IMG/VR virus record: IMGVR_UViG_3300028833_002847
DNA from: a virus
Length of the DNA: 55,153 nucleotides
Reading direction: 5' to 3' (one strand)
The position numbers were made by a program, and so were the translations under genes. The notes under the pieces were generated by a model, which saw only the letters and a list, made by a program, of their open reading frames with translations, searched no databases and had not been told where the DNA came from. Below are positions 1 through 55,153 of this stretch, one piece after another (within the stretch, counting starts at the first letter, position 1; the number at the start of each line of letters is the position of its first letter).

Positions 1-350
1 CTACTGGACAAGAAAGAGTGAGAATTCAGGCGCAATTTGATGCTTTCTGTAATGGAGGATCAATACTCCATTATAATATTGATGCACCTTTTACAAGTTA
101 CGAAAAAGCTTTATATATGACTAATTATATTGCTCAAAAAGGTGTTACATATTTTGCATTTAATACTCGAATTTCTACATGTAAAGATAATCATGCATTT
201 TATGGCAACGGGCCTTGTCCAGTATGTGGTAAACCAAAAGACGCAGAATTTACTAGAATTGTCGGTTTCTACACAAAAATTAACAGTTGGAGCCAGACTC
301 GCAAAGATGAATTTAAACTTCGTAAATGGGATAACATCAATGATAATTAA
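1..350 (+). CDS. nrdD: anaerobic ribonucleoside-triphosphate reductase NrdD, C-terminal fragment; the start lies upstream of the window
   Basis: Frame-0 ORF ending TAA 348-350. Tail CPVCGKP...TRIVGFYTKINSWSQTRKDEF matches the class III RNR C-terminal Zn-ribbon (CxxC) and the glycyl-radical loop (RVxGY-like). Trp is encoded by TGG only. Confidence 0.75.
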   Translation, partial: TGQERVRIQAQFDAFCNGGSILHYNIDAPFTSYEKALYMTNYIAQKGVTYFAFNTRISTCKDNHAFYGNGPCPVCGKPKDAEFTRIVGFYTKINSWSQTRKDEFKLRKWDNINDN

Positions 351-804
351 AGGTATTATTTCTGAAGATTTTATTAATTATAAAAAACCTTGTATGGTTA
401 TAGAATTTCCAGTTTGTAAAAACTTTAAATGCGGGCAAGCCCTATGTCAAAACAATCCATTAATAAAATATCCAGATATAGAAATTAGTTATTCTCAAAT
501 TGTTAAAAAATACATGGAAAATGATATTACACAAGCTATTGTTTTTATGGGGCTAGAACCTTTTGATAGTCCGCATGATTTATTTCTTTTAATTGAAGAA
601 TTTAGAAAATATACAATGGATGATATTGTAATTTACACTGGATATTACTGGAATGAAATTTCTACATATGTAGCTATGCTAGTGGATTATAAAAATATTA
701 TTATTAAATACGGTAGATACATTCCCAATCAAACTCCACACTATGATGAAGTTTTAGGCGTAAAATTGGTAAGTGATAATCAATATGCTGCAAAGATCAG
801 TTAG
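307..804 (+). CDS. nrdG: NrdG-like anaerobic RNR activating protein (small radical-SAM activase). Start is ATG 307 or ATG 340. It overlaps the nrdD end.
   Basis: Position immediately after nrdD. Cys cluster VCKNFKCGQALCQNNP. GLEPFDSP resembles the GGEP motif. Cys spacing is Cx4Cx4C, not canonical CxxxCxxC, so the call is tentative. Confidence 0.45.
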   Translation: MNLNFVNGITSMIIKGIISEDFINYKKPCMVIEFPVCKNFKCGQALCQNNPLIKYPDIEISYSQIVKKYMENDITQAIVFMGLEPFDSPHDLFLLIEEFRKYTMDDIVIYTGYYWNEISTYVAMLVDYKNIIIKYGRYIPNQTPHYDEVLGVKLVSDNQYAAKIS

Positions 805-812
805 GAATAAAT

Positions 813-1055
813 ATGTATTATAATAATTATTTTAACAACAACAATAATACTACTATTTTAATTATAATTATAGCTTGTACTCTTATAGTTGGTTTAAGTT
901 TTCTTTTATTTGCTTTTGGCTATTGGCTAATAACTTTAATAGCTGCTCAAATTTTTAATTTTATAATTCCATTTGAATGGACATATGCTTTAGGAGCTTA
1001 TGCAATATTAATAATTATTAGATTATTTATGTTACCAAGTGGTCAATCTAAATAA
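813..1055 (+). CDS. small hydrophobic membrane protein (2 predicted TM helices), unknown function
   Basis: 80-aa ORF. Asn-rich N-terminus followed by two long hydrophobic stretches. Sits just before a terminator. Confidence 0.5.
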   Translation: MYYNNYFNNNNNTTILIIIIACTLIVGLSFLLFAFGYWLITLIAAQIFNFIIPFEWTYALGAYAILIIIRLFMLPSGQSK

Positions 1056-1060
1056 AAAAT

Positions 1061-1108
1061 GCCTCAACAAAAGAATAAAAAATTCTAATGTTGAGGCTTA
1101 TTTTTTTT
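1061..1108 (+). terminator. intrinsic terminator after the first early operon
   Basis: Inverted repeat gcctcaaca ... tgttgaggc followed by a T8 run. The loop is large (about 19 nt). Confidence 0.5.
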
Positions 1109-1136
1109 GACATTTTATTTAATAATATAGTATAAT
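1107..1136 (+). promoter_or_regulatory. sigma-70/sigma-A type promoter (TTGACA-N18-TATAAT)
   Basis: Exact TTGACA at 1107-1112 and TATAAT at 1131-1136. Located about 25 nt upstream of the strong RBS AAAGGAG for the ORF starting at 1160. Confidence 0.6.
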
Positions 1137-1159
1137 ATAATAAAACGAAAGGAGATTAT

Positions 1160-1558
1160 ATGGGAGATGTTTCTTTAGGTACTGTATATGATATTAATAA
1201 AACTGTATATAGTAATCAATCAGAAAAAATGCCAGAAGCTTTAGTTCAATCCATGTTAAAAAAAGTTTCAAGCTGGTTTAAAACTAAAGCTCTTTGTGAA
1301 GCACAATATTATATGTTTCTTTGTCGTGACCGTAATGATTATACAATTTTTAATTTTATAAAAAATAATCCAGAAAAAGGAATCAAAGAATTAATTGAAT
1401 TAATTCAATCTCGTGGAATTCTTAAAGATATTGTCTATAATGAAAAATATAATTATTATGAATTTTGGATTAGTATAGATACAGAAGGATTTAGACCAGA
1501 AATGTATATGTATATTCTTTTTCCATGTAATGAATTTGTAATCGAGATTGGAGATTAA
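1160..1558 (+). CDS. hypothetical protein
   Basis: 132-aa ORF with a strong RBS (aaaggagattatATG). No in-frame TGA. No recognisable motifs. Confidence 0.6.
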   Translation: MGDVSLGTVYDINKTVYSNQSEKMPEALVQSMLKKVSSWFKTKALCEAQYYMFLCRDRNDYTIFNFIKNNPEKGIKELIELIQSRGILKDIVYNEKYNYYEFWISIDTEGFRPEMYMYILFPCNEFVIEIGD

Positions 1559-1560
1559 AT

Positions 1561-1821
1561 ATGGATATGATGATTGCTGCTCGTCCCGCAGCTAATATTA
1601 CAATTATGATTACGCAAGAAACTCCAGAATATGATGCTCAAATGGTAGCTTCTCAAACTGTTTTTGAAAAAGATTTGGAAAAAACAATTAGAAAATATTT
1701 AAATGATTATAAAATCGAAACAATGTCTATATACGGTCCTTTAGATTATATTGAACATTTAGCTGATACTCTTGGTAAAACTTTTAATCGTGAAATTACT
1801 ATAATTGGAGCTGGTGTATAA
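1561..1821 (+). CDS. hypothetical protein
   Basis: 86-aa ORF, tightly packed after the previous gene. GGAG-type RBS. Confidence 0.5.
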   Translation: MDMMIAARPAANITIMITQETPEYDAQMVASQTVFEKDLEKTIRKYLNDYKIETMSIYGPLDYIEHLADTLGKTFNREITIIGAGV

Positions 1822-2102
1822 TGATTAAATATCTTCTTAAAACAACTGAAGAATATCGTCTTGAAACTGTAGAAGATGTAAAAACTTTTCATAAAAAACT
1901 TCAACAAGATGCTATAAATCAAGGATATACGCTAAGCTCTTTTGGATATACACAAAAGTCAACAACTGCTCGTGGAGAAATTATTGATGAATGGTGTGTT
2001 GTAAAAGTTATAAAAATATTCCAAAAAGATAAAGAACCAGAAAATGCACTTAATAAAATTACTTATGAAACTTTTAATAGAGAGGAGTTTAATGGAGATT
2101 AA
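1821..2102 (+). CDS. hypothetical protein
   Basis: 93-aa ORF. ATG overlaps the previous stop (TAATG). Confidence 0.5.
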   Translation: MIKYLLKTTEEYRLETVEDVKTFHKKLQQDAINQGYTLSSFGYTQKSTTARGEIIDEWCVVKVIKIFQKDKEPENALNKITYETFNREEFNGD

Positions 2103-2514
2103 AATAAAATATGAACATGATGATGTCCCTCGATTAAATAAAATTGTTCAAGGAGATTGAATTGATTTAACTTTAGATGAAGATATTCAATTAGATAAAG
2201 GGCAATCAGGACTATTTTCTTTAGGAGTGTGTATTCAATTACCAAAAGGATATGAAGCAATTTTAGCTCCAAGAAGTTCAACATTTAAACGTTATCATTT
2301 ACTTCAAACCAACTCAATTGGTGTTATTGATAATTCTTATTGTGGAAATAATGATATCTGGAAAGTTAGTTTTTATGCCACCGAAACTACTTTTGTTCCA
2401 AGAGGAACAAGAATTTGTCAATTTAGAATAATTAAAAATCAACCTGAAATTAATTTTATAGAAGTTTCATCCCTTAATAATCAAGATAGAAATGGTTTTG
2501 GTTCAACAGGATAA
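2092..2514 (+). CDS. dut: dUTP diphosphatase (trimeric dUTPase), Bacillus YncF/YosS-like
   Basis: RBS GAGGAG. Motifs QGDWIDL (the W is TGA at 2158-2160), APRSS, GVIDNSYCGNND, RICQFRII and GFGSTG at the C-terminus. MEIKIKYE...QGDWIDL closely resembles B. subtilis prophage dUTPases. Confidence 0.85.
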
Positions 2515-2993
2515 TGATTTTATCTTTAGATCAAGCATTAGTCACAACAGGTTGAGCAATTTTTGATGAAAATAAATTAATAGCTTATGACAGTTTTACT
2601 ATAAATGGAAAAGATTCTATTGAAAAAAGATTAGGATTTATTTTTCAAAGATTAATAGAATTATATAATAAATATGAGTTTGATTATTTAGTATTTGAAG
2701 ATATTCAACAGCAACAAAATCCAAGTACATATAAAAAACTTGCATATGTTCAAGCGATTATTTTACTTTGATGTTTTTATAATCAAATTAATTTTACAGT
2801 ATTAAGTCCTTCTCAATGAAGAAAAATATTAGGTGGAAATTTTGGAAGAAAAAGAGAAGAACAAAAACAAAAAGCTATTAATTTAGTAAAACAATATTAT
2901 AATATAAATGTTGATTCAGATATTGCGGATGCAATATGTATTGGAAAAGCCTATTTAGATAGTCATAAACAATTAGGATTCGGGGTGATTTAA
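2514..2993 (+). CDS. phage RuvC-like Holliday junction resolvase
   Basis: Start overlaps the dut stop (TAATG). N-terminus ILSLDQALVTTGWAIFDE is RuvC-fold motif I. Acidic FEDIQ and C-terminal DSDIADAICIG catalytic motifs are present. Three in-frame TGA are read as Trp. Confidence 0.75.
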
Positions 2994-2994
2994 A

Positions 2995-3930
2995 TTGTCT
3001 CTTTTTATTGTGGCAATTATTATAGCATTAGTCCTATTATTCTTTGCAGGCTATTGTAGAAAAACTAAAGATAATAAATATGATAATTATTCAAAAGCTA
3101 CAGGACCTCTTATTATAGCAGCAATTATAGTAGCTTTAACAGGTACATTTTTATCTTGCGTTTATACTCAAGATGTAGGTGAAGTTGTTATTCTTCGTAA
3201 TCTTGGAGGTCAATTAGCTGGAACAACTGAAGAAGCAGGTTTTCATTTTAAAGCTCCTTGGCAAGATACTATTGATTATGATATTCGTAACAATATTATT
3301 AATCTTTATCGAGATGATGAATATTCCTATGATAATGGAACAGCTCATGGAGCAGAAGTAACAGTTTATGATAAATCAGGCGCTCAAGCAAATGTAGATG
3401 TTCAAGTAATTTATTCCTTAGACCCAGATGCAGCAATTGATCTTTATACTAAATACCAAGAACAAGAAAACTTTATTCAAATTTCCGCAGTAAATAATGT
3501 GCGGGATGCTGCAAGAAATGTATCAGGACAATTTACTACAATTGAAATGTTAAATGCTCGTGAAAACTATGCTAAAGCAATTTATGATAAACTTTCAGCA
3601 GATTGGGATAAAATAGGATTACATGTCGAAGAGGTCAACGTACAGGACATCAGATACAATCAGGAAATTGTTGATGCTTATAATGCTGCTCAAAAAACAG
3701 AAATTTCCAAAGTTGAAGCATTAAATCAACAAGAAACCGAAAAAGTTAAAATGGATACTGAAGTCATGAAAGCTCAAAAAGAAGCAGAAGCTAATAAAAT
3801 TAGAAGTGATTCTCTAACTCCTGAAATTCTTCAACAAGAATATATTGAAGCTCTTAAAAATGGTAACGCTATTTATGTAGTTCCTGAAGGTTCTACTCCA
3901 ATAGTCAATCTAGATAAGAAAGCAGAATAA
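2995..3930 (+). CDS. SPFH/band-7 (HflC/K, prohibitin-like) membrane protein
   Basis: TTG start with SD GGGGTGAT. N-terminal TM helix. Then VVILRNLGGQL...FHFKAPWQDTIDYDIR...VQVIYSL typical of the SPFH domain. Coiled-coil, Ala/Glu/Lys-rich C-terminus. No TGA. Confidence 0.7.
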   Translation: MSLFIVAIIIALVLLFFAGYCRKTKDNKYDNYSKATGPLIIAAIIVALTGTFLSCVYTQDVGEVVILRNLGGQLAGTTEEAGFHFKAPWQDTIDYDIRNNIINLYRDDEYSYDNGTAHGAEVTVYDKSGAQANVDVQVIYSLDPDAAIDLYTKYQEQENFIQISAVNNVRDAARNVSGQFTTIEMLNARENYAKAIYDKLSADWDKIGLHVEEVNVQDIRYNQEIVDAYNAAQKTEISKVEALNQQETEKVKMDTEVMKAQKEAEANKIRSDSLTPEILQQEYIEALKNGNAIYVVPEGSTPIVNLDKKAE

Positions 3931-3932
3931 AA

Positions 3933-4640
3933 TTGAAATTTTTAAATATTCTTTTTATTGCAATTCTAAGTTTAAGTATTTTAGGATGTAATAAACCACA
4001 AACCCAAGAGAAGAAAGATGAAGAAGTAATAACTGTGCGGGACGAGGAAGCACCTCGTGATGGAAGTCAAGCCGGTTCTAATGCAGTCGATATCCCGCAC
4101 TTCCTCGCCACTTTAGATAATGAAAGATTTACTTATTCTTATTCACCTATTGGATATGATAATATTGATATTGAAATGACTAAAGATTTAAATTGTATTC
4201 AACAAATTACAAATTGTTTTGGATATAAGTTTGATATACAAAAATTTTATGATGATTATTTTGATAGCATGAATCTTCATACTGATGTAACTCCAGTTCA
4301 AGGAAGTTTTGGACCTTCTGGATGTGTAGAATTTACAAAAACATATTATTCAGATAATGATATTCCAATAAGTGTAGAAGAAATTTCTGGTATTGATTTT
4401 GAAACTTTTACAAATATTGTTAATCATAATTGGCCTATTATGGTATGGTATACATTAGATGATAGTCAATTTGGTGGAGAAATACAATATTGGCCTTTCT
4501 ATTATCCAATGATTGCTACTAAAGTAGATGAAGAAAATGTTTATTTGTTTGATGCAATTAATGGTGAAAAAGTAGAATCTATTTCTGAATTTCAAAGAAT
4601 TTGGGAGAAATGCGGAAATTATTGTTTAGTTTTCTTTTAA
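3933..4640 (+). CDS. lipoprotein (signal peptide with lipobox LGC), unknown function
   Basis: N-terminus MKFLNILFIAILSLSILGCNKPQ has a SPase II lipobox. Last gene of the plus-strand operon. Trp is encoded by TGG only. Confidence 0.65.
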   Translation: MKFLNILFIAILSLSILGCNKPQTQEKKDEEVITVRDEEAPRDGSQAGSNAVDIPHFLATLDNERFTYSYSPIGYDNIDIEMTKDLNCIQQITNCFGYKFDIQKFYDDYFDSMNLHTDVTPVQGSFGPSGCVEFTKTYYSDNDIPISVEEISGIDFETFTNIVNHNWPIMVWYTLDDSQFGGEIQYWPFYYPMIATKVDEENVYLFDAINGEKVESISEFQRIWEKCGNYCLVFF

Positions 4641-4650
4641 AAATAGACAT

Positions 4651-4692
4651 AAAAAAAGAGGGGTACTCAATTAAGAGTACCCCTTATTTTTT
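4651..4692. terminator. bidirectional intrinsic terminator at the convergence of the plus-strand early operon and the minus-strand late module
   Basis: A7 run, then a 10-bp stem gaggggtactc/gagtacccct with loop aattaa, then a T8 run. U-runs on both strands. Confidence 0.75.
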
Positions 4693-6251
4693 TACCATTT
4701 ATTATCATTTAAAGAGCATTGTAAGGCTTTAACAGATTCTCTACCAAAATATCCATCTACATCAATATCGTAACCTTTATTAACTAACCATTGCTGGAGA
4801 GCTCTTGAGGTCCCAGGGCCTCATTGACCATCAACTTCCGCACCAACTTTACTTTGAATAGCTTCAACTAATTGAGAACCAGTTCCGCTATCATATTCAA
4901 CATTATACATTCCTCAATGGTAATCTTTATTTCCAAGCCATTGACCGCTAATAACACCATCTTCATAAGTACCTAATGTGTGCTGTAAATCAATAATAGT
5001 ATTTCATCCACCAATACCATCAATTTCAAGTTTTCCACCATCGCGATTATTTTTTGGATCAGTTGAAACATCTGGTGTGAAATTTCCACTATCAGAATTA
5101 CTATAATGAGGTCTAATAACATAGGCTACGTTACCCATATTACGATATTTTTCTTGTACGGCATTACCAACATTACCTTCAATTGTTGGGAATCCAGAGC
5201 CATCAAAACTTCCTGTTGCAAATCCAATATGGTCAGTAGCTCCATCTCAATCCCAATTAAAGATAACAATGTCTCCATACTGTACATTATATTTATCTAC
5301 AGCATAATTTTTTGCGCCATTATTTAGAGCTAAATCTGTATTATAAGTTGGGAAACCTTTAACTACAACTCCTGCTTGTTCTAAGCATCAACTTACAAAC
5401 ATGCAGCACCATCAAATTTCAACAGAAGGTCCAGCAAGCCAATCTTCATCTCACTTATCAGCCAATCAACGACCATATTTAGAACCTGGTTCAGGATCAT
5501 TAGGAGCATAATATCCTAATTCACCATAAGCAACGTCAATAACACTTTTAGCTGTTCCACTCATTTGTTTACTTTCTTCTTCTTTTTTTTCCTCTATTGG
5601 TTCATCAGTTTGAATAGTTTGTCCAGCAGCTATTCTTGCGGGATAGTCGATACAACACCAATCGCAATCGTGATAACCACTAACATCATCAAATACTATA
5701 TGACCATCAGATAATCTAATTCCGCCTTGCTGTCACATTCCAATATCTCCAGCTTCAGTTGGTCAAGAAGCTTTTCATCAAGCAATTCAATTAGCATAGT
5801 CACGAAGTTCATCTGCATACATATTGTTTAATCATGCATTTCCACCAGTATAAAGTCCTGCATAATATCCTCTATTACGGAGAGTATCGCAAAAAACTTT
5901 AATAACATCAGTTAAAGTACGTGCTGATAACTGGAATTGTCTTGGATCTTCAACATCTGTGTAACAAGGTAAATCAAATTTATGTCCATCAAGTAAATCT
6001 GCAAAGTGATTAGCATCTTTTCTTGAATTTTCTGTATCTGTAGTAACTGTATAATAATATGCTCCAATATGAAGTCCAGCAGCTACAGCTTTTTTATAAT
6101 TATTTTCAAATTGTCCGTCTTTATAACGTCCTAAATTTGTTTCATTTCCACCAGCTTTAATAATAACGCCTCAAAGTCCTCTCTGACGTTTTCAAGCTGC
6201 TAAATCAATATCCCCATCTCAATGAGAGATATCAAGAACAAGTTCTTTCAT
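4692..6251 (-). CDS. endolysin: N-terminal GH25 muramidase, central CHAP/NlpC-P60-like amidase/peptidase, C-terminal PG_binding_1 peptidoglycan-binding repeats (table 4, about 519 aa)
   Basis: SD AGAGGTG. N-terminus LDISHWDGDIDLAAWKR...VIIKAGG. GH25 motifs ANWIAWW and GMWQQGG with the conserved Trp encoded by TGA. Cys/His core ...WWCCMFVSWCLEQAGV...DHIGFATG. C-terminus QWGPGTSRALQQWLVNKGYDIDVDGYFGRESVKALQ. Confidence 0.8.
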
Positions 6252-6280
6252 TTTCCGCACCTCTTTTCTATATAAAAAAA

Positions 6281-6312
6281 GAGTCCCATATTTCAGGGAC
6301 TCTTTTTATTTT
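6281..6312 (-). terminator. intrinsic terminator between the holin and the endolysin
   Basis: Stem gagtccc/gggactc with an 8-nt loop. Followed on the minus-strand transcript by a U7 run immediately downstream of the holin stop. Confidence 0.55.
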
Positions 6313-6601
6313 ATTCTTTTAGATGAGCAGGCTGCTTTTTTAATTCATGCATTAGTATGTCTGCTTGAAGAGCGGGTTGAGTAAAACTGTTATTCTTCCA
6401 TCAAGCGATAATAGAAGCTACAACAACAGCAACACCTGAAGCAATTTCATAAATATTGTTTTCATCAATATCAATAGGAGTTCACCCAAGTAAAGCGCAA
6501 AAAGCATTAACTAATGCAATAAATAGAACAATGGTTCTAGCAATAGTCCCAGGTTCAATTGAAAGCAATCCGTCTAAATTAATTGTTTTTGCTTCAGCCA
6601 T
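6311..6601 (-). CDS. holin (LL-H / phi-LC3-like class, about 95 aa)
   Basis: SD AAGGTG. Charged N-terminus. Two hydrophobic helices (IARTIVLFIALVNAFCALLGW and ASGVAVVVASIIAWW). Polar C-terminal tail. Directly upstream of the endolysin. Confidence 0.65.
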
Positions 6602-6627
6602 TTAAAACACCTTCTTTAATTAATTAA

Positions 6628-7428
6628 TTATTCTCCAGTTCCGCTTCCACCAGCGACGAGTGCATCAATCTCTGCATTAGTAGCAAATGTAATATCTGCA
6701 TCTAAGACATATGGAGAAAGATCAACGAAGCCAGGAAGTACATCAAATTTATAAGCAGGAGACTGACCAGTTGTGTCAGTATCAACAACAACTACATTGG
6801 TTCCAGCAGGATAAGTCTTAGTTACTCCACTAGCATATTCAACGAAGTCACTAGTAATAGTAAAGGAGTCAGTAACATTATAAACGTTACCAAGAACACC
6901 AACAGCTAGAGTTGGTAGACTTGCAAATGCTACAGAACCAGCAGGCTTATAAACAGTAGCAATCTGAGCAGCTACAGTGTCATCAACATAAGTTTTAACA
7001 GCTGCGCCTGTTGGAAGTTTAGCATCATTAGCAAGTGTAGTCTCAACGTCTTTATAAGCAGCAGCGTCAAGACCATGAACGGCTACATCTGAACCATTAA
7101 CAGCAACAGTACCATTTGTAGCACCTTCGGCAACTGTAACATTAACTTTCTTGGTTGTGCTATCAGGAGTTAAATCTGTAGCATTAACTTGGACACCAAG
7201 AACTGGAATTGTTACGTCAACCTTTTTGTTAGCATCAGGAGTTAAGTCAGTACCATTATATTGAACACCAAGAATTGGAACTTCAACATCAACAGCACCA
7301 TCAGCATCCTGTGTTAGAGCTGTACCATTACACTTAACAGTTTTTACTGCACCAGCAGGAGCAAATGTTTCTGTAGCTTTCTGCCATAAACGTTGAATAC
7401 CAGCCCAATCAACGAGTTTCATCGCCAT
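6628..7428 (-). CDS. Ala/Val/Thr/Gly-rich repeat protein, probably a virion structural or decoration protein
   Basis: SD AAGGGTGA. Internal repeats VDVxVPILGVQxNxTDLTPDxxKKV. No TGA. Noticeably GC-richer than its surroundings. Confidence 0.45.
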   Translation of the reverse strand: MAMKLVDWAGIQRLWQKATETFAPAGAVKTVKCNGTALTQDADGAVDVEVPILGVQYNGTDLTPDANKKVDVTIPVLGVQVNATDLTPDSTTKKVNVTVAEGATNGTVAVNGSDVAVHGLDAAAYKDVETTLANDAKLPTGAAVKTYVDDTVAAQIATVYKPAGSVAFASLPTLAVGVLGNVYNVTDSFTITSDFVEYASGVTKTYPAGTNVVVVDTDTTGQSPAYKFDVLPGFVDLSPYVLDADITFATNAEIDALVAGGSGTGE

Positions 7429-7445
7429 ATAATCACCCTTTCTTT

Positions 7446-8078
7446 CTAATTACCTTGTATAATTTCTTCTATTTCATCATCTGTAACAGCTCTAAATCCA
7501 AAGTCCTCTAATGTTTGATTCCCTGTAAGTTCAACTCCATTAATAGAAGGTTTGTTTGTAACATAAAGATAATCTGTTACACCTTCGAGTTCAACTTCTT
7601 CTAATCATTTTGTAATATCTTCTACACTTTGATTCATAACTATTGCAGCTTGTGAAAACAAATTATAATCATCAGAAGCAATAAATTTATCTAAGTCTAT
7701 TGGGTCTGCGGAAATAGTAACTTGAAAATCATCTGTTCCAATTAAACTATTATTATCAACTTTTTCAATTTTACAAATAATATGTCCTTCTTGAATCATT
7801 TTTGATGGTCAAGCTATTTCTCAGACTGGATTAATTTTTAAAGTTTTATCTCCAACTTCAATACAATTAAATACATTATAGCCTTGAATATCTAATTCTT
7901 GATGATGCCATTTTAAATAAATTTTAGTAGAAGAAGTAAAAACAGAAGCAGCTTCTTGAGAAAAAATTACTTTTAATTTTTTTCCATTAATATCATTGCC
8001 ACTAAATATCATATCTTCTATTGGTTGATAAAAAGATTTTATTTCTAAAATACAAGAAGTTAATGATAACATATTCAC
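7446..8078 (-). CDS. hypothetical protein (about 210 aa; fragments 7821-8078 and 7605-7799 joined across TGA; real stop TAG at 7446-7448)
   Basis: Fragments share a frame and were joined manually across two TGA codons. RBS AGGAAGAGGTG. The start may be GTG 8078 or ATG 8072. Confidence 0.5.
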
Positions 8079-8100
8079 CTCTTCCTTTAATCAATTCTCA

Positions 8101-8148
8101 CTAAAATTATTATAAAATAGGGCATCTTACTTTTTGTAAAATGCCCTA
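8101..8148 (-). terminator. intrinsic terminator after the giant LRR gene
   Basis: Stem tagggcat/atgcccta with a U-rich tail on the minus-strand transcript. Confidence 0.5.
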
Positions 8149-8155
8149 AATTTTA

Positions 8156-11100
8156 TTAATTTTGTTCTGGAATATAGAAGTAACCTTTATCTGTATTATT
8201 ATTAACAGAGCCATCTTTACGATAAGCAATATAAATAGTATGCGGGATTCCTTCCAAATTCTCAAATTTTGCTTCTTTATAATTCATATTAGAATTACCA
8301 TAAGTATTATAATTATAATTACTAGTAGTAGGTTGAGCATCTATTTTCATAATTAAATAGTCATAATTGGATTCTCCATATGAACAATATTTAATGATAA
8401 ATGTATCATATCCATCAATATTAATCATACAAGTATCAGTAGTATTATGTTGATTTGTATGTTTACTACTATAATATACTGTATGACCATCTACTTGAGT
8501 TCCACTATTAGCTCATTCATCATTATTAAGGTCTATAATATATTCTTGTTGAATTAATATTACTCTTAATATCTTTGTAGCAGTTATACTATTATTATAA
8601 ATACTAGTAGCTGTAATAATTAAAGTATCTCCATCAGAAGCATTTACTAATTTAACTAAACCATTAGTATCAATAATAGCGTTACCTTCAATAGACCAAG
8701 TTACTCCACGATATTGCGGGTCAACATCAATACTATCATCTGGGTCTATATAGACAGGAGTTAATTGAGCAACTCTATCATAAACATCTTGTTTATAACA
8801 ATTGATAGTTTCAATATTGGAATCTAATCTTATAGATACTAATTCTTTATCAGAGCCATCTTTAAAAGCGCTTAAAACATTTTTTCATTGATAAGCTGCT
8901 TTATATGTTGGGAATAAGCTTAATGGAATATAAATAGAGGTTACACCAGTAGAAGAAAGATATGTATTAGTATCTGAATTAAAGTTTTTAAATACTCCAC
9001 GAGCATAAATTGTTCTAAGATTTGTCGCATATCTAAATATTTCTGATGTAGAATTAACTGCTGAAAAATCTCAACCAGAAATATCTATTGTATTTAATTT
9101 ATCACAATAATAAAATAATCCATATAAATCTGTGACTGTTGAGAATGTTCATTTAGACATATCGAGTTCAGTAATTGCTCTATCATATCAAAACATTTGT
9201 CTAATAGTAGTAAGATATGGAGTATGCATTTCTCCAAAATGAATACTTGTTAAACTAGGATTGTTTGCAAACATAGCTTGCATTGTAGTAACATTTGTTA
9301 CATCCAATAGATCAAAGTCAAAAGTTTTAATTCTTGTTTCATTAAAAGCATGACTTAAACTAGTAATTTGTGAGGTTTCACTATTAATAATATCAAAAGA
9401 GCCAATCTGATAACGACCACTTAAAGTAATATAAGTTCCACTAAAATTATTAAATGTAATATTTAATGTACCAGCGCTAATATCATTCATAGTAGAAATA
9501 ATGGTACTAATTCTACCGCAATCACTACAATTAATAAATTCTGTATTGGTAATTTTACTATCATAACGAAACATGTTAGATACATTTGCGGAAGATGGTA
9601 TATGTGGAATAATAACACTCGTTAAATTTGAACAATTTGCCATTGAATATTGTAAATTATTAATTTTATCAACAGATAATTTTGTAGCATCAAGAATTGT
9701 CATTTTACCTTCATAGAAAGCATAATTAAAATTACAGTCTGCTTGTTCTCGCATATTTCATTTTGAAGTATCTAAAATAGTTAAATAAGGACACATATGG
9801 AAACAATATGTATAATTAGTTACATTTGAAAAATCCATATTAATATCTTTAAGATTATGAATTCCAGTTCCCGCATAAGCATAATTTAATGAATTAGGTT
9901 TATTTCTTTCATGAATAATAATTTCTCCATTGTTATTTTCTACTCAATTAACCATATTAATATTTTTAATTCTAATAGCACTTCTAATAAATTCATTAAA
10001 ATTATTATTAATAGTACCTTCAACAATTAAAGTAATAAAACTATTACTATTATTAGCTCCATTACAAATTCATCTAATTAAACTATTTCCACCTGTTCAA
10101 CCATTACATTCAGAAAAATAAATATTTTGAAGAGCAGAACAACCTTTTAAACAATCAGTGGCATAGCCACTATCATAATCATAAAGTTGCTTAGCATTCC
10201 TAAATTCAATTGTGTCAAGAGTAATACAATTTTCAAACATATGAGTCATATGTAAATAATAAGCTCGATTAGCAACTACTAAATTTGGAAATTCTATATA
10301 ATCAATAGACGTACATTCTGCAAACATATAATCATAATAAATATCTGTTCCTTTATTAATATTCATATTATAATTTTCAGGGAAAATAATCTTTTCAAGT
10401 AAACCACATTGATAAAACATATATCTTGAATCTTGAATTTTAGTAAAATTAGAATAACCAATATCTACAGTTACTAAATTAACACATCCAGAAAACATAT
10501 ATTGAGTATTATTTACATTTCCAACATTTCAAGTAGTCATATTTATTTCTGTAACAAATACTTCCATATTATTAGCTATAGTTCCAGAATCTTCCATAAA
10601 TTTAATTTTAGTTATGGCTCTACAATTTTGAAACATGCAAGACATATTAGTTATAGGAGAAGTGTCAGCATCATTTGTGGTTGTTGTTAATCTAAATCAA
10701 TCAATATAATCTAATTCATAACAATTTTGGAATCAACCTTGCATACTAGTAATTCCAATAAATTTAGAATATTTTAAATTAATAGATTTTAAAGCTCAAC
10801 ATCCAGTAAATAAATATTGAGCACCAGAACTACTTAATTCAACAAAATTTACACTACTTAAAGTTAAATTTGTTAAAGAATGACAATTAATAAACATTCT
10901 GCTAATATTAGTAGCTCTACATGGATTAGTAAATAAATAATTAATATTTAAAGTTTCAAGAGCATAACAATTTCCAAACATATATTCTAGACTTCTACCA
11001 CCAACTCATGGGCTAGAATTATTATTTTGTCCAACTCTTGTAAATGAAACATTGTGTAAGTCTAAAGATTTTAAAGCTCTACAATGATTAAACATACTTT

Positions 11101-14100
11101 GACAATACATTACATTAGAAAATAATCAGCCATTATCTCCTTGATGTGTATTAATTTCTTCAAGAGCATAACAATTTTGTAACATACAGGTTGTACTATA
11201 AGCGCCAATCATATTGAAATGTTGATTTAAAGTTTTTAAAGCATAACAATGTTGAAACATGTATTGGAAATTGGTACATTTTTGAGAAATAAAACTATCA
11301 GGAAAAGTTAATTCTTCAAGAGCATGGCATCCTTCAAACATCCCGTCAACTCTTTGAAGATTTGCTCCTCCAAAGGTTTCTGGAATTCTAATTGATTGAA
11401 GAGCATAACATCATTGAAACATTCTTTCTGCACTAGTATTATTTATCATTGTAAAAGTATCTGGAAGATATAATTCTTCAAGAGACTCACAATAACAAAA
11501 CATATACGTAGCATTATCTCCACTTCATAAAGAAGTATTAAAATTAGGAATCAAGAGATGCTGTAATGATTTACAATTATAAAACATTTGATAAAAATCA
11601 GAACATTTAATAGTATTAAAACTTGTTAAATCTAACTCTTGTAAAGATTGACAATCATAAAACATTTCATACATTGTAGTAACATTTTCTGTTGAAAAAT
11701 TACTAAAATCTAAAGTTTCAAGTTTAGTACATGCATAAAACATTTCAGAAAAAGTAGTTACTAAATCTGTATTTAATGGAGTTAAATCAAAAGTTACTAA
11801 AGAAGAACAATAACAAAACATATTAGCACAATTAGTTAAACTGTGTCAATATTCCATACCACTAATATCTAAAGTAGTTAAATTAATACAATCATAAAAT
11901 AAATTAGATACATTTTTAATACTTTGTCCTTGAGCCCCTCATGTAGACATATCAATAGTAGTACCTCTATATCCTCTAAATAAATTAGCAATACTAGTAC
12001 AAGTATTAATATTTCACTCTTCTAGATGAAGATCAACACTACTACCACAATAAGTTCCGCCTATTGATTTTCCTGCTAAATAGAAAGTATTATCTCTATA
12101 AATAACTCTTTGTAATGCTGAGCATCCTCAAAATTGAGCCTGAATATTTTTAACATGTTCAGTCCAAAAACTAGAAAGATTAATAGTTCGAATAGTATTA
12201 GCATTTAAAAACATTACTGCTCAATTAATAGAAGTAGTTGTTTCTTGAATATTTCATTGAGACAAATCTACACTAGTTCCCTTATAGCCACTAAACATTG
12301 CTACAAAACTTGTTTGCTGTGAAACATCTCAATGACCAATATTTAAAGGAATTTTAATATTATAAAACATTTGCCCAACTGCTGTATAATATGTATATCT
12401 CATACTTCCATTAGTACCAGTATCAATTCATCTTGTAGAATAGTTTTCATTACTTCAATAATCAATTGAATTAGCCTTCATTATAAATGAATTTGTTTCA
12501 AAAGTTTTAAGTTTAGAACAATTATAAAACATAGCTTCAAAATTTACAACTTTAGAAGTATTAAATGTTTGAATTTTTAAAGTAATTAAATTAGTACATT
12601 CAGCAAACATTTCTGCCATACTTGTTCCTTGAGAAGTATCTCAATTAGAAAATATTAATTCCGTACCTTTATAACCATAAAACATTCTAATAAAATATTT
12701 CATTAAAGAGGTATTAAAAAGAGTCAAATCATGAATTTGTCCTATACTTCCATTGAACATGTCTCTAACATTTACACTAGAATGGAACTTTCATTCATTT
12801 GTTATATACAAATCCTGTAAATTAGAGGTTCCATAAAACATTTCTGACATATTGGTACAAAATTCAATATTAAAGTCTGAAAGAGTAATTGTAATTGCCT
12901 TACAGTTATAAAACATTTGTGACATATTAATACAAGATTCGGTATTAAAATCTAAAAGAGTAACTGTAGTTGCTTTACATTCTCTAAACATCTGCGACAT
13001 ATTGGTACAAACTTCTGTATTAAAATTTGAAAGTGCGATTGTAGTTAATACAACATTTGTATTATAAAACATTTGATACATTGTTGTTACATGAGAAACA
13101 TCTCAAGTAGAAATATTAATTTCTGGAAGAAAACATCCACCAAACATATAAGTCATATCTGTAACTGAAGAAGTATCCCAAGTATTAAATAAAATTCAAG
13201 GAGCATGTACATCTGCAAAAGTATTAATCATATTCTGTACAGAAGAAATATCTCAAGTAGATAAATCTAATCCATTAGTAAAAGTAGACAGCCTAAACAT
13301 AGCTCTGAAAGAAGTAATATTAGAAACATTTCAATTTGCAACGTTTATATTTGTAAAAGTTGAACGATACAACATTGCTCTTAAATTAGTAATATTACTA
13401 AAATCTAAATTTTCAGCTTCTAATGTTCCAATAGTAGAATCATAAAAGAAACTAAAATCACTATCTCAACTAAGAATATTTGTTAAACTAGTAATATCTC
13501 AATCTGTAATATTAATTAAATTTGCAGTACATCCTCTAAAAATAAATTGCATATTAGTACAATTACTCATATCTCAGGTTCTTAAATCTAATTCAAGACT
13601 AGATGTTCCCATTTCTCTAAACATACCACTAGCATTTAAAACTTCACTAGTATCAAGAATATCTAATCCTTCAATAGACTGCAAACCTTTTAATTTATAA
13701 AACATATTCATACTATTAGCATTTAAAATAATAGGTGCTGCAACTTCAAAAGTAATAGTAATTGTTCCAGTATCATTATCTCAATTAGCTACTACTGGAG
13801 AACCTTGAGAACCAATAGCAATACCAGATTTTTGAATACCATTTTCAAATATTATATGTTTAATTTTAGTATCTTCAAAATTACCATCTGTAACATTACT
13901 TCCATTTGCCATACGTTTAATAGTATAAGAAAATTCACCACCAGAAATTAATCTAGAATTATATTTTTCTGGAAGAAGCGGAAAATCATAATATGTTTCT
14001 ACTTTAATAGGAATATCTTCATTTCAAACAGTATACATATTTTGAACACCAGTATACATATCTTTAGGAAATTGCATTGGATATAAAACTATATTGTAAT

Positions 14101-17100
14101 CTAAGTAAGTAGAAGAGACATAGAAAAACGCTCTATCCTCATTTGAATCAACACTACCATCCTTACGATAAAGTAAAGTAATAGTATGCGGATTATCATC
14201 ATAAATTTCATATACAACTGTAGTATATGTCGTACTTGGTTTTCCATAAGTATGATATTCACAATTAGAAGTTGATAATCCAGAAGTTTGATCAAGTTTA
14301 CTAACAATTAAATAATCATAATTTGATTCTCCATTAGAACGAACTCTAATAGAAAATCTTGAATAACCTTGTATAGTTAAATAACAATAAGCATTTCCAT
14401 TAGCAATATGATAGTTAGAATTACTTTTATAAATTTGAGAACCATTTATAGCATTATCACCATCTTCAATCCATTGGTCATTTAAATCAATAGATCAAGA
14501 AGCATCAGATAGGTGTTTAATAGAATATCCTTCTATTTCTGCATTTCTAGCAGTATCATAAAATTGTCCTATATCCATTTGCTGCATAGCTAAACAATTA
14601 TATAAACCATTTTCTTTTTCAGTATAATTAAATAACGTTCTATGTTTGCGGAAATCGAGGTATGTCATACTTTCACAACCAGAAAAAATTTCTCGCATAT
14701 CCCGCAAATAATTAGAACATAATAATACTATATTAGTTTCAATAGTTTTACAATTCATCATCATTTGATAAGCTGAAACGACGGTATTAAAAATAATTTC
14801 AGGATAGCGCTCTTGTTTAATTTCTATTAAATTATAACAATTCTTAAACATTTTATCAGCATTTTTAATATACATAAAAGGAAATACTTTAGTAACTAAA
14901 TCATAAGTAGGAGCTGCACCTGTAGATTTTGTTCCTTTTGGTCAAATAATTTTTTCAAGTTCATAACAATTTTCAAACATTGATGACATATTACCAATAT
15001 TTTCAGATGTTAAACCAAGATTTCCATTATTATTATATGGTAATCCGGTAGCTTGAGCTAAATTATGATAAGTTTGGAACATCCAAGTACTTAAATCAAT
15101 TTCTTGTAATTTTCTACAATCTTTAAATATTCTAACAAATCAATATTTTTGACTATTACTAGTATTTTCAGAAGGAGAATATTCAGTTGTAGTACCTCTT
15201 CAATCACCAAATTTTAGATTAACTAAAACTAAATTTTCAAGATTATAACAACCATCAAAAGTTCCTTCAAATTCTTGAGTTGTATTATAATTAGTAATAT
15301 CTATAGGTCTATCATTTGGAAATTTAATACTTGTAATTTTATGACAGTTATAGAAAGTTTCTTTCAATGAAGTTAATTGAATATCATAACCGCCATATTG
15401 ATGCCAACTCCTATTACCTCCAGTAATTCAATTATAACCAGCATTTGGATTTGTTTTAGGAATAAATTTAGAAAAATCCATTTCCATTTCTAAATTTTTA
15501 CAATTATAGAAAGTTTGACTTAAATTTCATAAAACCATATTTTGAGAACCATTACTTGATTTATCAAATTGACCATTAGTAGTAATACTCTTTAAGTTAG
15601 TAATATCAATTAATGATTCACAATTATAAAACATTTGTTTAAATTGATTATTAGAATGTCTATCAACATAATAAGTTCAACCACCACTTGGGGTATAATA
15701 TCTCCTAAATGCTAAATTAATTTTTTCAGGTAGGATAATATGTTTAACATTTATACATTCTTTAAACATTCCTTCATAACAAGGACCATTAAAAACATTT
15801 GAATATTTTAAATTAATTTCTTCTAAAGATTTACAATTATAAAATAAATAAGAATAATCGTATAAATTTGTAAAAAAGAAATATTTTAAATCTAAACTTT
15901 GTAAAGATTCACAATTATAAAAACATCTACCTACTAATTCAGTTTTTCTTCAATAAGCACTAAAACCAAGAGATTGAGCATACTGTCCATGTAAATCTGT
16001 AATTGTAATTAAGGATTTACAATTATAAAAAATTCTATCAAAATTACAATATAAATAACAATTAGACATATCAAGTGCGGGAAGAGATTCACAATTTTCA
16101 AACATACTAGCAGCTTTTACAAGACGTCCATGAAATTCCATTTTAACAAAATCTAAATTAATTAAAGATTTACAATTACAGAACATATAAGAAACATCTG
16201 TGACACCTCTTGTTCTTCATCTATCAAAAATAATAGATACTAAAGATTCACAGTTTAAAAACATTTGGTTTGTAGAATATAATCACGGACTTTCAACATC
16301 TCCCATATCCAAAGATTGGAGATTAATACAGTCTTTAAACATTTTCTTAATATCTCTAGCCATATGCCAATTAAAATTAGATAAATCTAATTGAGTTGCC
16401 AAACAACCCTCAAATAAATTATTAAAATAAATATTTTCTTTATTAAATTGTGCGGTCAATTGCTCATAAATCACATCTGGCAACCAAGCAAAAATATAAT
16501 CTTTCTTCCTTGGGAATATAATTGAAGAAATATCAATTTCTCTTAAATTATTACATCCAGTAAACATATATGACATATCTTGAACATTAATTGTATTAAA
16601 ATTAGATAAATCTGCAAAAAGTAAGGAAGCACAATTATAAAACATATAAGACATATCTATAACATTATTTGTATCAAAATCTTTAAAATCAATTAAACTT
16701 AAAGATTCACAATTACTAAATAAATGTGTCATATCTGTTACTTTAGAAGTATCTATATTTTCAGGAAGTATAAGTTCTTTAAGATTTTTACATCCATTGA
16801 ACATATATTCCATATCTATAACGTTAGAAAAATTAAAATGAGATAAATCAATATAATCAAATAATTCACAATTATTAAACATATAACTTGTATCAGTTAA
16901 TGTTTGTAATTCTAAATTAGATAAATCTACAGTAATAAGCGAAAAACATCCGTCAAACAAATGAGAAATATTTGTAATATTTTCCCATTGAATCTTATTG
17001 AAATTGTTTATGCGTCGTAATTCCCGCATATCATAAAAAGTATATTCTGCATTATCTCTAATTACAAAATTTTCAGCTCTGGTTTGAATAATAATTTTTT

Positions 17101-19930
17101 TAGTGTCACTATTATAATAAATGTATGGCCCAACATATTCTATATCATTAATAGTAGTTATATATTGAGTACCATGTGGACTAACAATTCTTGTTCTAAA
17201 GTCTATACTTTTAATTTCTTGTAAAGAAACACCTTTAGTTGCAGAATAATTTTCTATCATATTCCGCAATGCCATCCCTGAATAAAATATATTATTATCA
17301 AAGCCATATGTTCTTTCTAGCAGCTCTTGGGTTACAGCTCTTTCTCTAATATATTTTCCAGGCCCATCAATTAAACCAGTAACATTAATATTAAAATTAG
17401 GAATAATACTTTCTTTAGTAGTATCATATTTTGATAAAATAACTTCGTTATCATTGTTAAGAGGAAGCTTATATCAAGGTTCATCCGTTGTTAATTGTTC
17501 ATAACCATCTGTCTTTTCATAACTTTTATTAATTATAACAACATTTGCTGTTGGGATATAATTTTTTAAACATTTTCTTAAAGTAGAATTATAAGATTTT
17601 GTTGCTCTATTAATAGTTTTCATTCTTCCTCAATCAACATCTGAGAAATTAATAGAACGTAAATCTGAACAACCTTTAAACATAGTATCTAAACCATAGA
17701 TATAATATCAATCATAATATTTCTCATCATATCCTCTATGTGTTTTTCTATAATTAGTTATATCTTCAAGATATATTTCATCACAAGGATCTTGAAAAGG
17801 AATTAATTCTTCTCTTGTAACAACAGGATTCATTTTAAAATTAGTAATATCAGTTAATCTCTCATCATCATTAAACATATATGCATAATTACAACAATAA
17901 CTAGTATTAATTTTTTCAAAAGAAAAATCTTCAAGATAAATCATTCCAGAGAACATACCAGAACCATCTGCTGGAATATAAAATTCATTTTCTGGTGTTG
18001 CTACAATTAATGTTTTAGTATCATGGTCATAATCTCATGTTAAACTATTAGAATAAACTTTTTTACTATATTCATCTACTCTAACAACCAAACTATTAGG
18101 AAGCGGGAATAATACATTCGTTCTTCATTCTATATGTTTTATTACTTTTCCAGCAAATTGTTTACTAAAATTTTGACCTAAGAAATTATGCATAGAAGGA
18201 TATTCATAATAAGGCTCTGGTTTGACTATACAATCTTCTCTAATATATCTACCTATTTGATGAAGATTTAATTGATAAGTTCTAATACCAGTATTTTGTT
18301 CTATCATATAATATGGTAAAGCTAATCCAATATCTTTTAAATATCCATTTCTATTTTGGTCAAGACCTAATAAACTAGAAGCAGCATCTTTATTCATTCC
18401 TGCATCAACTGCTAATTTAAATAAATCTTGCATATAAGCTTGTACGTATTTGTCTTGAATATAATCACTATATGGAAGATTTACTGCTGGAGTATATTGA
18501 CTATTCATATTAGTAAACATACCCTCTTGTACCATATTACCAGTAGTTAAATCCATTACTTCTTGAGTAACTACTTCCGTATATGACATTCTTCAATCAA
18601 TACGAAGTCCAGCTTCTACACTATTTAATAAATCATATCCTGGCACTCCACTAATATTATATCCCATAAAGGCACTACTAGAAGTCATTGTATTAACTTC
18701 TGTATAAGTAGTAATACTAGGTTTAATTCCTTCAACTGTTTGAAAATCTTGTCGTGGACTATAAGCATCATAATGTGCAATTTGTCATCCATTTACACTT
18801 AACATAGTTCTAGAACCTGTTAAAATTTCTTGTAAATTTCAACAATTATGAAAAGGAGAATTTACATGCAATGTTTCTTTACCAGAATAGAAGAAATTAA
18901 TTCAATTAGTTCAATCAATTTTCTTTAATTGGTAACATTCAGAAAACATTCCTGAAATATTATTAATTGAAAAAACTGGACTATCAAAAGTAAATTCTTC
19001 AAGAGAAATACAAAAATGAAACATAAAACTTACATCTTTAAGAGATGGAACTTTTCAAAATAAATTTCTAGGATTTGTTTTTAAACTATAACAATGAGAA
19101 AACATGTTTTTCATTGAAACCAAATTTGGAGCAAATATAGGTTCAATATTAACAGTAGTTAAATTAGGACAATATGCAAATGTTTCTTGCATATATGTAA
19201 CTTTACTGATATCAATACCCTGAAGATTTGCTTCTACGAGATTTGGACATTCAGAAAACATTTGAGTCATATTACTAGAACGTAATACTTTATCTCCATA
19301 AAATCTAAAATTAACAAATCCACATTGAGAAAACATTCCAATCATTTCACACTCATGATAAAAAGTTGGAAGTTTAACCTCAACTAAACAAGAACAATTT
19401 TTAAACATTCAATTTAAAATTCTAACATTGGAAGCGTCTCAAGAGGTCAAGTCAATTGTATTAATACTTAAACAACCTTGAAATCAACCCTGAAAACTTT
19501 TAACCAATGAAGTATCTAAATTACCTATATTAAAGATAAGTCATAATTCACTCATACCAGAAAACATATTGGTCATATCTTCTGGAACTACAACTTTTCC
19601 ATTAAATACAATATTTTTAATTTCACTATTATAAGCAGACCATGGATTAGTAAGATATTCTTCTGATAGGTAGGTAACTTTATCAGGATCACCAATTACT
19701 AATGTCCCATGGTCTGTAATAGCCCAAGGACAATCACCATTATATCCAGAATAAAGAATTTCTCCACCTCGAATATATTTTTCAAGGTCAGACATTTCTT
19801 TTCCTGGAAGGTCATCAATAGCAGAAGAAAATTCGTAAGGCATATAGGTTTCATCTCGCCCATTCTTCTCACGAATAGCATCTGCAATATCCGTTAAAAC
19901 AGATTTTTTAATAAATACTTCTTCTGCCAT
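8156..19930 (-). CDS. giant BspA/DUF285-type leucine-rich-repeat protein (about 3924 aa in table 4). Candidate receptor-binding or tail-associated protein, apparently a fusion of two ancestral units.
   Basis: At least 15 listed ORF fragments between 8156 and 19930 share one frame. I checked the junctions at 9754-10097, 14075-14495 and 17275-17708 and found only TGA, no TAA/TAG. Start ATG 19930 with RBS AAAGGAG. Stop TAA 8156-8158. Roughly 24-26-aa repeats of the form L..LDLS.F.TSNVT.M..MF..C..L, with WD.S variants where W is TGA. An internal non-LRR domain sits at 18125-18589. Confidence 0.55.
12840..13075 (-). repeat. three tandem ~78-bp DNA repeats (about 75 percent identical) encoding consecutive LRR units
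   Basis: Visible tandem units, each ending ...aacatttgtgacata / ...aacatctgcgacata / ...aacatttgatacat. Protein repeats FNTE(V/S/F)CTNMSQMF..C. Confidence 0.55.
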
Positions 19931-19942
19931 TTTATCTCCTTT

Positions 19943-22900
19943 TTAATTTGGGTAAATTACTCTATAAGTATCTGCTACATTTGCGGGAATATCGTATGTA
20001 ATTTCACCAGTTGTTTGACTTTCATATCTAATATCAGGACTGGCCGCACTAGCTCTTTTATTAATACTAAATTCCCTATTAGCATAAAAATACATTTCTA
20101 CATTATCTCCCATAATAATTTTATCTAATAAATATCCACCATCTTTACCACTACTAGCAGATAAAAAATAAGTTGTTGTGGGAGCGAAACCTTGATTTAA
20201 TTCAATTTCTAATCCAGATAAATCAAGAGTTTTAATACATTCACATCCTGTTAAAGCATAACTAGCATTAACTGTAATAGTAGGTCTATAAGAACCTTGA
20301 TAAACTTCAACAGAATCTTTTAATTTAAGAGGTAATAATTTAAAATAATTTTCTTCTCCATTTGGACCAACTTGGTCTAATCCTAATCTTCTACAATTAT
20401 AAAACATTTGTTCCATATTATTTAATTCTAATGGCTCCATATTTTGCGGGAAATCAACCCTTCTAAGATTAATACAGTTAGCAAACATATAAGCCATATT
20501 TTTAATAAGAGTAGGATTCAATTCTCAAGTAGAAATATCTACACTATATAAACTAGAACAATATCTAAACATTTGAGCACAAGTAGTTAATGCTCCTACT
20601 GCTCATTGCGGGAAAGCAAGATTTTCTAAACTTGAACAATTTAAAAAAGCTCCTTGTAAGTTAATAAAAACAAAAGATGAAGATGTTTCAGGTTGATTAA
20701 AAATATGTAAATTAGTACAACCAGAAAACATTTCTTGTCCAATAAATGCTTGTCTAGGAGCTTGATTAAAAAATGTAATCTCATTTAACATTGTACATTT
20801 TTCAAGAATATTTCTAATATTCGTACAACTATATAGATTTAATGGCCGCAAATCAATTTCTTCAAGATAAGTACATCCTGAAAACATATAAGACATATTA
20901 ACCACATTCTTTGTATTAAAAGTAGATAAATCAATTTGAGGCAATGTTTTACAATTCTGAAACATATAACTCATATCAGTGACCCGCACAGTAGTAATAT
21001 CATTAAATTCTATTTCAATTAATCCTGTAAATGATGCAAATAACTTTGCACTATTGGGAGCAAAGAAAATTAATCTATTTGGAGTAAATACACTAAGTTC
21101 TCCACTTTCTATATCAAATGCAGCATAAGCTCCTGCATTATTATAATAATCTCCTACAGCTACATAGAAATCTAAATCAAATAAATCTTCGTCCATATTA
21201 GCATCTGTAGCATAAAAAATAATTTTTCTTACTTGACTATCTACTGTAGCAGAAGTAGTTTTAGTATTGCTCATATCATCATTAATAAAGTTTTTAATTC
21301 TTTTATTAAAGTTCTCTCCATTAGTTAAACTACCACAACCATAATATACGTCTCCACCATCTGGAACTATCGTACCTATAATATAAATATCCTCTGCTGT
21401 TATAACTTCTTCAAGACTTGCAGAATACATATTAACTGAGAATTTAATAGATTTTTCATTTTGAAAATAAGCAATATCATAACCTTGTGGAATAACCAAT
21501 GTTCTAATACTACCACAATTTGTTAACATATCAGTAGCATTAATTGAGCTATTTGGTAAACCAGATGTTGAACTACCATTAAGAATTAAATTACTAAAAT
21601 CAACTTCTTTTAATCTATAACAATTTTGTAAAAATCCTGTAAAATTAGTTACACTATATGTACTAAAAGGTAAAACAAATTCTGTAAATTGAACACAATT
21701 ATTAAACATATTTGACATATTTTTTACTCTAGAAGTTGTTTCAAAAGAATCAAAGAATGTCATATTCTCTCATTTTAAACTAGTACATCCTTGAAACATA
21801 CTAGCCATATTTGTAACATTATCCATATCAAAATTAAATAAATCTATTCCAGTTAAATTACTACAATTTTGGAACATACCACTCATATTTGTTACATTTG
21901 AAGTATTCCAATAGGTGAGATTTAATTGATTAGAACCTTTTCAATTTGCAAAAAAACTAGCTAAAGAAGTGCGGGCAGAGACATCTCAATAAGTTGTATC
22001 TATTTCCGCAGGACAATTTCTTCAAAAATTGCCAAATGGAACATCTTTAGTAATAACTCATCCAGCACCAGTTTCTACTTTTTCTAGAGAAGTACATCCA
22101 TCAAAAAATGCTTCTAAAGAAATTGTTACACCTGATAAGTTTAATTTTGATAAATTTATATTTTTTAAAGAAGAACAATTTGCAAAAACAAATCGAGCAA
22201 AACATAAAACAGAAGTTGTTTCTCAATTACTGCAATCAAGTTCTTCTAATTTTTTACAATTATAAAAAGCATAATTTAATACAGATAATTTTTTAAGATT
22301 AGAAAAATTTTGGTATATATGAATTAAATTTTGACATTCATTAAAAGTATAGTGAAAAGTTGTTAGATTTCTTCCATCTCCAATTGAAGTTAAATCTACT
22401 TCAACTAATAAAGAACAATTATTAAACATTGATTGAAGAGATTCTACTGATTGCATATTAGATGGAAACTCAATAGCTCTTAATTGAGAACAAGAATTAA
22501 AAGCTGAATCAAAATATTTAACATTAGAAAAATCATTTTGAGAAAAATCTATTGCTGTTAAATTTGTACAATTTCTAAATAAACCTCTCATATCTATTAC
22601 ATTAGAAGTATTAATATTTTCAAAACCTAAAACTAATCAAAGAGAATCTAGTCCTCCAAATAAACCCATAATAGAAGTTTGTACTTCTATTGGTTCATCA
22701 ATAATAATTAACCTAATATATTGTCTATAATTATATCAATAAGACCAATATAAAGTTTCTGTAATATCTTTCTTTTGAGCCACATTTCAACGACTATAAT
22801 TAGAACCACCATTAATTCAAATATTACTAGTATTTGGTTCAGGTAATTCTCCACCATGAATAAAAAGAACACCTTTTCTAGAAATTTCTCATCTACATGT

Positions 22901-23503
22901 GCCAATAGTACCAGAATATAAAGGTTCAGTTTCTTTAATAAAAGATGATAAAAATACATCTGTATCAATTAAATCTATTGCGGGAGCCATCTCAGAAGGA
23001 GTATAAGTATCTTCAATTCCTTCTAATTTATATCTAATAGCATTTGCAATATCAAATAAGTCTTGCTCTTTTACAAGAACAAGACTTTCAGGTTTACTAT
23101 TTTCAACTACTGTATAAGCATAAAAATTTTGATTAGTTGTTATATCAGTAGTATAATCAAAAACTAAAGTATGCGCTCCTTGCGGGACTTCAATAGTTCC
23201 CTCTTGTAAACTTGAAATATTACCATTTCCAGCTTTATAAGAAATAATCTTTCCATAAACATTAAGAAAAGCTATTCCTCCTAAAGTAGAAGAATTTTGG
23301 AAACCATAATATAATGTTTTTCCAACTTGAGTAGTAATATCTGCAAAATAATAATTTCATAAAGAAGAATTTTGAGTGGTACCAGCAGCATAATTAGTAC
23401 CACTTCATTCTCCAGATTTAACGAGGTAAATAGCTCCAGAGACTATAGGAGCATCCTTTAAAATATTTATGTGTTTTGCATAAGAATCTCCGCTACCAGC
23501 CAT
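19943..23503 (-). CDS. BspA/DUF285-type LRR protein paralog B (about 1186 aa, table 4)
   Basis: Start ATG 23503 with RBS AAGGAGG. Real stop TAA 19943-19945. Fragments 22223-22591, 20603-21763 and 19943-20521 share its frame. Has a ~150-aa N-terminal extension, then the conserved module ...LFDIANAIRYKLEG...LYSGTIGTCRWEI shared with A and C. C-terminal module ends ...ADTYRVIYPN. Confidence 0.6.
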
Positions 23504-23513
23504 TTAACCTCCT

Positions 23514-26500
23514 TTAATTATATTGAATTGTATAAGTATCAGCTATATTTGGTGGAATAGCATTAAACTCTTCATTATTAGTATTAACATAAGTAATTAA
23601 TGATGTGCTTGGCTCTCTAGCTGTAAAGTTCTTATTACCAACAAAATAAGCACCAATTAAATTACCAGTAATAATTGTATCAAGAGCATATCCACCTTGA
23701 GCACCAGTTTCAGCAGTTAAGAAATCTGTTGTATCTGGTAATGCATTCGTGTTATTTCTATAAAGACCCATCTTAGAGAATTTATAAATATATTCTCTAC
23801 CATCTGAAACTTCAGCCAAATAAATAATACAATATACGGTAGTACGATTACCACTGTTAAAATTAACAAGATATTCATAAGATTGTTCTGAAGCCATATT
23901 ATTAAAATTAACACTACTAACAATAGAATCTGAAATACCACCTTGATAATTAGATGCACTTCCCGCAATATAATATCTAGCATTTCCATTATATCCACTA
24001 GGAGTATTAAAAGCTAATGAAAAAGTATAATTTGTATTAGCAATAACAGAGAGTGGTATAACAATTTTTTCATATCCGCCACGTCCTGTTAACTTCATGG
24101 TATTTATATCATTAACATTATCATACTCATTATTAAAATTAGTATTTGCATAATTATCAATATTATAACGATTTCAATTATTAATATTCTTTTGATTTGC
24201 AGTTAATAAATTAGTATTATCTAATGTTTCAGTAGAAATAATATTTAATTTACTTAAGTCTAATTCTTTAATTCCTTTACAACCAGCAAGAACACCTTTA
24301 GCATTAATTCTTGTAGTTGAATTACCAGAAATAACATTTTGTAGTAGGAATCCTGGTAATGTAAATGCACTTGGAATAAAACTGTATTCTTCATTTACTA
24401 ATGTTCTGGTAGTCCCAAGTTTCTCACAATTTTGGAACATATAAGAAATATCAGTAGGAATTAAAGTAGGCATATCAATTGGGAATTTAATAGAATAAAG
24501 ATTTCTGCAATTTTGGAACAATCTTGGTAATTTCTTTAATACATCATTATCAAATTCTCAATCTTCAATATCTATTGTTTCAAGATTAGTACAATCAGCA
24601 AAAATATAAGATAATGAACTTAATCCTGTAACATTTCAATTATTTAAATCTAAGCTTGTTAATGAACTGCATTGATAAAATGCTCCATCTAAATTAGAAA
24701 AATTAAATAAACCATTTGTTGCTGGTTGATTAAAAGTAGATAAACTTGTACATCCAACAAATAATTCTTTAGCATTCAAAGGATTTTGTCCAACTTGATT
24801 AAAGAAAGTTAATGTTTCAAGTTGATTATCATTCATAAACATTGTTTCAATATTCGCAAGAGCATTTGTTTCAAAATAAGTTAAATCAATACTCTTTAAG
24901 GATACACAATTATTAAAACAATTCTTAAATGATTGATTCTTAGCTGTATTAAATAAAGTAAAATCAAATGATTCCATTGAACGACATTCTTGGAAAGCAC
25001 TTTCAAAAGTAGTAACTGAATAAGTGTTAATATAGGCAAAGTTAATTTGTTCCAATGCCCGCATTCCTCTAAATAAGCTTTCACAATTCTTATTAAATAA
25101 AATAAATCGTTCATTTGTTACTATTGTCATAGTAGCTGTTTCTTCATCTCACTTAGCATAAGCTCCAGCTCTATTATAGTAACATCCAATCCCATACCAA
25201 CTACTATCATTTTCAAAGAATTCTTCATTTTGATCTCCAGTAGCAAGTTGGAAATTAATAATTTTAATATTAGAATCCATTTGACTATAGCTTGTAGAAC
25301 TATAAGCGATACCAGAAGCGAGATATTTAAGATAACCATTAACTTCTCTACCAGTAGAAAGAGCTCCACAACCATAATATGTTTTTAATCCAGTATAAAT
25401 ACCTCAATCCATATCATAAATTTGTTCTGGTAAAATGTCTATACTAGCATTAGCTTCATACATATAAATTGGGAAGCATGGTTGATATCAAGTATAAATA
25501 TCTGTTAAAGTATATAAATTAGTTTCTACTTTAACTGGTATAAATAAATTTGAATCATAAGAATTACCAACATATAATTCTCTTAAATTTGAACAATTCT
25601 TCAACATATTTTGAGCGTTAATAGAATGAGCTTTTGCAGTTCCATCGTCATTATCTGCTCCATGTAATATTCAAGTTGTTCAATCAATACTTTTTATTTG
25701 ATAACAACCTTGTAACATTTTTTGATAATTAGTTACATGATAAGTACTAAAAGGAAAATGAAACTCGTTAAATAAAATACAATTTTCAAACATTGATTCA
25801 ACATTAGTAACATTTCTTGTACTATCAAAATCATAAAAGAAAGTAATATCTTCAAGTTTTAAATTTTTACAATTATAAAACATATAAGATAAATCTGTAC
25901 ATTTAACAGGCTCAAAACTAAAAATACTAACACCTGTTAAATTAGTACAATTTCTAAATAACGACTTCATATTTAAAGCATTTGAAGTATCTCAAAGAGT
26001 AAAATCTAATATTTGATTACCTTTCCAATCTTGGAAAAATGCTTCAAAACTTTGTAATGCTGAAACATCTCATTGTCTTGTATTTAAATAAGCAGCACAA
26101 TTAGCAAACATTTGTTGAACATTTGCATTAGCATTAAATACTCAACCATTATTTGTTTTAATTTCTCCAAGAGCAGTACAACCAGAAAAAATTTGATTTA
26201 ATGTAGTAGCTCCTGAAATATCAAAACCAGATAAATCTAAAACAGTTAAACAAACACAATTTTGAAATGTTTGTTGTAAATTTGTTAAAGCATTGGTAGT
26301 AATTCATTTAGAACAATCAAGATTTGATAATTTTGTACAATTTCTAAAAGCATATCTTAAATTTTGTAATTTAGATAATCTTTTAAATCTAGTAGTAATA
26401 CTTCCAAGTGCGGGACATCCATCAAAAGTACATTCCATATTAACAATATTTCTTCCTTCATCCAAAAAAGAAATATCAATTTTATCTAATAATACACAGG

Positions 26501-27167
26501 CTGCAAAAGCATATTGTAAATTCTGAACATCATATCCACAATGATAATCAACATAATTAATATCTGGAAACTTAATTTCCATTATTTGTGAGCAACCATT
26601 AAAGATATAAGACATATCTATAATATTTGTAAAATCATTTACAGAAAAATCAATTCCCGCAAGTCCTTTACAATTTTGAAACATAAAACTAATATTGCTA
26701 GTTTTAGTTAAATTTAAATAGTTCATACTATTTATTAATCAAAGTTTATCAAGTCCCGCAAAGAAATAAGACATATCTGCTCCTGCAATAACAGGACCTT
26801 CAAAACTTACTAATTTAATAAAACTTCTATAATCATACCAAGGAGAGTTTGTTTTTCCAGTATCCCGCACAAAATCTTTTCCATTTTCACATTTCCCTCG
26901 ACTTATATCAGGCAGGACTCCCGCATATAAAAACAAAACTCCCTTAGTAGAAATTTCTCAAGAACAAGTTCCAAAAGTACCAGAATATAAAGGCGTTTTA
27001 TCATGAAGAAAAGAGGTGACGAAAGTATTAGTCTGAATTGAACGAATAGCGTCAGCCATTTCTCCAACTTTATAATTTTTAGAATAATCTCCTAATTTAT
27101 TTCTAATAGCATTACCCATATCTGTTAGATATTGTTTGCTAATAATCACCCTTTTCTCTTCACTCAT
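23514..27167 (-). CDS. BspA/DUF285-type LRR protein paralog A (about 1217 aa, table 4)
   Basis: ATG overlaps the tail fiber stop (TAATG at 27165-27169). Fragments 26958-27167, 26739-26936, 26304-26726, 25680-25970, 24636-25130, 24174-24521 and 23514-24098 all share one frame. Junction 26958 checked and is TGA. Real stop TAA 23514-23516. Has the N-module MSEEKRVIISKQYLTDMGNAIRNKLG and C-module ...ADTYTIQYN. Confidence 0.6.
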
Positions 27168-29206
27168 TAGAACTCCATTCCATCTGCATATTCATAATCT
27201 GGAATATAAAAAGTGACAGTTTCACCATTAATAGTAATACTTCCCAATTCAATTCCACTCTCATAAACTGAAGTTGCAGATACCATATCCTTATTGACGG
27301 AAACTCGCCCATCTCCTGTAATAATTAAATTATCTCCAATTTTGATACCACCAATTACATCTGCTGTTGCTATTGGCATAGAACCAATAGTACCATCAGG
27401 ATTAATAACAGTAGTACCAATAATATCATCAATCATACTATTAGTAGTTTCTTTTACATCAAGAACACCTGCTCCACTAATAGTAAAGCTATTTTCACTA
27501 GCAATTATACCACCTAAAACACTATTAGAAGCAGGATTCAAATGAACAGTATAACTACCATCTTGTTCTAATTCTTGTCTAAAAGTAGAAGAAAGTGCGG
27601 GTAATGTTAAACTTCTATTTCTAACACTTTTCTCATGTCCGTATTGATCAAAAATAATATAAGGGAAGATTAATTGACCACCAAGCATTAAATTAGCTGC
27701 ATCTTGATATCCAGCAGCCGTCATAACACCAGAACCACTATCATGTGTAATGGTCATTCCTAAATCTTCATCATAAATAATTTTTAATCCACTATCTTCT
27801 AATATATTTAAAGCTAATACATTATTTTCAGTTAAATAAATAGGACTAATATCTGAATCTACTCTTACACCACCTAATGCAGATTTAGTGGCTGCTGGTA
27901 ATACATAAGCAGTTCTAACAGACAAAGTTCCTAAAGCATCTACAACAATTGTTCTACCATCAACCATAACAGAACCAAGAGTTGTAGTAGATGCTATTTT
28001 AGTATTAGCGGAAATATGACCTTCATCATCTATTGTAATTGTATCATTATCAATTTTAACTCCACCTAAACGATCATGAGTCGCCATTGTAATTGAAAAA
28101 TCTGAAAAAGTAGTAGATAAAACTCCATTTTCATCTATTTGAAGAGTTTCACCATCAACTATAATACCACCTAGAGTTGATTCTGTAGCCATAGGTAACT
28201 CATAGCTAAAAACACTACTAATAGTACCAGTAGCATCAATAGTAATAGTTTCATTATCTACCATAACTCCACCTAAAGTATTATTAGATGCCATAGGTAA
28301 TTCATATGAGCTATCTATTGTAGAAATAACTCCATTTTCAATAACAATAGAAGTATTATCAGGTCTAACTAAACCATAAGAAGAATCATCTGCAAATGGT
28401 ACAGAAATTACTCCACGGTCATTAATTAAAATAGTTTGACCATCTGGAATAACTCCACCAAGAATTGATAAAGTAGCAATAGGTAATGTATAACTTTGCG
28501 GGAAATCAACAGACAAATAACCATCCTCATCAATTGTTACATTGTCCCCTGCCCGCACAATACCTAAAGTATTATCTGTAGCAACGGGTAAAGCTAAATC
28601 TGTAAAATCGACATGGATAAAACCATATTCATCCATTTTAATAGATTCATTATCAATTCTTACACCACCTAAAACAGATGATGAGGCTCTTGGTAATTCA
28701 TAAATAGTATCTGTAGCAGATAAGACACCATCTTGAGTAATTTGAAGATTTTCACCAACTTTAATTCCTCCTAAAGTATTAGCTGTAGCAGGATTTAAAG
28801 TATATTGTTTTGCGCTTAAAACTCCATTTTCTACAAAGATAGTAGTATTATCTGGTCTTGAAATACCTTTAGTATAAGCAGTAGCATCTCCAATAGAAGA
28901 AATATCTGGTGTAGTTCCACTTTCAGAATCTCCACCTTCTCCATTAGTAATATCTGAAATTTCTTCATTAGTAGCAATAGTATCATTACCTGTACCACTG
29001 CCACCCCCACTACCACCAACTACTGTTAATACTCCTTGATTAACAGTAATTGTTTCATTATCTGGCATTACTAGTCCCGCAACGGAAGCTGTAGCAAGTG
29101 CTAATTTAGCATCAATTAAACGCATATTTTCATTAAAGATACTAATATCAGCATCTTCATTATAATCTGGTAATGTTAGTCCCAAATTGGGTGTATAAGT
29201 TGCCAT
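27167..29206 (-). CDS. tail fiber protein with about 12 tandem ~28-aa repeats (679 aa)
   Basis: RBS GGAGGATAG before ATG. Repeated motif (S/N)TLGG(V/I)x(V/I)D(N/G)(E/D)TIxIDxxGx(I/L)S(V/T). Gly-rich segment SGGGSGTG. Sits downstream of the baseplate genes. Confidence 0.6.
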   Translation of the reverse strand: MATYTPNLGLTLPDYNEDADISIFNENMRLIDAKLALATASVAGLVMPDNETITVNQGVLTVVGGSGGGSGTGNDTIATNEEISDITNGEGGDSESGTTPDISSIGDATAYTKGISRPDNTTIFVENGVLSAKQYTLNPATANTLGGIKVGENLQITQDGVLSATDTIYELPRASSSVLGGVRIDNESIKMDEYGFIHVDFTDLALPVATDNTLGIVRAGDNVTIDEDGYLSVDFPQSYTLPIATLSILGGVIPDGQTILINDRGVISVPFADDSSYGLVRPDNTSIVIENGVISTIDSSYELPMASNNTLGGVMVDNETITIDATGTISSVFSYELPMATESTLGGIIVDGETLQIDENGVLSTTFSDFSITMATHDRLGGVKIDNDTITIDDEGHISANTKIASTTTLGSVMVDGRTIVVDALGTLSVRTAYVLPAATKSALGGVRVDSDISPIYLTENNVLALNILEDSGLKIIYDEDLGMTITHDSGSGVMTAAGYQDAANLMLGGQLIFPYIIFDQYGHEKSVRNRSLTLPALSSTFRQELEQDGSYTVHLNPASNSVLGGIIASENSFTISGAGVLDVKETTNSMIDDIIGTTVINPDGTIGSMPIATADVIGGIKIGDNLIITGDGRVSVNKDMVSATSVYESGIELGSITINGETVTFYIPDYEYADGMEF

Positions 29207-29218
29207 CTATCCTCCGTT

Positions 29219-31462
29219 CTATCCTTCATAAACCGTTTGCCAGCTATCATTTTTAATATTTCCTCAAGATCCCTGGTCTAATATATCTTGCCATGTTTGC
29301 GGGCTATGGAGATTACTATTATTTCTATCTATAAACTCGCTACATGTAATACTGCTAGTTCCAGTTGGTTCTAAAGGAATAGTTATCGTTTGAATAATAT
29401 AATTCCCATGAGTATTAGTGCTTTCATCATTAATACTTATTCGACTATTGGGTTCAAGATATAAATTTGGAATAATTGTTAAATTAATTGTAGTTGCATA
29501 ATTAGTATGTGCATATAATTGATATTTAATTTGTTCATATGCTGGATTATAAAAACCACCTAATGCTAATGCATTATAAACATTTTTTGTTACTTGTGTT
29601 CAAGGTTGAAAATTAGCATTACATTCTGCAATAGCTTCTTGTAGATTAGTATCATCTACACTCAAAAAAACTAAATTAGGAATATCAGCAGCAAATAAAC
29701 AATTTACATCATCATTATTATCTACAAGTGTTCTAATTCCAATATTATTAACACTAAAAATTCCTATGGAAGAAGTTGGTTCAATAAAATCTAAAAAATA
29801 ATTCCCATCACATAAAGATTGAATTCTCTTAGAACCTTTTTCTTTTACTCTATAGAAACAATTATTTTCTAAATCATACATTTGAGGTCAGAAAGCTTCA
29901 AGCTCCGCAAAATATCTATTACTTTGTGTACCATTCTTTTGAGCTTCTAAACCTTGATAATATAACTCTGTTCTTCAATCTGTTGGAGTTACAAAAGCAG
30001 AAAATTTAACAAACACATGTTCTTTCCATTTTTCTCCATCTCAAGAATAAACAGTATTATCTTGTTTATTGTAATATATTAATCCTATAATTCCTGGTAA
30101 TCCACTATTAGTTGGATTAGAATTTACAATTAAAGGAACAATAGCTTTAGTATAATCCGTATCAGTTTCTTTATATAAAAGAATATCTGAATGTTCAGAT
30201 AATTGTGGTTTTTTATCAATTGCTAAATGATAAAAAACATCACTGTTGATTCCAGAAAAAGTATTTTTTCTTAATCCATGAATGATATAATCATTCTTAA
30301 TATTAGTATAATTAGGATTTTTATTAATACTAATTATATTTATTCCATCATCAAAAGAATAAACCTCTGTAGGATTTGATATTTCAATCTCATAAGCAGA
30401 TAATGTACCAGTAAAAATTAAATTACTACCAGAAGTTCCAAGTCTATCCAATAGTACAGAAGATTGAGATTTATTTAAATAATTTTTAATTTCTCTAAAA
30501 TGAAATAATCCAAATTCATCATAAAAATACTCAAAATTTCCTAATGTATTTTTAATGGTATCTAAAATATTTACAATATTATCTCCAGCATTTGCAATTA
30601 ATTCATCTGGATATGTAAAGTCTGTATTCAAGTAACCTACATCATCTCCATATGATTTAATTAATACATTAGTTAAATCAGCAGGTTCGTCTATGGTTGC
30701 TTGATAAGTAATATAATTAATATTATCAATTGTTTGCTCTTGCGGGATAAGATATAAGGGAGAACTCCCAACTCATTTCATAACTTCCTTTGCCCGCAAA
30801 GGTACATCTTCTATAATAATATTATTTAATGGTTCATTACCAAAATGATTTAATAATTCTTGAATTATACTAATTATAGGAACTTTTTTAGTAACATAAC
30901 TTCCATCAGGTTCTTGCGTTCTTAACGTATCTAAAATAACCGTTGAAGGAAAAATTCCTCCTGAATCTCCATTTAAAAGACTCATTTTATCATTTAAGTT
31001 TAAAGTAATATTAACAGCAGAACTTAAACTAGATACACAAGAAAATTTATTTAAAACAAATAAACCTTGCGGAAATCACAAAATTGGATAATCACTATAA
31101 TATTCAGTATTATTTTTAATTCCAATTTCTACAAAAATTTTTTTATTTATAGAGAATATATAATTAATATCTTCAATATTAACTTCTCCACCACTTACAG
31201 TAAAATTTAAAGTGCCTGTTCGTCTCATAGCAGAATTACCATCTTTGTTAATGGTTCCACTAACAGCTTCTCCTTGAATTTCTTTAATTGGATTTTCATC
31301 TCAATCTAAAAGAGTTATTAAAACATACTTCTTTTGATTGATTTCTCATTCTAAAGATTTTAGAAAAGCTTGTTGAGATTCCTTGTCTGAAGTGTCATTT
31401 TGAAGATAAGGATATTTCTTAACAAACACTCTTCCTCCTTTTACTTCATAAAATTCATTCAT
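29219..31462 (-). CDS. tail/baseplate structural protein (about 747 aa, table 4)
   Basis: Fragments 30773-30985, 30041-30631 and 29600-29881 share a frame. Start ATG 31462 follows a terminator. Stop TAG 29219-29221, just upstream of the fiber RBS. No specific domain recognised. Confidence 0.45.
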
Positions 31463-31465
31463 AAA

Positions 31466-31504
31466 TTAATAAAAAAGTGGGCAAAAAAATTCTACATTTT
31501 TGCC
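31466..31504 (-). terminator. intrinsic terminator
   Basis: Minus-strand transcript forms GGGCAAAAA-loop-UUUUUGCCC followed by ACUUUUUUAUU. Lies 15 nt after the stop (31519) of the upstream gene. Confidence 0.55.
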
Positions 31505-31518
31505 CAATCTACAAAGTT

Positions 31519-33177
31519 TTATTCAATAGAAATTATGCCTAGTTTGTGCATGTTATCTAGAGAATCTGCATCTGCTACTTCATAAGCCGTAGCTGAAAAA
31601 TTATATAATCTTCTTGAAGTTCCTTGGAAAGGAGTAAGAGATATATCTGTGAGTATTACAATTAAATTACCTTCTGTTTCTGAACGTAATAATTTAGGTT
31701 CTCCATCATTTAATCAATTTAAAAGTTCTTTTCTAAATATTCTTTCTCACAAATAATCATTATATTCTGTAATTTGTTGATTATTATTATAATTATTATA
31801 AAGATTTTTAACTTCTGTATTAAAAATATCAGATTTATTTAAAAATAATGCTTGTTCATCTTCTTGACTAGAAATTAATCCACCAAATTGAAGAGACATA
31901 TAATTCATTTTACCATTTTCCGCAAACTTAGGATACTTTCCTCCTAAAGTATCAAACTTAGTTCTATTAATATTCTGTCTGTAAGAAGTAATATTAATAT
32001 TATAAGCTAATTTAATTTGCTTATCTGCTCTTGATAAAATTATATCATAAAAATCATTTATAATAGCTTGTGTAGTATAAACAGGAGTAAATAAATCTTC
32101 TGCTTCATTAATAGAATTAGCATATCCAGCTTGTACTGAATACTTATATCAAACCATACTTTCTATAGTGTTATCTGTAATAGAAATATTAAATTTACCA
32201 TTTGTACCAATATTTTTAATAATTTTTAAATCTTCTCAAACAGTAAAATTACTTGAACTTGATGTTCTTTTTACATATAAATTACAACATTTTCCTGAAT
32301 ACTGAATATCATTTTTAACATTTAAAATTATTAAACCATTCTCATTATCAGATTCTACCGTAAGAGTAGGATTAAAATATTGTGATTGTTGATTTTCTAC
32401 AATTGTAATATAATAATCTTTAAAATCTGAATATAAATGTTTAGTTGTATATTCTACTCTAATAGTATAATTTCCAGCACTTAAATTTAAATTCATTAAA
32501 TTTAATCTATAATATAAATGATTTACTTTTATATTATTACTAGTATAAACTTTTTCAGAAGAATATAAAATAGCATTATTACTGTTTCTAACACTAATAA
32601 CGAAATAATGTAAATTATCTTCCGAAGTTAAATCACCATTTATTAATAAGATTCCTTGATTAATAGAAGTCCTAGAAGAACTATTATCAGATAAATTTTG
32701 CATATTTAAAACAGGAGCTACAATTGGTTGTAATAAACAAACTGTAGACCATTCAGAAAAATTTTCTTGATTTGTATTTAAATATTCAGCAGTAGAATTT
32801 GGAACTGTTCCACTTCCCGCGGAAGCAGTTTTATCAAATCTAATTTGTAATTTATAAATTTTATTAATATTTCAACCAGTTATAATACTATTATTATGTC
32901 TTTCTTTAATAATATCAGTTGGTTTCAAAGTAATATAATAACCATTATCATCATGATTAATTCTTTGAATTATAATTCCAGTATTAGCAGCTCCAGTATT
33001 TAAAACATTTTCATTAGTATCTTGAGAAACTAAGGCAACATGAACATAATTAACATCTAATGCTGTATTATAAGGAGAAAAAGCATAATAAAATTTAGCA
33101 TCTTGTAAATATGAAAAGGCTGGAGCTATAGAATCTATCTGTGGAGGATATAAAGTATTAATAATTGTTCCTGCCAT
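31519..33177 (-). CDS. tail/baseplate structural protein (about 552 aa, table 4)
   Basis: RBS AGAGGGAGG before ATG 33177. Fragments 32872-33177 and 32236-32703 share a frame. Stop TAA 31519-31521 found by manual walk. Confidence 0.45.
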
Positions 33178-33197
33178 AGCCTCCCTCTTTCTTTATT

Positions 33198-33410
33198 TTA
33201 TTCTACAGATTCTTCTTCCTCATTTTCTTCAGGCTCTTGGACTGTAATAGCTGTAATAAATTCTTGGAAGATATCATCTTTAAGTTCAACTAAATAACTA
33301 TTAACAGCATCTTCCATCATATAAGCTGGAACCTGATTTTGTTGTCTAATTGAAGAAAGAACTCTTTTAACCATTTTTTGAACTTCTAATCTTAATTGTT
33401 GTTCTACCAT
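33198..33410 (-). CDS. small acidic protein (70 aa), unknown function
   Basis: Strong RBS AAGGAGG. Complete ORF with a Glu-rich tail. Confidence 0.5.
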   Translation of the reverse strand: MVEQQLRLEVQKMVKRVLSSIRQQNQVPAYMMEDAVNSYLVELKDDIFQEFITAITVQEPEENEEEESVE

Positions 33411-33445
33411 GAGAACCTCCTTGTATCTCTAAAAACCTTATTTAT

Positions 33446-33475
33446 ATTATACCCATTTTTTAAAAAATTTATACA
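33446..33475 (-). promoter_or_regulatory. candidate late promoter (motif AAAAAATGGGTATAATATAA)
   Basis: TATAAT at forward 33446-33451 (read on the minus strand) preceded by TGGG. The -35 region is weak. A near-identical 20-nt motif recurs at 50540. Confidence 0.35.
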
Positions 33476-33482
33476 CAAATTT

Positions 33483-35249
33483 TTAATGTGGGTAGACAGT
33501 AATTTTAACAGTATGACTATCTATTTCAGAAGAACTTCCTGTTTTTAAAGTAAAAGAATTTACTATATATCTATTTGTGTCGTATATTTCAACGGTATCT
33601 GGAAGAGTGTCTATTACCAATATTCCTTCAACTGATGAAGCATCTATTTCATCTATTCTACCAGTATGGACATCTGTAATATATACTTTTCTAGGTGCTT
33701 GTACAACTTGTCTACCATTTAACGTAGAACCACTAGTTTGAGAATGTACAATTTTGTGATCAACAGCATTATCACAAATAATATGAAAAGTTATTTGACC
33801 TTTTGGTAAAGGTCTGTCATTACCAGAGACAAATTGTACAGAATAAACTTTATTAGCTTTCTTACGTTCTTCATATAATGTAGAACCACCTGAACCAGTA
33901 TGACTTTCAAGATATTCTAATTTCATATCTTGTAAAGCTGCATCTTGACTTGCTTTATCACTATTTTTAGTATAAATATTATCTGTTAATTGATTCATTT
34001 CTGCTTTTGAAGCTCTACGAACTTCTTTAGCATAATAAGTATCATCTTCAAAAATAGTTGATTTTTGTCATGTTAATTGACCAGAACGAGGACTTAAATA
34101 AAGAACTTTATTACTAGCGTGAGAAAGAATAATTTGTTCAATTTTTTCTTCATCCCAATTCATTTCAGCTCTTTTTTGTAAATCTGGTTCTCCATAATGA
34201 TGATAGTTAGCTTGTACTAACTCATCAAAAGGAATAACAAAATAAATTCCTCCAATACCATATTCCATTCTAGCAGCATCATAAACTCTAACCTGAATTC
34301 CAGTAACACCATTTTGACGCCAATAGGCCCCAGATCAAAGTCCTTGACCAGAATATCAAAAATTAGAAAGATTATGAACCGGATATCAATCATGAGTTAA
34401 TCAATATTCAAAAATTAAACCATCATCAGTATAATATCTATGACTATTACCAAATTTGATTCTTTCTCCAGAATGATTATTAAAAGCATTACTATAAGCA
34501 TCACCTATTTTAGCATGATTTAAAGTATCAATACTAAGTCCAGGCATCCAACCCATAGAAGTATAACTTGTAGCAGGTCCAACAGCCTCAGCTATATCAC
34601 CACTAAAATTATACATTATTTCAACATTATTAATAACATTGAATTCTCATCCACCTTGCGTAGCATCTTGAGGATCTCAAACAGTATCGCCATGTTTCTG
34701 AACAGATTCAAGACCCAATAGAATGGAATTAGTTTGTACTTTGCGGGACAAGCCTGAAAATCCTGTAATGTTTCCATTACTATCTAAGATTGGCTCAATA
34801 TTTCCGTTTGGCATTACTATCTTATTTCAAGCTCAATCTTGACCCATTGCTGCTCCTTTATAGGAGGTGCCTCCTCGATTGTCCATCCAATTTGTACCAG
34901 ATAATGTTGCAGCATCAAAGTCAAAAGGTTGACCAATATCAACTTCTGACGTAAAAGGAGCAAATCCCGCAGGTTTCATAGGAGTTCTAGTAGTAATATT
35001 TACAGTCGCTTGAAAAGGAAACAATTGTCATTGTCCTCCACCAGCATTAAAATATAAATCTCTAGTGTTTCCAAAATTAAAACCGAGAGGGGCATTTATC
35101 TTTCCTCTCATCGTTGTATTATAAATATATCCTAAAGGATAAAATAAATGCCCTCTATATCATACTTCTTTTACATGATTATTACCATAATAAATAGGTT
35201 CATTTCAAGTACGAAAGGAAGCATCTCTATAGTTAACTTCATTAAACAA
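33483..35249 (-). CDS. tail/baseplate structural protein (about 588 aa, table 4)
   Basis: Probable TTG start at 35249, 7 nt after SD AGGAGG. Fragments 34833-35024, 34401-34616, 34068-34268 and 33483-33998 share a frame. Stop TAA 33483-33485. Confidence 0.45.
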
Positions 35250-35260
35250 TAGATTACCTC

Positions 35261-38200
35261 CTAACTATCAACAATAAAGTAAATTGTATCATCGTCCCGC
35301 ACAAAATCTGTAGCATAAAATTCTTTACTACTAATTACTTTATGCTGAGTTTGAACTTCTTCAGAAAGAGTACCATATCTTTCTTGCGGATCAATGGTTG
35401 AACCAAGTTTATTAGCAACCTCTGCCATATCACTACCCATTGTTGACAATCTTTGATTAATGTCTGCTAAATCTGTAGCATATTTATTTAAGAATTCATT
35501 AAAACCTTGTTTCAAATCTAAAAATTCTTTATATCAGCTATAAACTATTGCAGACCACATATAAATTGCATTAAATTGCTCTGCTACTGATTTAGATTGA
35601 GCAGCAGTCATATCAAATACTATATTATTATTATTATCTAAATGTGCTCCAATTAAAGAATTAGTTTTACTACTTGCTCTAATTGGGTCTGAAATAAATT
35701 TATAATCAGCACCTCAAGCGCTACCTATCATTTCAATACTATGATCTTCTGTATTAGGAATTGTACTATTTATAATAGTTCAAGGAGTTACAAGTCCAGG
35801 AGAAGCAACAACGCTTAAGTGTTTAGCTTTATTAGATAAGTCTAAACTTTGACTTGTAGAATAAAGCTGTCCTGAATAAGAATTTAACGCAAAACTTCCT
35901 CCACTACCCCTATCTTGCGGAATAAGCTTTAATGTACTATCATCCGTTCCAGTTTTTGCTGTTATAATTATTCCTTGAGCGCTATTCGCGGATGTAATAT
36001 TAATTCCATTTATTTGAGATGAAATATCTAAACCGTGACCAACCTTTAAAGCACTCTTTTTACCATGATTTAAGTAGAATTCAACAGTATTAGTGCTATT
36101 TCCATTAGCTTTACTGCTAATAACAGAAAAAGCATTAGCAGCATTAGAACCAGTTTTATATCCTACTACCATTTGAGTAGCTTTACTATTAACTTGTAAA
36201 TTATAATTAAGGTCTATCTCAGAAGTTCAATCTCCATTTAGAACCCTAATTTTATTATTTGTTGCTCTACTTGTTTTTCCAATTTCACCTGTAAAAGAAC
36301 CATCTAATAATAAATTATGATTTATTAAAGAAGGGCTTATTTGATTTGTCTTATAAACAAGAGACTTAGAAAGAAGAACAAATTGTTCTTCTGCTACCAA
36401 ACTAGTATTACCTTTTTTACTTATTACCAAACCTCTGACAACATCATTTAATTCATTTCAATCTTCTCTAATTTGTTCATAAGCTGGTAAACCAGTTCTA
36501 TTATCAAATAAAATATTTCCTTCTTTATCTGTTACAAAGTTTTTATGAACCAGTTCTAGACTATTAATTTTTAATAATAAACCATCTTCTGCAAATTTAC
36601 AAGTTCTTCTTGGATCGTTTACAGTATTTGCTCCATTAGCAAATAATCTAATTTCTTTACCATGTAAACTGACAGGTCTGGCATATTCGTTTTGTAAATT
36701 ACCACCTGTAATATATAAAGTAGAATCCGTAGCTTGTCTTGAACCACTTTGAACTTTATCAATAAAAGCTTTAAATACTGTTACATTACTTTCAGCAAAG
36801 TTATCACTACTAAGATTAACTTCATCAACAATACCTATATAACCATCTTCTACACCAAAAGCATCAACATCACTAATATTTAAATTATTATAATTATTTA
36901 GCAATGAATTAGCAAAGAAACGACCCTGTGCATCAATACCAACTTTTAATTGACGTTTTCAAGTATCTCCATCTTTATAATGACTAAAAATACTAAAAAT
37001 AGATTTCTGATTAGGATCAAGTTGTAATTCTAGACTTTCCGCTTTTCCTTTATCTTTACTTCCTTGACCTGAAACAGTATTTTTACTACCTTTGATTGAA
37101 ATATAAGCTGGTTCCGCAGATATTAAAATTCCACAATCTGTTGAGTTAATATCCTCAATATGGCCTTCTGCGAAAGAATCTCTATAAGGTTTACCTGTTT
37201 GTATAGAATGTTTTCCTTTACTGTTAGTAATATTAAATAATGAATGTGAACCAATAGTCCAATTACCAATTAAACTTTCTCCATTTGGATTTAAAATAAT
37301 TTTACCATTTTGATAATTATTATTTGCGGTGGCTACATCTTCTGGTAATCCAAACTCTGCTTTACCAGTTTTAGCATCTAAGAAAATAGAACGTCTACCA
37401 AAAGAATATCCCATTAAACCCACATCTTCTTCTTTTGGCTGTTCATAATGTTTTTCAACACCCATTACAATACCAGTAAAAGTATTATCTTCTTCTTTTT
37501 TACCAGCACCAATTTGCGGAGCAAGGATATACCCATCATCTTCATTAATATCAATATGAGTACCATCTCACCCGTTCAATGACCGCAAACCATAAGTATT
37601 TAATAAGAAATTGATAGGAATTCAAAATTCTACTTCACAAGTATTATTTGGAATAATACTCCAAATATCTTTAGCATCATTTTCATTTGAATAAATTCTA
37701 CCATGAATAACATTATTAAATCATTCTCCATTATAATTATCTTTTGGAGCAATATAACACATAAAACTATCAATTTCTTCAGAAATAGGAGTTACTATTC
37801 TTGGATAAGTAGTTCATTCAGAATGTTGTTTTTTCCAAGAGCCTTCACTTAAAGCTGCTTTTGGTTTATCATTTTTATTTATTAATAATTCAAAATTAGC
37901 AGTTTCACTATTATTATTTATACCACCTTGCGGTTCAATGGCTAGATATTTGGTTCCAATTCCCATATTTTTTCAATTAAAAGAAAAACCTTGATTTTTA
38001 TTATATAAAGGATTTTCTCCGTCACTACCATAAATAATAGTTTGTAAGGTTTTATGTTTATCAAACCAAATAGTATATTCGCCATTTTCTCTATTAAGAT
38101 ATCTAATAATAGGAATTCCTAAGAAAGCATATAATTCACGAGTAATATCTTCATCTTTATAAGACAATGTTGCTTTTACAATTTGATTAATTTGATTTTT

Positions 38201-40714
38201 ACCAGAATCTATATTATCAGCAAAAGTACATAAACCATTTTGAGTATTAATAGATAAAAATCTTGAAGTAGATTCTCCCAAGAGTCTCCAAGAAATATTA
38301 TCAGTATTTTTAATATCTGCAAGTCTTCCCTCATAATATTTTTCAAACTGTAACATTAAAATATTTTCTGAGAGTGCGGGACGTCCTATTACATTTCATG
38401 ATGCAACTTCATTACCACCATCATTAATAGTCGTTTCAATTGATAATAAACTATCATCAAGAGTTTCTCGTCTACTAACGATTTTTCCCGCGTAACTAGT
38501 ACCATTACTTCCATTTTCTCCAATTTTTAAGAAAGTAAAAGTAGTAGAATTAGAAAATACTTGGTCTTGATAAGTTAATTGTACTGTAATTTGATTATTA
38601 GTTGCAGACACATCATAATAATCTTTTATTTTTAAAGGTAAAATATCTTCTTGATAATATTTATATCCTTCATTTCCCGCAAAATTTTCTAAATTATATC
38701 CTTCAAAATCAAATAAAGTATTTGTTATAGGTACTATTCATTTATAATCATAATCTGCTAAATTAATTAATTCTCCTTCAGGAGAATAAAATAAAACAGA
38801 TAAAGGATTAATTATCTGCGGCTCTTGGAATCTACTACTAGTAGGAGAAATACCATCTTCATTATATTGAAATAATTGATTTCCATTTATAATTTCAATA
38901 GTATATCCACGCTCTTGAACATCTTCTCCATTAGTTAATCTTAAAGAAGCTGCTCCTAAATAATAATCTATATTATTTATCTTTTGAGTTACAGTACATC
39001 CAATTTCTACATCTCCAGTTGTTGAAACTAAAGAAGTAGTAAAAAAGTTTTTATTAATAGTGGTATCATTATAAGCTTCAATTTCTCTTTTTAAAGATTG
39101 TGAAAGAGAAGTGTCTACTATTTGACTAGATATTCTTGCTTGATATTCTGCATCTACAGCGTTTTGATATTCTGTTTCTAATTGCTCTTTAGTTTTAACA
39201 TATGTTACCGCTGTCTCTCCATTTGGAGAATAAATAGTTCTAGACCATCAGAATGAAAAATCATTATTATTATAGTTATTAATAAAACTATTATCAACAC
39301 CATCATGTCCATCTATTAAGCATTTAATAGTTATTGTACCATTAGTATAATCAAATTTTAATCCTCTATTACTTTCTAATGTAACAGGATATTTCCGCAT
39401 AAGATTATAAACTTTAAATGTTTCTGATAATACTACTTGTGGAGAATTATCTGTAGTAGTATTTGCAATAGTTACTATTAATTTATATTCATTCTCATAA
39501 GCTAAACATTGAGAATCATAAAGAGTTATTTTTTTAGTTGTTGTATCTAATTTCTTTCATTTAGCACCAGCTAAATAAGAATAATATTCAGAACTAGAAT
39601 TTATTCTATCATCTCTTAAAAATCAATTATAACTGGTTTGAGTTTCATCAGAAATATCTGTATTTTGTTTATATAAAACAATAGCTTGAAATCTTAAACT
39701 TTGTCCACTATAAGAAAAATTTGTTCCATCTAGGGGAGAAATAATTAAATTATAATTATTATCTGATATACTTGCGGGATTAGCACTAAAAAGTTCTAAA
39801 TTTGAAATGAAGATGTCATCATCATCTATTCCCACAACACTTGTAGATTCAAAATCTTTACTATAAATTTCAACACTTTTTAAATATAAATAATTTGTTG
39901 AATCTATTGGATAAATCATATATTGATTTGAAGGTATTTCAAATCTAAATGGATTACCAATCATTTGATCTGAATCTATAGTAAAACTTCTATAAATAAT
40001 ATCTTCTTGATTATAATATTCAATTAAACCAGAAGATGTTTCTTGTTGTTGAATTTTAGCACCATCTTTTTTAAATGCTAAAGTAACACTATATCCATAT
40101 TTACCAAATTGGGTTAATTTATGTGCATAAGATAATGCTGTGCGGAAAGTGGCTCCTAATCAAATAAAGTTAGATTGTTCTAAACTAGCTCTAAAACCAT
40201 TTTCATCAAAATTCATTTGCGGGATAGACCCTATTAAATTTACCAATTCAGTATTACTATTTTCATATTGCTCTATTTTATAATATAAATATTTACCATC
40301 ATGAGCTTTATATGAATTTAATCCTTGTGGAAAAGATACAGCTCCATTACTTAAACAATTACCACTTGTCTTTTTATATTTATATTTTTCAATATCTAAA
40401 AGTGTTAATAATTCTTTATTTGAAGTTGTAGTAGCTTTTCCTGTAATTAATTTTGTATTAGTAAAATCTCCTAAAGGAACAAGTACATATACTAATTCAT
40501 CTAAGGCATAACTTATATCTAAATTCTGGGCATAAGCAGTAAAAAATCCATCCTGATATTGAACTTTATATTCACCAGTCATAGAATTTGTACAACCTAT
40601 AATAGAACAAATAATAGTTTTATCTAATTGTAATTCAGAAACTCGTTCTTTAATTAGATAATCTGTTGCCTCTAATAAAGATTGTTGAATAGTTTGATTA
40701 TCAACTCCTGCCAT
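35261..40714 (-). CDS. large distal-tail/baseplate protein (about 1817 aa, table 4); position suggests Dit/Tal-like
   Basis: RBS AAGGTGGTGA before ATG 40714. Eight listed fragments from 35261 to 40714 share one frame. Junction 39964-40160 checked and is TGA only. Stop TAG 35261-35263. Immediately follows the tape-measure terminator. Confidence 0.5.
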
Positions 40715-40732
40715 CTGTCACCACCTTAAATG

Positions 40733-40772
40733 TAAAAAAAAAGAGCGAAGAACACAAAGGTTCCTCGCTCTT
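40733..40772 (-). terminator. intrinsic terminator after the tape-measure gene
   Basis: Minus-strand transcript forms AGAGCGAGG-loop-CUUCGCUCU followed by a U9 run. Confidence 0.6.
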
Positions 40773-40838
40773 ATAATAATCCTTTTGCTCTCTTTAGATA
40801 ATAAAATTTATTAAGAGATATTTATTATTTTTTGCCCA

Positions 40839-43800
40839 CTATTTTTTTCTATGAGCATATTGCGCAACATTATTTGTTAAACTTAATATTGCTTCTCTAA
40901 TGTCATTTTCACTAGTAGCATTTGGGAAATTAGCTTCAATTTGAATATTCTGATTTAATTCCTGCATTTCTGTTGAAGAATTAATATTTTGAATATGTGA
41001 CCCAAGAGATGAAGATGAAATATTAGAAATCATCTGTCTAATCAAATCAACTGCTTGTAAAATATTAACAGTATCTTGCGGATTAAGCACTAATTCTTTT
41101 TCATGAAGAATTGCTAAACGACCGTTATCTTGACTATCTCAATCTCCTGTATATCCACCTGTATCAAAACGACTTACATCAAATTGTGAGTAAGATGAAT
41201 ATCCTCCGCTTGCTCAACGATGTGGGTCATAATTATAACCATAACCACTATTAAATAAGTTTTGAACTGCACTATAAATAGCATCTCCAGTTTCTTGACC
41301 AAACTTTTCATTCATATAAGCATGCCTTGTTGGATCGTCACCTCATGAACCATAAGTTCAAATATTACCAGCAATACCTTCTACAAGGTCATCAAAACTA
41401 TATCCTCTAATAGTGCTATCTCCGCCTCCACTAGGTGCGGGAGTAGCAAAGACAGAATTATAACCAGCTACAGAACCAGTACTAGCAATTGCGGTACTAT
41501 AAGAAGAACCACCACTTGTAGCATTAATAATATCTGTATTAATTGTAGCTGCTCTTTGAGCATTAGCAGCTTGTTGAGCAACTTCTTGTTCCATATTATA
41601 ATTTCTAGATTCAGAAATAGCTAATTGATTTTCAAGTTGAGCAGCTCTTTGAGCATAAATACTTAAAGTATCTCTCATTGAACCAATTTGGCCGCCAAGC
41701 TCGTTAATATGTTGAGTATATTGCGCTACAACTCCTAAGTCATTATTAAGACTTTCAATAAAAGCATCTGTTTCATCTTTAAGTCTCATAGTTTCTTCTG
41801 TTGTTCCAGAAATAGCAGAAGTTACTTCTCCTAATGAATTTACTACATTTCCTGCTGCATTTTCAACACTAGATTGCCATTCTGCAAAATTTTGAGTAGC
41901 ATGTTCAATTAATTCATCGTTAGCAGCTTGTACCGTAATACCATCATTAATTCAACTTAATGCAGAATTTGTAAATCTTTCATCAATTTCTGATAAAGTT
42001 TCATCATTACCTTCTGCAAAATCTTTCATAATATTATTGAAGGTATCAGTAGTATTAACTGTAATTGAAGAAGCAATATCAAGAGCATCTTGAAGAATAT
42101 TACCTTGAGCTAATTCAAAAACTTTAGTTTCTCTTTCGAGATATTGTTCCATAGCTTCTGTCATAGCTTTAATTTTTTCTTCTTTTTGCTCTTCTGTTAG
42201 GGTTGTATCATTCATAATTTCTAGTATCGCATTACGAGTGTTCTGTAATACAGAAATTATATTTTCTTGGCTAGAAACTAAAGCGTTCTTAGAAATCTCA
42301 TAAGCATTTTGTTGAGCATCTAATAAATCAGCAGCGGCAGAATTGGTATCATTATCATTTGCGGTATAAACATAAGAATAATTTCCTTGTCTATCTCGTT
42401 GCAAACGCATATTATTTTTATTATTTCTAGCTTCTTCTAATGCAATTGTTTTTTGAAGAATCTCAAATTGAGCATTAGCATAATCAACTTGATATTGAGA
42501 TAATTGAGTTTCACCTTGAAGTAATTCAAGCTGATTCATCATAGCATCTCTAATACGTTGTTGCGTTGTTAATGTATTAGTGCTATTTAATAAATTAGTA
42601 TATTTATTTTGAAGTTTTTGAACTTCATAAGCACTTTCAACAACATCAAGATATTGTTCAGCATTTCTACTAATAATTTCTCATTGATCTGCATATTCAC
42701 TTATTGTTTGACCATTAAGTAAAGAACGCTCTCAATCTTCTATGGCTTGTTCATTTTGAAGCTCAAATTTCTTATTAATAGTCTCTATCTGTTGTTCTGT
42801 TTGACTTCAAAGTGCTTTTTCTTTATCAAGAATTTTATCTTGAAGTTCATATCACTTTTGTAATCCATCTGCCGTTTCAATATTAAGCTCTTCTTGCATA
42901 GCTTTATAATTAGAAATAACTTGTTGGATAGTTGCTATTTGATTCTCATTATTTTCAATCATATTATCATAAAGAATCATTAAGCTCTCATAATTACGAC
43001 TATTACCATAAGTCATTTCAATAAGCTTTTGATAATGCTCTAATTTTTCATTAAGATGATCAAACTTTGTTAATTGTCTATCTGTCTTATCATAAATTTC
43101 ATTTAGATAATCAGAGAAAGCACTTTGCAACTCTTCATATTCTTGTACATATGTTTCAAGATATTTCTTTGCACCATCTAAACTATTTTTAACAGCTTCA
43201 TATAATTGAGCAGAATTTTTACCAAATATAGAACTTTCACCAGTAGATTCAAATTGGTCAATTTGTTCTAATAGTTTATTCATATCTTCAATTTGTAGCT
43301 GGAATCAACCCTTATTTCCAGTTTCCATACTATCACCAGTACGAATACTATCCATAATAGATTCAATATCTCCAACTCTACGAGCATAATAATCTCTTTC
43401 AGATTGAGTTAAACTCATATCTTGTGCTCGTTTAGCTGCTTCGTTAGCTTCCTTACTATAATATTCTAGCATTGATTCAGTACCAGCATCCCAATAGTTG
43501 GAAAGTTTAGCTACTGCATTATTCATGCGGTCAAGCGGTCTATCTCCGCTTACAAGTTGACTAAATAATGTATTGATATCGAGTACAGTTTCCCGCATAT
43601 CCTTTAAGTTTGATATCATACTTACAGTTTTCTTATAAGCTTCAATTTGCAAATCTTCAATTTTATTATAGAATTCTTCAATTGCTGTTTCAGATTGTTC
43701 AATCTCTTCAGATACTAATTGATCATATCTTTGAATATCTTCTTGATATTGATCTAAAGCTTCTTTAGAATTCTTTAATAAATTTTCATAATATTCTTTA

Positions 43801-46800
43801 TTACTAGATTGAAGATTTTTATAAGCATTTTCAATAGCTTTTTCACTAGAAGTTGCAGCTTTTTGAGCTCTATCAATTTCACTTTTTAAAGCAGATTCTT
43901 CTTCACTTCCTGCGGCTGCATTATTATATTGATCAATTAAAGAATTAATTTTTTGATTATTTTCTTGTTTAACTCTATTAATTTCAGTTAAATAATCATT
44001 TTGAGCTTGAACTTGTGCTTCGTTATAAGCATCTACAGCAGAATTATATTTAGACTGTAAACTATTAAATACTTCTGTATTATTTAAAGCAAATCCAGCA
44101 GAATCAAATGCAACACCTTGTCCCGCAAGATTTGTTTTAAGCTGCTCTGCTTCTTCTTTTTGTAATGCTAATTTCTTCTCTTGGGCTTGAATTTGTGTCT
44201 TTAATAAAGCAATCTGTTCACCAAGATTTTTAGCATAATCATGTCCAGTAATTCTATCTTGCTCATTAGCAATTCTAGTAAACTGATTTGCTAATTTTTC
44301 AAGAATAGTATTAATACGCTCATATCTATCAGCTTCATCATCAAGATATTCTTTCATATCAAGATTTGAACCAGTAACAGCTTCAGGATTTTCAACATAA
44401 TCTTTAAGAGTTTTTTGTTTTTCTTTTTCTGTTTTTTCTTTTTCTGGTTCAGGAATGCCAACTTTTTCTAAAGTAGCAGGAGTTTCAACGCCTTTAGCTT
44501 CAATTTGAACTGCCCCAGCACGTAATCTATTAGCCAAATTTCTTAAAGCTTCTGCCTTAGCAGCTTCACTCTCTGCTTCGTCAAGAAGAGTTTGTTTACC
44601 ATTCTGTTGAGATTGAATAATTTCTTGTGCTCTTTGTTTAGCCGCAGCAAGAGCTTGACTAATCATATTTCCAACAGCACTTAGAATATTGCCAGAACCA
44701 GAATAACCACTAAAAATACTTTGTGTATTTTCAATAGTTCCTTCTAATGCTTGAACAGCTTGGGCAGCCGCATCAGTATTAGCAGCTCCAGCAGCCTTAA
44801 CTGCTTGAGCAACCTGATAAGCGTCTTGAGCCATTCTTCTAAAACTAGTACGTCCATTTTGTGCGAGTTGATTTAGATTTTTACTAGCACTATCAGTTCC
44901 AGAAGCAATATTTTCAGCCATTGTTTTATTAGCTTCATCATCTGATTGTACTAAAGCTTGTGCTACTTTATCTTGCGCCAATCCTCTTTCTTCAAGTAAA
45001 CTCATACTTGTTTCAGTTAAATTTTGATTAGCTTTAGCAATTAAATCATTTGCTTCCTGTTCTGTATGAACGTGTCTTTCGGCTTCCTCTCTTAACATTT
45101 GAGATTGAGTATCATAAGATTCAGCCATTTGTTCTAGATAATCAGCATAATTATTTAATTTACTACGTTGAGCTTCTGCCATAGACTGAGCATCAGCAGA
45201 ATGAAGTCCCATAATACTTTGAACAACTTCAGCATTAAGTTGAATCATTCCATCAGCAGTAATAGAATATCCTTCAAGAATACCTGGAAATGCTAATGCT
45301 AATTCGTCAACTTTATCTGCTGCTACTACGAATTCGTCTCCTACATCTCCTGTAGCATCAACAATATCATCCATAATATCCATGATACTATTAGCTTGAT
45401 CTAATAAATCAGCACCCATATCTATTGAAAGACTAAAGGACTGATTTTCCATATCTCTAGCTAAATCATAAAGAAGTTGTAAATCATTATAAGCAGCTTC
45501 TATGTCTTTATCATCTAAATGAAATACTAAATCATCATAATCTTCAAGTTCTTCTCTAGCTTCAACAACATCATCAACTTGACCTCTTAATTTTTCATAT
45601 TCAGAAGAAAGATTTTCAATATCTTGCATTTGTAATGCATGTTGTTGGTCATTAAGAGTATCATTTAAAGCATAAATAGCTTTTTCAGCTTCAATACCAT
45701 TTTCAGCTAATAATTCATAAACGCTACCAACAGAATCAGATGAAATTTTAACAGCATCTAAACTTTCTTGTAAGTTTTCAGTAACAAATACGCGATAATC
45801 TTCTGCTGTTAATTCAGTATCTTCTCTTACTTTTTGTAAAGCATCTGACATTTTTCCTTGAAAATCTGATATTTGATCTTCAAGATCACCATTTAAACGG
45901 AAATCTATTGTAGATTTATCTAAATTTTTTAAACCTTCATTTCAAGCTTCTACAAATTCATCAGCACTTTCAAAACCAAGTTCTTTAAAAATATCTTCGT
46001 TTTCATAAAATGCTTGTTTTACTTTATCTACAAATTCAGGTCCACGGAATTCCATATATTCAGTAAAATCAATTCCAGTGAAATTAAAAGATCGAGAACT
46101 ATAATCAAAAGCATTTGCTCCACCTTCACCAAGAGTAGAAACAAGTTTATCGTTAAAACTTTGAGCTTGTTCCATATATGATTTAAGCAAGTCTTTGTCT
46201 TGTGTAATTGCTTCTAAAACACCTGCTTGAATTAGTCCTTCTTTAATTTCTTCAGAACTAATTTCTTTCATCTCTTCATCAGAACGTCCAGTTAATTCTT
46301 GATACTGTCCTTTATTAAAACTCTCTGATTGACGATTAATAGAATTACTGACCTGTCTATATAATTCACTTTCTGTATCATTAAGAGTATTATTAACTAA
46401 CTGATTAACAAAATCTTTTTCATTATCGTTTAATTTTTGATAATCTTCATTATTAACTAATGCAGACTGAACTAAAGCATTACTTTGTTCTTGCGCAGCA
46501 ACGGTATTTGCCTGTATTTTTGTTCCAAGGTCTAGTAAAGCATCTCTATGTCGTGATAATAACTCATTTCCAGTATTTATACTATCTACAAGATTGTTAC
46601 TTGCTAATTCCTCACCTGTAGCATTAGGATTCTCAAATAAGTAATTTACAATATTTTTAAGTTGTTCATCGTCTAAATTAATAGATGCGGGACCACTAAG
46701 TTGAGCAGTTCCATACTGATAACCTGTAATTTTAGTTTCTCTATCAAAACCAGAATTAGTATCATGAATAATTTTTTCATTCTCTGCTTGAGCTTGTTCT

Positions 46801-49800
46801 CTAACTTGTTGAGCTTCAATAACTTGATTTTTTGCTACATTTGCAATTTGATTTTCTACAACCTTTTTCATTCCTTCTTCTGAAAAAGTTAAAGCTCCAG
46901 TTTCAGAATCAGTTATTATATATTGTGCTAATTCAGGGAAATTCTTTATTAAATCTAAAACTTTTTGATTGGCAGTTACTAAAGCTTGAGTTCATTCAAG
47001 AGTTCCTTTTGTTAAATTCTCAAAAGTTGAATCTAAATTTTTAACTTCCTCTAAGCCACTTGTTAATTCATCTAATTTAGATTTGGCTTTTGCAGTATTC
47101 TCACTAGCAATTCTTAAATTCTCATTAGCCTTTTCTAAAGCAATATCATATCTATGGACTCAATCATAAATAGCTTTAATAGCTGCAACTAATACAGCAA
47201 TTCCAGCTACTATTGCTGCTGCTATTGGAAGTATAGCACCTAAACTTGCTCCAAAACCTAAAGTCCCTGCTGTAGCTGCTTCTGCAGCACCTGTAAAAAT
47301 ACCAAAATGGCTACTTAAACCTGATAATATATTTGCAATTGTTGTAGAGTTTCCTAAAGCAGTAACTACTGTTTTAAAACTTCCAAAGCCTTCTTTTATA
47401 TCTTTAAAAGATATAACTAACATTGGAAGTGAAGTTAATAAATTACCTACTATTTTATCAAATTTTTCAGCATTAGATAAACTATCATCAGAAATAATAT
47501 TTCCTAATGAAGTAAAACTTTGTCAAACAAACACTAAGCTTGTTAAACCATCTACTAATTGAAGAACAGAACGAGTTTGTTCTTCAAAATTTAATTTAAC
47601 TCCAAAATCTTTATTGACTTCAAGTTGTTGTTTATAAAGAGTTTCAGCATCTAAAATTTCAGCATCTCCTAATTGAGAGCGTAATCCTTGTTGCTTCCCT
47701 CCAGCTTGATCATTATAATCTTGAATTAAATCTGTAGGATCAACATATGAGTCTTTTAATTCTGATAAAATATTTTGCTGCTTTTGAGCATCTTCTATTA
47801 CATCATCTAATTGTTCAAATCCACTTATTAATTTATCTAATTTTTGTTTTCACTTATCTGTAATTTCTTCATTATTAAAAATTTCTGCTTTTAATTCTTC
47901 TAATCTTTTAGAAGCTTTATCACTACCAATATTAGTTTCATCAAATAATTCTTCTAGTTGTGAAATATATTCTTTTAATCCAGTAGAACTAGCTTGAATT
48001 TGTCCTTTTTCTGTAAGAGATAATTTAACACCAGCTTCTTTTAATTGAGCTTCTTTTGTTTCTTTCTCAATTAAATTTTCTAAATCTACTCTTCTATTGT
48101 TTTGAGCAGCATGGAGAGCATTTTCTGCTTGAACCGTTTTTTCAAGTAATTCATTATATTCTTGTTGATTTTTAGCAGAGGCATCGGCAATATTTTTACC
48201 TGCGGATGATTGTGTAAATTGATAAGCTCCAGAATTACTCATTTCAGTGGCTCCAAGAGAAGCCAATAAGTCTCTATTATATTTATCTGATGCTTTACCC
48301 TGTTTATTTTGTTCTCTATTAAATAAAAATTCTCCAATAGAAGAACCAATCTCACGATTTCCTAATTTTAAGAACATGGAAGTAAATGCGGTCAAGACTG
48401 GCAAGCCTCCACCGACACTATCAACAACATTCTGTAAAATATTAACAAAAGTTGTTAAAGTCTCAATAGCAGGTTTATAATTATCAGCATTAAATAAAGA
48501 ATTAATTAAACCTTCTCCAGCAGCAGATAATGATTGCATTTTAGCTACTGCGGAATCCATGTAAATTTCTTGCTGTTTATCTAAAGTTCCAATTGCACCT
48601 TCAGCAGTTTCTAATGTATCTTTATACATATCTGCATTTGACATTAAGGTCTGAAACATATTAACTTGCTGTTTACCAGCTACCTGAATTGCTAATGCTT
48701 GTTGTTGAGCTCTGTCAAGTTCATCTCACTTATCCATTAAATCTTCGAGAATTTCACCCATTTCCCGCATTTGACCATTAGCATCTAAAACCTCTACACC
48801 AACAGACTTTAATGCTCCAGAAACTTTACCTAAATCAACTCCATCTTCAAGAGTTTCTCCAAGTTTTAAATCTCCAATACGAGCATAAATACTACGTAAA
48901 GCATTACCAACTGTTTCAGGAGCTTGACGAGTAACAGAAACCATTGTTGATAATTGTGCGGTCAATTGATTTTGTGATACGCCTAAATCATGAGCTAATG
49001 ATGCAACACGAGTTTCAGCAGTAGCTAATTCATTAAGGTCAGATGCACTTTCTGCGGCAACTAGAGCCATAGCATCCAAAGAATCTTTAGCTTCATCAAT
49101 TGAAAGTTTATATCCATTCATTAATGAAGTAATTTGTGAAGAAGCTGTTTCAGAACTTTGTTGAGTAACATTTGCTACTTCATTCGTAAGTTCTGCTAAT
49201 TTCTTTTGATCTTCAACATTAAAACCGTTTTGAGCAAAAATTTGAGCAGCATCTACGATATCAATAGTAGAACGACCTAAATTTTGTCCAGCTTGACTAG
49301 CTCATTCTGCAAATGATTTCATTTGTTCGTTACTTTGACCAGAAACAATTTGAATATTATTTAAAGAAGTATCTAAATCTTGAACATATTCTACAGAACG
49401 ACGTAGATTATTAGACATTGTCTCAAAAATACTAGCAGTAATACCCCAACGAACAGTATTACCAAAAGTATTTACAATTTTATCAACAGCACTACTAATA
49501 GTATTAAGATTAGTATGAATTCTTCCTAATCCACCAACCATATTATTAATAGCAATTTGACCAGAAGCACCAGCTTTATCTAAATCACTAATTAGTGTAT
49601 CTAATCCAATATTTCCAATTTCTTTTTGTAATTGTTGTCCATTAATAACACCAAGTTTAGGATTAAAAGCTTTAGTTAAAGCGTCTTGGAGTTTCTGTAC
49701 ATTAGCAAGAGACTGGTCTAAACCAAGGTGATCTGCACCAGGGTCTAAATGCATTTGATTCAAAGTTGTTGTAACTTGAGTCAAAGATTTCTGTAATTGT

Positions 49801-49874
49801 TCAATACCCTTTAAATCAGCAGAAGTTTTTAACTGATATTCAATTGTATTTGAATACTTACTCAATGTTCTCAC
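40839..49874 (-). CDS. tail tape-measure protein, about 3010 aa (table 4)
   Basis: Ten listed fragments from 40839 to 49874 share one frame. Junction 45851-45942 checked and is TGA only. The N-terminal region (48726-49121) resembles the TP901-family tape-measure core (SLDAMALVAAESASDL...). Long Gln/Glu/Ala-rich coiled coil. Hydrophobic Gly/Ala segment at 47160-47423. Start is GTG 49874 or TTG 49865 after SD AAGGTGA. Stop TAG 40839-40841. Confidence 0.6.
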
Positions 49875-49960
49875 CTTCTTCTATATAAAGGTGCTCATTG
49901 ACTAAGGTAATTCCTTTTATATAAAACAAAATGAGAACCTCCTTTGTCTCCTATAGTTTA

Positions 49961-50007
49961 GCTATAAAAAAATAGCCTTATCTTTATTATCTAAAAATAA
50001 GGCTATT
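49961..50007 (-). terminator. intrinsic terminator between the chaperone-like gene and the tape-measure gene
   Basis: 10-bp stem aatagcctta/taaggctatt with a U7 tail on the minus-strand transcript. The loop is about 17 nt. Confidence 0.45.
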
Positions 50008-50030
50008 AATTTTATTTAATTTTGACCAAA

Positions 50031-50507
50031 CTAATTATTAGGATTTGTCCAACGTTCAGTAATATTTTCTAATTGTTTTATATTTTCTGAACTAGCTACT
50101 TCTTGTAAACGTTCAGTAGCCATATTTACAATATCTCCACTTACAGTTTGTAACATATCAAAAATTCCACGAGTAGATAATTGATAATCTTTTAAGTCAT
50201 TATACCACTCTATTCCGCAATTAATAATATAATCAAATTCTTCTGCATGTTCATTATAAAGTTTATCGTAATATCCATCTTTAACAACTTTATCAAAGGC
50301 TTCATTAATATTAATTGTAACTAAAGCAGCTAATTCTTCTTTTGTCTCTTGGTAAAACATAATAGTAGAAAATACTACTAGTGCTCTTTCAAAAATAAAT
50401 CCTTTAAGATATCCATCTTTATTTGCTTCTTGAAGAGAAAAAGTAATAATGTCTGTAATATCTTGAGAACTTAAAACTCTTTTTTCTTCTACTTCTATAT
50501 TAATCAT
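50031..50507 (-). CDS. putative tail assembly chaperone (acidic, 158 aa)
   Basis: RBS AGGAGG. Acidic helical protein immediately upstream of the tape-measure gene. Confidence 0.4.
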   Translation of the reverse strand: MINIEVEEKRVLSSQDITDIITFSLQEANKDGYLKGFIFERALVVFSTIMFYQETKEELAALVTININEAFDKVVKDGYYDKLYNEHAEEFDYIINCGIEWYNDLKDYQLSTRGIFDMLQTVSGDIVNMATERLQEVASSENIKQLENITERWTNPNN

Positions 50508-50539
50508 TTTTCCTCCTAAGTAAAATTATTTACAATTAT

Positions 50540-50568
50540 ATTATACCCAATTTTTTAGCATTGTAAAC
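50540..50568 (-). promoter_or_regulatory. candidate late promoter TTTACA-N17-TATAAT (motif AAAAAATTGGGTATAATATAA)
   Basis: Minus-strand TATAAT at forward 50540-50545 and TTTACA at forward 50563-50568. Shares a 20-nt core with the site at 33446. Confidence 0.45.
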
Positions 50569-50585
50569 AAAATTTTACAAAAAAT

Positions 50586-52202
50586 TTACAAAACTTTTTG
50601 CATTAATTGAGATATTTCCCGCATTGTAATTTCTACTCTAATCTTAGTATTATACATTAAATCTAAACTTCTTCTCCAAAGTAAATCTGAACGATCTTGA
50701 GCATCATCTAAAATTCCATCTCCCTCAGTATCTACTTGCCATAGTTGTTGATTTAAGTTTGAGTAGGTTGAACGAACTAATCCTAAATTTTTACCATTAC
50801 TATTTGCAACTTCTGATAAACCAACAGATGAAGAAGAATTTAAAAAATGTTCTATAAAATTAGACATGGTTCAAAAATTACCATTAATAACCATATAAAA
50901 ACTTTGGTCATCAGTATCTTCAAAACCAGCTAAAGCATTTAATAAACTTCTATATCCAATACTTTTAATTAAAAATTGTCATTTATTATCTGCTTCACTA
51001 TAATCATTATTTCTACTTATTCCAGAAGCTATTTGTAGTATAGCTCACATATCTTCACCAGTATAACCTGCTTCTCTTCCCAAGAGTGTAGACATAGGAG
51101 TTCCATCTTGAATTTTAATGGTATAAGATTTTAAATTATCAGTTAATTGCTTTTCATAGTTCTTAGCATTTGCGCCTAACGCTATTCTTAAAACTCCACC
51201 TTCATCAGTAATATCAATAGAAAAGTCTTTCTTAGCTTTCTTTTTATAATAAGCTTGTTTCTGTTTTACTTCTTTTAATATTTCTTTTAATTCACTATCA
51301 GGATTAAAATTAACTCCATAATAATTATTTCCAGTATGACTATAAGAAACTTGCTGTTCTATAAAATGTTCAATTTGTTCGTTAGCTTCTAATGCTTTTA
51401 AATGTGAGCGGACAATGCCAACACCTTCACTAACTTCTCTCAAAGTTTTATCAGCTTCTCGTAATCAGGCAATACATTTTTTACGAACTTCATCTAATAA
51501 GAAAATATCTTTCTCAAAATGACCACTATTTGTAGAACCTGTTTTACCATGTCGAACAATCATGCCACTTTTTATCTCTTCCTGACAAAGCGGTATCAAC
51601 TGCGCCGCAAGTACTACTTTTCCCATTGCAGTATTATATTGTTCATTAGCATTATCAGGAATTTTAAAAGCATCGTTACTATATTTACCCATTAATGCAG
51701 CAATAACTTTACCTGCGGAAGAATATCCAGCTAAACTATCTTGTCCTAATATAGAACCTTCTGTTACTTTTAACATAGTATTTTCTACATATGCATCTAA
51801 CATATGTTGAGTTTCATCAGATAATGATTGTAAATAATTATTAATAGTATCTACAAAATCATCAATAGTGTCAAATGTTAATAAATCTTTTTTTAATCTG
51901 GTAATAATTTCTCTCGGATCCTTATCCGCACTTATTTCTGTTTCATCATTATTTTCGAAATCTTTATTAGAAATTGTAGAAATTCCTTGTAAAATTTCTC
52001 CACTGAGAAATTGAGAAACAGCTTCTTCATCTATATTATTTTGTTTAGCTATTCTTTTAATTTTTTCTTGTCTTTTGGCTAAATTTAACAAATGTCTTTC
52101 TAAAATTTCTGTTTTTGTTTCATATCAAATTTGATTTGCTCAAGCTTCTTCGGGAATATGTTCTTGTCAGAAATGTAAATATCTAAAACTATAATTTTCC
52201 AT
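50586..52202 (-). CDS. structural-module protein of unknown function (about 538 aa, table 4)
   Basis: RBS AGGAG before ATG 52202. Fragments 51465-52091, 51045-51443 and 50586-50867 share a frame. Stop TAA 50586-50588. Lies between the major structural protein and the tail chaperone. Confidence 0.45.
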
Positions 52203-52220
52203 TTTATACTCCTGAAAAAT

Positions 52221-52258
52221 CTAAAAAAAAAGAGAGGTGCTTGTAAAAACACCTCTCT
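52221..52258 (-). terminator. intrinsic terminator
   Basis: Stem agagaggtg/cacctctct with a U9 tail on the minus-strand transcript. Confidence 0.55.
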
Positions 52259-52272
52259 GAATATTAATTAAA

Positions 52273-53448
52273 TTATGACTTTGTAACTGTAACAGTATAA
52301 GTCTTAGTAGCGGTTCCCTTTGTAACCTTAACTGTAACTGTATTCTCTCCAGTAGCCCAAGTAGCAGCATTACCATTAGTAATAACTGTTGTACCATTTT
52401 TAATTTCAATGGTAGCAGTATTATCTGTAGCAATAGCACTAATTGTACCATTGGCTGTAGTTGTTGTACCAGTGTAAGTTAATGTTTCAGCATCGAATGT
52501 TGGGCTAAGAGTAACTCCACTAATTGTTAATGCAGAAAGAGTAGCATCATCTTCATCAACTGGAGTTTCTGTAGCTTCGATGTTTTCGTCACCAATAATC
52601 TGGAAAACGACAACACGCTTTTTGGTTTTATCAAACTTTGTATAGTCAGGGAATGCATCCATAACGAATGAGAATGTTGATGGATCACCAGTATTAGCCA
52701 TATTGAAAGTAAATGAAGATTGAATCTTAACATTAGGGAAGATAATCTCAACTGGCATATCCTCACCAGAGTATTCTTCACGGAATAATCCAGAAGCTTC
52801 TACATAGTAGTTTCCAGCAAAGTTATCAGCATCAATAGTAATCTGTTTAACGCCAGCAGTTTTAACTACATATGTATCAACACGAAGAGTGTGTCCAACA
52901 TATCCAGCAGCACCATCAAAGGTAATTTCAATTCCATCAGAACCTACTGTATGTTCACCATCAGCAATAGAAGTTGTTGCAACAGGAACAACACCAGCAC
53001 CAGCGTTATCTAGAACCATACCAAAAATAGGAGCAGTTCCAGAATTAACATAAAGAACAACATCTTCTCCACCAGCTGTATCAGCATCAACTTTAACTTT
53101 TCCACCTGCTAAAATAGGAAGATCGAAAGTTGTGTGAACATACATTTTCTGGTCACCAGTACCAGCATCAATAAGTCCAGCACCAGTTAGAACAGCAATA
53201 CCCATAGGAGAAAGAAGAGCATCTTCTACGTTAAATGTAACAGTACGTTCGCCTTCCCAAGCAATAAGACGAGGATTACCACGACCACCACGAGCATAAA
53301 CTAACTCAGATGTTCCCTCGACGCTTGAAGTCTTAGCTGTATCAATATAAAGTACAGGTTGACCTTTTGCGAAAGTAGTGTTACCAATTTGAGTCTGGGT
53401 ACGAGCTTTGAATACAACGTCACAAATTTCACGAATACCAAAACGCAT
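52273..53448 (-). CDS. major virion structural protein with a C-terminal Ig-like (Big_2-type) domain; either major capsid or major tail tube protein
   Basis: SD AGGTGAT before ATG 53448. Gly/Ala/Val/Thr/Asp-rich composition. The C-terminal ~90 aa (LSALTISGVTLSPTFDAETLTYTG...TYTVTVTKS) are typical of Big_2. No TGA. GC-richer than neighbouring genes. Confidence 0.5.
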   Translation of the reverse strand: MRFGIREICDVVFKARTQTQIGNTTFAKGQPVLYIDTAKTSSVEGTSELVYARGGRGNPRLIAWEGERTVTFNVEDALLSPMGIAVLTGAGLIDAGTGDQKMYVHTTFDLPILAGGKVKVDADTAGGEDVVLYVNSGTAPIFGMVLDNAGAGVVPVATTSIADGEHTVGSDGIEITFDGAAGYVGHTLRVDTYVVKTAGVKQITIDADNFAGNYYVEASGLFREEYSGEDMPVEIIFPNVKIQSSFTFNMANTGDPSTFSFVMDAFPDYTKFDKTKKRVVVFQIIGDENIEATETPVDEDDATLSALTISGVTLSPTFDAETLTYTGTTTTANGTISAIATDNTATIEIKNGTTVITNGNAATWATGENTVTVKVTKGTATKTYTVTVTKS

Positions 53449-53567
53449 CTTAAGTATCACCTATTCCTTTCTTTTAATCTCGGTAATTTTTTACAATGCC
53501 ATTGTTTAATCACCATTCACTAAAGGAATAGCGATTCTCTATAATCAAGATTCCAACAGAATCAAGA

Positions 53568-54326
53568 CTAATTATATAAATTTCTTTGTCAATTGTCGGG
53601 TTCATCCATATTTTCAGTGGATGCAAATGGTTGTAAAGCAATTTTTTGATATAAATCACATTCTTGTTTTGAAATATATCTTGTAAAAGCATCGTAGAGT
53701 TGAAAAGGAGTATAATTATAAAATATATTTACATCCATTTGTAACCCAATAGACAAAATAGAAGTATAAAAACTAAATAATGATTGAAAATTGTCTGAAG
53801 ATTTTTTATTAGTTCTTTGTCTGGCTGCTTCTAATTTTTTAGCAATTTTTTCCGCTAATTCGTTTGCAGGATTAAATTTATTTTCTCTACTATCTGGCGG
53901 ATCAAACAATTCTTTAACAACAGTAGAAAAATTTTCAAAGTTATACATTTGAATCATACCTATAACAGTATTATTTTCATCCTCTTGTAAACTAAAATTT
54001 ATACTATTTTGAGTATAAAATACATTATAAATAGGGAAACATAATTCAAAAAACTTATCAAAAGAATTTTTAATTAATCCTTCATCAGTTTTTATTACCT
54101 CTAATAAAATTTGAAAATTACTAAATTCATTTAATTCAGAATTGCCCTCTTTTACTGAGGAAAAAAAATCTTCTGGACTCCCAATCATTTTTATAGCTGT
54201 AAAAAATTCATTTTCTCCAAATTGAACTATATCTTTAATTGTAGGCTGAATAATAAATATTCCACAAGTAGGAATTTTTACTTGACTTCCTGAAAGATAA
54301 AGTCCACTATCTCCTTGTAACCTCAT
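53568..54326 (-). CDS. hypothetical structural-module protein (about 250 aa; the apparent stop at 53589 is TGA, the real stop is TAG 53568-53570)
   Basis: Manual extension through TGA at 53589-53591. Start is ATG 54326 or GTG 54335. Confidence 0.45.
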
Positions 54327-54340
54327 ATTAATCACTACCT

Positions 54341-54950
54341 ATTGAACATGTTCGCGAACATCTTCATTAGTAATTATTTCATTTTTATCTTCATCATTTT
54401 CATGTGTTGCAGAATATTGAAGAACAATTCCTCCTCAATCTTCATTCATTATTAAACGCTGAGCGCCAACAAAACGAAGTTTTCCAATACCAGTTAAACG
54501 AGTATTGTTTAAAATTCCATCAAGATATCCCGCAATAGCAATTGGACGAGTTTTATAATTATCCAATTCTCAACAATCAGTATTACAAAAAATAGAAAAA
54601 TTTATAGTCACATTTCTAAATTCAGGATTAGAAGTTGGGAAAAAATCTGTAAATTCAATGATTATATAAGATTTAACCTCTCCAAAGTCTTTAATTTTTA
54701 ATTTTGGAGTTAAAGAAATATAACCCTCTTCTTTTAACTTTCCTAAACTATACTTATCTATAATTTGTAAATATTGACCTTGACTTTCATCAAGACAATC
54801 AGGAGTGTTAATAATTAAAAGTCTTTTTAAATAATTACTATAAGGTTTGTTTTCTACAAATAATTTTCTTAATATTAATTCTTGGTCTTTTTCACAAGAA
54901 AGGAAGCTAGAATGAAAATCTGTCATTATTTGTTGTGATACTCTTTTCAT
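54341..54950 (-). CDS. hypothetical structural-module protein (about 203 aa, table 4)
   Basis: RBS GGGAGG before ATG 54950. One internal TGA. Stop TAG 54341-54343. Confidence 0.45.
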
Positions 54951-54962
54951 TTTAAACCTCCC

Positions 54963-55153
54963 TTATAAAGATTTAATATTAATTGTTTTAACATACTGTT
55001 CATTATCTGTAATTAATCCAAGAGTGAAAGAAGATTTCTTTCTAGATATAATTTCAATAGTACATTGTGTGCGGGAAGATTTGACAATTTTAGCCATTCT
55101 CTCATCAGGAATTGTAAATTCTCCCTCAACTAATGACGTATAAGTAACAATAT
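54963..55153 (-). CDS. hypothetical protein, C-terminal fragment (start beyond window end)
   Basis: Open frame running into the window edge. Stop TAA 54963-54965 overlaps the RBS of the next gene. Confidence 0.4.
   Translation of the reverse strand, partial: IVTYTSLVEGEFTIPDERMAKIVKSSRTQCTIEIISRKKSSFTLGLITDNEQYVKTINIKSL

What the first reader, a model, noticed from the sequence alone, without database searches (positions are those of the whole stretch)
1..55153. TGA-Trp is concentrated in late and lysis genes, so this looks like a stop-codon-recoded phage of a walled host, not Mollicutes DNA
Most early genes (nrdD, nrdG-like, four small ORFs, SPFH, lipoprotein) use only TGG for Trp and have no in-frame TGA. 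The TGA-free structural genes at 52273-53448 and 6628-7428 do the same. dut has one TGA and the resolvase three. The endolysin has about 14 TGA against about 8 TGG. The tape-measure, LRR and baseplate genes are riddled with TGA. Mollicutes use TGA as the dominant Trp codon genome-wide. The element also carries a GH25+CHAP+PG_binding_1 endolysin and a holin, which are useless against a wall-less host. The Shine-Dalgarno sequences are strong low-GC Gram-positive type and there is a class III RNR. This pattern matches the proposed use of recoding to delay late-gene and lysis translation until a phage suppressor tRNA is expressed. No suppressor tRNA or release-factor gene is in the window.
Basis: partly seen in the sequence, partly recalled or inferred. 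Interest (0 to 1): 0.8.

Follow-up and report, generated by a model that had tools for sequence, protein, structure and literature searches.

The report
TGA-recoded phage of walled Firmicutes
This window is about a third of a ~148-kb phage of a Gram-positive gut or rumen bacterium that reads the stop codon TGA as tryptophan in its tail and lysis genes but avoids it in its early genes; this pattern is already published for such phages, but the same genome also carries an unusual suppressor tRNA that may show how the switch is made.

Summary
Read with TGA as a sense codon, the window gives 30 clean genes. The early genes on the + strand have 4 TGA and 15 TGG. The late genes on the - strand have 183 TGA and 51 TGG (p=8e-7). 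Adding 26 upstream replication genes from a near-identical IMG/VR contig gives 10:105 against 183:51 (p=2e-37). Every other NNA/NNG codon pair is 82-100% A-ending in both gene classes, so the early genes avoid TGA specifically. TGA aligns with Trp in relatives, not Gly.

The host is a walled Bacillota. The evidence is an SPP1-type holin, a GH25+CHAP+PG-binding endolysin, an LPXTG pilin, and cultured relatives that all infect Bacillota. Relatives at 45-57% tail-tube identity use the standard code, TGA recoding or TAG recoding. This rules out Mollicutes DNA.

All of this matches the recoded phages of Borges et al., most closely their 'Agate' clade, so it is a new member of a known kind.

The window has no tRNA. 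A tRNA(UCA) lies about 36 kb upstream of nrdD in the same phage. It is tRNA-Trp-like and has a long variable arm whose loop copies the Trp CCA anticodon loop. Amber suppressors of TAG-recoded relatives carry a Gln anticodon-loop copy at the same place. I found no description of this in the searchable literature.

The parts
3..350 (+). g01, C-terminus of the class III ribonucleotide reductase NrdD; runs off the left end of the window. 0 TGA / 2 TGG.
   Evidence: Pfam NRDD E=1e-22. The 587-aa part held in L081 has 0 TGA / 8 TGG.
340..804 (+). g02, NrdG-like activase with a 4Fe-4S domain. 0 TGA / 1 TGG.
   Evidence: Pfam Fer4_12; counts.
813..2102 (+). g03-g06, four small early ORFs of unknown function (813-1055, 1160-1558, 1561-1821, 1821-2102). 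0 TGA / 5 TGG in total.
   Evidence: No Pfam or PHROG family, except a sub-threshold baeRF_family5 match for g05. g05 has no homologue in relatives.
2092..2514 (+). g07, dUTPase. 1 TGA (codon 23) / 1 TGG.
   Evidence: Pfam dUTPase E=4e-13. The TGA aligns with W in relatives.
2514..2993 (+). g08, RuvC-type Holliday-junction resolvase. 3 TGA / 0 TGG. It is the only clearly recoded gene of the + strand block.
   Evidence: Pfam RuvC E=4e-11. The TGA codons align mostly with W.
2995..3930 (+). g09, SPFH/Band_7 membrane protein. 0 TGA / 2 TGG.
   Evidence: Pfam Band_7 E=7e-28.
3933..4640 (+). g10, predicted lipoprotein with lipobox LSILGC. 0 TGA / 4 TGG.
   Evidence: Read from the sequence; no family hit.
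4658..4685 (.). Bidirectional intrinsic terminator between the converging early (+) and late (-) blocks.
   Evidence: A stem of 10-11 pairs followed by T-runs on both strands. GC skew changes sign here.
4692..6251 (-). g11, endolysin with GH25 + CHAP + PG-binding domains. 17 TGA / 7 TGG; the first TGA is codon 11.
   Evidence: Pfam; counts and positions.
6311..6601 (-). g12, SPP1-type holin. 2 TGA / 1 TGG; the first TGA is codon 40 of 96.
   Evidence: Pfam Holin_SPP1 E=1.5e-24.
6628..7428 (-). g13, late protein with no TGA (0/2). GC is 41%. Function unknown (PHROG 38190).
7446..8072 (-). g14, late protein of unknown function. 3 TGA / 1 TGG.
8156..19930 (-). g15, giant 3,924-aa protein made of DUF285/BspA-type LRR repeats; probably a receptor-binding fibre. 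62 TGA / 11 TGG.
   Evidence: Precomputed Pfam families DUF285 and LRR_5 on the identical ENA gene.
19943..27167 (-). g16 and g17, DUF285/BspA LRR proteins of 1,186 and 1,217 aa. 15/2 and 14/3.
   Evidence: Pfam DUF285 E=9e-53 and 4e-39.
27167..29206 (-). g18, 679-aa repeat protein like a head fibre. It has no Trp codon of either kind.
   Evidence: Pfam Phage_head_fibr.
29219..35249 (-). g19-g22, tail/baseplate proteins (29219-31429, 31519-33177, 33198-33410, 33483-35249). 26 TGA / 8 TGG in total.
   Evidence: PHROG tail protein for g19. TGA aligns with W in g19 and g20.
35261..40714 (-). g23, 1,817-aa tail protein next to the tape measure. 17 TGA / 7 TGG.
   Evidence: No Pfam family. TGA aligns with W 29 times.
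40839..49865 (-). g24, tape measure protein of 3,008 aa. 17 TGA / 3 TGG.
   Evidence: Pfam PhageMin_Tail E=2e-30. TGA aligns with W 165 times in relatives.
50031..52202 (-). g25 (158 aa, 0/2) and g26 (538 aa, 7/2), which sit where tail-assembly chaperones usually lie.
   Evidence: The role is inferred from position only.
52273..53448 (-). g27, tail tube protein with a C-terminal Ig/cadherin-like domain. 0 TGA / 2 TGG. GC is 38.5%.
   Evidence: PF27173 YomU_Tube on the identical protein; Pfam Cadherin-like.
53568..55151 (-). g28 (1/0), g29 (virion structural protein, 2/0) and the C-terminus of g30, which runs off the right end of the window.
   Evidence: PHROG 6123 for g29. The single TGA of g28 aligns with W 58 times and with an in-frame TGA 6 times in relatives.

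Best explanation
The window is about 37% of the ~148-kb genome of an uncultivated large siphovirus. Its host is a walled Bacillota that uses the standard code, living in an animal gut or rumen. The phage belongs to a big family of 75-175-kb contigs, related to Phass-1, the Enterococcus EF1 group and SPbeta-type tail tubes. Lineages in this family have switched repeatedly from the standard code to TGA=Trp or TAG=Gln.

Shown.
- In-frame TGA stands at Trp positions.
- TGA is never used as a stop.
- TGA is almost absent from a 29-kb early, replication and nucleotide-metabolism block (10 TGA : 105 TGG).
- TGA is the main Trp codon of the tail, baseplate, fibre, holin and endolysin genes (183:51).
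- TGA is absent again from the most abundant virion proteins (tail tube, probable capsid and scaffold, g13, g18).
- A near-identical genome carries an array of at least 26 tRNAs that includes a tRNA-Trp-like tRNA(UCA) and a tRNA-Trp(CCA).

Inferred.
- On infection the host ribosomes, with RF2, translate the TGA-free early genes normally.
- Genes that contain TGA give truncated products until the phage tRNA(UCA) has accumulated and competes with RF2. The endolysin would stop at codon 11 and the holin at codon 40.
- Tail and lysis proteins can therefore only be made after the code switch.
- Proteins needed in the largest amounts avoid the codon because suppression is never fully efficient.
- The suppressor is probably charged with Trp by the host TrpRS. 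A conserved side arm that copies the CCA anticodon loop may help this step.

Whether this timing is a selected function or only a consequence is not settled.
For: Code and counts. TGA=Trp.

Phage identity.

Walled Bacillota host.
- Holin and endolysin.
- A protein ending in LPSTG with GramPos_pilinBB, SpaA and Gram_pos_anchor domains.
- Cultured relatives are all phages of Enterococcus, Clostridium, Brevibacillus, Lactococcus or Bacillus.
- Related contigs sit mostly in MAG bins named Bacilli, Erysipelotrichaceae, Clostridia or Lachnospiraceae.

Mixed codes within one family.

Suppressor tRNA.
- ARAGORN finds it at L172 5032-5127.
- It scores 56 bits on the Rfam tRNA model and is not assigned to tRNA-Sec.
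- It has a cloverleaf with A1-U72, G73 and a Trp-like D arm and anticodon arm.
- It is also present in the 89-96% related contig L298.

Published precedent for the whole pattern: Borges et al., bioRxiv 10.1101/2021.08.26.457843.
Against: - Nothing here measures timing or expression. The position of the tRNA array, upstream of the replication block on the same strand, does not tell when it is transcribed.
- Late-gene TGA use (0.78) is not above the neutral A-ending expectation of about 0.9. There is therefore no sign of positive selection for TGA in lysis genes.
- Some non-late genes are recoded: ThyX 5/1, a DprA/SLOG-like protein 3/0, RuvC 3/0 and a reverse transcriptase 5/2.
- In a related TGA-recoded lineage, nrdD and replication genes also carry TGA.
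- The tRNA evidence comes from an IMG/VR contig that is 97-99% identical to the window, not from the window's own contig.
- About 33 kb of the genome was not inspected, so a phage TrpRS or RF1 is not excluded.
- The host is inferred, not observed.
Confidence: 0.85

Rival explanations
1. The identity is the same (a recoded phage of a standard-code host), but the gene-class pattern is a by-product and not a lysis timer. AT mutation pressure turns TGG into TGA wherever that is tolerated. Genes that must be translated before the suppressor is present, or at very high yield, cannot tolerate it. No regulatory benefit is needed.
For: - Late-gene TGA fraction is 0.78, against 0.86-0.98 A-ending for other two-fold pairs. 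TGA is at or below neutral expectation.
- The base after in-frame TGA matches that after other NNA codons, so there is no special context.
- The degree of early-gene recoding varies between lineages, as expected from drift. In L147 nrdD has 5 TGA / 4 TGG; in L150 the DNA polymerase has 0/20.
- Highly expressed virion proteins avoid TGA.
Against: - Borges et al. report lysis-associated families significantly biased toward the recoded codon in Agate and crAss-like phages.
- Here the endolysin has its first TGA at codon 11 and 17 in all.
- A by-product still blocks lysis-gene translation before the switch, so the two readings differ in selection and not in mechanism.
Confidence: 0.4
2. The DNA is from a Mollicutes (code 4) genome or from a phage of a code-4 Mollicutes host. 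TGA=Trp is then simply the host's code.
For: - GC is 29% and TGA=Trp.
- DUF285 is named as a 'Mycoplasma protein' family.
- Three related contigs sit in MAG bins labelled Mollicutes, Tenericutes or Anaeroplasmatales.
Against: - 35 early genes (9,310 aa) use TGA for only 9% of Trp codons, while other codon pairs are about 90% A-ending.
- Peptidoglycan hydrolase domains, a holin and a sortase-anchored pilin are maintained.
- The phage has its own tRNA(UCA).
- Relatives use code 11 or TAG recoding.
- The contigs in the 'Mollicutes'-labelled bins are TAG-recoded or standard-code, not TGA-recoded.
- All cultured relatives infect walled Bacillota.
Confidence: 0.03
3. The host is an undescribed walled Bacilli lineage that itself reads TGA as Trp. 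The TGA-poor early genes were acquired recently from standard-code phages.
For: - TGA-recoded relatives fall in bins named Bacilli, Erysipelotrichaceae, Clostridia, Clostridium and Bacillales, whose own code was not checked.
Against: - The early block has the same GC, GC3 and A-ending bias as the late genes, so it is not recent foreign DNA.
- The same split between standard-code replication genes and recoded structural genes is described for phages whose hosts were predicted to use the standard code.
- Binning of a non-integrated phage contig is weak evidence for its host.
Confidence: 0.05
4. TGA encodes glycine (code 25), which would make this a phage of Absconditabacteria or Gracilibacteria.
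For: Code 25 phages exist in gut metagenomes.
Against: - TGA aligns with W in 40% of cells, and G is not among the twelve commonest residues.
- Code-25 phages recode about 90% of their genes. Here 14 of 30 window genes have no TGA.
- The suppressor is tRNA-Trp-like.
Confidence: 0.01

Closest known systems
TGA-recoded 'Agate' clade phages (Borges et al. 2021/2022, bioRxiv 10.1101/2021.08.26.457843)
   Same: - The samples are animal gut or rumen.
- Predicted hosts are standard-code Firmicutes/Bacteroidetes.
- Standard-code, TGA- and TAG-recoded Agate genomes are all reported.
- TGA occurs in structural and lysis genes, while the replication machinery is in standard code.
- Structural genes lie in several modules.
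- Suppressor tRNAs are present.
- A recoded tail protein lies next to the lysis cassette.
   Different: - Membership could not be tested, because no Agate reference sequence was available to me.
- Here the tail tube and other abundant virion proteins are free of TGA.
- The side-arm structure of the suppressor tRNA is not mentioned in that paper.
Phage Phass-1 (OQ749652) and the proposed Phassvirus group
   Same: - 136 kb, with 48% tail-tube identity.
- A class III RNR, ThyX and a large tRNA array.
- Recoded virion genes and suppressor tRNAs.
- No phage aaRS reported.
- Predicted host in Clostridia.
   Different: - Phass-1 recodes TAG (code 15), not TGA.
- Its suppressors lie directly upstream of nrdD, whereas here that region has none.
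- Gene order differs.
Large Bacillota siphoviruses with a YomU/SPbeta-type tail tube (Enterococcus EF1/H1/VRE9, Clostridium D-1873, Brevibacillus Sundance, Lactococcus 949 group, Bacillus Tsamsa)
   Same: - Tail tube homologous at 30-36% identity.
- Genomes of 115-170 kb.
- Very long tape measure.
- Gram-positive hosts.
   Different: - As far as their GenBank annotation shows they use the standard code, though I did not test this.
- They are much more distant in sequence.
crAss-like and Lak phages with TAG recoding
   Same: Stop-codon recoding is concentrated in late genes, and the phages encode suppressor tRNAs.
   Different: - A different codon (TAG=Gln).
- Bacteroidota hosts.
- Unrelated virion genes.
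Jade phage 'code-change operon' (TrpRS + tRNA-UCA + RF1; Borges et al.; AP1/HF2 pairs tested in PMC12636597)
   Same: TGA is read as Trp through a phage tRNA(UCA) in a Firmicutes phage. Trp insertion at UGA was shown by mass spectrometry for those pairs.
   Different: - No TrpRS or RF1 was found in the ~115 kb inspected here.
- The suppressor instead carries a side arm that copies the CCA loop, which suggests reliance on the host TrpRS.
Mycoplasma/Spiroplasma genetic code 4
   Same: TGA=Trp, low GC, and a tRNA-Trp(UCA).
   Different: - There the code is genome-wide and belongs to the host.
- Here it applies to part of the genome, is carried by the phage, and occurs in a phage with peptidoglycan-directed lysis genes.
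Class II tRNAs and tRNA-Sec (long variable arm; tRNA-Sec has a UCA anticodon)
   Same: Long variable arm, G73 and a UCA anticodon. ARAGORN labels it tRNA-SeC.
   Different: - A 7/5 acceptor/T-stem geometry.
- Best Rfam model is tRNA, not tRNA-Sec.
- The body is Trp-like.
- The variable-arm loop is a 7-nt anticodon-loop copy.
- TGA aligns with Trp, and with Ser in only 38 of 992 cells.

Membership tests
Stop-codon-recoded (code 4) phage of a standard-code host (Ivanova 2014; Borges 2022) | In-frame TGA at positions that are Trp in homologues | tested here: met
   W in 396 of 992 aligned cells at TGA positions. The next residue is L with 101, and G is not in the top 12. The TGG control gives 388 of 619.
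Stop-codon-recoded (code 4) phage of a standard-code host (Ivanova 2014; Borges 2022) | TGA abandoned as a terminator | tested here: met
   All 30 window genes end in TAA or TAG.
Stop-codon-recoded (code 4) phage of a standard-code host (Ivanova 2014; Borges 2022) | Only part of the genes recoded, with early/replication genes readable in the standard code | tested here: met
   14 of 30 window genes have no TGA. The early block has 10 TGA: 105 TGG against 183:51 in late genes, p=2e-37. Other codon pairs are unbiased.
Stop-codon-recoded (code 4) phage of a standard-code host (Ivanova 2014; Borges 2022) | Phage-encoded suppressor tRNA for the recoded codon | tested here: met
   None in the window. 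A tRNA(UCA) is present in IMG/VR contig 3300028591_004246, which is 97-99% identical to the window, and in the 89-96% relative L298.
Stop-codon-recoded (code 4) phage of a standard-code host (Ivanova 2014; Borges 2022) | Close relatives that use the standard code | tested here: met
   The ~2,400-2,700-aa tape measure is intact in code 11 in most related loci, only in code 4 in about 12, and only with TAG read through in about 13. The same mix is seen among MAG-binned contigs.
Stop-codon-recoded (code 4) phage of a standard-code host (Ivanova 2014; Borges 2022) | Host uses the standard code | not testable with these tools
   No host sequence or CRISPR link was obtained. Indirect support only: avoidance of TGA in early genes and the phage's own suppressor.
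'Agate' clade of Borges et al. | Placement in the clade on the large-terminase tree or by vContact2 clustering | not testable with these tools
   No Agate reference sequences were available. Size, habitat, mixed codes and module layout agree.
Mollicutes genome or Mollicutes phage (host code 4) | TGA is the dominant Trp codon in all gene classes | tested here: not met
   Early block is 9% TGA. Five late genes have 0 TGA.
Mollicutes genome or Mollicutes phage (host code 4) | No dependence on a peptidoglycan wall | tested here: not met
   GH25+CHAP+PG-binding endolysin and SPP1 holin. LPXTG sortase substrate.
Code 25 phage (TGA=Gly) | TGA aligned with Gly, and about 90% of genes recoded | tested here: not met
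   16 of 30 genes are recoded.
tRNA-Sec (for the tRNA that ARAGORN calls SeC) | 8/5 or 9/4 acceptor/T arms and a match to the tRNA-Sec covariance model | tested here: not met
   A 7/5 cloverleaf. Rfam assigns it to RF00005 tRNA at 56 bits, not to RF01852.
tRNA-Trp-derived opal suppressor | Bacterial Trp identity set outside the anticodon (G73, A1-U72; in B. subtilis also G2-C71, G3-C70, G4-C69, G5-C68) and a Trp-like body | tested here: inconclusive
   G73, A1-U72 and a Trp-like D arm and anticodon arm are present. The family consensus AGGGGCU...AGCCCCUG has the full B. subtilis set, but this phage's copy has C2-G71, U3-A70, C4-G69 and C5-G68. Charging was not tested.
Large Bacillota siphoviruses with a YomU-type tail tube | YomU_Tube tail tube followed by a tape measure of more than 2,000 aa | tested here: met
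   PF27173 on g27. The 3,008-aa protein carries PhageMin_Tail. tblastn hits reach the EF1, D-1873, Sundance, 949 and Tsamsa groups.

The most novel reading that the evidence does not exclude
The code switch may rest on a kind of suppressor tRNA that has not been described in anything I could search. It has two anticodon-type stem-loops.

Opal suppressors.
- The real anticodon arm reads the stop codon (UCA).
- A conserved 5-6-bp variable arm carries a 7-nt loop, NUCCA(A/U)A, which copies the tRNA-Trp CCA anticodon loop.
- 20 of the 23 tRNA-Trp-like tRNA(UCA) genes found in 63-178-kb IMG/VR contigs have this arm.
- The loop is invariant at U-C-C-A, while 5 of the 6 stem pairs show compensatory changes.

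Amber suppressors.
- In TAG=Gln relatives, Phass-1 included, the long-armed amber suppressors carry CUCUGAA or CUUUGAA at the same place.
- These are the tRNA-Gln CUG and UUG anticodon loops.

Reading. The side arm presents the cognate anticodon identity element to the host TrpRS or GlnRS. Both enzymes depend on the anticodon. This would let a phage reassign a stop codon without encoding its own synthetase. Alternatively, the two hairpins may swap places as the stacked anticodon arm.

This addresses the open question Borges et al. state about how suppressors get charged.
Probability: 0.4. Interest if true: 0.85.

Novelty: new member of a known kind. Interest (0 to 1): 0.5.

Why it matters
The recoding pattern itself confirms a published model and adds little. 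It is one more genome, with a clean internal control: other codon pairs show no bias. It also shows that the most abundant virion proteins avoid the recoded codon, and that the neutral A-ending expectation already accounts for late-gene TGA use. Both points bear on whether recoding is a selected lysis timer or a tolerated by-product.

In practice, standard-code gene callers shred this phage. Its tape measure, fibres and endolysin vanish unless code 4 is used.

The larger potential value lies in the suppressor tRNA. If the variable-arm copy of the cognate anticodon loop is what lets host TrpRS and GlnRS charge stop-codon readers, three things follow:
- it explains why phage reassignments are so far only TGA to Trp and TAG to Gln;
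- it explains why most recoded phages need no synthetase of their own;
- it offers a portable design rule for engineered suppressor tRNAs.

Tried and rejected
- Megablast of 25 kb against GenBank phages found no match.
- I looked for a tRNA next to nrdD, by analogy with Phass-1. There is none within 10 kb upstream, nor in 44 structural loci or 24 nrdD loci of relatives.
It did not show the 148-kb contig for g27. I therefore walked the genome through IMG/VR contigs instead.
- A chimeric query to the search for homologous proteins returned only short contigs of relatives.
- g05 has a sub-threshold match to a bacterial eRF1-like family (baeRF_family5, E=0.0035). I judged it to be noise. It has no PHROG and no homologue in any relative, recoded or not.
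- The base following in-frame TGA is no different from that after other NNA codons.
- phmmer of the endolysin against PDB sequences found nothing at 1e-5.
- Pfam found no family for the portal, the probable capsid or the scaffold. PHROGs identified the portal and terminase only.
- Five literature searches for a variable-arm anticodon copy in suppressor tRNAs found nothing. The library lacks most subscription journals, so this does not prove novelty.
- Alignment A1 contains a row I mistyped. Only A2 was used.
- No TrpRS or release factor gene turned up in the ~115 kb inspected, but most genes there were not scanned against Pfam, and about 33 kb was not seen at all.

Full report
**1. What is in the window**

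The 55,153-bp window has 28.9% GC. Under the bacterial code, ORFs of at least 100 aa cover 37,977 nt and the longest is 2,637 nt. With TGA read as sense these figures become 63,111 nt and 11,787 nt. Reading TGA as sense gives 30 tightly packed genes with AGGAGG-type ribosome-binding sites. All end in TAA or TAG.

- Ten genes lie on the + strand (3-4640): the NrdD C-terminus, an NrdG-like protein, four small ORFs, dUTPase, RuvC, an SPFH protein and a lipoprotein.
- A bidirectional terminator at 4658-4685 separates them from the converging - strand block. GC skew flips there.
- The - strand block holds a GH25+CHAP+PG-binding endolysin, an SPP1-type holin, a 3,924-aa DUF285/LRR protein, two further LRR proteins, a head-fibre-like repeat protein, tail and baseplate proteins, a 3,008-aa tape measure and a YomU-type tail tube.
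- There is no tRNA and no Rfam family in the window.

**2. Check of the observation**

- Early genes have 4 TGA and 15 TGG. Late genes have 183 and 51 (Fisher p=7.6e-7).
- Composition does not explain this. The other eleven NNA/NNG codon pairs are 82-100% A-ending in both classes and differ little between them. For Trp the A-ending fraction is 0.21 in early genes and 0.78 in late genes.
- TGA means Trp. I masked all Trp codons and aligned the proteins to translated relatives. TGA positions face W in 396 of 992 cells, followed by L (101) and Y (49), and '*' (an in-frame TGA in a recoded relative) in 47. Gly is not among the top twelve. TGG positions face W in 388 of 619 cells.

Two refinements matter.

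- Late genes are not uniformly recoded. g13, g18, g21, g25 and the tail tube g27 (1,564 aa) have no TGA. At the late-gene rate this has P=4e-9. They are also poor in Trp overall. In the head module just beyond the window, the probable capsid (0/2) and a 168-aa neighbour (0/0) behave the same way.
- The late-gene TGA fraction (0.78) does not exceed the neutral A-ending level. What needs explaining is exclusion from early and very abundant proteins, not enrichment in late ones.

**3. The rest of the genome**

The window comes from ENA contig ERZ27257202 k141_6411382, which is 148,461 bp long. The window lies near one end, and the contig stops inside nrdD. Two IMG/VR contigs from metagenome 3300028591 are the same species-level phage.

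- Contig 000460 is 97-98% identical in nucleotides over 12 kb.
- Contig 004246 has 99% NrdD identity and 88-100% identity for g02-g13.

I walked 004246 upstream of nrdD in four steps.

- The first 27 kb upstream is a + strand replication block. By my reading of the sequences and sizes (not scanned against Pfam) it holds two topoisomerase subunits, a ligase, a DnaB-type helicase, a primase, a RecJ-like protein, a 1,274-aa PolIII-alpha-like polymerase and a glutaredoxin-like protein. It has 6 TGA and 92 TGG.
- Together with the window's + strand genes, this gives 10:105 over 9,310 aa against 183:51 in the late genes (p=2e-37).
- Further upstream the picture is mixed. ThyX has 5/1, an LPXTG pilin-like protein 4/3, a reverse transcriptase 5/2, and head-fibre or collagen-like proteins 8/0 and 3/11. 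A TROVE/Ro60 protein (0/5) and a 594-aa protein (0/8) have no TGA.
- About 115 kb of the ~148 kb has now been seen. No integrase, host flank, TrpRS or release factor was noticed, though most genes there were not scanned against Pfam.

**4. The suppressor tRNA**

Between the fibre-like genes and the replication block lies an array of at least 26 tRNA genes.

- It includes tRNA-Trp(CCA) and, at L172 5032-5127, a 93-nt tRNA with anticodon UCA.
- ARAGORN names it SeC only because of the anticodon. Rfam assigns it to the general tRNA model at 56 bits.
- It folds as a 7/5 cloverleaf with A1-U72 and G73. Its D arm and anticodon arm closely resemble B. subtilis tRNA-Trp.
- The 89-96% related phage L298 has the same gene.

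The genome has one, about 36 kb upstream of nrdD.

**5. An unexpected feature of that tRNA**

It has a long variable arm. The hairpin is CCUGU-GUCCAAA-GCAGG, and its loop has the form of the tRNA-Trp anticodon loop (U33-C34-C35-A36-A37-A38).

- A pattern scan of IMG/VR for Trp-like tRNA(UCA) gave 23 genes on contigs of 24-178 kb. Two of these are contigs already met as relatives, one TGA-recoded and one whose tape measure is intact in the standard code.
- Twenty of the 23 have the arm.
- In the 18-sequence alignment A2, the loop is invariant at U-C-C-A. Five of the six stem pairs show changes on both sides. Overall 96.7% of cells are paired, and no shuffle out of 500 reaches the observed covariation.
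- RNAalifold predicts the extra hairpin independently.

The matching scan for amber suppressors gave 50 genes.

- About 15 of them are long.
- All but two of the long ones carry CUCUGAA, CUUUGAA or UUUUGAU in the variable arm. These are tRNA-Gln CUG and UUG anticodon loops. The flanking short stems covary (TGC/GCA, CAC/GUG, UCC/GGA).
- One of them is the 88-nt Sup-CUA of Phass-1, a phage that NCBI classifies under code 15.

So opal-to-Trp suppressors carry a Trp anticodon-loop copy, and amber-to-Gln suppressors carry a Gln one.

The anticodon and the discriminator base are major identity elements for TrpRS (review PMC9976931). That the same holds for GlnRS is my own knowledge. The simplest reading is that an anticodon-arm duplication left a side arm that keeps the cognate identity signal for the host synthetase. 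An alternative is that the two hairpins compete for the stacked anticodon-arm position. This is inference. Nothing here tests charging.

Borges et al. state the problem openly: suppressors are common and phage synthetases are rare. Five full-text searches found no description of such an arm, but the library is incomplete.

**6. Host and family**

- The tube protein finds 105 relatives in IMG/VR, with the 80 best kept on contigs of 12 to 175 kb.
- Their tape measure gene is intact only in code 11, only in code 4, or only with TAG read through, depending on the lineage. The same three states occur among 50 contigs binned into MAGs.
- Bins that hold TGA-recoded relatives are named Bacilli, Erysipelotrichaceae, Clostridia, Clostridium and Bacillales. 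The few 'Mollicutes/Tenericutes/Anaeroplasmatales' bins hold TAG-recoded or standard-code relatives. A few bins are from other phyla and are probably binning errors. These contigs are whole phage genomes rather than prophages, so binning is weak evidence for the host.
- Stronger evidence comes from other sources. All 72 GenBank phages with a homologous tube infect Bacillota or are gut contigs. The lysis cassette is of Gram-positive type. The phage encodes a sortase-anchored pilin with GramPos_pilinBB, SpaA and Gram_pos_anchor domains.
- The Phass-1 authors predicted a host in Clostridia.

**7. Comparison with what is known**

The whole pattern is described in Borges et al.:

- recoding arises repeatedly within clades of standard-code phages;
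- the hosts use the standard code;
- TGA=Trp and TAG=Gln are the reassignments seen in phages whose code differs from the host's;
- structural and lysis genes are recoded, and replication genes variably so;
- only 35% of code-4 genomes have a detectable suppressor.

Their 'Agate' clade fits this phage closely. It has a listed size of 154 +/- 27 kb with a ~127-kb TGA-recoded lineage, standard-code, TGA- and TAG-recoded members, cattle, pig and tortoise samples, replication machinery in standard code, and multiple structural modules. I could not test membership because I had no reference sequences.

The lysis-timer idea is their hypothesis. My data fit it: the endolysin would stop at codon 11 and the holin at codon 40. 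My data fit a by-product model equally well. In that model AT pressure drives TGG to TGA wherever translation happens after the suppressor is available and yield is not limiting. The related lineage L147, whose nrdD has 5 TGA and 4 TGG, shows that avoidance in early genes is not universal in the family.

**8. Verdict**

As a phenomenon it is already known, and this phage is a new member of a known kind. The follow-up adds the location of the suppressor, a clean codon-pair control, the exemption of abundant virion proteins, and a possibly new tRNA architecture that makes the charging question directly testable.

Noticed in passing
L172 5032-5127 (IMG/VR 3300028591_004246, same phage; outside the window); relatives L173-L195; amber set L196-L245; Phass-1 L085 12445-12532 (-): Suppressor tRNAs whose long variable arm copies the cognate anticodon loop. 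The UCA suppressors carry NUCCAAA (Trp) and the CUA suppressors carry CUCUGAA or CUUUGAA (Gln). The stems covary and the loops are invariant. I found no description of this in the searchable literature.
   Followed up: yes
L172 8445-9092: A ROOL RNA (RF03087, 298 bits against a gathering score of 99) lies inside the phage tRNA array, between tRNA-Trp(CCA) and tRNA-Ser.
   Followed up: no
L299 3-1310 and L172 9112-9215: A TROVE/Ro60-like protein (Pfam TROVE E=3e-15; 0 TGA / 5 TGG), and a weak YrlA-like Y RNA match (E=4e-4, below gathering score) about 20 kb away next to the ROOL RNA. Together they suggest a phage Ro60/Y-RNA module.
   Followed up: no
L299 4914-9065: A reverse transcriptase (RVT_1, 359 aa, 5 TGA) and a 117-aa ORF lie between a 759-aa head-fibre-like protein and a 1,230-aa collagen/head-fibre-like protein. 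This layout suggests a diversity-generating retroelement. I did not look for template and variable repeats.
   Followed up: no
L170 ~1820-3621; L297 13373-13973: The phage encodes a protein ending in LPSTG plus a hydrophobic tail, with GramPos_pilinBB, SpaA and Gram_pos_anchor domains. It is a sortase substrate and so a marker of a walled Gram-positive host. It has 4 TGA / 3 TGG.
   Followed up: partly
window 27167-29206 (g18): A 679-aa repeat protein like a head fibre has no Trp codon of either kind. With g13, g25 and the tail tube g27, it shows that abundant virion proteins avoid both TGA and Trp.
   Followed up: partly
window 1561-1821 (g05): An 86-aa early protein has a sub-threshold match to baeRF_family5, a bacterial eRF1-like family (E=0.0035, 17.9 bits against a cut-off of 27). 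It has no PHROG and no homologue in any relative, so this is probably noise.
   Followed up: partly
L147 and L150 (IMG/VR relatives with 72-73% NrdD identity): In L147, TGA also occurs in nrdD (5/4) and in replication genes. In L150 the DNA polymerase has 0/20 but nrdD has 3/6. The extent of early-gene recoding differs between lineages.
   Followed up: partly
L187 and L190; L181, L193 and L194: Some related large phages carry both a UCA and a CUA suppressor tRNA. Several carry a tmRNA gene inside the tRNA array. L181 belongs to a contig whose tape measure is intact in the standard code yet it has the UCA suppressor.
   Followed up: no
window 8156-19930 (g15) and 40839-49865 (g24): Two unusually large virion genes: a 3,924-aa protein made of DUF285/BspA LRR repeats, and a 3,008-aa tape measure, which implies a very long tail.
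   Followed up: no
L170 5663-6271: The thymidylate synthase ThyX (Pfam Thy1 E=7e-51) is heavily recoded at 5 TGA / 1 TGG although it is a nucleotide-metabolism gene. It is an exception to the early/late split.
   Followed up: partly
L172 4197-4718; L297 6101-6676, 11002-11616, 12668-13297: Homing-endonuclease-type genes (HNH and two GIY-YIG) are interspersed in the tRNA array of this phage and of a close relative.
   Followed up: no

What the first reader, a model, noticed from the sequence alone, without database searches (positions are those of the whole stretch)
2995..4640. SPFH/band-7 membrane protein and a lipoprotein close the early operon; these are candidate superinfection-exclusion or membrane-remodelling genes
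Phage-encoded SPFH proteins and small lipoproteins are recurrent exclusion or defence-related morons. Here they follow the dut-resolvase genes directly and are TGA-free, so they could be made early in a standard-code host.
Basis: inference. Interest (0 to 1): 0.5.

Follow-up and report, generated by a model that had tools for sequence, protein, structure and literature searches.

The report
Phage SPFH scaffold plus dead-peptidase lipoprotein
The last two genes of this recoded phage's early operon encode a prohibitin-like membrane scaffold and a surface lipoprotein built on a cysteine-peptidase fold that has lost its catalytic residues; both are real and conserved, but what they do for the phage is untested.

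Summary
Both ORFs exist at exactly the stated coordinates. 2995-3930 is a solid SPFH/Band_7 protein (Pfam 6.6e-28, PHROG 200), closest in the PDB to prohibitins. 3933-4640 has a canonical lipoprotein signal. It is also a remote homologue of C39-like cysteine peptidases (PF13529, PDB 3erv) in which the catalytic Cys and His are replaced.

They follow dUTPase and RuvC and are closed by a bidirectional terminator facing the endolysin and holin genes. Both lack in-frame TGA.

The two genes behave oppositely in relatives:
- **C39-like gene:** it keeps its position (RuvC, C39-like, then a convergent endolysin) in at least seven lineages. These include a standard-code relative that still has the catalytic residues. 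Its sequence is only 22-30% conserved.
- **SPFH gene:** its sequence is well conserved (56-77%), but it moves around. It usually sits in early, replication or nucleotide-metabolism modules, and directly after cro in Collinsella prophages.

Neither gene matches a known defence or exclusion family, and no phage SPFH protein has a tested function. TGA avoidance is a feature of the whole early block. It is not conserved in orthologues, and dut and RuvC just upstream do contain TGA.

An envelope role that works by binding (exclusion or protection) is plausible but unproven. Modest interest.

The parts
1107..1136 (+). Sigma-70 consensus promoter-like site (TTGACA-18-TATAAT, 12/12), the likely start of the transcription unit that ends with the two genes
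   Evidence: Promoter-like hits as a whole are not enriched over shuffles, so only the perfect match is noted. Function is inferred.
2092..2514 (+). dUTPase gene (1 in-frame TGA read as Trp)
   Evidence: Pfam dUTPase 3.6e-13 on the code-4 translation; TGA count
2514..2993 (+). RuvC-like Holliday-junction resolvase gene (3 in-frame TGA, 0 TGG)
   Evidence: Pfam RuvC 3.8e-11
2995..3930 (+). SPFH/Band_7 (prohibitin-like) membrane protein, 311 aa
   Evidence: Pfam Band_7 6.6e-28; PHROG 200 1.5e-44; profile match to prohibitin-2 8.7e-14; more than 700 homologues; dN/dS 0.09-0.22
2998..3165 (+). N-terminal membrane anchor of the SPFH protein: hydrophobic segments at aa 2-21 and aa 37-57, separated by a K/R-rich loop
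   Evidence: Hydropathy. 15 of 24 homologues have two segments and the rest have one. K+R count is 53 before and 24 after the SPFH-proximal segment across the 24 homologues, which suggests an extracytoplasmic SPFH domain (inference).
3175..3744 (+). Band_7/SPFH domain proper (aa 61-250), followed by a charged helical region and the conserved tail YVVPEGSTPIV
3933..4640 (+). Lipoprotein with a catalytically inactive C39-like (papain-fold) domain, 235 aa
   Evidence: Exhaustive phmmer found 40 homologues. 26 of 38 match Pfam Peptidase_C39_2. The family profile hits PDB 3erv at 1.7e-23. The AF2 model has pLDDT 79. Foldseek's top hits are the PCAT1 C39 domain and 3erv. Catalytic Cys and His are replaced.
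3933..3989 (+). Signal peptide with lipobox (…LSILG|C19)
   Evidence: PROSITE PS51257 pattern satisfied; hydropathy
4155..4637 (+). C39-like domain (about aa 75-235). The GCE motif is TKD here and the NEHC motif is FYYP.
4658..4685 (.). Bidirectional intrinsic terminator hairpin between the convergent early operon and the lysis genes
   Evidence: 11-bp stem with T-runs on both strands; sequence
4692..6260 (-). Endolysin (GH25 + CHAP + PG-binding), 17 in-frame TGA; convergent neighbour
   Evidence: Pfam on the code-4 translation
6311..6601 (-). SPP1-type holin
   Evidence: Pfam Holin_SPP1 1.5e-24

Best explanation
The two genes are the terminal cistrons of a host-promoter-driven early or middle operon (small ORFs, dUTPase, RuvC, SPFH, lipoprotein) in a TGA-to-Trp recoded phage of a peptidoglycan-bearing Bacillota-type host.

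Gene 1 encodes a prohibitin/HflKC-like SPFH protein. It is anchored by one or two N-terminal transmembrane segments. By analogy with solved SPFH proteins it probably assembles into a ring or cage on the membrane. By the positive-inside rule, its bulk is outside the cytoplasm.

Gene 2 encodes a lipoprotein tethered to the outer leaflet. Its domain descends from an active C39-like cysteine peptidase; a standard-code relative keeps the catalytic residues at the same locus. The window protein has lost the nucleophile and the general base, so it can only bind its ligand, not cleave it.

Most likely role (inferred): both remodel or mask the infected cell's envelope early in infection. The pseudo-peptidase would occupy a peptide or cell-wall ligand or a surface protein. 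That would block further phage entry or protect the infected cell from attack from outside. The SPFH scaffold would stabilise or compartmentalise the membrane.

Shown: domain identities, loss of catalytic residues, membrane tethering signals, operon structure, and the conservation patterns.

Inferred: topology, oligomerisation, timing, and the biological role.
For: - **Identity.** (SPFH). (C39-like fold; Cys replaced by Lys, His by Tyr).
- **Active positional orthologue.** P0127 keeps GCE, HC and DP plus a lipobox. It sits between RuvC and the endolysin in the standard-code relative L017.
- **Membrane tethering is conserved** across the inactive clade, as a lipobox or a signal anchor with a positively charged N-terminus.
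- **Lipoprotein gene evolution.** Purifying but relaxed selection (dN/dS 0.32-0.40) and 22-30% identity across lineages. Its neighbours are 40-66% identical. This is the pattern expected of a surface protein tracking a variable partner.
- **SPFH gene evolution.** Strongly constrained (dN/dS 0.09-0.22; 75-77% identity across lineages).
- **Early context.** A perfect sigma-70 promoter and a terminator bound the unit. In about 30 Collinsella prophages the SPFH gene is the gene after cro, next to cI.
- **Precedent.** Exclusion by surface lipoproteins in Gram-positive phages: Ltp of TP-J34 (PMC3952083).
Against: - Neither protein matches any PADLOC model.
- The lipoprotein matches no PHROG and no cultured-phage record.
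- No phage SPFH protein has a tested role.
- SPFH genes recur in replication and nucleotide-metabolism modules, which could point to an intracellular role.
- Topology rests only on charge counts.
- The lipoprotein gene always abuts the lysis cassette, which could instead mean a lysis-related role.
- The two genes are not an obligate pair. L007, L009, L015 and L017 lack SPFH at this locus, and 69 SPFH loci in bacterial genomes have no C39-like ORF within 5 kb.
Confidence: 0.4

Rival explanations
1. The C39-like lipoprotein is a lysis accessory or regulator. It would bind peptidoglycan stem peptides, the endolysin or the holin ectodomain from outside the membrane, to time or localise lysis. It could also act as immunity against the phage's own endolysin released from neighbouring lysed cells.
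For: - In the window lineage and in L007/8, L009, L012, L014, L015 and L017/18 the gene is the immediate convergent neighbour of the endolysin, whatever the endolysin type (GH25+CHAP, GH25+ELLD, Amidase_2).
- The nearest viral folds are peptidase domains of cell-wall hydrolases, and PeiR appears in the PDB search.
- In L015 the gene is TGA-rich like the lysis genes (7 TGA/3 TGG).
Against: - It is on the opposite strand, in a different transcription unit, separated by a terminator. Two modules simply meet at this point.
- In L016 the gene sits inside the module, far from any endolysin.
- Loss of catalysis argues against a lytic enzyme role.
Confidence: 0.22
2. The SPFH protein is a membrane scaffold for phage DNA replication or nucleotide metabolism, not an envelope or exclusion factor.
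For: SPFH genes are embedded in replication and nucleotide-metabolism modules in distant phages:
- this window and L016: NrdG-dUTPase
- Arthrobacter phage Zucker: SSB, band-7, glutaredoxin, helicase
- Bacillus phage PK-3: topoisomerase, SPFH, NrdIEF
- crAss-like cr128_1: SPFH, HKD nuclease, helicase, primase

The sequence is strongly conserved.
Against: - Charge distribution predicts the SPFH domain lies outside the cytoplasm.
- In Kayvirus the homologue lies in the lysis region (PMC7150955).
- Co-location may only reflect shared early timing.
- No such role is documented.
Confidence: 0.2
3. SPFH and the C39-like protein work as a pair, analogous to SPFH-protease pairs (HflK/C-FtsH, stomatin-NfeD/STOPP). 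The cage would enclose the (pseudo)peptidase.
For: - The genes are adjacent with a 2-nt spacer in the window lineage.
- Both genes co-occur in the same module, in a different order, in L016.
- Both are predicted to be extracytoplasmic.
Against: - L007, L009, L015 and L017 have the C39-like gene without SPFH at the locus.
- L003-L006 have SPFH without it.
- No C39-like ORF lies within 5 kb of SPFH in 69 bacterial or prophage loci.
- The two genes evolve at very different rates.
Confidence: 0.1
4. The lipoprotein gene is a decaying remnant of a formerly active peptidase and has no present function.
For: Loss of catalytic Cys and His. It is the fastest-evolving syntenic gene.
Against: - The ORF is intact in every lineage examined.
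- dN/dS is 0.32-0.40, below 1.
- Core residues and the membrane anchor are conserved across at least 14 inactive members.
Confidence: 0.04

Closest known systems
Phage SPFH / 'band-7-like membrane proteins' (PHROG 200; for example Kayvirus MbpS, Arthrobacter phage Zucker gp68, crAss-like cr128_1 gp_25381)
   Same: Same Pfam domain and PHROG. N-terminal membrane anchor, about 280-315 aa. Found in large lytic phages and in prophages (372 phage records). Function untested in all of them.
   Different: At most 38% identical to any cultured-phage homologue. Here the gene is inserted between RuvC and the C39-like gene of a recoded phage. Kayvirus MbpS lies between lysK and tgl in the lysis region (PMC7150955).
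Prohibitin and HflK/C-type SPFH cage proteins
   Same: Best PDB sequence matches are prohibitin-2 at 8.7e-14, then stomatin and QmcA. The architecture is the same: TM anchor, SPFH domain, helical region, conserved C-terminal strand. Predicted N-in/C-out topology like HflK/C (inference).
   Different: No paired paralogue, no FtsH or NfeD partner gene nearby, and many members have an extra N-terminal TM. Cage formation was not tested.
C39-like peptidases (Pfam PF13529; PDB 3erv of B. anthracis; C39 domains of PCAT1, ComA and LahT)
   Same: Homologous by profile (1.7e-23 to 3erv) and by fold. Many bacterial members are also membrane-tethered or lipoproteins.
   Different: Catalytic Cys is Lys and His is Tyr. 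The window protein alone is below the Pfam threshold (14.5 against 24 bits). Phage-encoded, at a fixed locus.
Inactive C39-like domain (CLD) of HlyB-type ABC transporters
   Same: A C39 fold that has lost catalysis and acts by binding its substrate. This is the mechanistic precedent for a binding-only role.
   Different: The CLD is a cytoplasmic domain of a transporter. Here it is a stand-alone extracytoplasmic lipoprotein. No sequence relationship beyond the fold was tested.
Ltp-type superinfection-exclusion lipoproteins of Gram-positive phages (TP-J34; PMC3952083)
   Same: Phage-encoded, lipobox-anchored, surface-exposed protein in a Gram-positive-type host.
   Different: No sequence or domain similarity. 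Ltp sits in the lysogeny module of temperate phages. This gene ends a nucleotide-metabolism operon in a phage with no lysogeny genes in the window.

Membership tests
SPFH / Band_7 (PF01145) | Profile match above the curated threshold | tested here: met
   98.4 bits against a cutoff of 23.6, aa 61-250; PHROG 200 1.5e-44
SPFH / Band_7 (PF01145) | N-terminal membrane anchor directly preceding the SPFH domain | tested here: met
   Hydrophobic segments at aa 2-21 and 37-57; conserved in 24 homologues
SPFH / Band_7 (PF01145) | Helical/coiled-coil region and C-terminal segment that drive ring or cage oligomerisation | tested here: inconclusive
   The profile aligns to the SPFH2 and helical region of prohibitin-2 (query 142-272), and the C-terminal YVVPEGS motif is conserved. 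No structure or multimer prediction was run.
SPFH-NfeD or SPFH-protease operon | Adjacent NfeD/STOPP or FtsH-type partner gene | tested here: not met
   The downstream gene is C39-like, not NfeD. No such Pfam family appears in the neighbours.
Bacterial lipoprotein (PROSITE PS51257) | Positive n-region, hydrophobic core, lipobox [LIVMFWSTAG](2)-[LIVMFYSTAGCQ]-[AGS]-C at positions 15-35 | tested here: met
   IAILSLSILGC with C19 and K2
Bacterial lipoprotein (PROSITE PS51257) | Lgt/Lsp processing and lipidation | not testable with these tools
   Needs globomycin sensitivity, palmitate labelling or mass spectrometry.
Peptidase C39-like (PF13529) | Profile match above the curated threshold | tested here: not met
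   The window protein scores 14.5 bits against a cutoff of 24. Homology is nevertheless supported through intermediates: 26 of 38 homologues match; an HMM built from the active members only hits the window protein at 1.2e-24; the family profile hits 3erv at 1.7e-23.
Peptidase C39-like (PF13529) | Papain-like C39 fold | tested here: met
   AF2 pLDDT 79, pTM 0.69. Foldseek probability 1.0 to the PCAT1 peptidase domain, 3erv and ComA PEP, with TM-scores of only 0.4-0.7.
Peptidase C39-like (PF13529) | Catalytic Cys (GCE motif) and His (NEHC motif) | tested here: not met
   TKD replaces GCE and FYYP replaces NEHC. No alternative Cys/His pair is conserved in the inactive clade.
Ltp-type exclusion lipoprotein | Sequence or domain similarity to Ltp | tested here: not met
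   A Pfam scan at E up to 1 returns only Peptidase_C39_2. No PHROG hit and no tblastn hit in 50,697 phage records.
Known anti-phage defence systems (PADLOC-DB 2.0) | Match to any defence-protein model | tested here: not met
   No family at E up to 0.1 for either protein
Moron (independently acquired accessory gene) | Sporadic presence at the locus, own promoter or terminator, atypical composition | tested here: inconclusive
   SPFH: absent at this locus in L007, L009, L015 and L017, mosaic dS, and GC 0.31 against 0.26 upstream, but no promoter of its own stands out. C39-like gene: positionally conserved, so not sporadic.

The most novel reading that the evidence does not exclude
A clade of large Bacillota phages, both recoded and standard-code, keeps a membrane-tethered C39-like peptidase next to its lysis cassette. 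This peptidase has lost catalysis in many lineages and become a fast-evolving surface 'pseudo-peptidase'. The inactive form would act as a decoy or mask. It would either block the receptor or entry step of superinfecting phages, or shield infected cells from endolysin released by neighbouring lysed cells. That would be a new class of phage envelope-protection protein derived from an enzyme.
Probability: 0.2. Interest if true: 0.6.

Novelty: new variant of a known kind. Interest (0 to 1): 0.38.

Why it matters
Phage SPFH proteins are annotated in hundreds of genomes and have no known function. This locus adds a well-conserved member in a TGA-recoded phage, together with comparative context. The more useful result is the second gene, an unannotated phage family with no PHROG and no hit in cultured phages. 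It turns out to be a positionally conserved C39-like lipoprotein for which both catalytically intact and inactive versions exist at the same locus. That gives a natural active/inactive pair (L017 P0127 against the window protein) for testing what an early, surface-tethered peptidase fold does during infection of Gram-positive-type hosts. It also shows that 'TGA-free' is not by itself evidence of a special early role for a single gene in recoded phages, because of block-wide bias and gene-calling ascertainment.

Tried and rejected
- **Single-sequence AF2 of the lipoprotein.** Unusable, pLDDT 35. Repeated with a 38-sequence alignment.
- **The word-indexed protein search** found only one homologue cluster for the lipoprotein. 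The profile version recovered only three. The exhaustive phmmer search was what opened the family.
- **tblastn of the lipoprotein against 50,697 phage records:** no match. PHROG, NCBIfam and PADLOC: no match.
- **IMG/VR scans.** P0122, P0123 and P0130 found nothing. The window protein found only a near-identical contig, L010.
- **Conserved TGA avoidance in the C39-like gene.** It looked striking at first, 0 of 15 Trp codons in three lineages. I dropped it after L013, L014 and L015 showed TGA. Code-11 gene calling in the databases also favours detection of TGA-free orthologues.
- **SPFH as a lipoprotein** (the PHROG 200 label). Cys55 is mostly conserved, but the preceding residues rarely form a lipobox.
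- **A conserved SPFH/C39-like gene pair in bacteria.** No C39-like ORF within 5 kb of SPFH in 69 genome loci.
- **'Bacterial' SPFH homologues as cellular genes.** The Collinsella loci are prophages with int, cI, cro and then SPFH.
- **crAss-like origin,** suggested by the giant ORFs and the recoding. The lysis genes (GH25+CHAP, SPP1 holin) and the relatives point to a Bacillota-type host. No DNA-level relative exists among cultured phages.
Full report
**What the window is**

Translating with TGA as Trp raises long-ORF coverage from about 28 kb to about 54 kb of the 55 kb window. The window is therefore a TGA-recoded phage with about 29% GC.

The + strand block 1-4640 carries these genes:
- the NrdD C-terminus and NrdG
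- four small ORFs
- dUTPase (2092-2514)
- RuvC (2514-2993)
- the two genes of the finding

A 12/12 sigma-70 consensus sits at 1107-1136. A bidirectional terminator hairpin at 4658-4685 separates the block from the convergent - strand genes. Those genes are:
- an endolysin with GH25, CHAP and PG-binding domains (4692-6260, 17 in-frame TGA)
- an SPP1-type holin (6311-6601)
- structural genes, including a major-head-like protein

The lysis genes imply a host with peptidoglycan of the Bacillota type. No tRNA lies in the window.

**Checking the observation**

The coordinates are exact.

ORF 2995-3930 (311 aa) starts at a TTG behind a GGGGTGA ribosome-binding site, one base after the RuvC stop codon. 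It matches Pfam Band_7 at 6.6e-28 and PHROG 200 at 1.5e-44.

ORF 3933-4640 (235 aa) starts two bases after the SPFH stop codon. It opens with MKFLNILFIAILSLSILG|C, which satisfies the PROSITE lipobox rule.

Neither ORF has an in-frame TGA; they hold 2 and 4 TGG. Against close relatives L010 and L002, both genes are under purifying selection. dN/dS is 0.09-0.22 for SPFH and 0.32-0.40 for the lipoprotein.

**The SPFH protein**

It has two N-terminal hydrophobic segments (aa 2-21 and 37-57) around a K/R-rich loop. Nine of the 24 aligned sequences have only the second segment.

Cys55 at the end of that segment is common, but the preceding residues rarely form a lipobox. The PHROG label 'lipoprotein' therefore does not hold.

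Across the 24 sequences, K+R residues number 53 before and 24 after the SPFH-proximal segment. By the positive-inside rule this puts the SPFH domain outside the cytoplasm, as in HflK/C and the prohibitins. This is an inference.

The best matches among solved structures are prohibitin-2 (8.7e-14 with the family profile), then stomatin and QmcA.

The family is large. There are more than 700 hits below 1e-10 and 372 cultured-phage records, including Staphylococcus Kayvirus, Bacillus, haloviruses, Caulobacter, actinophages, Prevotella and crAss-like phages.

Its sequence is unusually well kept. It is 77% identical in L016 and 75% in L003, while dUTPase is about 50-56% and RuvC 40-51% identical in the diverged relatives (including L016 for dUTPase).

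Its position is not kept:
- Relatives L007/8, L009, L015 and L017 have the same module without SPFH.
- L016 has it after dUTPase.
- L003-L006 have it among SpoU methylase, kinase, PhoH and RNA-ligase genes.
- Arthrobacter phage Zucker has it between SSB and glutaredoxin/helicase.
- Bacillus phage PK-3 has it between topoisomerase and NrdIEF.
- crAss-like cr128_1 has it before an HKD nuclease and a helicase.
- About 30 Collinsella genomes carry a prophage ordered int, cI, then divergently a cro-like gene followed by SPFH.
- In Kayvirus the homologue MbpS lies between lysK and tgl. The authors only speculate that it may aid secretion of Tgl (PMC7150955).

Between the window and L010, dS is 0.34 for SPFH and 0.011 for dUTPase. 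The gene is therefore exchanged by recombination.

I found no tested function for any phage SPFH protein. The only data point is mild toxicity of LeBron gp49 on overexpression (PMC13148394). There is no PADLOC match.

**The lipoprotein**

The standard searches were blank. Pfam gave only a sub-threshold Peptidase_C39_2 hit (E 0.053).

An exhaustive phmmer run found 40 homologues. Of the 38 I aligned:
- 26 match Peptidase_C39_2.
- Their profile hits the B. anthracis 'putative C39-like peptidase' 3erv at 1.7e-23.

With that alignment, AF2 gives pLDDT 79 and pTM 0.69. Foldseek returns the PCAT1 C39 domain, 3erv, PeiR and ComA PEP. Among viral models it returns peptidase domains of cell-wall hydrolases.

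In the alignment the catalytic motifs GCE and NEHC are TKD and FYYP in the window protein. An HMM built from the active members alone aligns residues 90-234 at 1.2e-24. It places Tyr/Pro opposite the catalytic His and fails to align the Cys region.

Sixteen short, low-GC members are inactive in the same way. Nearly all keep a positively charged N-terminus followed by a hydrophobic anchor, and three have a lipobox.

The protein is therefore a membrane-tethered, outward-facing pseudo-peptidase.

**Synteny of the lipoprotein gene**

Homologues only 22-30% identical occupy the same slot:

| Lineage | Arrangement |
|---|---|
| window/L002/L010, L007/8, L009, L012, L014, L015, L017/18 | RuvC, C39-like, then convergent endolysin |
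| L011 | RuvC, C39-like, then the contig ends |
| L016 (exception) | C39-like, one small gene, dUTPase, SPFH |

In L007, L009, L011, L014 and L015, which lack SPFH, the RuvC and C39-like genes overlap by 26-32 nt.

L017/L018 come from a relative that uses the standard code: it has no in-frame TGA and 38% GC. Its protein at this locus, P0127, keeps GCE, HC and DP plus a lipobox. The neighbouring endolysin there is an Amidase_2. This points to an active surface peptidase as the ancestral state, with catalysis lost in many recoded lineages; no phylogeny was built to test this.

**The TGA argument**

The early block as a whole is depleted in TGA: 4 TGA/15 TGG against 183/51 on the - strand, p = 7.6e-7. 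Against the block's own background, 0 of 6 is unremarkable (p of about 0.11).

dut and RuvC, in the same operon, need TGA decoded as Trp.

Orthologues of the C39-like gene are TGA-free in six lineages but not in L013 (4/0), L014 (2/2) or L015 (7/3). Databases dominated by code-11 gene calls also favour detection of TGA-free versions.

TGA-free translation early in infection is possible for these two cistrons. It is not a conserved or gene-specific property.

**Interpretation**

The domain identities, the loss of catalysis, the tethering signals, the operon boundaries and the two opposite conservation regimes are shown. Topology, oligomerisation, timing and function are inferred.

I favour an envelope-directed role that works by binding. 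The SPFH protein would act as a membrane scaffold. The pseudo-peptidase would mask or act as a decoy for a peptide, cell-wall or surface-protein ligand, giving exclusion or protection (confidence about 0.4).

The rivals are:
- a lysis-linked role for the lipoprotein (0.22)
- a replication or nucleotide-metabolism scaffold role for SPFH (0.2)
- an SPFH/(pseudo)protease pair (0.1), weakened by their frequent separation and
- gene decay (0.04), contradicted by dN/dS below 1

**Verdict**

An envelope or exclusion role is possible, but 'known exclusion/defence morons' is not backed by any database or paper I could find, and both genes are conserved module components rather than sporadic morons.

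On novelty, the SPFH gene is a new member of a known, functionally uncharacterised phage family. The lipoprotein is a new phage-borne, inactive, positionally fixed variant of C39-like peptidases.

Noticed in passing
window 1-55153: The whole window uses TGA as Trp. The + strand early block has 4 TGA/15 TGG and the - strand lysis/structural block has 183/51 (Fisher p = 7.6e-7). The endolysin alone has 17 in-frame TGA. No suppressor tRNA gene lies in the window.
   Followed up: partly
window 27167-29206, 52273-53460, 6628-7428 (- strand): Three late genes have no TGA despite the TGA-rich surroundings: a 679-aa protein with no Trp codon at all, a major-head-like protein (phrog_2729/phrog_10), and a 266-aa protein. 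They may be highly expressed structural genes that avoid the recoded codon.
   Followed up: no
window 8156-19930, 35261-40714, 40839-49874 (- strand): Giant ORFs of 3924, 1817 and 3011 aa under code 4. The counterpart of the first one in relative L002 carries DUF285 and LRR_5 repeats.
   Followed up: no
window 813-1055 (+): An 80-aa protein with three hydrophobic segments has dN/dS of about 1.15 against L002 (65% aa identity, while its neighbours are 88-99%). It is a candidate fast-evolving membrane protein in the same early block.
   Followed up: no
L017/L018 (ENA ERZ27256821 k141_1296238, 121 kb; ERZ28653963 scaffold_2437): Standard-code relatives (no in-frame TGA, GC 38%) of the recoded lineage. 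They have the same gene order and a holin 59% identical to the window holin. They make a useful pair for studying how recoding arose.
   Followed up: partly
L002 391-3351; L009 2008-5052: In L002 the NrdD gene is interrupted by a GIY-YIG endonuclease gene. In L009 NrdD gives a faint Intein_splicing Pfam hit, so it may carry an intein.
   Followed up: no
window 2995-3930 against L010 5048-5998: Synonymous divergence of the SPFH gene is 0.34, while dUTPase just upstream has 0.011. This is a recombination mosaic centred on SPFH.
   Followed up: partly
L020-L057 and others (Collinsella genomes; for example NZ_AP031421.1 1004687-1015445): About 30 Collinsella genomes share a prophage ordered integrase, (T5orf172), cI-like repressor, then divergently a cro-like HTH gene followed by an SPFH gene about 50% identical to the window protein. 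SPFH homologues also occur on Bifidobacterium, Lachnospiraceae and Saccharibacteria contigs.
   Followed up: partly
L007 3804-3829; L015 8001-8026; L014 575-600; L011 1783-1808; L009 8001-8032: In lineages without SPFH, the RuvC and C39-like genes overlap by a conserved 26 nt (32 nt in L009). This suggests translational coupling, which the SPFH insertion interrupts in the window lineage.
   Followed up: no
window 1107-1136 (+): A perfect TTGACA-18-TATAAT promoter consensus lies upstream of gene 1160-1558.
   Followed up: no

What the first reader, a model, noticed from the sequence alone, without database searches (positions are those of the whole stretch)
4692..49874. The late region uses translation table 4 (TGA to Trp); the standard-code ORF track is an artefact
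ORF fragments across 8.1-22.6 kb, 23.5-27.2 kb, 35.3-40.7 kb and 40.8-49.9 kb each share a single frame, and every junction I walked is TGA, never TAA/TAG. TGA falls at invariant Trp positions of known families. In the endolysin GH25 domain these are LW(I/V)A and (F/M)WQ(Y/Q). In dUTPase it is the QGDWIDL motif known from Bacillus prophage dUTPases. In the RuvC-like resolvase it is TGWA. Code 25 (TGA to Gly) does not fit these positions.
Basis: partly seen in the sequence, partly recalled or inferred. Interest (0 to 1): 0.85.

Follow-up and report, generated by a model that had tools for sequence, protein, structure and literature searches.

The report
Phage late genes read TGA as tryptophan
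This is part of a roughly 148 kb gut phage whose tail, surface and lysis genes read the stop codon TGA as tryptophan while its DNA-replication genes avoid TGA, a known kind of phage code switch, so the finding is correct but not new.

Summary
With TGA read as sense, ORFs of at least 100 aa cover 97% of the window instead of 67%. The minus strand then reads as normal phage genes: a 3,011-aa tape measure, a 3,924-aa DUF285/BspA protein, a holin and a GH25-CHAP endolysin.

TGA means Trp. In six endolysin homologues verified to use the standard code, the 17 TGA columns hold W in 72 of 102 cells, Y/F in 13 and G in none. Between close relatives TGA changes only to TGG, and TGG only to TGA.

Use is module-specific. 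The ratio of TGA to TGG is 181:51 in late genes, 4:15 in the plus-strand block, and 1:58 in the replication genes of 97%-identical contigs.

The window has no tRNA. Two close relatives carry a 24-25-tRNA cluster about 35 kb away that includes a tRNA with anticodon UCA.

This matches the late-gene stop-codon recoding described by Borges et al., most closely their "Agate" phages.

- The dUTPase and RuvC genes lie outside the stated range, on the plus strand.
- A real TAA at 19943-19945 splits the "8.1-22.6 kb" frame.
- "TGWA" is not an invariant Trp.
- Recoding runs past 49874.

The UCA tRNAs are structurally odd, which is the one possibly new point.

The parts
4692..6251 (-). Endolysin with GH25 muramidase, CHAP and peptidoglycan-binding domains (519 aa). 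It has 17 in-frame TGA and 7 TGG, and the first TGA is at codon 11.
   Evidence: Pfam PF01183, PF05257, PF01471. TGA columns are W in homologues. Codon counts.
6311..6601 (-). SPP1-type holin (96 aa), with 2 TGA and 1 TGG.
   Evidence: Pfam PF04688, E = 1.5e-24; counts.
6628..7428 (-). Ala/Val-rich protein of 266 aa with no TGA and 2 TGG. Its GC is 0.41, higher than its neighbours.
   Evidence: no Pfam hit.
7446..8072 (-). Protein of 208 aa of unknown function, with 3 TGA and 1 TGG.
8156..19930 (-). Giant DUF285/BspA-type leucine-rich-repeat protein (3,924 aa), with 62 TGA and 11 TGG.
   Evidence: Single TAA/TAG-free frame. DUF285/LRR_5 recorded for the orthologue in L054 and L056. Counts.
19943..23503 (-). 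Second DUF285/BspA repeat protein (1,186 aa), with 15 TGA and 2 TGG.
   Evidence: Pfam PF03382 E = 9e-53 and PF13306.
23514..27167 (-). Third DUF285/BspA repeat protein (1,217 aa), with 14 TGA and 3 TGG.
   Evidence: Sequence is paralogous to 19943-23503; counts.
27167..29206 (-). Head-fibre-like repeat protein (679 aa) with no Trp codon of either kind.
   Evidence: Pfam PF11133, E = 6e-7.
29219..31462 (-). Tail or baseplate protein (747 aa), with 9 TGA and 3 TGG.
   Evidence: phrog_32343 and phrog_1887.
31519..33177 (-). Tail-region protein (552 aa), with 5 TGA and 1 TGG.
   Evidence: phrog_30026.
33483..35111 (-). Protein of 542 aa of unknown function, with 10 TGA and 4 TGG.
35261..40714 (-). 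Tail protein of 1,817 aa downstream of the tape measure, with 17 TGA and 7 TGG.
   Evidence: no family hit.
40839..49874 (-). Tape measure protein (3,011 aa, GTG start at 49874), with 17 TGA and 3 TGG.
   Evidence: Coiled-coil tape-measure-like sequence. Start codon and counts. phAss-1 relatives have tape measures of 3,149-3,209 aa (PMC10607447).
50586..52202 (-). Protein of 538 aa, with 7 TGA and 2 TGG.
52273..53448 (-). Tail-tube-like virion protein (391 aa) with no TGA and 2 TGG.
   Evidence: phrog_2729, E = 7e-53. It is 48.5% identical to phAss-1 and 36% to Enterococcus phage EF1. Counts.
53568..54950 (-). Two virion-module genes (252 aa and 203 aa), together with 3 TGA and 0 TGG.
   Evidence: phrog_4051 and phrog_6123.
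4651..4694 (.). Bidirectional intrinsic terminator between the two converging gene blocks. The hairpin overlaps the endolysin stop codon.
   Evidence: Stem of 19 pairs flanked by A and T runs; -23.2 kcal/mol, z = -6.2.
2092..2514 (+). dUTPase (140 aa) with 1 TGA at the W of 'QGDWIDL' and 1 TGG.
   Evidence: PDB 2xcd (YncF) and 2baz (YosS), E about 5e-43, with W at that position.
2514..2993 (+). RuvC-like resolvase (159 aa), with 3 TGA and 0 TGG.
   Evidence: PF02075 on the orthologue. Alignment with the EF1, VRE9_3 and KLEB27-3 resolvases.
1..2102 (+). C-terminal end of NrdD, an NrdG-like activase and four small genes. They contain no in-frame TGA and 8 TGG.
   Evidence: PF13597 and PF13353 on the orthologues.
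2995..4640 (+). SPFH/Band-7 protein and a 235-aa lipoprotein-like protein, with no TGA and 6 TGG.
   Evidence: PF01145 on the orthologue.

Best explanation
The window is about 55 kb of a roughly 148 kb long-tailed phage of a Gram-positive gut bacterium, probably from a ruminant. In its virion and lysis genes TGA is a tryptophan codon.

**Shown**
- TGA sits at Trp positions.
- TGA and TGG interchange as synonyms between close relatives.
- No gene in the window ends in TGA.
- TGA is the main Trp codon in late genes and is almost absent from replication genes.

**Shown in 94-97%-identical contigs, not in the window**
- The lineage carries a 24-25-tRNA cluster with one tRNA whose anticodon is UCA.

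**Inferred mechanism**
1. The host uses the standard code.
2. Early genes lack TGA and are translated at once.
3. Once the phage UCA tRNA has accumulated and been charged with Trp by the host TrpRS, it outcompetes release factor 2 at UGA.
4. Only then can full-length tail, adhesin, holin and endolysin proteins be made.

The recoding therefore acts as a translational timer and lock on late and lytic functions, as proposed by Borges et al.
For: **Coding and frame**
- ORF coverage rises from 0.67 to 0.97 when TGA is read as sense.
- The resulting giant frames contain no TAA or TAG, and the products are recognisable proteins.

**Trp identity of TGA**
- PDB dUTPases and GH25 enzymes have W at the TGA positions.
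- 120 endolysin homologues were compared.
- Six verified standard-code homologues show 72/102 W, 13 Y/F and 0 G.
- Between relatives the only exchange seen is TGA with TGG.
- Trp content becomes normal only when TGA is counted.

**Module bias**
- TGA:TGG is 181:51 in late genes and 1:58 in replication genes.
- Replication genes were read from L054 and L057.

**tRNA with anticodon UCA in relatives**
- It is present in L082 and L083.
- It has A1-U72 and G73, as the phage's own tRNA-Trp(CCA) genes do.

**Host with a cell wall**
- The endolysin combines GH25, CHAP and a peptidoglycan-binding domain.
- The nearest cultured phages infect Enterococcus, Lactococcus and Bacillus.
- Endolysin relatives occur in Bacillota, Atopobiaceae and Ruminococcus MAGs.

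**Mixed codes in the clade**
- Related loci include standard-code, TGA-recoded and apparently TAG-recoded members.
- phAss-1 is a TAG-recoded relative.

**Literature**
- The same pattern is described in bioRxiv 10.1101/2021.08.26.457843.
Against: - The window itself has no tRNA and no Rfam hit.
- The UCA tRNA was seen only in relatives. I could not read the corresponding part of the window's own contig (ENA ERZ27257202 k141_6411382).
- The host is unidentified, so its genetic code is inferred.
- No early gene uses TGA as a stop, so there is no direct sign that TGA ever terminates translation in this system.
- The UCA tRNAs are not ordinary tRNA-Trp.
  - Both have a long variable arm.
  - One scores as tRNA-Sec in Rfam.
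  - Both features fit recognition by SerRS as well.
- dUTPase, RuvC and ThyX carry TGA although they are not classic late genes.
- No RF1 or TrpRS gene was found in the sequence fetched. About 25 kb of the lineage genome was not examined.
Confidence: 0.8

Rival explanations
1. The host itself uses code 4, as Mycoplasma, Spiroplasma or an unknown relative does. The phage simply shares the host's code and there is no switch.
For: - GC is 29%, and TGA is preferred over TGG in most late genes, as in AT-rich Mollicutes.
- DUF285 was first described in Mycoplasma.
- No gene uses TGA as a stop.
- Related TGA-recoded contigs are binned into 'uncultured Bacillales' and 'uncultured Clostridium' MAGs.
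Against: - Replication genes of similar GC use TGA once in 59 Trp codons, against 78% in late genes. Mutation pressure or a shared host code would affect both sets.
- The phage makes a three-domain peptidoglycan hydrolase. Mollicutes have no wall (established knowledge).
- The lineage carries its own UCA tRNA.
- Close clade members use other codes.
Confidence: 0.1
2. TGA is decoded as serine, or ambiguously as Ser and Trp. The reason would be that the lineage's UCA tRNAs are class-II or Sec-like (allo-tRNA-like) and are charged by SerRS.
For: - Both UCA tRNAs have a long variable arm and G73.
- The L083 allele has an 8/4 fold with a 6-bp D stem and scores 50 bits on Rfam tRNA-Sec, above the gathering score of 47.
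- Mukai et al. (PMC5389517) found 8/4 tRNA-Ser in phages and in bovine rumen Clostridia. They showed that such tRNAs insert Ser in E. coli.
Against: - TGA occupies Trp columns, several of them invariant, where Ser appears in only 2 of 102 cells of standard-code homologues.
- TGA exchanges only with TGG between relatives and never with Ser codons.
- Both alleles have A1-U72, as tRNA-Trp does. The L082 allele has the D arm and anticodon arm of a Bacillus-type tRNA-Trp (the reference sequence was recalled from memory).
Confidence: 0.05
3. Code 25: TGA is glycine, and the phage infects Absconditabacteria or Gracilibacteria.
For: Only that TGA is a sense codon and GC is low.
Against: - Gly is at most 1 of 120 residues at any TGA column, and 0 of 102 cells in standard-code homologues.
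- Gly content is already normal without TGA.
- The UCA tRNAs have G73 and A1-U72, not the U73 and G1-C72 of tRNA-Gly (identity rules from established knowledge).
Confidence: 0.01
4. The TGAs are real stops, so the region consists of pseudogenes, assembly errors, selenoproteins or occasional read-through.
For: Table 11 produces many short same-frame ORFs.
Against: - There are 181 in-frame TGA and no TAA or TAG.
- The same TGAs are conserved in independently assembled contigs from ENA and JGI.
- Truncation at codon 11 would destroy the endolysin.
- There are far too many sites for SECIS-dependent selenocysteine insertion.
Confidence: 0.01

Closest known systems
TGA-recoded 'Agate' phages (Borges et al., bioRxiv 10.1101/2021.08.26.457843; later in Nature Microbiology 2022)
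   Same: - Genome of about 127-154 kb; here a 148,461-bp contig.
- Reported from cattle and pigs.
- Firmicutes hosts are predicted.
[quoted passage not shown]
- The lysis cassette and the tail protein next to it are strongly recoded.
- Homing endonucleases carry TGA.
- Standard-code, code 4 and code 15 members occur in one clade.
- Some members carry a suppressor tRNA.
   Different: - Membership could not be tested because no Agate reference sequence was available to me.
- The UCA tRNAs seen here have a long variable arm or a Sec-like fold. The preprint text I searched does not describe this; it only suspects non-canonical tRNAs.
phAss-1 / proposed Phassvirus (OQ749652; PMC10607447)
   Same: - A siphovirus of about 136 kb from the gut with a tape measure of about 3,150 aa.
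- Its tail-tube protein is 48.5% identical.
- It carries suppressor tRNAs, has recoded late genes, and a Bacillota (Eubacteriales) host is predicted.
   Different: - phAss-1 recodes TAG (code 15), not TGA.
- Its GC is 43% in the stretch examined, against 29% here.
Enterococcus phages EF1, H1 and VRE9_1 to VRE9_4, and Lactococcus phage 949-like large siphoviruses
   Same: - Homologous tail tube (34-36% identity), RuvC and phrog_32343 tail protein.
- dUTPase and RuvC are adjacent, as here.
- Genomes are 115-142 kb.
   Different: These cultured phages are annotated with the standard code, and their RuvC genes have no in-frame TGA.
Mycoplasma and Spiroplasma phages (code 4 inherited from the host)
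   Same: TGA is read as Trp and GC is low.
   Different: - Here TGA is confined to particular modules.
- The phage encodes a peptidoglycan hydrolase.
- The lineage brings its own UCA tRNA.
8/4 'allo-tRNAs' and tRNA-Sec-like tRNAs (Mukai et al., PMC5389517)
   Same: The UCA tRNA in L083 has an 8-bp acceptor stem, a 4-bp T stem, a 6-bp D stem with a 4-nt loop, a long variable arm and G73.
   Different: - It starts with A1-U72 and G2, G3, G5-C68, like tRNA-Trp.
- It serves hundreds of Trp-position TGA codons.
- The paper reports Ser, His, Cys and Sec species but none for Trp.

Membership tests
Genetic code 4 (TGA = Trp) | In-frame TGA inside conserved genes, with long frames free of TAA and TAG | tested here: met
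   181 in-frame TGA in 18 minus-strand genes. Frames run up to 3,929 codons.
Genetic code 4 (TGA = Trp) | TGA columns align with Trp in homologues that use the standard code | tested here: met
   72 of 102 cells are W, 13 are Y/F and 0 are G in six homologues with no in-frame TGA. PDB dUTPases and GH25 enzymes agree.
Genetic code 4 (TGA = Trp) | TGA is not used to end genes | tested here: met
   All 28 gene models end in TAA or TAG. In the 13 models with no in-frame TGA, the first stop of any kind is TAA or TAG.
Genetic code 4 (TGA = Trp) | A tRNA with anticodon UCA is available | tested here: inconclusive
   There is none in the window. It is present in two contigs that are 94-97% identical, about 35 kb to the left. 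The window's own contig could not be read there.
Genetic code 4 (TGA = Trp) | Trp found in the protein at TGA sites | not testable with these tools
   This needs mass spectrometry.
Late-gene stop-codon recoding in phages of standard-code hosts (Borges et al.) | The recoded codon is concentrated in structural and lysis genes and absent from replication genes | tested here: met
   TGA:TGG is 181:51 against 1:58, Fisher p = 2e-29.
Late-gene stop-codon recoding in phages of standard-code hosts (Borges et al.) | The host uses the standard code | not testable with these tools
   The host is unknown. Indirect signs are the peptidoglycan endolysin, the TGA-free early genes and relatives that infect Bacillota.
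Late-gene stop-codon recoding in phages of standard-code hosts (Borges et al.) | Phage-encoded machinery for the code change (suppressor tRNA, with or without RF1 or TrpRS) | tested here: inconclusive
   A UCA tRNA is present in relatives. No RF1 or TrpRS homologue was found in the sequence fetched. Those queries were recalled from memory, and about 25 kb of the genome was not seen.
Agate clade | Placement in the clade by large-terminase phylogeny | not tested
   No Agate reference sequences were available. Terminase relatives come from contigs of 125-145 kb with mixed codes.
Agate clade | Genome of about 127-154 kb | tested here: met
   The window is 99.98% identical to a 148,461-bp ENA contig.
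Genetic code 25 (TGA = Gly) | TGA columns align with Gly | tested here: not met
   0 of 102 cells in standard-code homologues, and at most 1 of 120 at any column.
Phage of a wall-less code-4 host (Mollicutes) | TGA used throughout the genome, and no need for a peptidoglycan hydrolase | tested here: not met
   Replication genes have 1 TGA in 59 Trp codons. The endolysin combines GH25, CHAP and a peptidoglycan-binding domain.
Selenocysteine decoding | A few UGA sites at Cys/Sec positions, each with a SECIS element | tested here: not met
   There are 181 sites, and they lie at Trp positions. One relative's UCA tRNA does pass the Rfam tRNA-Sec threshold, but that concerns its fold only.

The most novel reading that the evidence does not exclude
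The opal-suppressor tRNAs of this phage lineage may be a kind not yet described.
- They are 96-nt tRNAs with a Trp-type acceptor end (A1-U72, G73).
- One allele adds a class-II long variable arm to an otherwise tRNA-Trp-like body.
- The other allele has a tRNA-Sec-like 8/4 scaffold.
- The two are exchanged as an exact cassette between genomes that are about 95% identical, with flanks about 99% identical.

If they are charged with Trp, they would be the first long-arm or Sec-fold tRNA-Trp. If they are charged with Ser, TGA would be read ambiguously. Such tRNAs could also help explain why only 35% of code-4 phages had a detectable TGA suppressor in the Borges survey.
Probability: 0.25. Interest if true: 0.6.

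Novelty: new member of a known kind. Interest (0 to 1): 0.35.

Why it matters
**Practical value.** Under table 11 this contig is annotated as dozens of fragments. The annotation loses its endolysin, holin, tape measure and three giant adhesin-like proteins. Table 4 restores them.

**Biological value.** The window is a clean, quantified example of module-specific recoding.
- TGA makes up 78% of Trp codons in late genes and about 2% in replication genes, at similar GC.
- That contrast supports the idea that phages use a private code as a timer on lysis and assembly.

**What it does not do.** It does not change what is known about the phenomenon. The part worth following up is the odd structure and the cassette-like exchange of the UCA tRNAs in close relatives.

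Tried and rejected
**tRNA search**
- ARAGORN on the window found no tRNA, and Rfam at the gathering threshold found no RNA family.
- I then walked outward along related IMG/VR contigs with all eight viral scans.
- No tRNA turned up in about 110 kb until the last hop. About 25 kb (contig 3300032038_006501, positions 36325-61020) remains unseen.
- My first reading of L002 wrongly placed the start of the 93 kb contig 3.8 kb left of the window. One search corrected this.

**Other searches that gave little**
- The one metagenome scan, using the conserved flank of the UCA tRNA, returned only two contigs.
- P0012, an NCBI homologue with the same endolysin-RuvC-dUTPase-NrdG-NrdD gene order, had no retrievable DNA.
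- RuvC against the PDB was too weak to judge its TGA columns. Phage homologues were used instead.

**Circularity check**
- The 120-homologue endolysin alignment could have been circular, because one relative (L003) is itself recoded.
- This was resolved by checking the DNA of six standard-code homologues.

**Not attempted**
- Structure prediction and fold search were not used, because they do not bear on the code question.
- I did not try to retrieve the tRNA region of the window's own ENA contig through a further homologue search. The endolysin's 90% cluster representative came from the JGI contig, so another search would probably have led back to that contig.

Full report
**1. What is in the sequence**

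The window is 55,153 bp at 28.9% GC. When only TAA and TAG break reading frames, the minus strand from 4692 to 54962 becomes an almost gap-free row of long ORFs.
- 8156-19942 has 3,929 codons, with 62 TGA and 11 TGG.
- 19943-23503 has 1,187 codons.
- 23514-27227 has 1,238 codons.
- 35261-40807 has 1,849 codons.
- 40839-49880 has 3,014 codons.

ORFs of at least 100 aa cover 67% of the window under table 11, 97% with TGA as sense, and 72% with TAG as sense. At this base composition about 6% of random codons are TAA or TAG, so frames of thousands of codons without either cannot arise by chance.

The translated products are ordinary phage proteins:
- an endolysin with GH25, CHAP and peptidoglycan-binding domains;
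- an SPP1-type holin;
- three DUF285/BspA leucine-rich-repeat proteins;
- a head-fibre-like repeat protein;
- tail proteins;
- a tail-tube-like protein.

The plus strand from 1 to 4640 carries the end of NrdD, an NrdG-like activase, small genes, a dUTPase, a RuvC-like resolvase, an SPFH protein and a lipoprotein-like protein. The two blocks converge on a strong bidirectional terminator at 4651-4694.

**2. Which amino acid TGA stands for**

I put X at each TGA and compared the proteins with their relatives.
- **dUTPase.** B. subtilis YncF and YosS read 'QGDWIDL' exactly where the phage has TGA.
- **GH25 domain.** Solved standard-code enzymes have W at two of the TGA positions.
- **Endolysin, 120 homologues.** W is the commonest residue at 16 of the 17 TGA columns. 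Y and F are the main alternatives, and G appears at most once per column.

The 120-homologue result could have been circular, because one relative (L003) has 15 TGA in its own endolysin gene. I therefore fetched the DNA of six homologues and confirmed that they have no in-frame TGA. In those six, the 17 TGA columns hold W in 72 of 102 cells, Y/F in 13, Ser in 2 and Gly in 0.

Three further checks agree.
- Between the window and contigs that are 94-99% identical, every change at a TGA is to TGG, and every change at a TGG is to TGA.
- Trp content of the late genes is 0.31% from TGG alone and 1.42% with TGA added, while Gly is already 6.2%.
- In the RuvC-like gene only the third TGA ('SQWRK') lies on a conserved Trp. 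The first ('TGxA') is Y or I in the Enterococcus and Bacillus phage homologues and Y in E. coli RuvC.

Code 25 is excluded.

**3. Where TGA is used**

| Gene set | TGA | TGG | TGA share |
|---|---|---|---|
| 18 minus-strand genes of the window | 181 | 51 | 78% |
| 10 plus-strand genes of the window | 4 | 15 | 21% |
| Replication genes on near-identical contigs | 1 | 58 | 1.7% |

- All four TGA in the plus-strand block are in the dUTPase and RuvC genes.
- The window is 99.98% identical to ENA contig ERZ27257202 k141_6411382 (148,461 bp). It is 97% identical to JGI contig Ga0247611_10000367 (93,199 bp).
- On those contigs the genes to the left of the window are GyrB, GyrA, ligase, an SSB-like protein, a RecA-like protein, DnaB, primase, RecJ, DnaE, NrdD and NrdG.
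- Their GC is similar to that of the late genes. The difference from the late genes gives Fisher p = 2e-29.
- To the right of the window, portal, terminase, homing endonucleases and other head-module genes carry TGA. A block of small divergently transcribed genes carries none.
- Some virion proteins have no TGA. These are the tail tube, the head-fibre-like protein and two small proteins in the window, and the major capsid protein in a relative.
- ThyX in a relative has 5 TGA and 1 TGG.

The edge is not at 4692 or 49874, and the dUTPase and RuvC examples come from outside the stated range.

**4. The decoding tRNA**

The window has no tRNA. I walked outward along related contigs and found none in about 110 kb. 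The last hop reached a cluster about 35 kb left of the window.
- L082 has 25 tRNAs and L083 has 24.
- Each cluster holds a tRNA-Trp(CCA) and one 96-nt tRNA with anticodon UCA.

Both UCA tRNAs have A1-U72, G73 and an encoded CCA, as the phage's tRNA-Trp(CCA) genes do. Both also have a long variable arm.
- **L082 allele.** It is a 7/5 cloverleaf. Its D arm and anticodon arm closely resemble Bacillus tRNA-Trp (the reference sequence was recalled from memory).
- **L083 allele.** It has an 8-bp acceptor stem, a 4-bp T stem and a 6-bp D stem with a 4-nt loop. It scores 50 bits on Rfam tRNA-Sec, where the gathering score is 47.

The flanks of the two alleles are about 99% identical right up to the tRNA ends, while the tRNA bodies are unrelated in sequence. 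A third contig shows a chimeric version. No RF1 or TrpRS homologue was found in the sequence fetched.

**5. Host and relatives**

- The nearest cultured phages are large siphoviruses of Enterococcus, Lactococcus, Bacillus and Brevibacillus.
- The TAG-recoded gut phage phAss-1 shares a tail tube at 48.5% identity.
- phAss-1 relatives have tape measures of about 3,150 aa (PMC10607447).
- Terminase relatives come from contigs of 125-145 kb. Their loci include standard-code, TGA-recoded and apparently TAG-recoded cases.
- Endolysin relatives in GTDB genomes are in Bacillota, Atopobiaceae, Ruminococcus and Oscillospiraceae MAGs, many of them from ruminants. Two are TGA-recoded phage contigs binned into MAGs.

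The three-domain peptidoglycan hydrolase argues against a wall-less Mollicute host.

**6. Interpretation**

The pattern matches what Borges et al. describe for recoded gut phages, and their 'Agate' clade in particular:
- genomes of about 127-154 kb;
- occurrence in cattle and pigs;
- Firmicutes hosts;
- a mix of codes within one clade.

The best explanation is a phage-driven switch in a standard-code host.
1. Early genes are readable at once.
2. Late genes become readable once the phage UCA tRNA, charged with Trp, competes with RF2.

The codon meaning and the module bias are shown. The tRNA is shown only in relatives. The host's code, the charging of the tRNA and the timing are inferred.

Rivals:
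- a host that itself uses code 4 (about 0.1);
- Ser or ambiguous decoding because of the class-II or Sec-like tRNA (about 0.05);
- code 25, or TGAs that are real stops (each about 0.01).

**7. Novelty**

This is a new member of a known kind. The one item I could not find in the papers searched is the non-canonical form and the cassette-like exchange of the UCA tRNAs. These lie outside the window and need experiments.

Noticed in passing
L082 3453-3548; L083 3233-3328; L125 1524-1619: The UCA-anticodon tRNA differs completely between two phage contigs that are about 95% identical. One is a 7/5 cloverleaf with a long variable arm, and the other has a tRNA-Sec-like 8/4 fold. The flanks are about 99% identical up to the gene ends. 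A third contig has a chimera whose 3' acceptor strand does not pair with its 5' strand.
   Followed up: partly
L082 6866-7513: A full-length ROOL RNA (Rfam RF03087, 298 bits) lies inside the phage tRNA cluster. A sub-threshold Y-RNA-like (YrlA) match follows at 7533-7636.
   Followed up: no
window 8156-27167: Three tandem paralogous DUF285/BspA leucine-rich-repeat proteins (3,924, 1,186 and 1,217 aa) take up 19 kb, about a third of the window. They sit where receptor-binding proteins would be expected. A 3,924-aa protein is unusually large for a siphovirus.
   Followed up: no
window 6628-7428, 27167-29206, 50031-50507, 52273-53448; L005 6389-7438: Some virion proteins contain no TGA at all, among them the tail tube, the head-fibre-like protein and, in a relative, the major capsid protein. 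Three of the five have higher GC (0.33-0.41) than their neighbours. This could reflect selection against TGA in highly expressed genes or recent acquisition from standard-code phages.
   Followed up: partly
window 27167-29206: A 679-aa repeat protein has no tryptophan codon of either kind. It is built of repeats of roughly 30-40 residues of the form 'LP.A(T/S)...LGG(V/I)..D'.
   Followed up: no
L006 8053-10777 and L005 1-2114: In a close relative the large-terminase gene is split by homing-endonuclease genes, one HNH-like and one LAGLIDADG-like. These carry TGA and few or no TGG. Borges et al. note that an intron endonuclease is preferentially recoded in Agate phages.
   Followed up: no
window 40839-49874: The tape measure has 3,011 aa. 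At about 1.5 Å per residue that predicts a tail of roughly 450 nm. This is in line with the very long tails of Lactococcus phage 949-like relatives (the rule of thumb and the 949 tail length come from general knowledge).
   Followed up: no
window 4651-4694: A 44-nt near-perfect palindrome flanked by A and T runs forms a bidirectional terminator (-23.2 kcal/mol, z = -6.2) where the plus and minus gene blocks meet. It overlaps the endolysin stop codon.
   Followed up: yes
L061 3371-3994: ThyX in a close relative is heavily recoded (5 TGA, 1 TGG), although neighbouring metabolic genes are not. The dUTPase and RuvC genes in the window behave the same way. These may be middle or late genes, or genes whose products are deliberately delayed.
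   Followed up: no
L126-L130, L085 (endolysin neighbourhoods): Several standard-code phages with homologous endolysins carry a reverse-transcriptase gene (PF00078) close to the tail-fibre and lysis genes. This may indicate diversity-generating retroelements.
   Followed up: no

What the first reader, a model, noticed from the sequence alone, without database searches (positions are those of the whole stretch)
8156..27167. A 19-kb array of three paralogous giant BspA/DUF285-type LRR proteins between the tail fiber and the lysis cassette
One third of the window encodes LRR proteins of about 1217, 1186 and 3924 aa. The repeats are of the type LDLSNFNTSNVTDMSYMFYNC. All three start with a conserved non-LRR N-module (LTD(I/M)A(D/N)AIRxK...YxPxEM..AI...LYSG..G.C.W.I) and end in conserved C-terminal modules. 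Their position, downstream of baseplate and fiber genes and upstream of the holin, is where receptor-binding proteins sit. A shared N-module could be the virion-attachment domain. LRR receptor-binding proteins of this size in a phage would be unusual. The alternative is that they are secreted or host-surface morons.
Basis: partly seen in the sequence, partly recalled or inferred. Interest (0 to 1): 0.85.

Follow-up and report, generated by a model that had tools for sequence, protein, structure and literature searches.

The report
Giant LRR tail adhesins, recoded phage
A large uncultivated phage that reads TGA as tryptophan devotes 19 kb, in the genome slot where relatives keep their tail fibres, to three giant leucine-rich-repeat proteins. 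Each carries a small portable N-terminal motif that marks distal-tail proteins in many gut and rumen phages, so they are most likely virion-borne host-binding proteins of an unusual kind.

Summary
With TGA=Trp, three minus-strand ORFs of 1217, 1186 and 3924 aa appear (91 in-frame TGA, no TAA/TAG). All match DUF285/PARCEL LRRs strongly, with at least 23, 24 and 70 units of 25 aa.

They sit in a siphovirus tail module: 3011-aa tape measure, four tail-tip/baseplate-region proteins, a fibre-like protein, then A, B, C, a terminator, holin and endolysin. They are tightly coupled, have no signal peptides, and an independent metagenome contig shows the same order.

Each carries a ~45-aa two-helix N-motif absent from Pfam, NCBIfam and PDB. 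In every other viral or prophage contig annotated, this motif heads a different distal domain (fibre-like repeats, Metallophos, LRR_5) directly after tail genes. Relatives hold tail-fibre-like genes in the same slot.

Between sister phages, the N-termini are conserved while LRR segments of B and C are swapped. Gene C has dN/dS 0.19.

Best reading: virion-attached host-adhesion or receptor-binding proteins. Virion incorporation is inferred, not shown. Giant DUF285 genes in phages are not unprecedented. The motif and the tail-slot context are the new part.

The parts
23514..27167 (-). Gene A: 1217-aa DUF285 LRR protein (code 4; 14 in-frame TGA). Layout: N-motif, beta-hairpin cap, 13 LRR units, linker, 10 LRR units, unique ~155-aa insert, ~77-aa tail shared with B.
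   Evidence: 94.6% identical homolog in L176. dN/dS 0.14.
19943..23503 (-). Gene B: 1186-aa DUF285/LRR_5 protein (15 TGA). Collinear paralog of A (36.6% identity over ~990 aa) with an extra 140-aa N-terminal extension.
   Evidence: 84.6% identical homolog in L176.
8156..19930 (-). Gene C: 3924-aa DUF285/LRR_5 protein (62 TGA) with at least 70 LRR units in several blocks, long non-LRR inserts and two copies of a beta module.
   Evidence: Intact copy of 11,772 nt in IMG/VR contig 3300028591_004246 with dN/dS 0.19.
27024..27164 (-). N-motif of A (aa 2-48). Consensus: LTDIANAIR.K.G...TY.P.EMA.AI.
   Evidence: motif HMM E 2e-21.
22955..23083 (-). N-motif of B (aa 141-183). It is internal, behind the N-terminal extension.
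   Evidence: E 4e-21.
19796..19930 (-). N-motif of C (aa 1-45). Predicted as a two-helix hairpin (helices 9-23 and 31-39, pLDDT 72-79) followed by a low-confidence linker.
   Evidence: E 1e-21.
26736..26993 (-). PW.Y ... F.G...LWL). The equivalent stretch in C is predicted as a beta-hairpin leading into the LRR, so this is an LRR N-cap and not a separate domain.
23084..23503 (-). Unique 140-aa N-terminal extension of B. It has no paralog in the window.
25545..26684 (-). A, LRR block 1 (aa 162-541, 13 units).
24231..25061 (-). A, LRR block 2 (aa 703-979, 10 units).
23517..24230 (-). A, C-terminal non-LRR region (aa 980-1217). A sequence orphan apart from near-identical fragments. The last ~77 aa are shared with B.
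21473..22624 (-). B, LRR block 1 (aa 294-677, 14 units).
21989..22903 (-). Mosaic segment of B (aa ~201-505). It is replaced relative to the sister phage L176 (dN 0.40-0.51, dS 0.40-0.66), while the flanks have dN of 0.04 or less.
20195..21028 (-). B, LRR block 2 (aa 826-1103, 10 units).
19946..20182 (-). B, C-terminal tail (aa 1108-1186), homologous to the tail of A (39% identity).
18812..19483 (-). C, LRR block I (aa 150-373, 8 units).
14612..16960 (-). C, LRR blocks II (aa 991-1142 and 1197-1773, 22 units).
14117..14449 (-). C, beta module copy 1 (aa ~1828-1938).
9044..13597 (-). C, LRR blocks III (aa 2112-3629, about 39 units in several sub-blocks; the largest is aa 2677-3283 with 22 units).
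8159..8512 (-). C, beta module copy 2 (aa 3807-3924; 39% identical to copy 1). This is a widespread portable C-terminal domain (1007 cluster representatives). Predicted all-beta, with weak resemblance to CBM6/35 or MAM-like jelly rolls.
27167..29206 (-). 679-aa fibre-like repeat protein with no Trp codons. Its stop overlaps the start of A by 1 nt (TAATG).
8118..8148 (-). Terminator-like hairpin (13 bp stem plus T-run) 8 nt after the stop codon of C. It marks the end of the fibre-A-B-C transcription unit.
29219..31462 (-). 747-aa baseplate-like tail protein (phrog_32343 / phrog_1887 'tail protein'). This is the conserved upstream boundary of the variable slot.
7446..8078 (-). 210-aa conserved protein. 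This is the conserved downstream boundary of the variable slot.
40839..49874 (-). 3011-aa tape measure protein (context; shows this is a tail module).
6311..6601 (-). Holin (96 aa, phrog_263, E 3e-20).
4692..6260 (-). Endolysin with GH25, CHAP and PG-binding domains (17 in-frame TGA). It implies a walled, probably Gram-positive host.

Best explanation
A, B and C are late-expressed proteins attached to the distal tail of a large TGA-recoded siphovirus of a Gram-positive gut or rumen anaerobe. They act as host-adhesion or receptor-binding proteins.

Proposed mechanism:
1. Each protein docks to the tail tip, baseplate or fibre through a ~45-aa N-terminal two-helix adaptor, the N-motif (inferred).
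2. From that anchor it projects a long DUF285 LRR solenoid of 23, 24 or 70 units. At about 0.48 nm per unit, a textbook LRR figure, that is roughly 11 to 34 nm of solenoid. The solenoid is interrupted by and tipped with beta-sandwich modules that look like carbohydrate-binding modules (inferred; weak structural lead).
3. The three paralogs give the virion three binding specificities.
4. Specificity evolves by swapping LRR segments between phages while the anchor stays constant. The mosaicism is shown; the consequence for host range is inferred.

Because 85% of their Trp codons are TGA, the proteins can only be made after the phage switches the cell's reading of TGA, that is, together with the structural and lysis genes. 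This last step is inferred from the model of Borges et al.
For: Shown:
- The code-4 ORFs are intact, and TGA aligns with Trp in standard-code relatives.
- DUF285/LRR_5 identity is strong.
- The tail-module order is TMP, 1817, 588, 552, 747, fibre, A, B, C, terminator, 210, 266, holin, endolysin.
- Gene junctions are -1, 10 and 12 nt with AGGAGG-type ribosome-binding sites. Promoter-like sites are at chance level (146 found vs 143.5 expected). No hydrophobic signal or TM segment is present.
- The N-motif occurs exactly once per protein and nowhere else in the window.
- The same motif heads S/T-rich fibre-like repeats, Metallophos enzymes, LRR_5, DUF285 or small domains in 18 IMG/VR loci and 8 genome loci.
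- In every context annotated, the motif gene follows tail genes: L081, L113, L122, L123, L128, L129, L170 and L175. L175 reads Dit, Tal-like, tail fibre, then [N-motif + DUF285].
- Among 35 relatives anchored on the 210-aa gene, only the near-identical contig has the LRR genes. The slot in relatives contains proteins that hit tail-fibre PHROGs.
- Sister phage L176 has the same order. Amino-acid identity is 95-97% for baseplate and fibre, 94.6% for A, 84.6% for B and 80.2% for C. The N-termini are conserved and segments are locally replaced.
- Gene C has dN/dS 0.19 over 3923 codons.
- Precedent: a DUF285-like region lies inside the baseplate 'tail protein I' of a Klebsiella P2-like prophage.
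- The C-terminal beta module co-occurs with LRR_5, BACON, viral BACON_2 and Sipho_Gp37 tail proteins.
Against: - There is no direct evidence that the proteins are in the virion, and no structure or family is known for the N-motif.
- The motif is absent from deposited cultured phages at BLAST sensitivity, so no proteomic precedent exists.
- LRR solenoids are typically monomeric, whereas most known receptor-binding proteins are trimers.
- In B the motif is not N-terminal.
- DUF285 proteins in phages are not always in tail modules (Bo-Finn; an LRR_5 gene after the lysin in L081).
- The structure models were low-confidence (pLDDT 53-54). The resemblance to carbohydrate-binding modules is only a weak lead (no Foldseek hit at E of 0.001 or below).
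- A 3924-aa protein is an extreme size for an accessory fibre.
Confidence: 0.6

Rival explanations
1. The proteins are virion-attached adhesins that bind the environment and not the infection receptor. Targets could be mucin or plant glycans, biofilm matrix or bystander cells. Binding would raise host-encounter rates, as proposed for Ig-like and BACON domains on phage particles.
For: The C-terminal beta module of C co-occurs with BACON and viral BACON_2 domains and LRR_5 adhesin-like proteins. The weak fold lead is to carbohydrate-binding modules. A separate fibre-like protein (679 aa) lies upstream and could be the true receptor-binding protein. The proteins are very large and redundant.
Against: Relatives hold tail-fibre-like genes in the same slot. 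The segment swapping between sister phages is what is expected of host-range determinants. Nothing here distinguishes the binding target.
Confidence: 0.15
2. The proteins are non-virion late proteins. They would be made late and released at lysis, or act inside the cell, for example as decoys, aggregation factors, superinfection-exclusion factors or host-takeover factors. They would merely be parked at the end of the tail operon.
For: In Butyrivibrio virus Bo-Finn a DUF285 protein sits next to the small terminase gene, outside the tail genes. Prophage L081 has an LRR_5 gene among post-lysin accessory genes. The Vibrio jumbo phage pir03 DUF285 ORFs are not annotated as tail genes.
Against: The three genes have no promoter of their own, are tightly coupled to the fibre gene, and a terminator appears only after C. 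They have no signal peptide. They share an N-motif with proteins found consistently after tail genes. The slot is the fibre slot of relatives.
Confidence: 0.12
3. The array is a selfish or neutral expansion of PARCEL-type repeats (mobile palindromic repeat elements) with no function for the phage.
For: DUF285/PARCEL repeats are described as horizontally mobile and prone to expansion (PMC2996958). A giant virus carries 38 DUF285 proteins of unknown role (PMC10720644). The IMG/VR assembly breaks at the B/C junction.
Against: The three ORFs total 6327 codons with no TAA or TAG. Gene C has dN/dS 0.19 and A has 0.14. DNA repeats are only 60-80% identical, so the array is old and diversified. Gene order is conserved in independent assemblies.
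Confidence: 0.03
4. The region is an artefact or a set of pseudogenes: a standard-code sequence in which the region is a graveyard of short LRR fragments, or a mis-assembly of repeats.
For: Under table 11 the region is fragmented. No suppressor tRNA was found in the window.
Against: TGA recoding triples the long-ORF content of the whole window, including the endolysin and tail genes. TGA aligns with Trp in standard-code relatives. Two further independent assemblies carry the same genes with TGA conserved, 62 vs 61 in C.
Confidence: 0.01

Closest known systems
DUF285 / PARCEL / BspA-type LRR surface proteins (Pfam PF03382, PF13306; TIGR02167)
   Same: The same 25-26-aa repeat family, matched at very high significance, in tandem arrays with variable hydrophilic faces. 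Giant genes of this type are already annotated in phages and giant viruses, for example the 19-kb ORF200 of Vibrio phage pir03 and the 38 DUF285 proteins of AaV.
   Different: Cellular members are exported surface proteins or lipoproteins. These three have no signal peptide, are encoded in a phage tail operon, carry a phage-specific N-terminal motif and are written in code 4.
Modular phage receptor-binding proteins and tail fibres with a conserved N-terminal anchor and exchangeable distal domains (for example siphovirus RBPs after Dit/Tal, and branched multi-RBP systems; named from general knowledge)
   Same: The position is after the tape measure and baseplate-region genes and before lysis. 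The N-terminus is conserved while distal parts are variable and mosaic. Several paralogous binding proteins sit side by side, and the slot is hypervariable among relatives.
   Different: The distal domains are LRR solenoids of up to about 70 units, not trimeric beta-helices, fibres or knobs. The anchor is a ~45-aa helical hairpin with no known family or structure. Oligomeric state is unknown.
Klebsiella phage ST16-OXA48phi5.4 gp35 'tail protein I' (NC_049450; P2-like)
   Same: A DUF285-like LRR region (23% identity to A over about 800 aa) is embedded in a 1008-aa annotated baseplate protein, between the baseplate protein and the tail collar fibre.
   Different: It is fused to a P2 gpI-type baseplate module and lacks the N-motif. 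It is a single protein of 1 kb scale, in a Gram-negative host and in the standard code. Its annotation is not experimentally verified here.
TGA-recoded (code 4) gut phages described by Borges et al. (bioRxiv 10.1101/2021.08.26.457843), e.g. ~127-kb 'Agate' phages
   Same: TGA is read as Trp in structural and lysis genes. The genome is at least ~128 kb. Relatives of one structural-protein family use codes 11, 4 and 15. The inferred host is a Firmicute.
   Different: Clade membership was not tested because no terminase is in the window. The searches of that paper's text returned no passage about LRR tail proteins.

Membership tests
DUF285 / PARCEL LRR (PF03382) | Match to PF03382 above the gathering score (25 bits) | tested here: met
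   A 133.6 bits, B 177.6 bits, C 538.6 bits.
DUF285 / PARCEL LRR (PF03382) | Tandem ~25-26-aa units with the ..MF..C..L..ldls.fnts.v.. consensus | tested here: met
   Unit HMM consensus MFQNCTSLEEIDFSNFNTSNVTNMS. 23, 24 and 70 units found. DNA period of 75-78 nt.
BspA-type LRR_5 (PF13306) | Match above the gathering score (27.7 bits) | tested here: met
   B 90.8 bits and C 148.5 bits. For A, no LRR_5 match was reported at E of 0.01 or below, only DUF285.
BspA-like / PARCEL cell-surface proteins (as a functional class) | Export signal (Sec or lipoprotein signal peptide) or membrane or cell-wall anchor | tested here: not met
   Maximum Kyte-Doolittle (19-aa window) score is 0.94 or less in the first 60 aa and 1.42 or less overall. 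No window exceeds 1.6. This was a hydropathy test only; no dedicated signal-peptide predictor was available.
LRR solenoid fold | Curved beta/loop solenoid structure | not tested
No PDB sequence relative was found for a 396-aa LRR stretch.
Phage receptor-binding / distal tail proteins (functional class) | Encoded in the tail module downstream of tape measure and baseplate genes and upstream of lysis genes | tested here: met
   TMP (phrog_34405 / 4211), tail protein (phrog_1887 / 32343), holin (phrog_263) and endolysin flank the array.
Phage receptor-binding / distal tail proteins (functional class) | Conserved N-terminal anchor with exchangeable distal domains, and mosaicism between related phages | tested here: met
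   The N-motif occurs on diverse C-terminal domains. In window vs L176, the N-termini have dN of 0.02 or less, while B aa 201-505 and C aa beyond 300 are replaced.
Phage receptor-binding / distal tail proteins (functional class) | The slot is occupied by fibre or RBP genes in related phages | tested here: met
   Slot proteins of L084 and L091 hit tail-fibre PHROGs 454, 381, 7389 and 35419 at E 1e-6 to 1e-8, which is modest.
Phage receptor-binding / distal tail proteins (functional class) | Physical presence in the virion and binding to a host receptor | not testable with these tools
   Needs proteomics, cryo-EM or adsorption assays.
Phage receptor-binding / distal tail proteins (functional class) | Homology to a characterised RBP or tail-fibre family | tested here: not met
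   PHROGs hits for A and B are only to unknown-function families 9915, 22899, 17273, 29123 and 3649. C was not scanned against PHROGs. No PDB sequence relatives were found.
Code-4 (TGA=Trp) recoded phages | In-frame TGA restores long ORFs, and TGA aligns with Trp in standard-code homologs | tested here: met
   Long-ORF content rises from 6014 to 17603 aa. W is the majority residue at 18 of 32 TGA positions.
Code-4 (TGA=Trp) recoded phages | Phage-encoded TGA suppressor tRNA or other code-change machinery | tested here: inconclusive
   No tRNA was found in the 55-kb window. The genome is at least ~128 kb, so most of it was not examined.
Morons (independently expressed accessory genes) | Own promoter and terminator, with atypical composition | tested here: not met
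   Junctions are -1, 10 and 12 nt. Promoter-like sites are at chance level. A terminator appears only after C. GC is 0.24-0.29, against 0.24-0.34 across the upstream structural genes.

The most novel reading that the evidence does not exclude
The ~45-aa N-motif (LTDIANAIR.K.G..dTY.P.EMA.AI) is a previously undescribed, widely portable docking adaptor. It plugs interchangeable host-binding modules onto the tails of gut and rumen phages of Clostridia and Eggerthellaceae. In this phage it mounts three giant, probably monomeric LRR solenoids of up to 3924 aa. That would be a new structural class of receptor-binding protein, unrelated to trimeric fibres and spikes.
Probability: 0.35. Interest if true: 0.8.

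Novelty: new variant of a known kind. Interest (0 to 1): 0.6.

Why it matters
Host-recognition proteins are the least predictable part of uncultivated phage genomes. A short sequence tag that reliably marks distal-tail binding proteins would make them findable across gut and rumen viromes of Gram-positive anaerobes, where almost no receptor-binding proteins are characterised.

If LRR solenoids really serve as phage receptor-binding proteins, the structural repertoire of phage adsorption devices would include the fold that eukaryotic and bacterial adhesins and innate-immune receptors use for ligand recognition. It would also give the enigmatic DUF285/PARCEL repeats in viruses a concrete function.

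The case also shows that standard-code gene calling hides such genes completely in recoded phages. Public protein databases hold these proteins only as fragments of 60-130 aa.

Tried and rejected
- **Other genetic codes.** Table 11 gives a fragmented region. TAG or TAA recoding restores nothing. TGA=Gly (code 25) is not supported, because TGA positions align with W, Y or F.
- **Recurrent cap element.** I suspected the 'LYSG...LWL' cap recurs before each LRR block of C. An HMM test found no significant extra copies, so the claim was dropped.
- **Capsid label.** I first called the 395-aa protein a capsid protein. PHROGs and its position before the tape measure make it more likely the major tail protein. 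This is corrected.
- **Close relatives among deposited phages.** None found by megablast. One query exceeded the length limit. The fibre protein as an IMG/VR anchor found nothing.
- **N-motif in reference resources.** No hit in INPHARED by tblastn, even at E of 10, nor in PDB sequences, Pfam or NCBIfam.
- **Word-indexed homolog searches.** Searches with the C-terminus of A and with the beta module returned only near-identical fragments. The exhaustive search was needed.
- **Structure prediction.** The two accepted TGA-free pieces gave pLDDT 53-54. I did not fold-search the N-module model. The fold search of the beta module gave no hit at E of 0.001 or below, only a consistent weak drift to CBM6/35/61 and MAM jelly rolls.
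- **Literature.** Searches for LRR or DUF285 receptor-binding proteins in phages found nothing relevant.
- **Code-calling heuristic.** My heuristic over-called recoding in GC-rich loci. This was corrected by comparing ORF splitting.

Full report

Under the standard bacterial code the region 8156-27167 is a litter of about 25 short minus-strand ORFs. Treating TGA as sense raises the window's content of stop-to-stop ORFs of 200 aa or more from 6014 to 17603 aa. Recoding TAG or TAA does little.

- A: 23514..27167, 1217 aa, 14 TGA and 3 TGG.
- B: 19943..23503, 1186 aa, 15 TGA and 2 TGG.
- C: 8156..19930, 3924 aa, 62 TGA and 11 TGG.

TGA encodes Trp. At 32 window TGA positions in conserved tail proteins, the majority residue in standard-code relatives is W at 18 and Y or F at 7. 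In the A/B paralog alignment, TGA pairs with TGA or TGG at 10 positions.

Pfam DUF285 matches are overwhelming: A 3.8e-39, B 9e-53, C 1.2e-164 with 17 stretches. LRR_5 matches B and C. A unit HMM gives the consensus MFQNCTSLEEIDFSNFNTSNVTNMS and finds at least 23, 24 and 70 units. The DNA period is 75-78 nt and copies are only 60-80% identical, so this is an old, diversified array.

**2. Paralogy and modules**

A and B are collinear at 36.6% identity over about 990 aa. Both have two LRR blocks of 13-14 and 10 units, a homologous linker, and a ~77-aa C-terminal tail at 39% identity. B has a unique 140-aa N-terminal extension and A has a unique ~155-aa insert before the tail. C is collinear with A only over its first ~370-410 aa.

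All three share the N-module, with 41 invariant columns. A profile of the first ~45 aa finds it once in each protein and nowhere else in the window: A 2-48, B 141-183, C 1-45.

AlphaFold on C residues 1-129, which is a TGA-free stretch, predicts:
- two helices (9-23 and 31-39, pLDDT 72-79);
- a low-confidence linker;
- a beta-hairpin (58-72) leading into the LRR. The overall pLDDT is 53.

So only the first ~45 aa form a separate element. The 'LYSG..G.C.W.I' half looks like an LRR cap.

C ends in a ~115-aa module that is duplicated internally (aa ~1828-1938; 39% identity).

**3. Context**

The window is the tail and lysis end of a large siphovirus-type genome. Reading along the minus strand:
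- a 395-aa virion structural protein (phrog_2729), probably the major tail protein;
- 538-aa and 158-aa proteins;
- a 3011-aa tape measure protein (TMP PHROG hits in two segments);
- proteins of 1817, 588, 552 and 747 aa (the last hits phrog_32343 and tail protein phrog_1887);
- a 679-aa fibre-like repeat protein;
- A, B and C;
- proteins of 210 and 266 aa;
- a holin (phrog_263, E 3e-20);
- an endolysin with GH25, CHAP and PG-binding domains.

The endolysin implies a walled, probably Gram-positive host.

The fibre stop overlaps the start of A (TAATG). The A-B and B-C gaps are 10 and 12 nt, each with an AGGAGG-type ribosome-binding site. Promoter-like sites are no more frequent than in shuffled sequence (146 vs 143.5). 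A 13-bp terminator-like hairpin follows the stop codon of C. No signal peptide or TM-like segment exists in A, B or C. These features argue against independently expressed, exported morons.

**4. Relatives**

The 395-aa protein has about 105 relatives in IMG/VR, on contigs of 75-175 kb. By ORF statistics these use the standard code, TGA recoding or TAG recoding. [quoted passage not shown].

Thirty standard-code relatives share the TMP C-terminus and the 1817-, 552- and 747-aa proteins. Twenty of them also have the 210-aa protein. Between the last two genes they carry about 6-9 kb of other genes.

Among 35 loci anchored on the 210-aa gene, only the near-identical contig IMGVR_UViG_3300028591_004246 has any homolog of A, B, C or the fibre. 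In relatives the slot holds proteins of 510-519 and 424 aa with modest tail-fibre PHROG hits, unknowns, and an HNH homing endonuclease. The slot is thus the hypervariable host-recognition slot, and the LRR array is a lineage-specific filling of it.

That IMG/VR contig (93 kb) begins 13 nt upstream of the ATG of C, so the assembly broke at the B/C junction. Combined with the window, it implies a genome of at least ~128 kb.

**5. Independent confirmation and selection**

A JGI metagenome contig (L176, Ga0326512_10000650) carries 588, 552, 747, fibre, A, B and the 5' part of C in the same order. This confirms all junctions.

Gene-by-gene comparison of the window with L176:

| Gene | aa identity | dN/dS |
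|---|---|---|
| p588 | 96.8% | 0.06 |
| p552 | 94.8% | 0.19 |
| p747 | 96.1% | 0.12 |
| fibre | 96.3% | 0.13 |
| A | 94.6% | 0.14 |
| B | 84.6% | 0.45 |
| C (aa 1-881) | 80.2% | 0.32 |

B is a mosaic. Residues ~201-505, in LRR block 1, have dN 0.40-0.51 and dS 0.40-0.66, while its flanks have dN of 0.04 or less. In C, residues 1-300 are conserved (dN 0.02 or less) and residues 301-881 are divergent. Elevated dS together with elevated dN indicates segment replacement by recombination.

Full-length C compared with its IMG/VR copy differs by 107 synonymous and 85 non-synonymous changes, giving dN/dS 0.19. The genes are therefore functional, with conserved N-termini and exchangeable LRR segments. 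That is the classic signature of host-recognition proteins.

**6. The N-motif elsewhere**

A profile search returned short fragments, because public gene calls use table 11. It showed that the first ~40 aa are shared with many proteins whose remainder is unrelated.

In IMG/VR, 18 loci carry the motif. It heads S/T-rich fibre-like repeats (L117, L127, L130), Metallophos-domain proteins (L118, L121, L124), LRR_5 proteins (L126, L128) or small proteins.

In bacterial genome collections it lies on contigs binned to Clostridia, Lachnospiraceae, Eggerthellaceae and one Methanobrevibacter MAG.

Eight of nine contexts annotated with Pfam or PHROGs are phage tail modules:
- L081: tape measure, 169 aa, 350 aa, then the motif protein, then lysin.
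- L113: tape measure and tail protein upstream.
- L122: J-like central fibre and tail fibre upstream.
- L123: tail and host-range proteins upstream.
- L128: tape measure, then tail fibre upstream.
- L129: tail protein upstream.
- L170: tape measure upstream.
- L175: Dit, Tal-like protein, collagen-like tail fibre, then [two N-motifs + DUF285 LRR].

In the ninth (L172) the upstream genes gave no tail-family hit.

The motif has no Pfam, NCBIfam or PDB counterpart, and it is absent from deposited phage genomes at BLAST sensitivity.

**7. Distal modules**

The C-terminal 219 aa of A are a sequence orphan.

The duplicated beta module of C is a widespread portable domain. It has 1007 cluster representatives at E of 1e-3 or below, usually at the extreme C-terminus. 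Of 48 carriers sampled, 21 have LRR_5, 9 BACON, 6 viral BACON_2, 4 DUF285 and 2 the siphovirus tail domain Sipho_Gp37. Its model is all-beta but low-confidence (pLDDT 54). Foldseek gives no hit at E of 0.001 or below, only a consistent weak drift towards CBM6/35/61 and MAM-type jelly rolls. I treat carbohydrate binding as a lead, not a result.

**8. What is known**

DUF285 equals the PARCEL repeat (PMC2996958). NCBIfam names it 'PARCEL repeat-containing surface protein'.

Giant DUF285 genes are already annotated in Vibrio jumbo phage pir03 (ORF200, 19,254 bp; PMC7765460) and in the giant virus AaV (PMC10720644). PHROGs contains large unannotated families that match A and B. A Klebsiella P2-like prophage has a DUF285-like region within the baseplate 'tail protein I'. 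In Butyrivibrio virus Bo-Finn, a DUF285 protein lies outside the tail module.

I found no paper assigning a function to such phage proteins.

**9. Verdict**

The most likely explanation, at confidence about 0.6, is that A, B and C are late, virion-attached distal-tail adhesins or receptor-binding proteins. They would dock by a novel ~45-aa helical adaptor and diversify by LRR-segment exchange.

Shown: gene integrity, family membership, tail-module position, operon coupling, motif portability, synteny of motif genes with tail genes, slot hypervariability, purifying selection and mosaicism.

Inferred: virion incorporation, the docking role of the motif, the binding target, and late timing through TGA dependence.

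The main rivals are environment-binding virion adhesins (0.15) and non-virion late proteins (0.12).

The finding is a new variant of a known kind. The existence of giant DUF285 genes in phages is not new. The tail-slot context, the adaptor motif and the evidence for host-recognition-type evolution are new.

Noticed in passing
IMG/VR loci L001-L080 (relatives of window 52273..53460): One structural-protein family spans phages that, by ORF statistics, use the standard code, TGA recoding (e.g. L001, L002, L008, L010-12, L056, L070) or TAG recoding (e.g. L013-15, L025-27, L030, L032, L074-76). Contigs are 75-175 kb.
   Followed up: partly
window 27167..29206, 52273..53460, 6628..7428: Some late genes avoid TGA altogether. 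The 679-aa fibre-like protein has no Trp codon of either kind. The 395-aa tail-like and 266-aa proteins use only TGG. In contrast A, B and C use TGA for 85% of Trp codons and the endolysin for 17 of 24.
   Followed up: no
window 40839..49874: The tape measure ORF is 3011 aa. By the usual rule of thumb of about 0.15 nm per residue (my own knowledge), this would imply a tail of roughly 450 nm, which is exceptionally long. The 1817-aa protein after it has no Pfam or PHROG match.
   Followed up: no
L115 / L133 (IMGVR_UViG_3300028591_004246): The 93-kb IMG/VR contig ends 13 nt upstream of the start codon of C. The public assembly therefore broke exactly at the B/C junction and lacks A, B and all upstream tail genes, probably because of the repeats.
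   Followed up: yes
window gene C, aa 1416-1530, 2945-3180 and 3327-3338 (about window 15340..15680, 10390..11095 and 9915..9950): The 68 amino-acid differences between C and its 98%-identical IMG/VR copy are clustered in a few LRR stretches. These may be micro-hotspots of diversification.
   Followed up: no
L084 13336-14349: An HNH homing endonuclease (phrog_559, E 6e-26) is inserted in the fibre slot of a standard-code relative. By ORF size it appears present in some sister contigs and absent in others.
   Followed up: no
L118, L121, L124: N-motif proteins of about 640-660 aa carry a calcineurin-like phosphoesterase (Metallophos) domain. These are possibly tail-borne enzymes acting on phosphodiester-linked wall polymers such as teichoic acids.
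   Followed up: partly
L171 (Methanobrevibacter sp. MAG, goat ileum): An N-motif ORF lies on a contig binned to a methanogen, about 3 kb from a gene that matches bacterial-type endolysin families. This is either a mis-binned bacterial phage contig or an archaeal virus with the motif.
   Followed up: no
L081 12965-15428: The same prophage that carries the non-LRR N-motif protein in its receptor-binding slot also has an LRR_5 protein, a glycosyltransferase and a CBM_5_12 protein after its lysin. This is a moron-like LRR context for contrast.
   Followed up: no
window 4658..4685: A strong bidirectional terminator hairpin (10-11 bp stem, 6 GC pairs) lies between the convergent endolysin gene and the plus-strand gene block at 1..4640. 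The plus-strand block uses almost no TGA.
   Followed up: no
P0008 and L175 (Eggerthellaceae / Rubneribacter): In high-GC Actinobacteria-associated contigs the N-motif occurs as two tandem copies before a DUF285 LRR. The motif can therefore be repeated and need not be at the extreme N-terminus, as is also seen in window protein B.
   Followed up: partly

What the first reader, a model, noticed from the sequence alone, without database searches (positions are those of the whole stretch)
14075..14270. The giant LRR gene appears to be an in-frame fusion of two complete units
A segment inside the 3924-aa gene (...NGESNYDYLIVSKLDQT...LLYRKDGSVDSNEDRAFFYVSSTYLDYN) is clearly homologous to the extreme C-terminus of the same gene (...YGESNYDYLIMKIDAQPT...IAYRKDGSVNNNTDKGYFYIPEQN-stop). 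At the internal copy the frame continues without a stop into a second ~1980-aa LRR unit. This suggests a lost stop, a gene fusion or a recombination product, and a modular cassette architecture.
Basis: seen in the sequence. Interest (0 to 1): 0.55.

Follow-up and report, generated by a model that had tools for sequence, protein, structure and literature searches.

The report
Giant phage adhesin, duplicated binding domain
A 3924-residue phage tail-region gene (read with TGA as tryptophan) carries two diverged copies of an unnamed sugar-binding-type domain, one in the middle and one at the end; it is one intact, conserved mosaic gene, not two complete genes joined by a lost stop codon.

Summary
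In the 3924-aa ORF (8156..19930, minus strand, TGA=Trp), residues 1807-1938 match the C-terminal residues 3792-3920 at 41% identity (E~3e-24), and nothing else in the protein matches.

The repeated unit is a ~125-aa CUB/MAM/CBM-like beta-sandwich ("X"). It belongs to a large family (>1000 clusters) with no Pfam or NCBIfam model. In that family X is usually C-terminal after BspA/DUF285 LRRs, but it is often internal, N-terminal or multi-copy.

"Fusion of two complete units" is only partly supported. The internal X and its upstream LRRs do resemble the C-terminal end of stand-alone LRR-X proteins. Against it:
- The second half lacks the N-terminal anchor motif shared by the three tandem LRR paralogs.
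- The second half starts with a linker homologous to mid-gene linkers of a paralog.
- No Shine-Dalgarno sequence or start signal lies after the junction.
- The halves are not colinear.
- The two X copies are old (66% DNA identity) and are not each other's closest relatives.

A hidden stop is excluded. A 97.8%-identical contig and a 99.99%-identical contig keep the same open frame, with dN/dS ~0.19.

Verdict: an ordinary, anciently assembled modular phage adhesin or receptor-binding-type protein. The mildly novel point is the unnamed X domain family.

The parts
8156..19930 (-). Giant gene, 3924 aa, read with TGA=Trp (62 in-frame TGA). SD AAAGGAG lies upstream of the ATG. DUF285/BspA-type LRR protein.
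   Evidence: same 3924-aa product called on ENA contig L002
19748..19930 (-). N-terminal ~61-aa motif (L..IADAIR.K.G..Y.P.E....AI) shared with the two upstream LRR paralogs. Putative virion or baseplate anchor; present only once in the giant.
   Evidence: profile hit only at aa 1-61, E 1e-31
14507..17134 (-). LRR array 3 (aa 933-1808), which abuts the internal X domain. Arrays 1 and 2 lie at aa 85-379 and 643-804, with non-LRR segments of unknown fold between them.
14108..14494 (-). Internal X domain (aa 1813-1941): CUB/MAM/CBM-like beta-sandwich. Keeps all family signature residues (Y1834, S1836, G1855, E1868, D1872, Y1921, K1923, D1924, D1932).
13766..14092 (-). Post-junction linker / LRR lead-in (aa 1947-2055). 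The tested segment aa 1947-2110 is homologous to internal inter-array linkers of paralogs (g23514 aa 556-728). No RBS or start signal.
8867..13765 (-). LRR array 4 (aa 2056-3688, with a short break at 3277-3318).
8549..8707 (-). Weak Ig-like segment (aa ~3742-3794; aBig_2 E 6e-4, below Pfam cutoff) between the last LRRs and the terminal X. Part of a C-terminal cassette (aa ~3540-3924) shared at 31-36% identity with many stand-alone proteins.
8162..8536 (-). C-terminal X domain (aa 3799-3923), followed by the stop codon at 8156-8158.
19943..23503 (-). Upstream DUF285 LRR paralog (1186 aa) with the anchor motif at aa ~138-200. No X domain.
23514..27167 (-). Upstream DUF285 LRR paralog (1217 aa) with the anchor motif at its N-terminus. 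Its mid-gene linker (aa 556-728) matches the giant's post-junction segment.

Best explanation
The 3924-aa ORF is one genuine, translated gene of a TGA-to-Trp recoded tailed phage. The source-like contig is at least 148 kb, and the lysis genes suggest a Gram-positive host. The gene is the third of three tandem DUF285/BspA-LRR genes that lie between the baseplate/fibre genes and the holin-endolysin cassette.

The protein is a mosaic. An N-terminal ~60-aa motif is shared with the two paralogs and is inferred to dock the protein on the tail or baseplate. Four LRR solenoid arrays follow, plus two diverged copies of a ~125-aa CUB/MAM/CBM-like beta-sandwich (X). One X sits directly after array 3 at mid-length. 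The other sits at the tip, after array 4 and an Ig-like spacer.

X is a shuffled ligand-binding module of a large unnamed family whose default position is C-terminal to LRR or BACON regions. The internal copy is most likely the relic of an old in-frame concatenation: an 'LRR-X' end joined to the middle of another LRR array (linker + array + Ig + X), probably by recombination among the tandem repeat-rich paralogs. That join has long been fixed as a single ORF.

Inferred mechanism: the protein acts as a very long tail-attached adhesin or receptor-binding appendage with two lectin-like binding sites of probably different specificity.

Shown: the reading frame, the recoding, the domain homology, the fold class, the family architectures and the purifying selection. 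Inferred: virion attachment, ligand binding, and the order of historical events.
For: Recoding and frame. Five TGA<->TGG swaps versus L001.

Frame intact in contigs from other sources: L001 at 97.8% identity gives 3923 aa, with 102 synonymous and 68 nonsynonymous codon differences and one 3-nt indel. L002 at 99.99% has a called 3924-aa product.

dN/dS: 0.19 overall, 0.14 for aa 1-1806, 0.28 for aa 2061-3790.

Domain homology: E 3e-24.

Family: 1030 representatives at E<=1e-3. Of 179 instances, 98 are C-terminal, 52 internal, 15 N-terminal and 14 alone; 21 proteins are multi-copy.

Partners: LRR_5, BACON, DUF285, Sipho_Gp37.

Phage tail context of X elsewhere: L003 next to Phage_tail_C and a Peptidase_S74 fibre; L004 has an LRR-X protein with X at the C-terminus; P0259 combines a Gp10_C-like part with X.

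Junction: the left flank is colinear with stand-alone C-terminal ends. The right flank matches a paralog mid-gene linker, and there is a single anchor.

Context genes: tape measure, baseplate, holin and endolysin.
Against: There is no direct evidence that the protein is in the virion or binds anything; PHROG matches for the paralog g19943 are all 'unknown function'.

No relative with the unfused state at this locus was found, so the historical fusion is inferred only from architecture. L-X-L-X was not seen in any other of the 150 representatives, so neither precedent nor intermediates exist.

X is internal in 29% of instances, so a simple domain insertion is not excluded.

dN/dS of the X_int+linker segment is 0.46 on only 11 changes, which is uninformative.

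Family position counts may be distorted by proteins truncated by standard-code gene calling of recoded genomes.
Confidence: 0.7

Rival explanations
1. Recent in-frame fusion of two complete neighbouring genes by loss of a stop codon. Unit 2 would formerly have been an independent gene with its own start.
For: X is C-terminal in 55% of family instances, and LRR-X is the dominant architecture. The internal X plus upstream LRRs align with ends of stand-alone proteins. The locus holds tandem LRR genes only 10-12 nt apart, so a small deletion could fuse neighbours.
Against: Unit 2 has no anchor motif and begins with a mid-gene-type linker. No remnant RBS or start is present. The copies are only 41% aa / 66% nt identical and are not nearest relatives. 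The two neighbouring paralogs do not end in X. The frame is conserved with purifying selection on both sides in a 2.2%-diverged relative.
Confidence: 0.08
2. Domain insertion or intragenic duplication: an X module was copied or inserted between two LRR arrays of a pre-existing single long gene, with no end-to-end gene fusion ever occurring.
For: X is a mobile module: 52 of 179 instances are internal, 21 of 150 proteins are multi-copy, and tandem arrays of up to 7 occur. X-LRR-X and X-LRR architectures exist. PARCEL/DUF285 genes are described as prone to intragenomic shuffling (PMC2996958).
Against: Similarity of the internal copy to other proteins extends into the upstream LRRs, and those proteins terminate after X. 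This favours import of an 'LRR-X end' block rather than X alone. The two copies are not each other's closest relatives, which argues against simple intragenic duplication.
Confidence: 0.2
3. Assembly or sequencing artefact: repeat-induced misassembly joined two LRR genes, or an error hides a stop at the junction.
For: The gene is highly repetitive at the protein level, and metagenomic assemblies can collapse repeats.
Against: The same colinear structure appears in an ENA contig and an IMG/VR contig besides the window, one of them 2.2% diverged with only a single 3-nt indel across 11.8 kb. DNA repeats within the gene are only 60-84% identical and at most 126 nt long, too diverged to cause collapse.
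Confidence: 0.02

Closest known systems
DUF285 / PARCEL / BspA-family LRR surface proteins (Pfam PF03382, PF13306; Roske et al. 2010, PMC2996958), including giant phage examples such as Vibrio jumbo phage pir03 ORF200 (19,254 nt; PMC7765460)
   Same: 25-26-residue repeats (75-78 nt spacing). Strong PF03382 and PF13306 hits in both halves. Very large ORF in a large phage. Variable, shuffled repeat tracts. tblastn finds DUF285 LRRs in 75 deposited phage records.
   Different: This protein carries two copies of an unnamed beta-sandwich domain, has a phage-specific N-terminal motif shared with tandem paralogs, is TGA-recoded, and has no lipoprotein or membrane-targeting signal that I examined. No deposited phage matched the X domain or the junction.
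CUB / MAM domains and beta-sandwich carbohydrate-binding modules (e.g. VesC C-terminal domain 6bqm, RPTPmu MAM 2v5y, C1s CUB 1nzi, CBM61 2xom)
   Different: Sequence identity is only 9-16%. There is no significant sequence match to any PDB chain and no Pfam or NCBIfam hit. Ligand and metal binding are unknown.
Modular receptor-binding proteins / tail appendages of phages of Gram-positive bacteria (lactococcal RBP head domains, neck passage structures, BppA-type CBM decorations)
   Same: Position between baseplate genes and the lysis cassette. C-terminal beta-sandwich binding module. Foldseek hits to BK5-T RBP head, neck passage structures and tail proteins. Mosaic divergence between strains.
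   Different: The shaft is an LRR solenoid of thousands of residues rather than a trimeric coiled or beta-helical fibre. There are two binding modules, one at mid-length. Trimerisation and virion attachment were not shown.
TGA-to-Trp (code 4) recoded gut phages (Borges et al., bioRxiv 10.1101/2021.08.26.457843)
   Same: In-frame TGA throughout the structural and lysis genes, and TGA<->TGG swaps between strains.
   Different: No suppressor tRNA lies in this window. Clade membership was not tested.

Membership tests
DUF285 / PARCEL (BspA-type LRR) repeat proteins | Tandem ~25-residue repeat matching PF03382 (and PF13306 LRR_5) above the gathering score | tested here: met
   PF03382: 187 bits (first half) and 381 bits (second half) against a cutoff of 25. 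LRR_5: 84 bits against 27.7. DNA repeat spacing 75-78 nt.
DUF285 / PARCEL (BspA-type LRR) repeat proteins | Dyad symmetry (palindromic character) of the coding repeats, as defined by Roske et al. 2010 | not tested
   Only direct repeats were searched.
X-domain family (unnamed; defined here by profile A1/A3) | Full-length match to the ~125-aa profile with signature residues Y, S, G, E..YD, Y.KD, D | tested here: met
   Both copies match: E 4e-50 and 4e-42. All 9 nearly invariant positions are kept in both copies.
CUB / MAM / CBM beta-sandwich superfold | Jelly-roll beta-sandwich topology superposable on solved members | tested here: met
CUB / MAM / CBM beta-sandwich superfold | Sequence-level membership of a named family (Pfam CUB, MAM or any CBM) | tested here: not met
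   No Pfam or NCBIfam hit on the domain. PDB phmmer gives only chance hits.
   The anchor profile hits only aa 1-61. The post-junction segment matches mid-gene linkers. No SD-like motif is present.
   Close relatives L001 and L002 are fused. No more distant relative of this locus was found. An unrelated recoded phage has a stand-alone LRR-X gene.
Phage receptor-binding / tail fibre proteins | Encoded in the tail module and physically part of the virion tail | tested here: inconclusive
   The gene order is tape measure - baseplate-like genes - fibre-like gene - 3 LRR genes - holin - endolysin. Virion presence cannot be tested here, and PHROG hits for the paralog g19943 are 'unknown function'.
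Code-4 (TGA=Trp) recoded phage | In-frame TGA in conserved genes at Trp positions | tested here: met
   62 TGA in the giant gene and 17 in the endolysin. Five TGA<->TGG interchanges between strains.

The most novel reading that the evidence does not exclude
X is a previously undescribed, very widespread lectin-like (CUB/MAM-type, possibly Ca2+-dependent) receptor-binding domain family of gut phages and bacterial surface proteins. On this reading the phage's 3924-aa LRR protein is a dual-specificity tail appendage that presents two diverged X modules, one at mid-shaft and one at the tip, to engage two different host or mucosal glycans. It would have arisen by in-frame capture of an LRR-X cassette.
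Probability: 0.3. Interest if true: 0.5.

Novelty: new member of a known kind. Interest (0 to 1): 0.3.

Why it matters
For annotation, the result shows that the giant ORF is real and that this genome must be read with code 4. Standard-code calling shatters the gene into dozens of fragments, and database entries for this domain family are visibly polluted by such fragments.

For biology, it adds a concrete case of how phage adhesin or RBP genes grow by concatenating LRR-plus-binding-domain cassettes. It also flags a large domain family (>1000 clusters at 50% identity) that has no Pfam or NCBIfam model and that recurs in phage tail modules and next to BACON/BspA repeats. Defining that family would improve annotation of many gut phage and Bacteroidota/Bacillota surface proteins.

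It does not reveal a new mechanism such as reinitiation, programmed read-through or a cassette-switching system.

Tried and rejected
- Table-11 ORF calling found no giant ORF, which led to the recoding diagnosis.
- Megablast of the gene against deposited phages found no match.
- The word-indexed protein search with the internal domain gave no hits.
- PDB sequence search gave only chance antibody hits.
- A two-sequence AF2 model was unusable at pLDDT 45; it was replaced by a 47-sequence MSA model.
- The search for related loci with baseplate-region protein g31519 found no relatives.
- tblastn of the junction region against deposited phages matched only generic LRRs.
- A DGR-type hypermutation explanation for the divergence patches was rejected: substitutions are balanced transitions, not adenine-specific.
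- Internal promoter, terminator or RBS at the junction: none above background.
- Long near-identical DNA repeats as recombination substrates: none, all 60-84% identical.
- Extra X copies in the paralogs' additional beta-rich segments: none.
- The alternative parse [anchor+LRR]+[X-LRR-X] was considered because X-LRR-X proteins exist. It is disfavoured because flank similarity extends to the left of X_int, not to the right.
Full report
OBSERVATION

With the bacterial code the window has no giant ORF. Stop-codon counts per frame show that long minus-strand stretches contain no TAA or TAG but many TGAs. Treating TGA as sense gives an ORF at 8156..19930 (-) of 3924 aa, with 62 TGA and 11 TGG codons and a good Shine-Dalgarno sequence (AAAGGAG) before the ATG.

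BLASTP of the last 134 residues against the rest of the protein gives a single significant hit: aa 1807-1938 versus 3792-3920, 41% identity over 133 positions, E 3e-24. Every other match has E>0.2. The finding's coordinates (14075-14270 = aa 1887-1952) cover the second half of the internal copy and the junction.

IS THE OPEN FRAME REAL?

Two contigs from other sources answer this.
- L001 (IMG/VR UViG_3300028591_004246) is 97.8% identical over 16.3 kb. It encodes an uninterrupted 3923-aa ORF.
- Relative to the window, L001 has 102 synonymous and 68 nonsynonymous codon differences and a single one-codon indel. It also shows five TGA<->TGG interchanges, which demonstrates directly that TGA is read as Trp.
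- L002 (ENA ERZ27257202, 148-kb contig) is 99.99% identical to the window, and its own gene call is a 3924-aa product.
- NG86 dN/dS is 0.19 for the gene, 0.14 for aa 1-1806 and 0.28 for aa 2061-3790. Both halves are therefore translated and constrained.

A hidden stop, a sequencing error or a misassembly is thus excluded for practical purposes. DNA repeats inside the gene are only 60-84% identical and at most 126 nt long.

WHAT THE REPEATED UNIT IS

A two-copy profile (A1) searched exhaustively against 1.84 billion cluster representatives found 1030 proteins at E<=1e-3 and 427 at E<=1e-10.

Among the best 150 proteins there are 179 domain instances: 98 C-terminal, 52 internal, 15 N-terminal and 14 essentially stand-alone. 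Twenty-one proteins have 2-7 copies.

No Pfam or NCBIfam model covers the domain, and no source names it. Partner domains are LRR_5 (20 of 63), BACON/BACON_2 (13), DUF285, Sipho_Gp37, Flg_new and Big_2.

Nearly invariant residues (Y, S, G, E, D, Y, K, D, D) are kept in both copies. I call this domain X. It is best read as a ligand-binding (lectin-like) module. That reading is an inference from fold class and context.

CONTEXT

Read with code 4, the minus strand encodes, in order:
- a virion structural / tail-tube-like protein;
- a 3011-aa tape-measure-like protein;
- large baseplate-region proteins;
- a 679-aa fibre-like repeat protein;
- three tandem DUF285 LRR genes (23514..27167, 19943..23503, 8156..19930);
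- two small genes;
- an SPP1-type holin;
- a GH25+CHAP endolysin.

The three LRR proteins share a ~60-aa N-terminal motif.

X also occurs in tail modules elsewhere:
- as a 169-aa protein next to Phage_tail_C and a Peptidase_S74 fibre (L003);
- fused to a T4 Gp10_C-like piece (P0259);
- at the extreme C-terminus (718-860 of 860 aa) of an LRR protein in another TGA-recoded ~163-kb phage (L004).

ARCHITECTURE OF THE GIANT PROTEIN

- aa 1-61: anchor motif
- aa 85-379: LRR array 1
- aa 380-642: unknown fold
- aa 643-804: LRR array 2
- aa 805-932: spacer
- aa 933-1808: LRR array 3
- aa 1813-1941: X (internal)
- aa 1947-2055: linker / lead-in
- aa 2056-3688: LRR array 4
- aa ~3742-3794: weak Ig-like segment
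- aa 3799-3923: X (C-terminal)

TESTING 'FUSION OF TWO COMPLETE UNITS'

For the idea:
- LRR-then-X at the C-terminus is the dominant architecture among DUF285-bearing family members (about 44 of 53). L-X-L-X occurs only in the giant.
- Alignments of the internal copy to other family members extend leftward into the LRRs in 11 cases and rightward in 1. The leftward cases include proteins that end within a few residues after X (P0076, P0047, P0142).
- So aa ~1510-1946 looks like the end of a stand-alone LRR-X protein.

Against 'complete' and 'recent':
- The anchor profile hits only aa 1-61, even with all filters off.
- The segment after the junction (aa 1947-2110) best matches the mid-gene inter-array linker of paralog g23514 (aa 556-728, E 4e-5), then that of g19943 and the giant's own aa 565-688. 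It does not match any N-terminus.
- The halves share only out-of-register LRR similarity of 21-25%.
- The paralogs next door do not end in X.
- The copies are 66% identical in DNA over 184 nt.
- Each X copy has closer relatives in other proteins than its sibling: the sibling ranks 45th of 165 from the internal copy and 9th of 166 from the C-terminal copy.
- No in-frame start at aa 1952-2107 has an SD-like motif, whereas most annotated starts in the window do.
- No terminator and no excess of promoter-like sites occur at the junction.
- None of 50 internal X instances in other proteins is followed by anything resembling this junction.

CONCLUSION ON ORIGIN AND MECHANISM

The gene is a single, fixed mosaic. 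The most economical history is an old in-frame join of an 'LRR-X end' to the interior (linker + array + Ig + X) of another LRR gene, probably by recombination among repeat-rich tandem paralogs. A pure X insertion remains possible (about 0.2).

Strain-to-strain differences are patchy. They are dense at aa ~1400-1560, 1700-1800, 2900-3200 and 3800-3900, and almost absent at aa 2100-2600. dS of the terminal X is 0.20 against 0.05 gene-wide. This is typical recombination mosaicism of host-range genes. Substitutions are balanced transitions, not DGR-like.

Functionally I infer a very long tail-attached adhesin or receptor-binding appendage with two lectin-like sites. None of this is experimentally shown.

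COMPARISON WITH KNOWN FAMILIES

The repeat part is a bona fide DUF285/PARCEL/BspA-type LRR (PMC2996958). Giant DUF285 ORFs in large phages have precedent (pir03 ORF200, 19,254 nt; PMC7765460), and DUF285 LRRs occur in 75 deposited phage records. TGA recoding of gut phages is established (bioRxiv 10.1101/2021.08.26.457843). The X domain is fold-related to CUB/MAM/CBM but is not a sequence member of any named family.

VERDICT

The feature is an ordinary consequence of modular evolution of phage adhesin genes. The one mildly novel by-product is a large unnamed binding-domain family.

Noticed in passing
window 4692..54950 (minus-strand genes): The whole structural and lysis module is TGA=Trp recoded. 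Examples: 17 TGA in the GH25/CHAP endolysin (4692..6260) and 17 in the 3011-aa tape-measure-like gene (40839..49874). The genes at 27167..29206, 6628..7428 and 52273..53460 have none. No tRNA gene lies in the window.
   Followed up: partly
window 19748..19930, 27000..27167, ~22900..23090: The three tandem DUF285 LRR genes share a ~60-aa N-terminal motif (L..IA.AIR.K.G..Y.P.EMA.AI). In g19943 it is preceded by an extra ~137-aa beta-rich domain with no Pfam hit. It is a candidate common virion-docking module.
   Followed up: partly
window 27167..29206 (-): A 679-aa fibre-like protein built of many copies of a 'LGGV..D..TI.ID..G.IS'-type repeat. It has no Trp or TGA at all and matches PHROGs of unknown function or 'virion structural protein'.
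   Followed up: no
window 8156..19930 versus L001 14..11785: Divergence between the two strains is mosaic. Dense patches lie at aa ~1400-1560, 1700-1800, 2900-3200 and 3800-3900, while aa 2100-2600 is nearly invariant. dS of the terminal X domain is 0.20 against 0.05 gene-wide. This suggests recombination patches in a host-range gene.
   Followed up: partly
L004 139..10720 and L005 (ENA contigs of 163-167 kb): This is another large phage that is TGA-recoded but was gene-called with the standard code, which shattered its LRR genes into fragments of 60-240 aa. Re-calling with code 4 gives an 860-aa LRR-X protein and a 1333-aa LRR protein. Many database members of the X family (147-202 aa) may be such fragments.
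   Followed up: partly
window 4001..8000: GC content is about 0.34, against about 0.26 in the adjacent LRR genes. The Ala/Thr/Val-rich 266-aa protein (6628..7428) and the endolysin lie here, which may indicate a different origin for this block.
   Followed up: no
window 23514..27167 (-), aa ~985-1140: Paralog g23514 has a ~150-aa beta-rich insertion that is absent from g19943. It has no Pfam hit and does not match the X profile, so it is another unclassified decoration domain.
   Followed up: partly
window 17150..18790 (giant aa 380-642 and 805-932): Two non-LRR segments inside the first half of the giant protein have no Pfam match. Their fold and role are unknown.
   Followed up: partly
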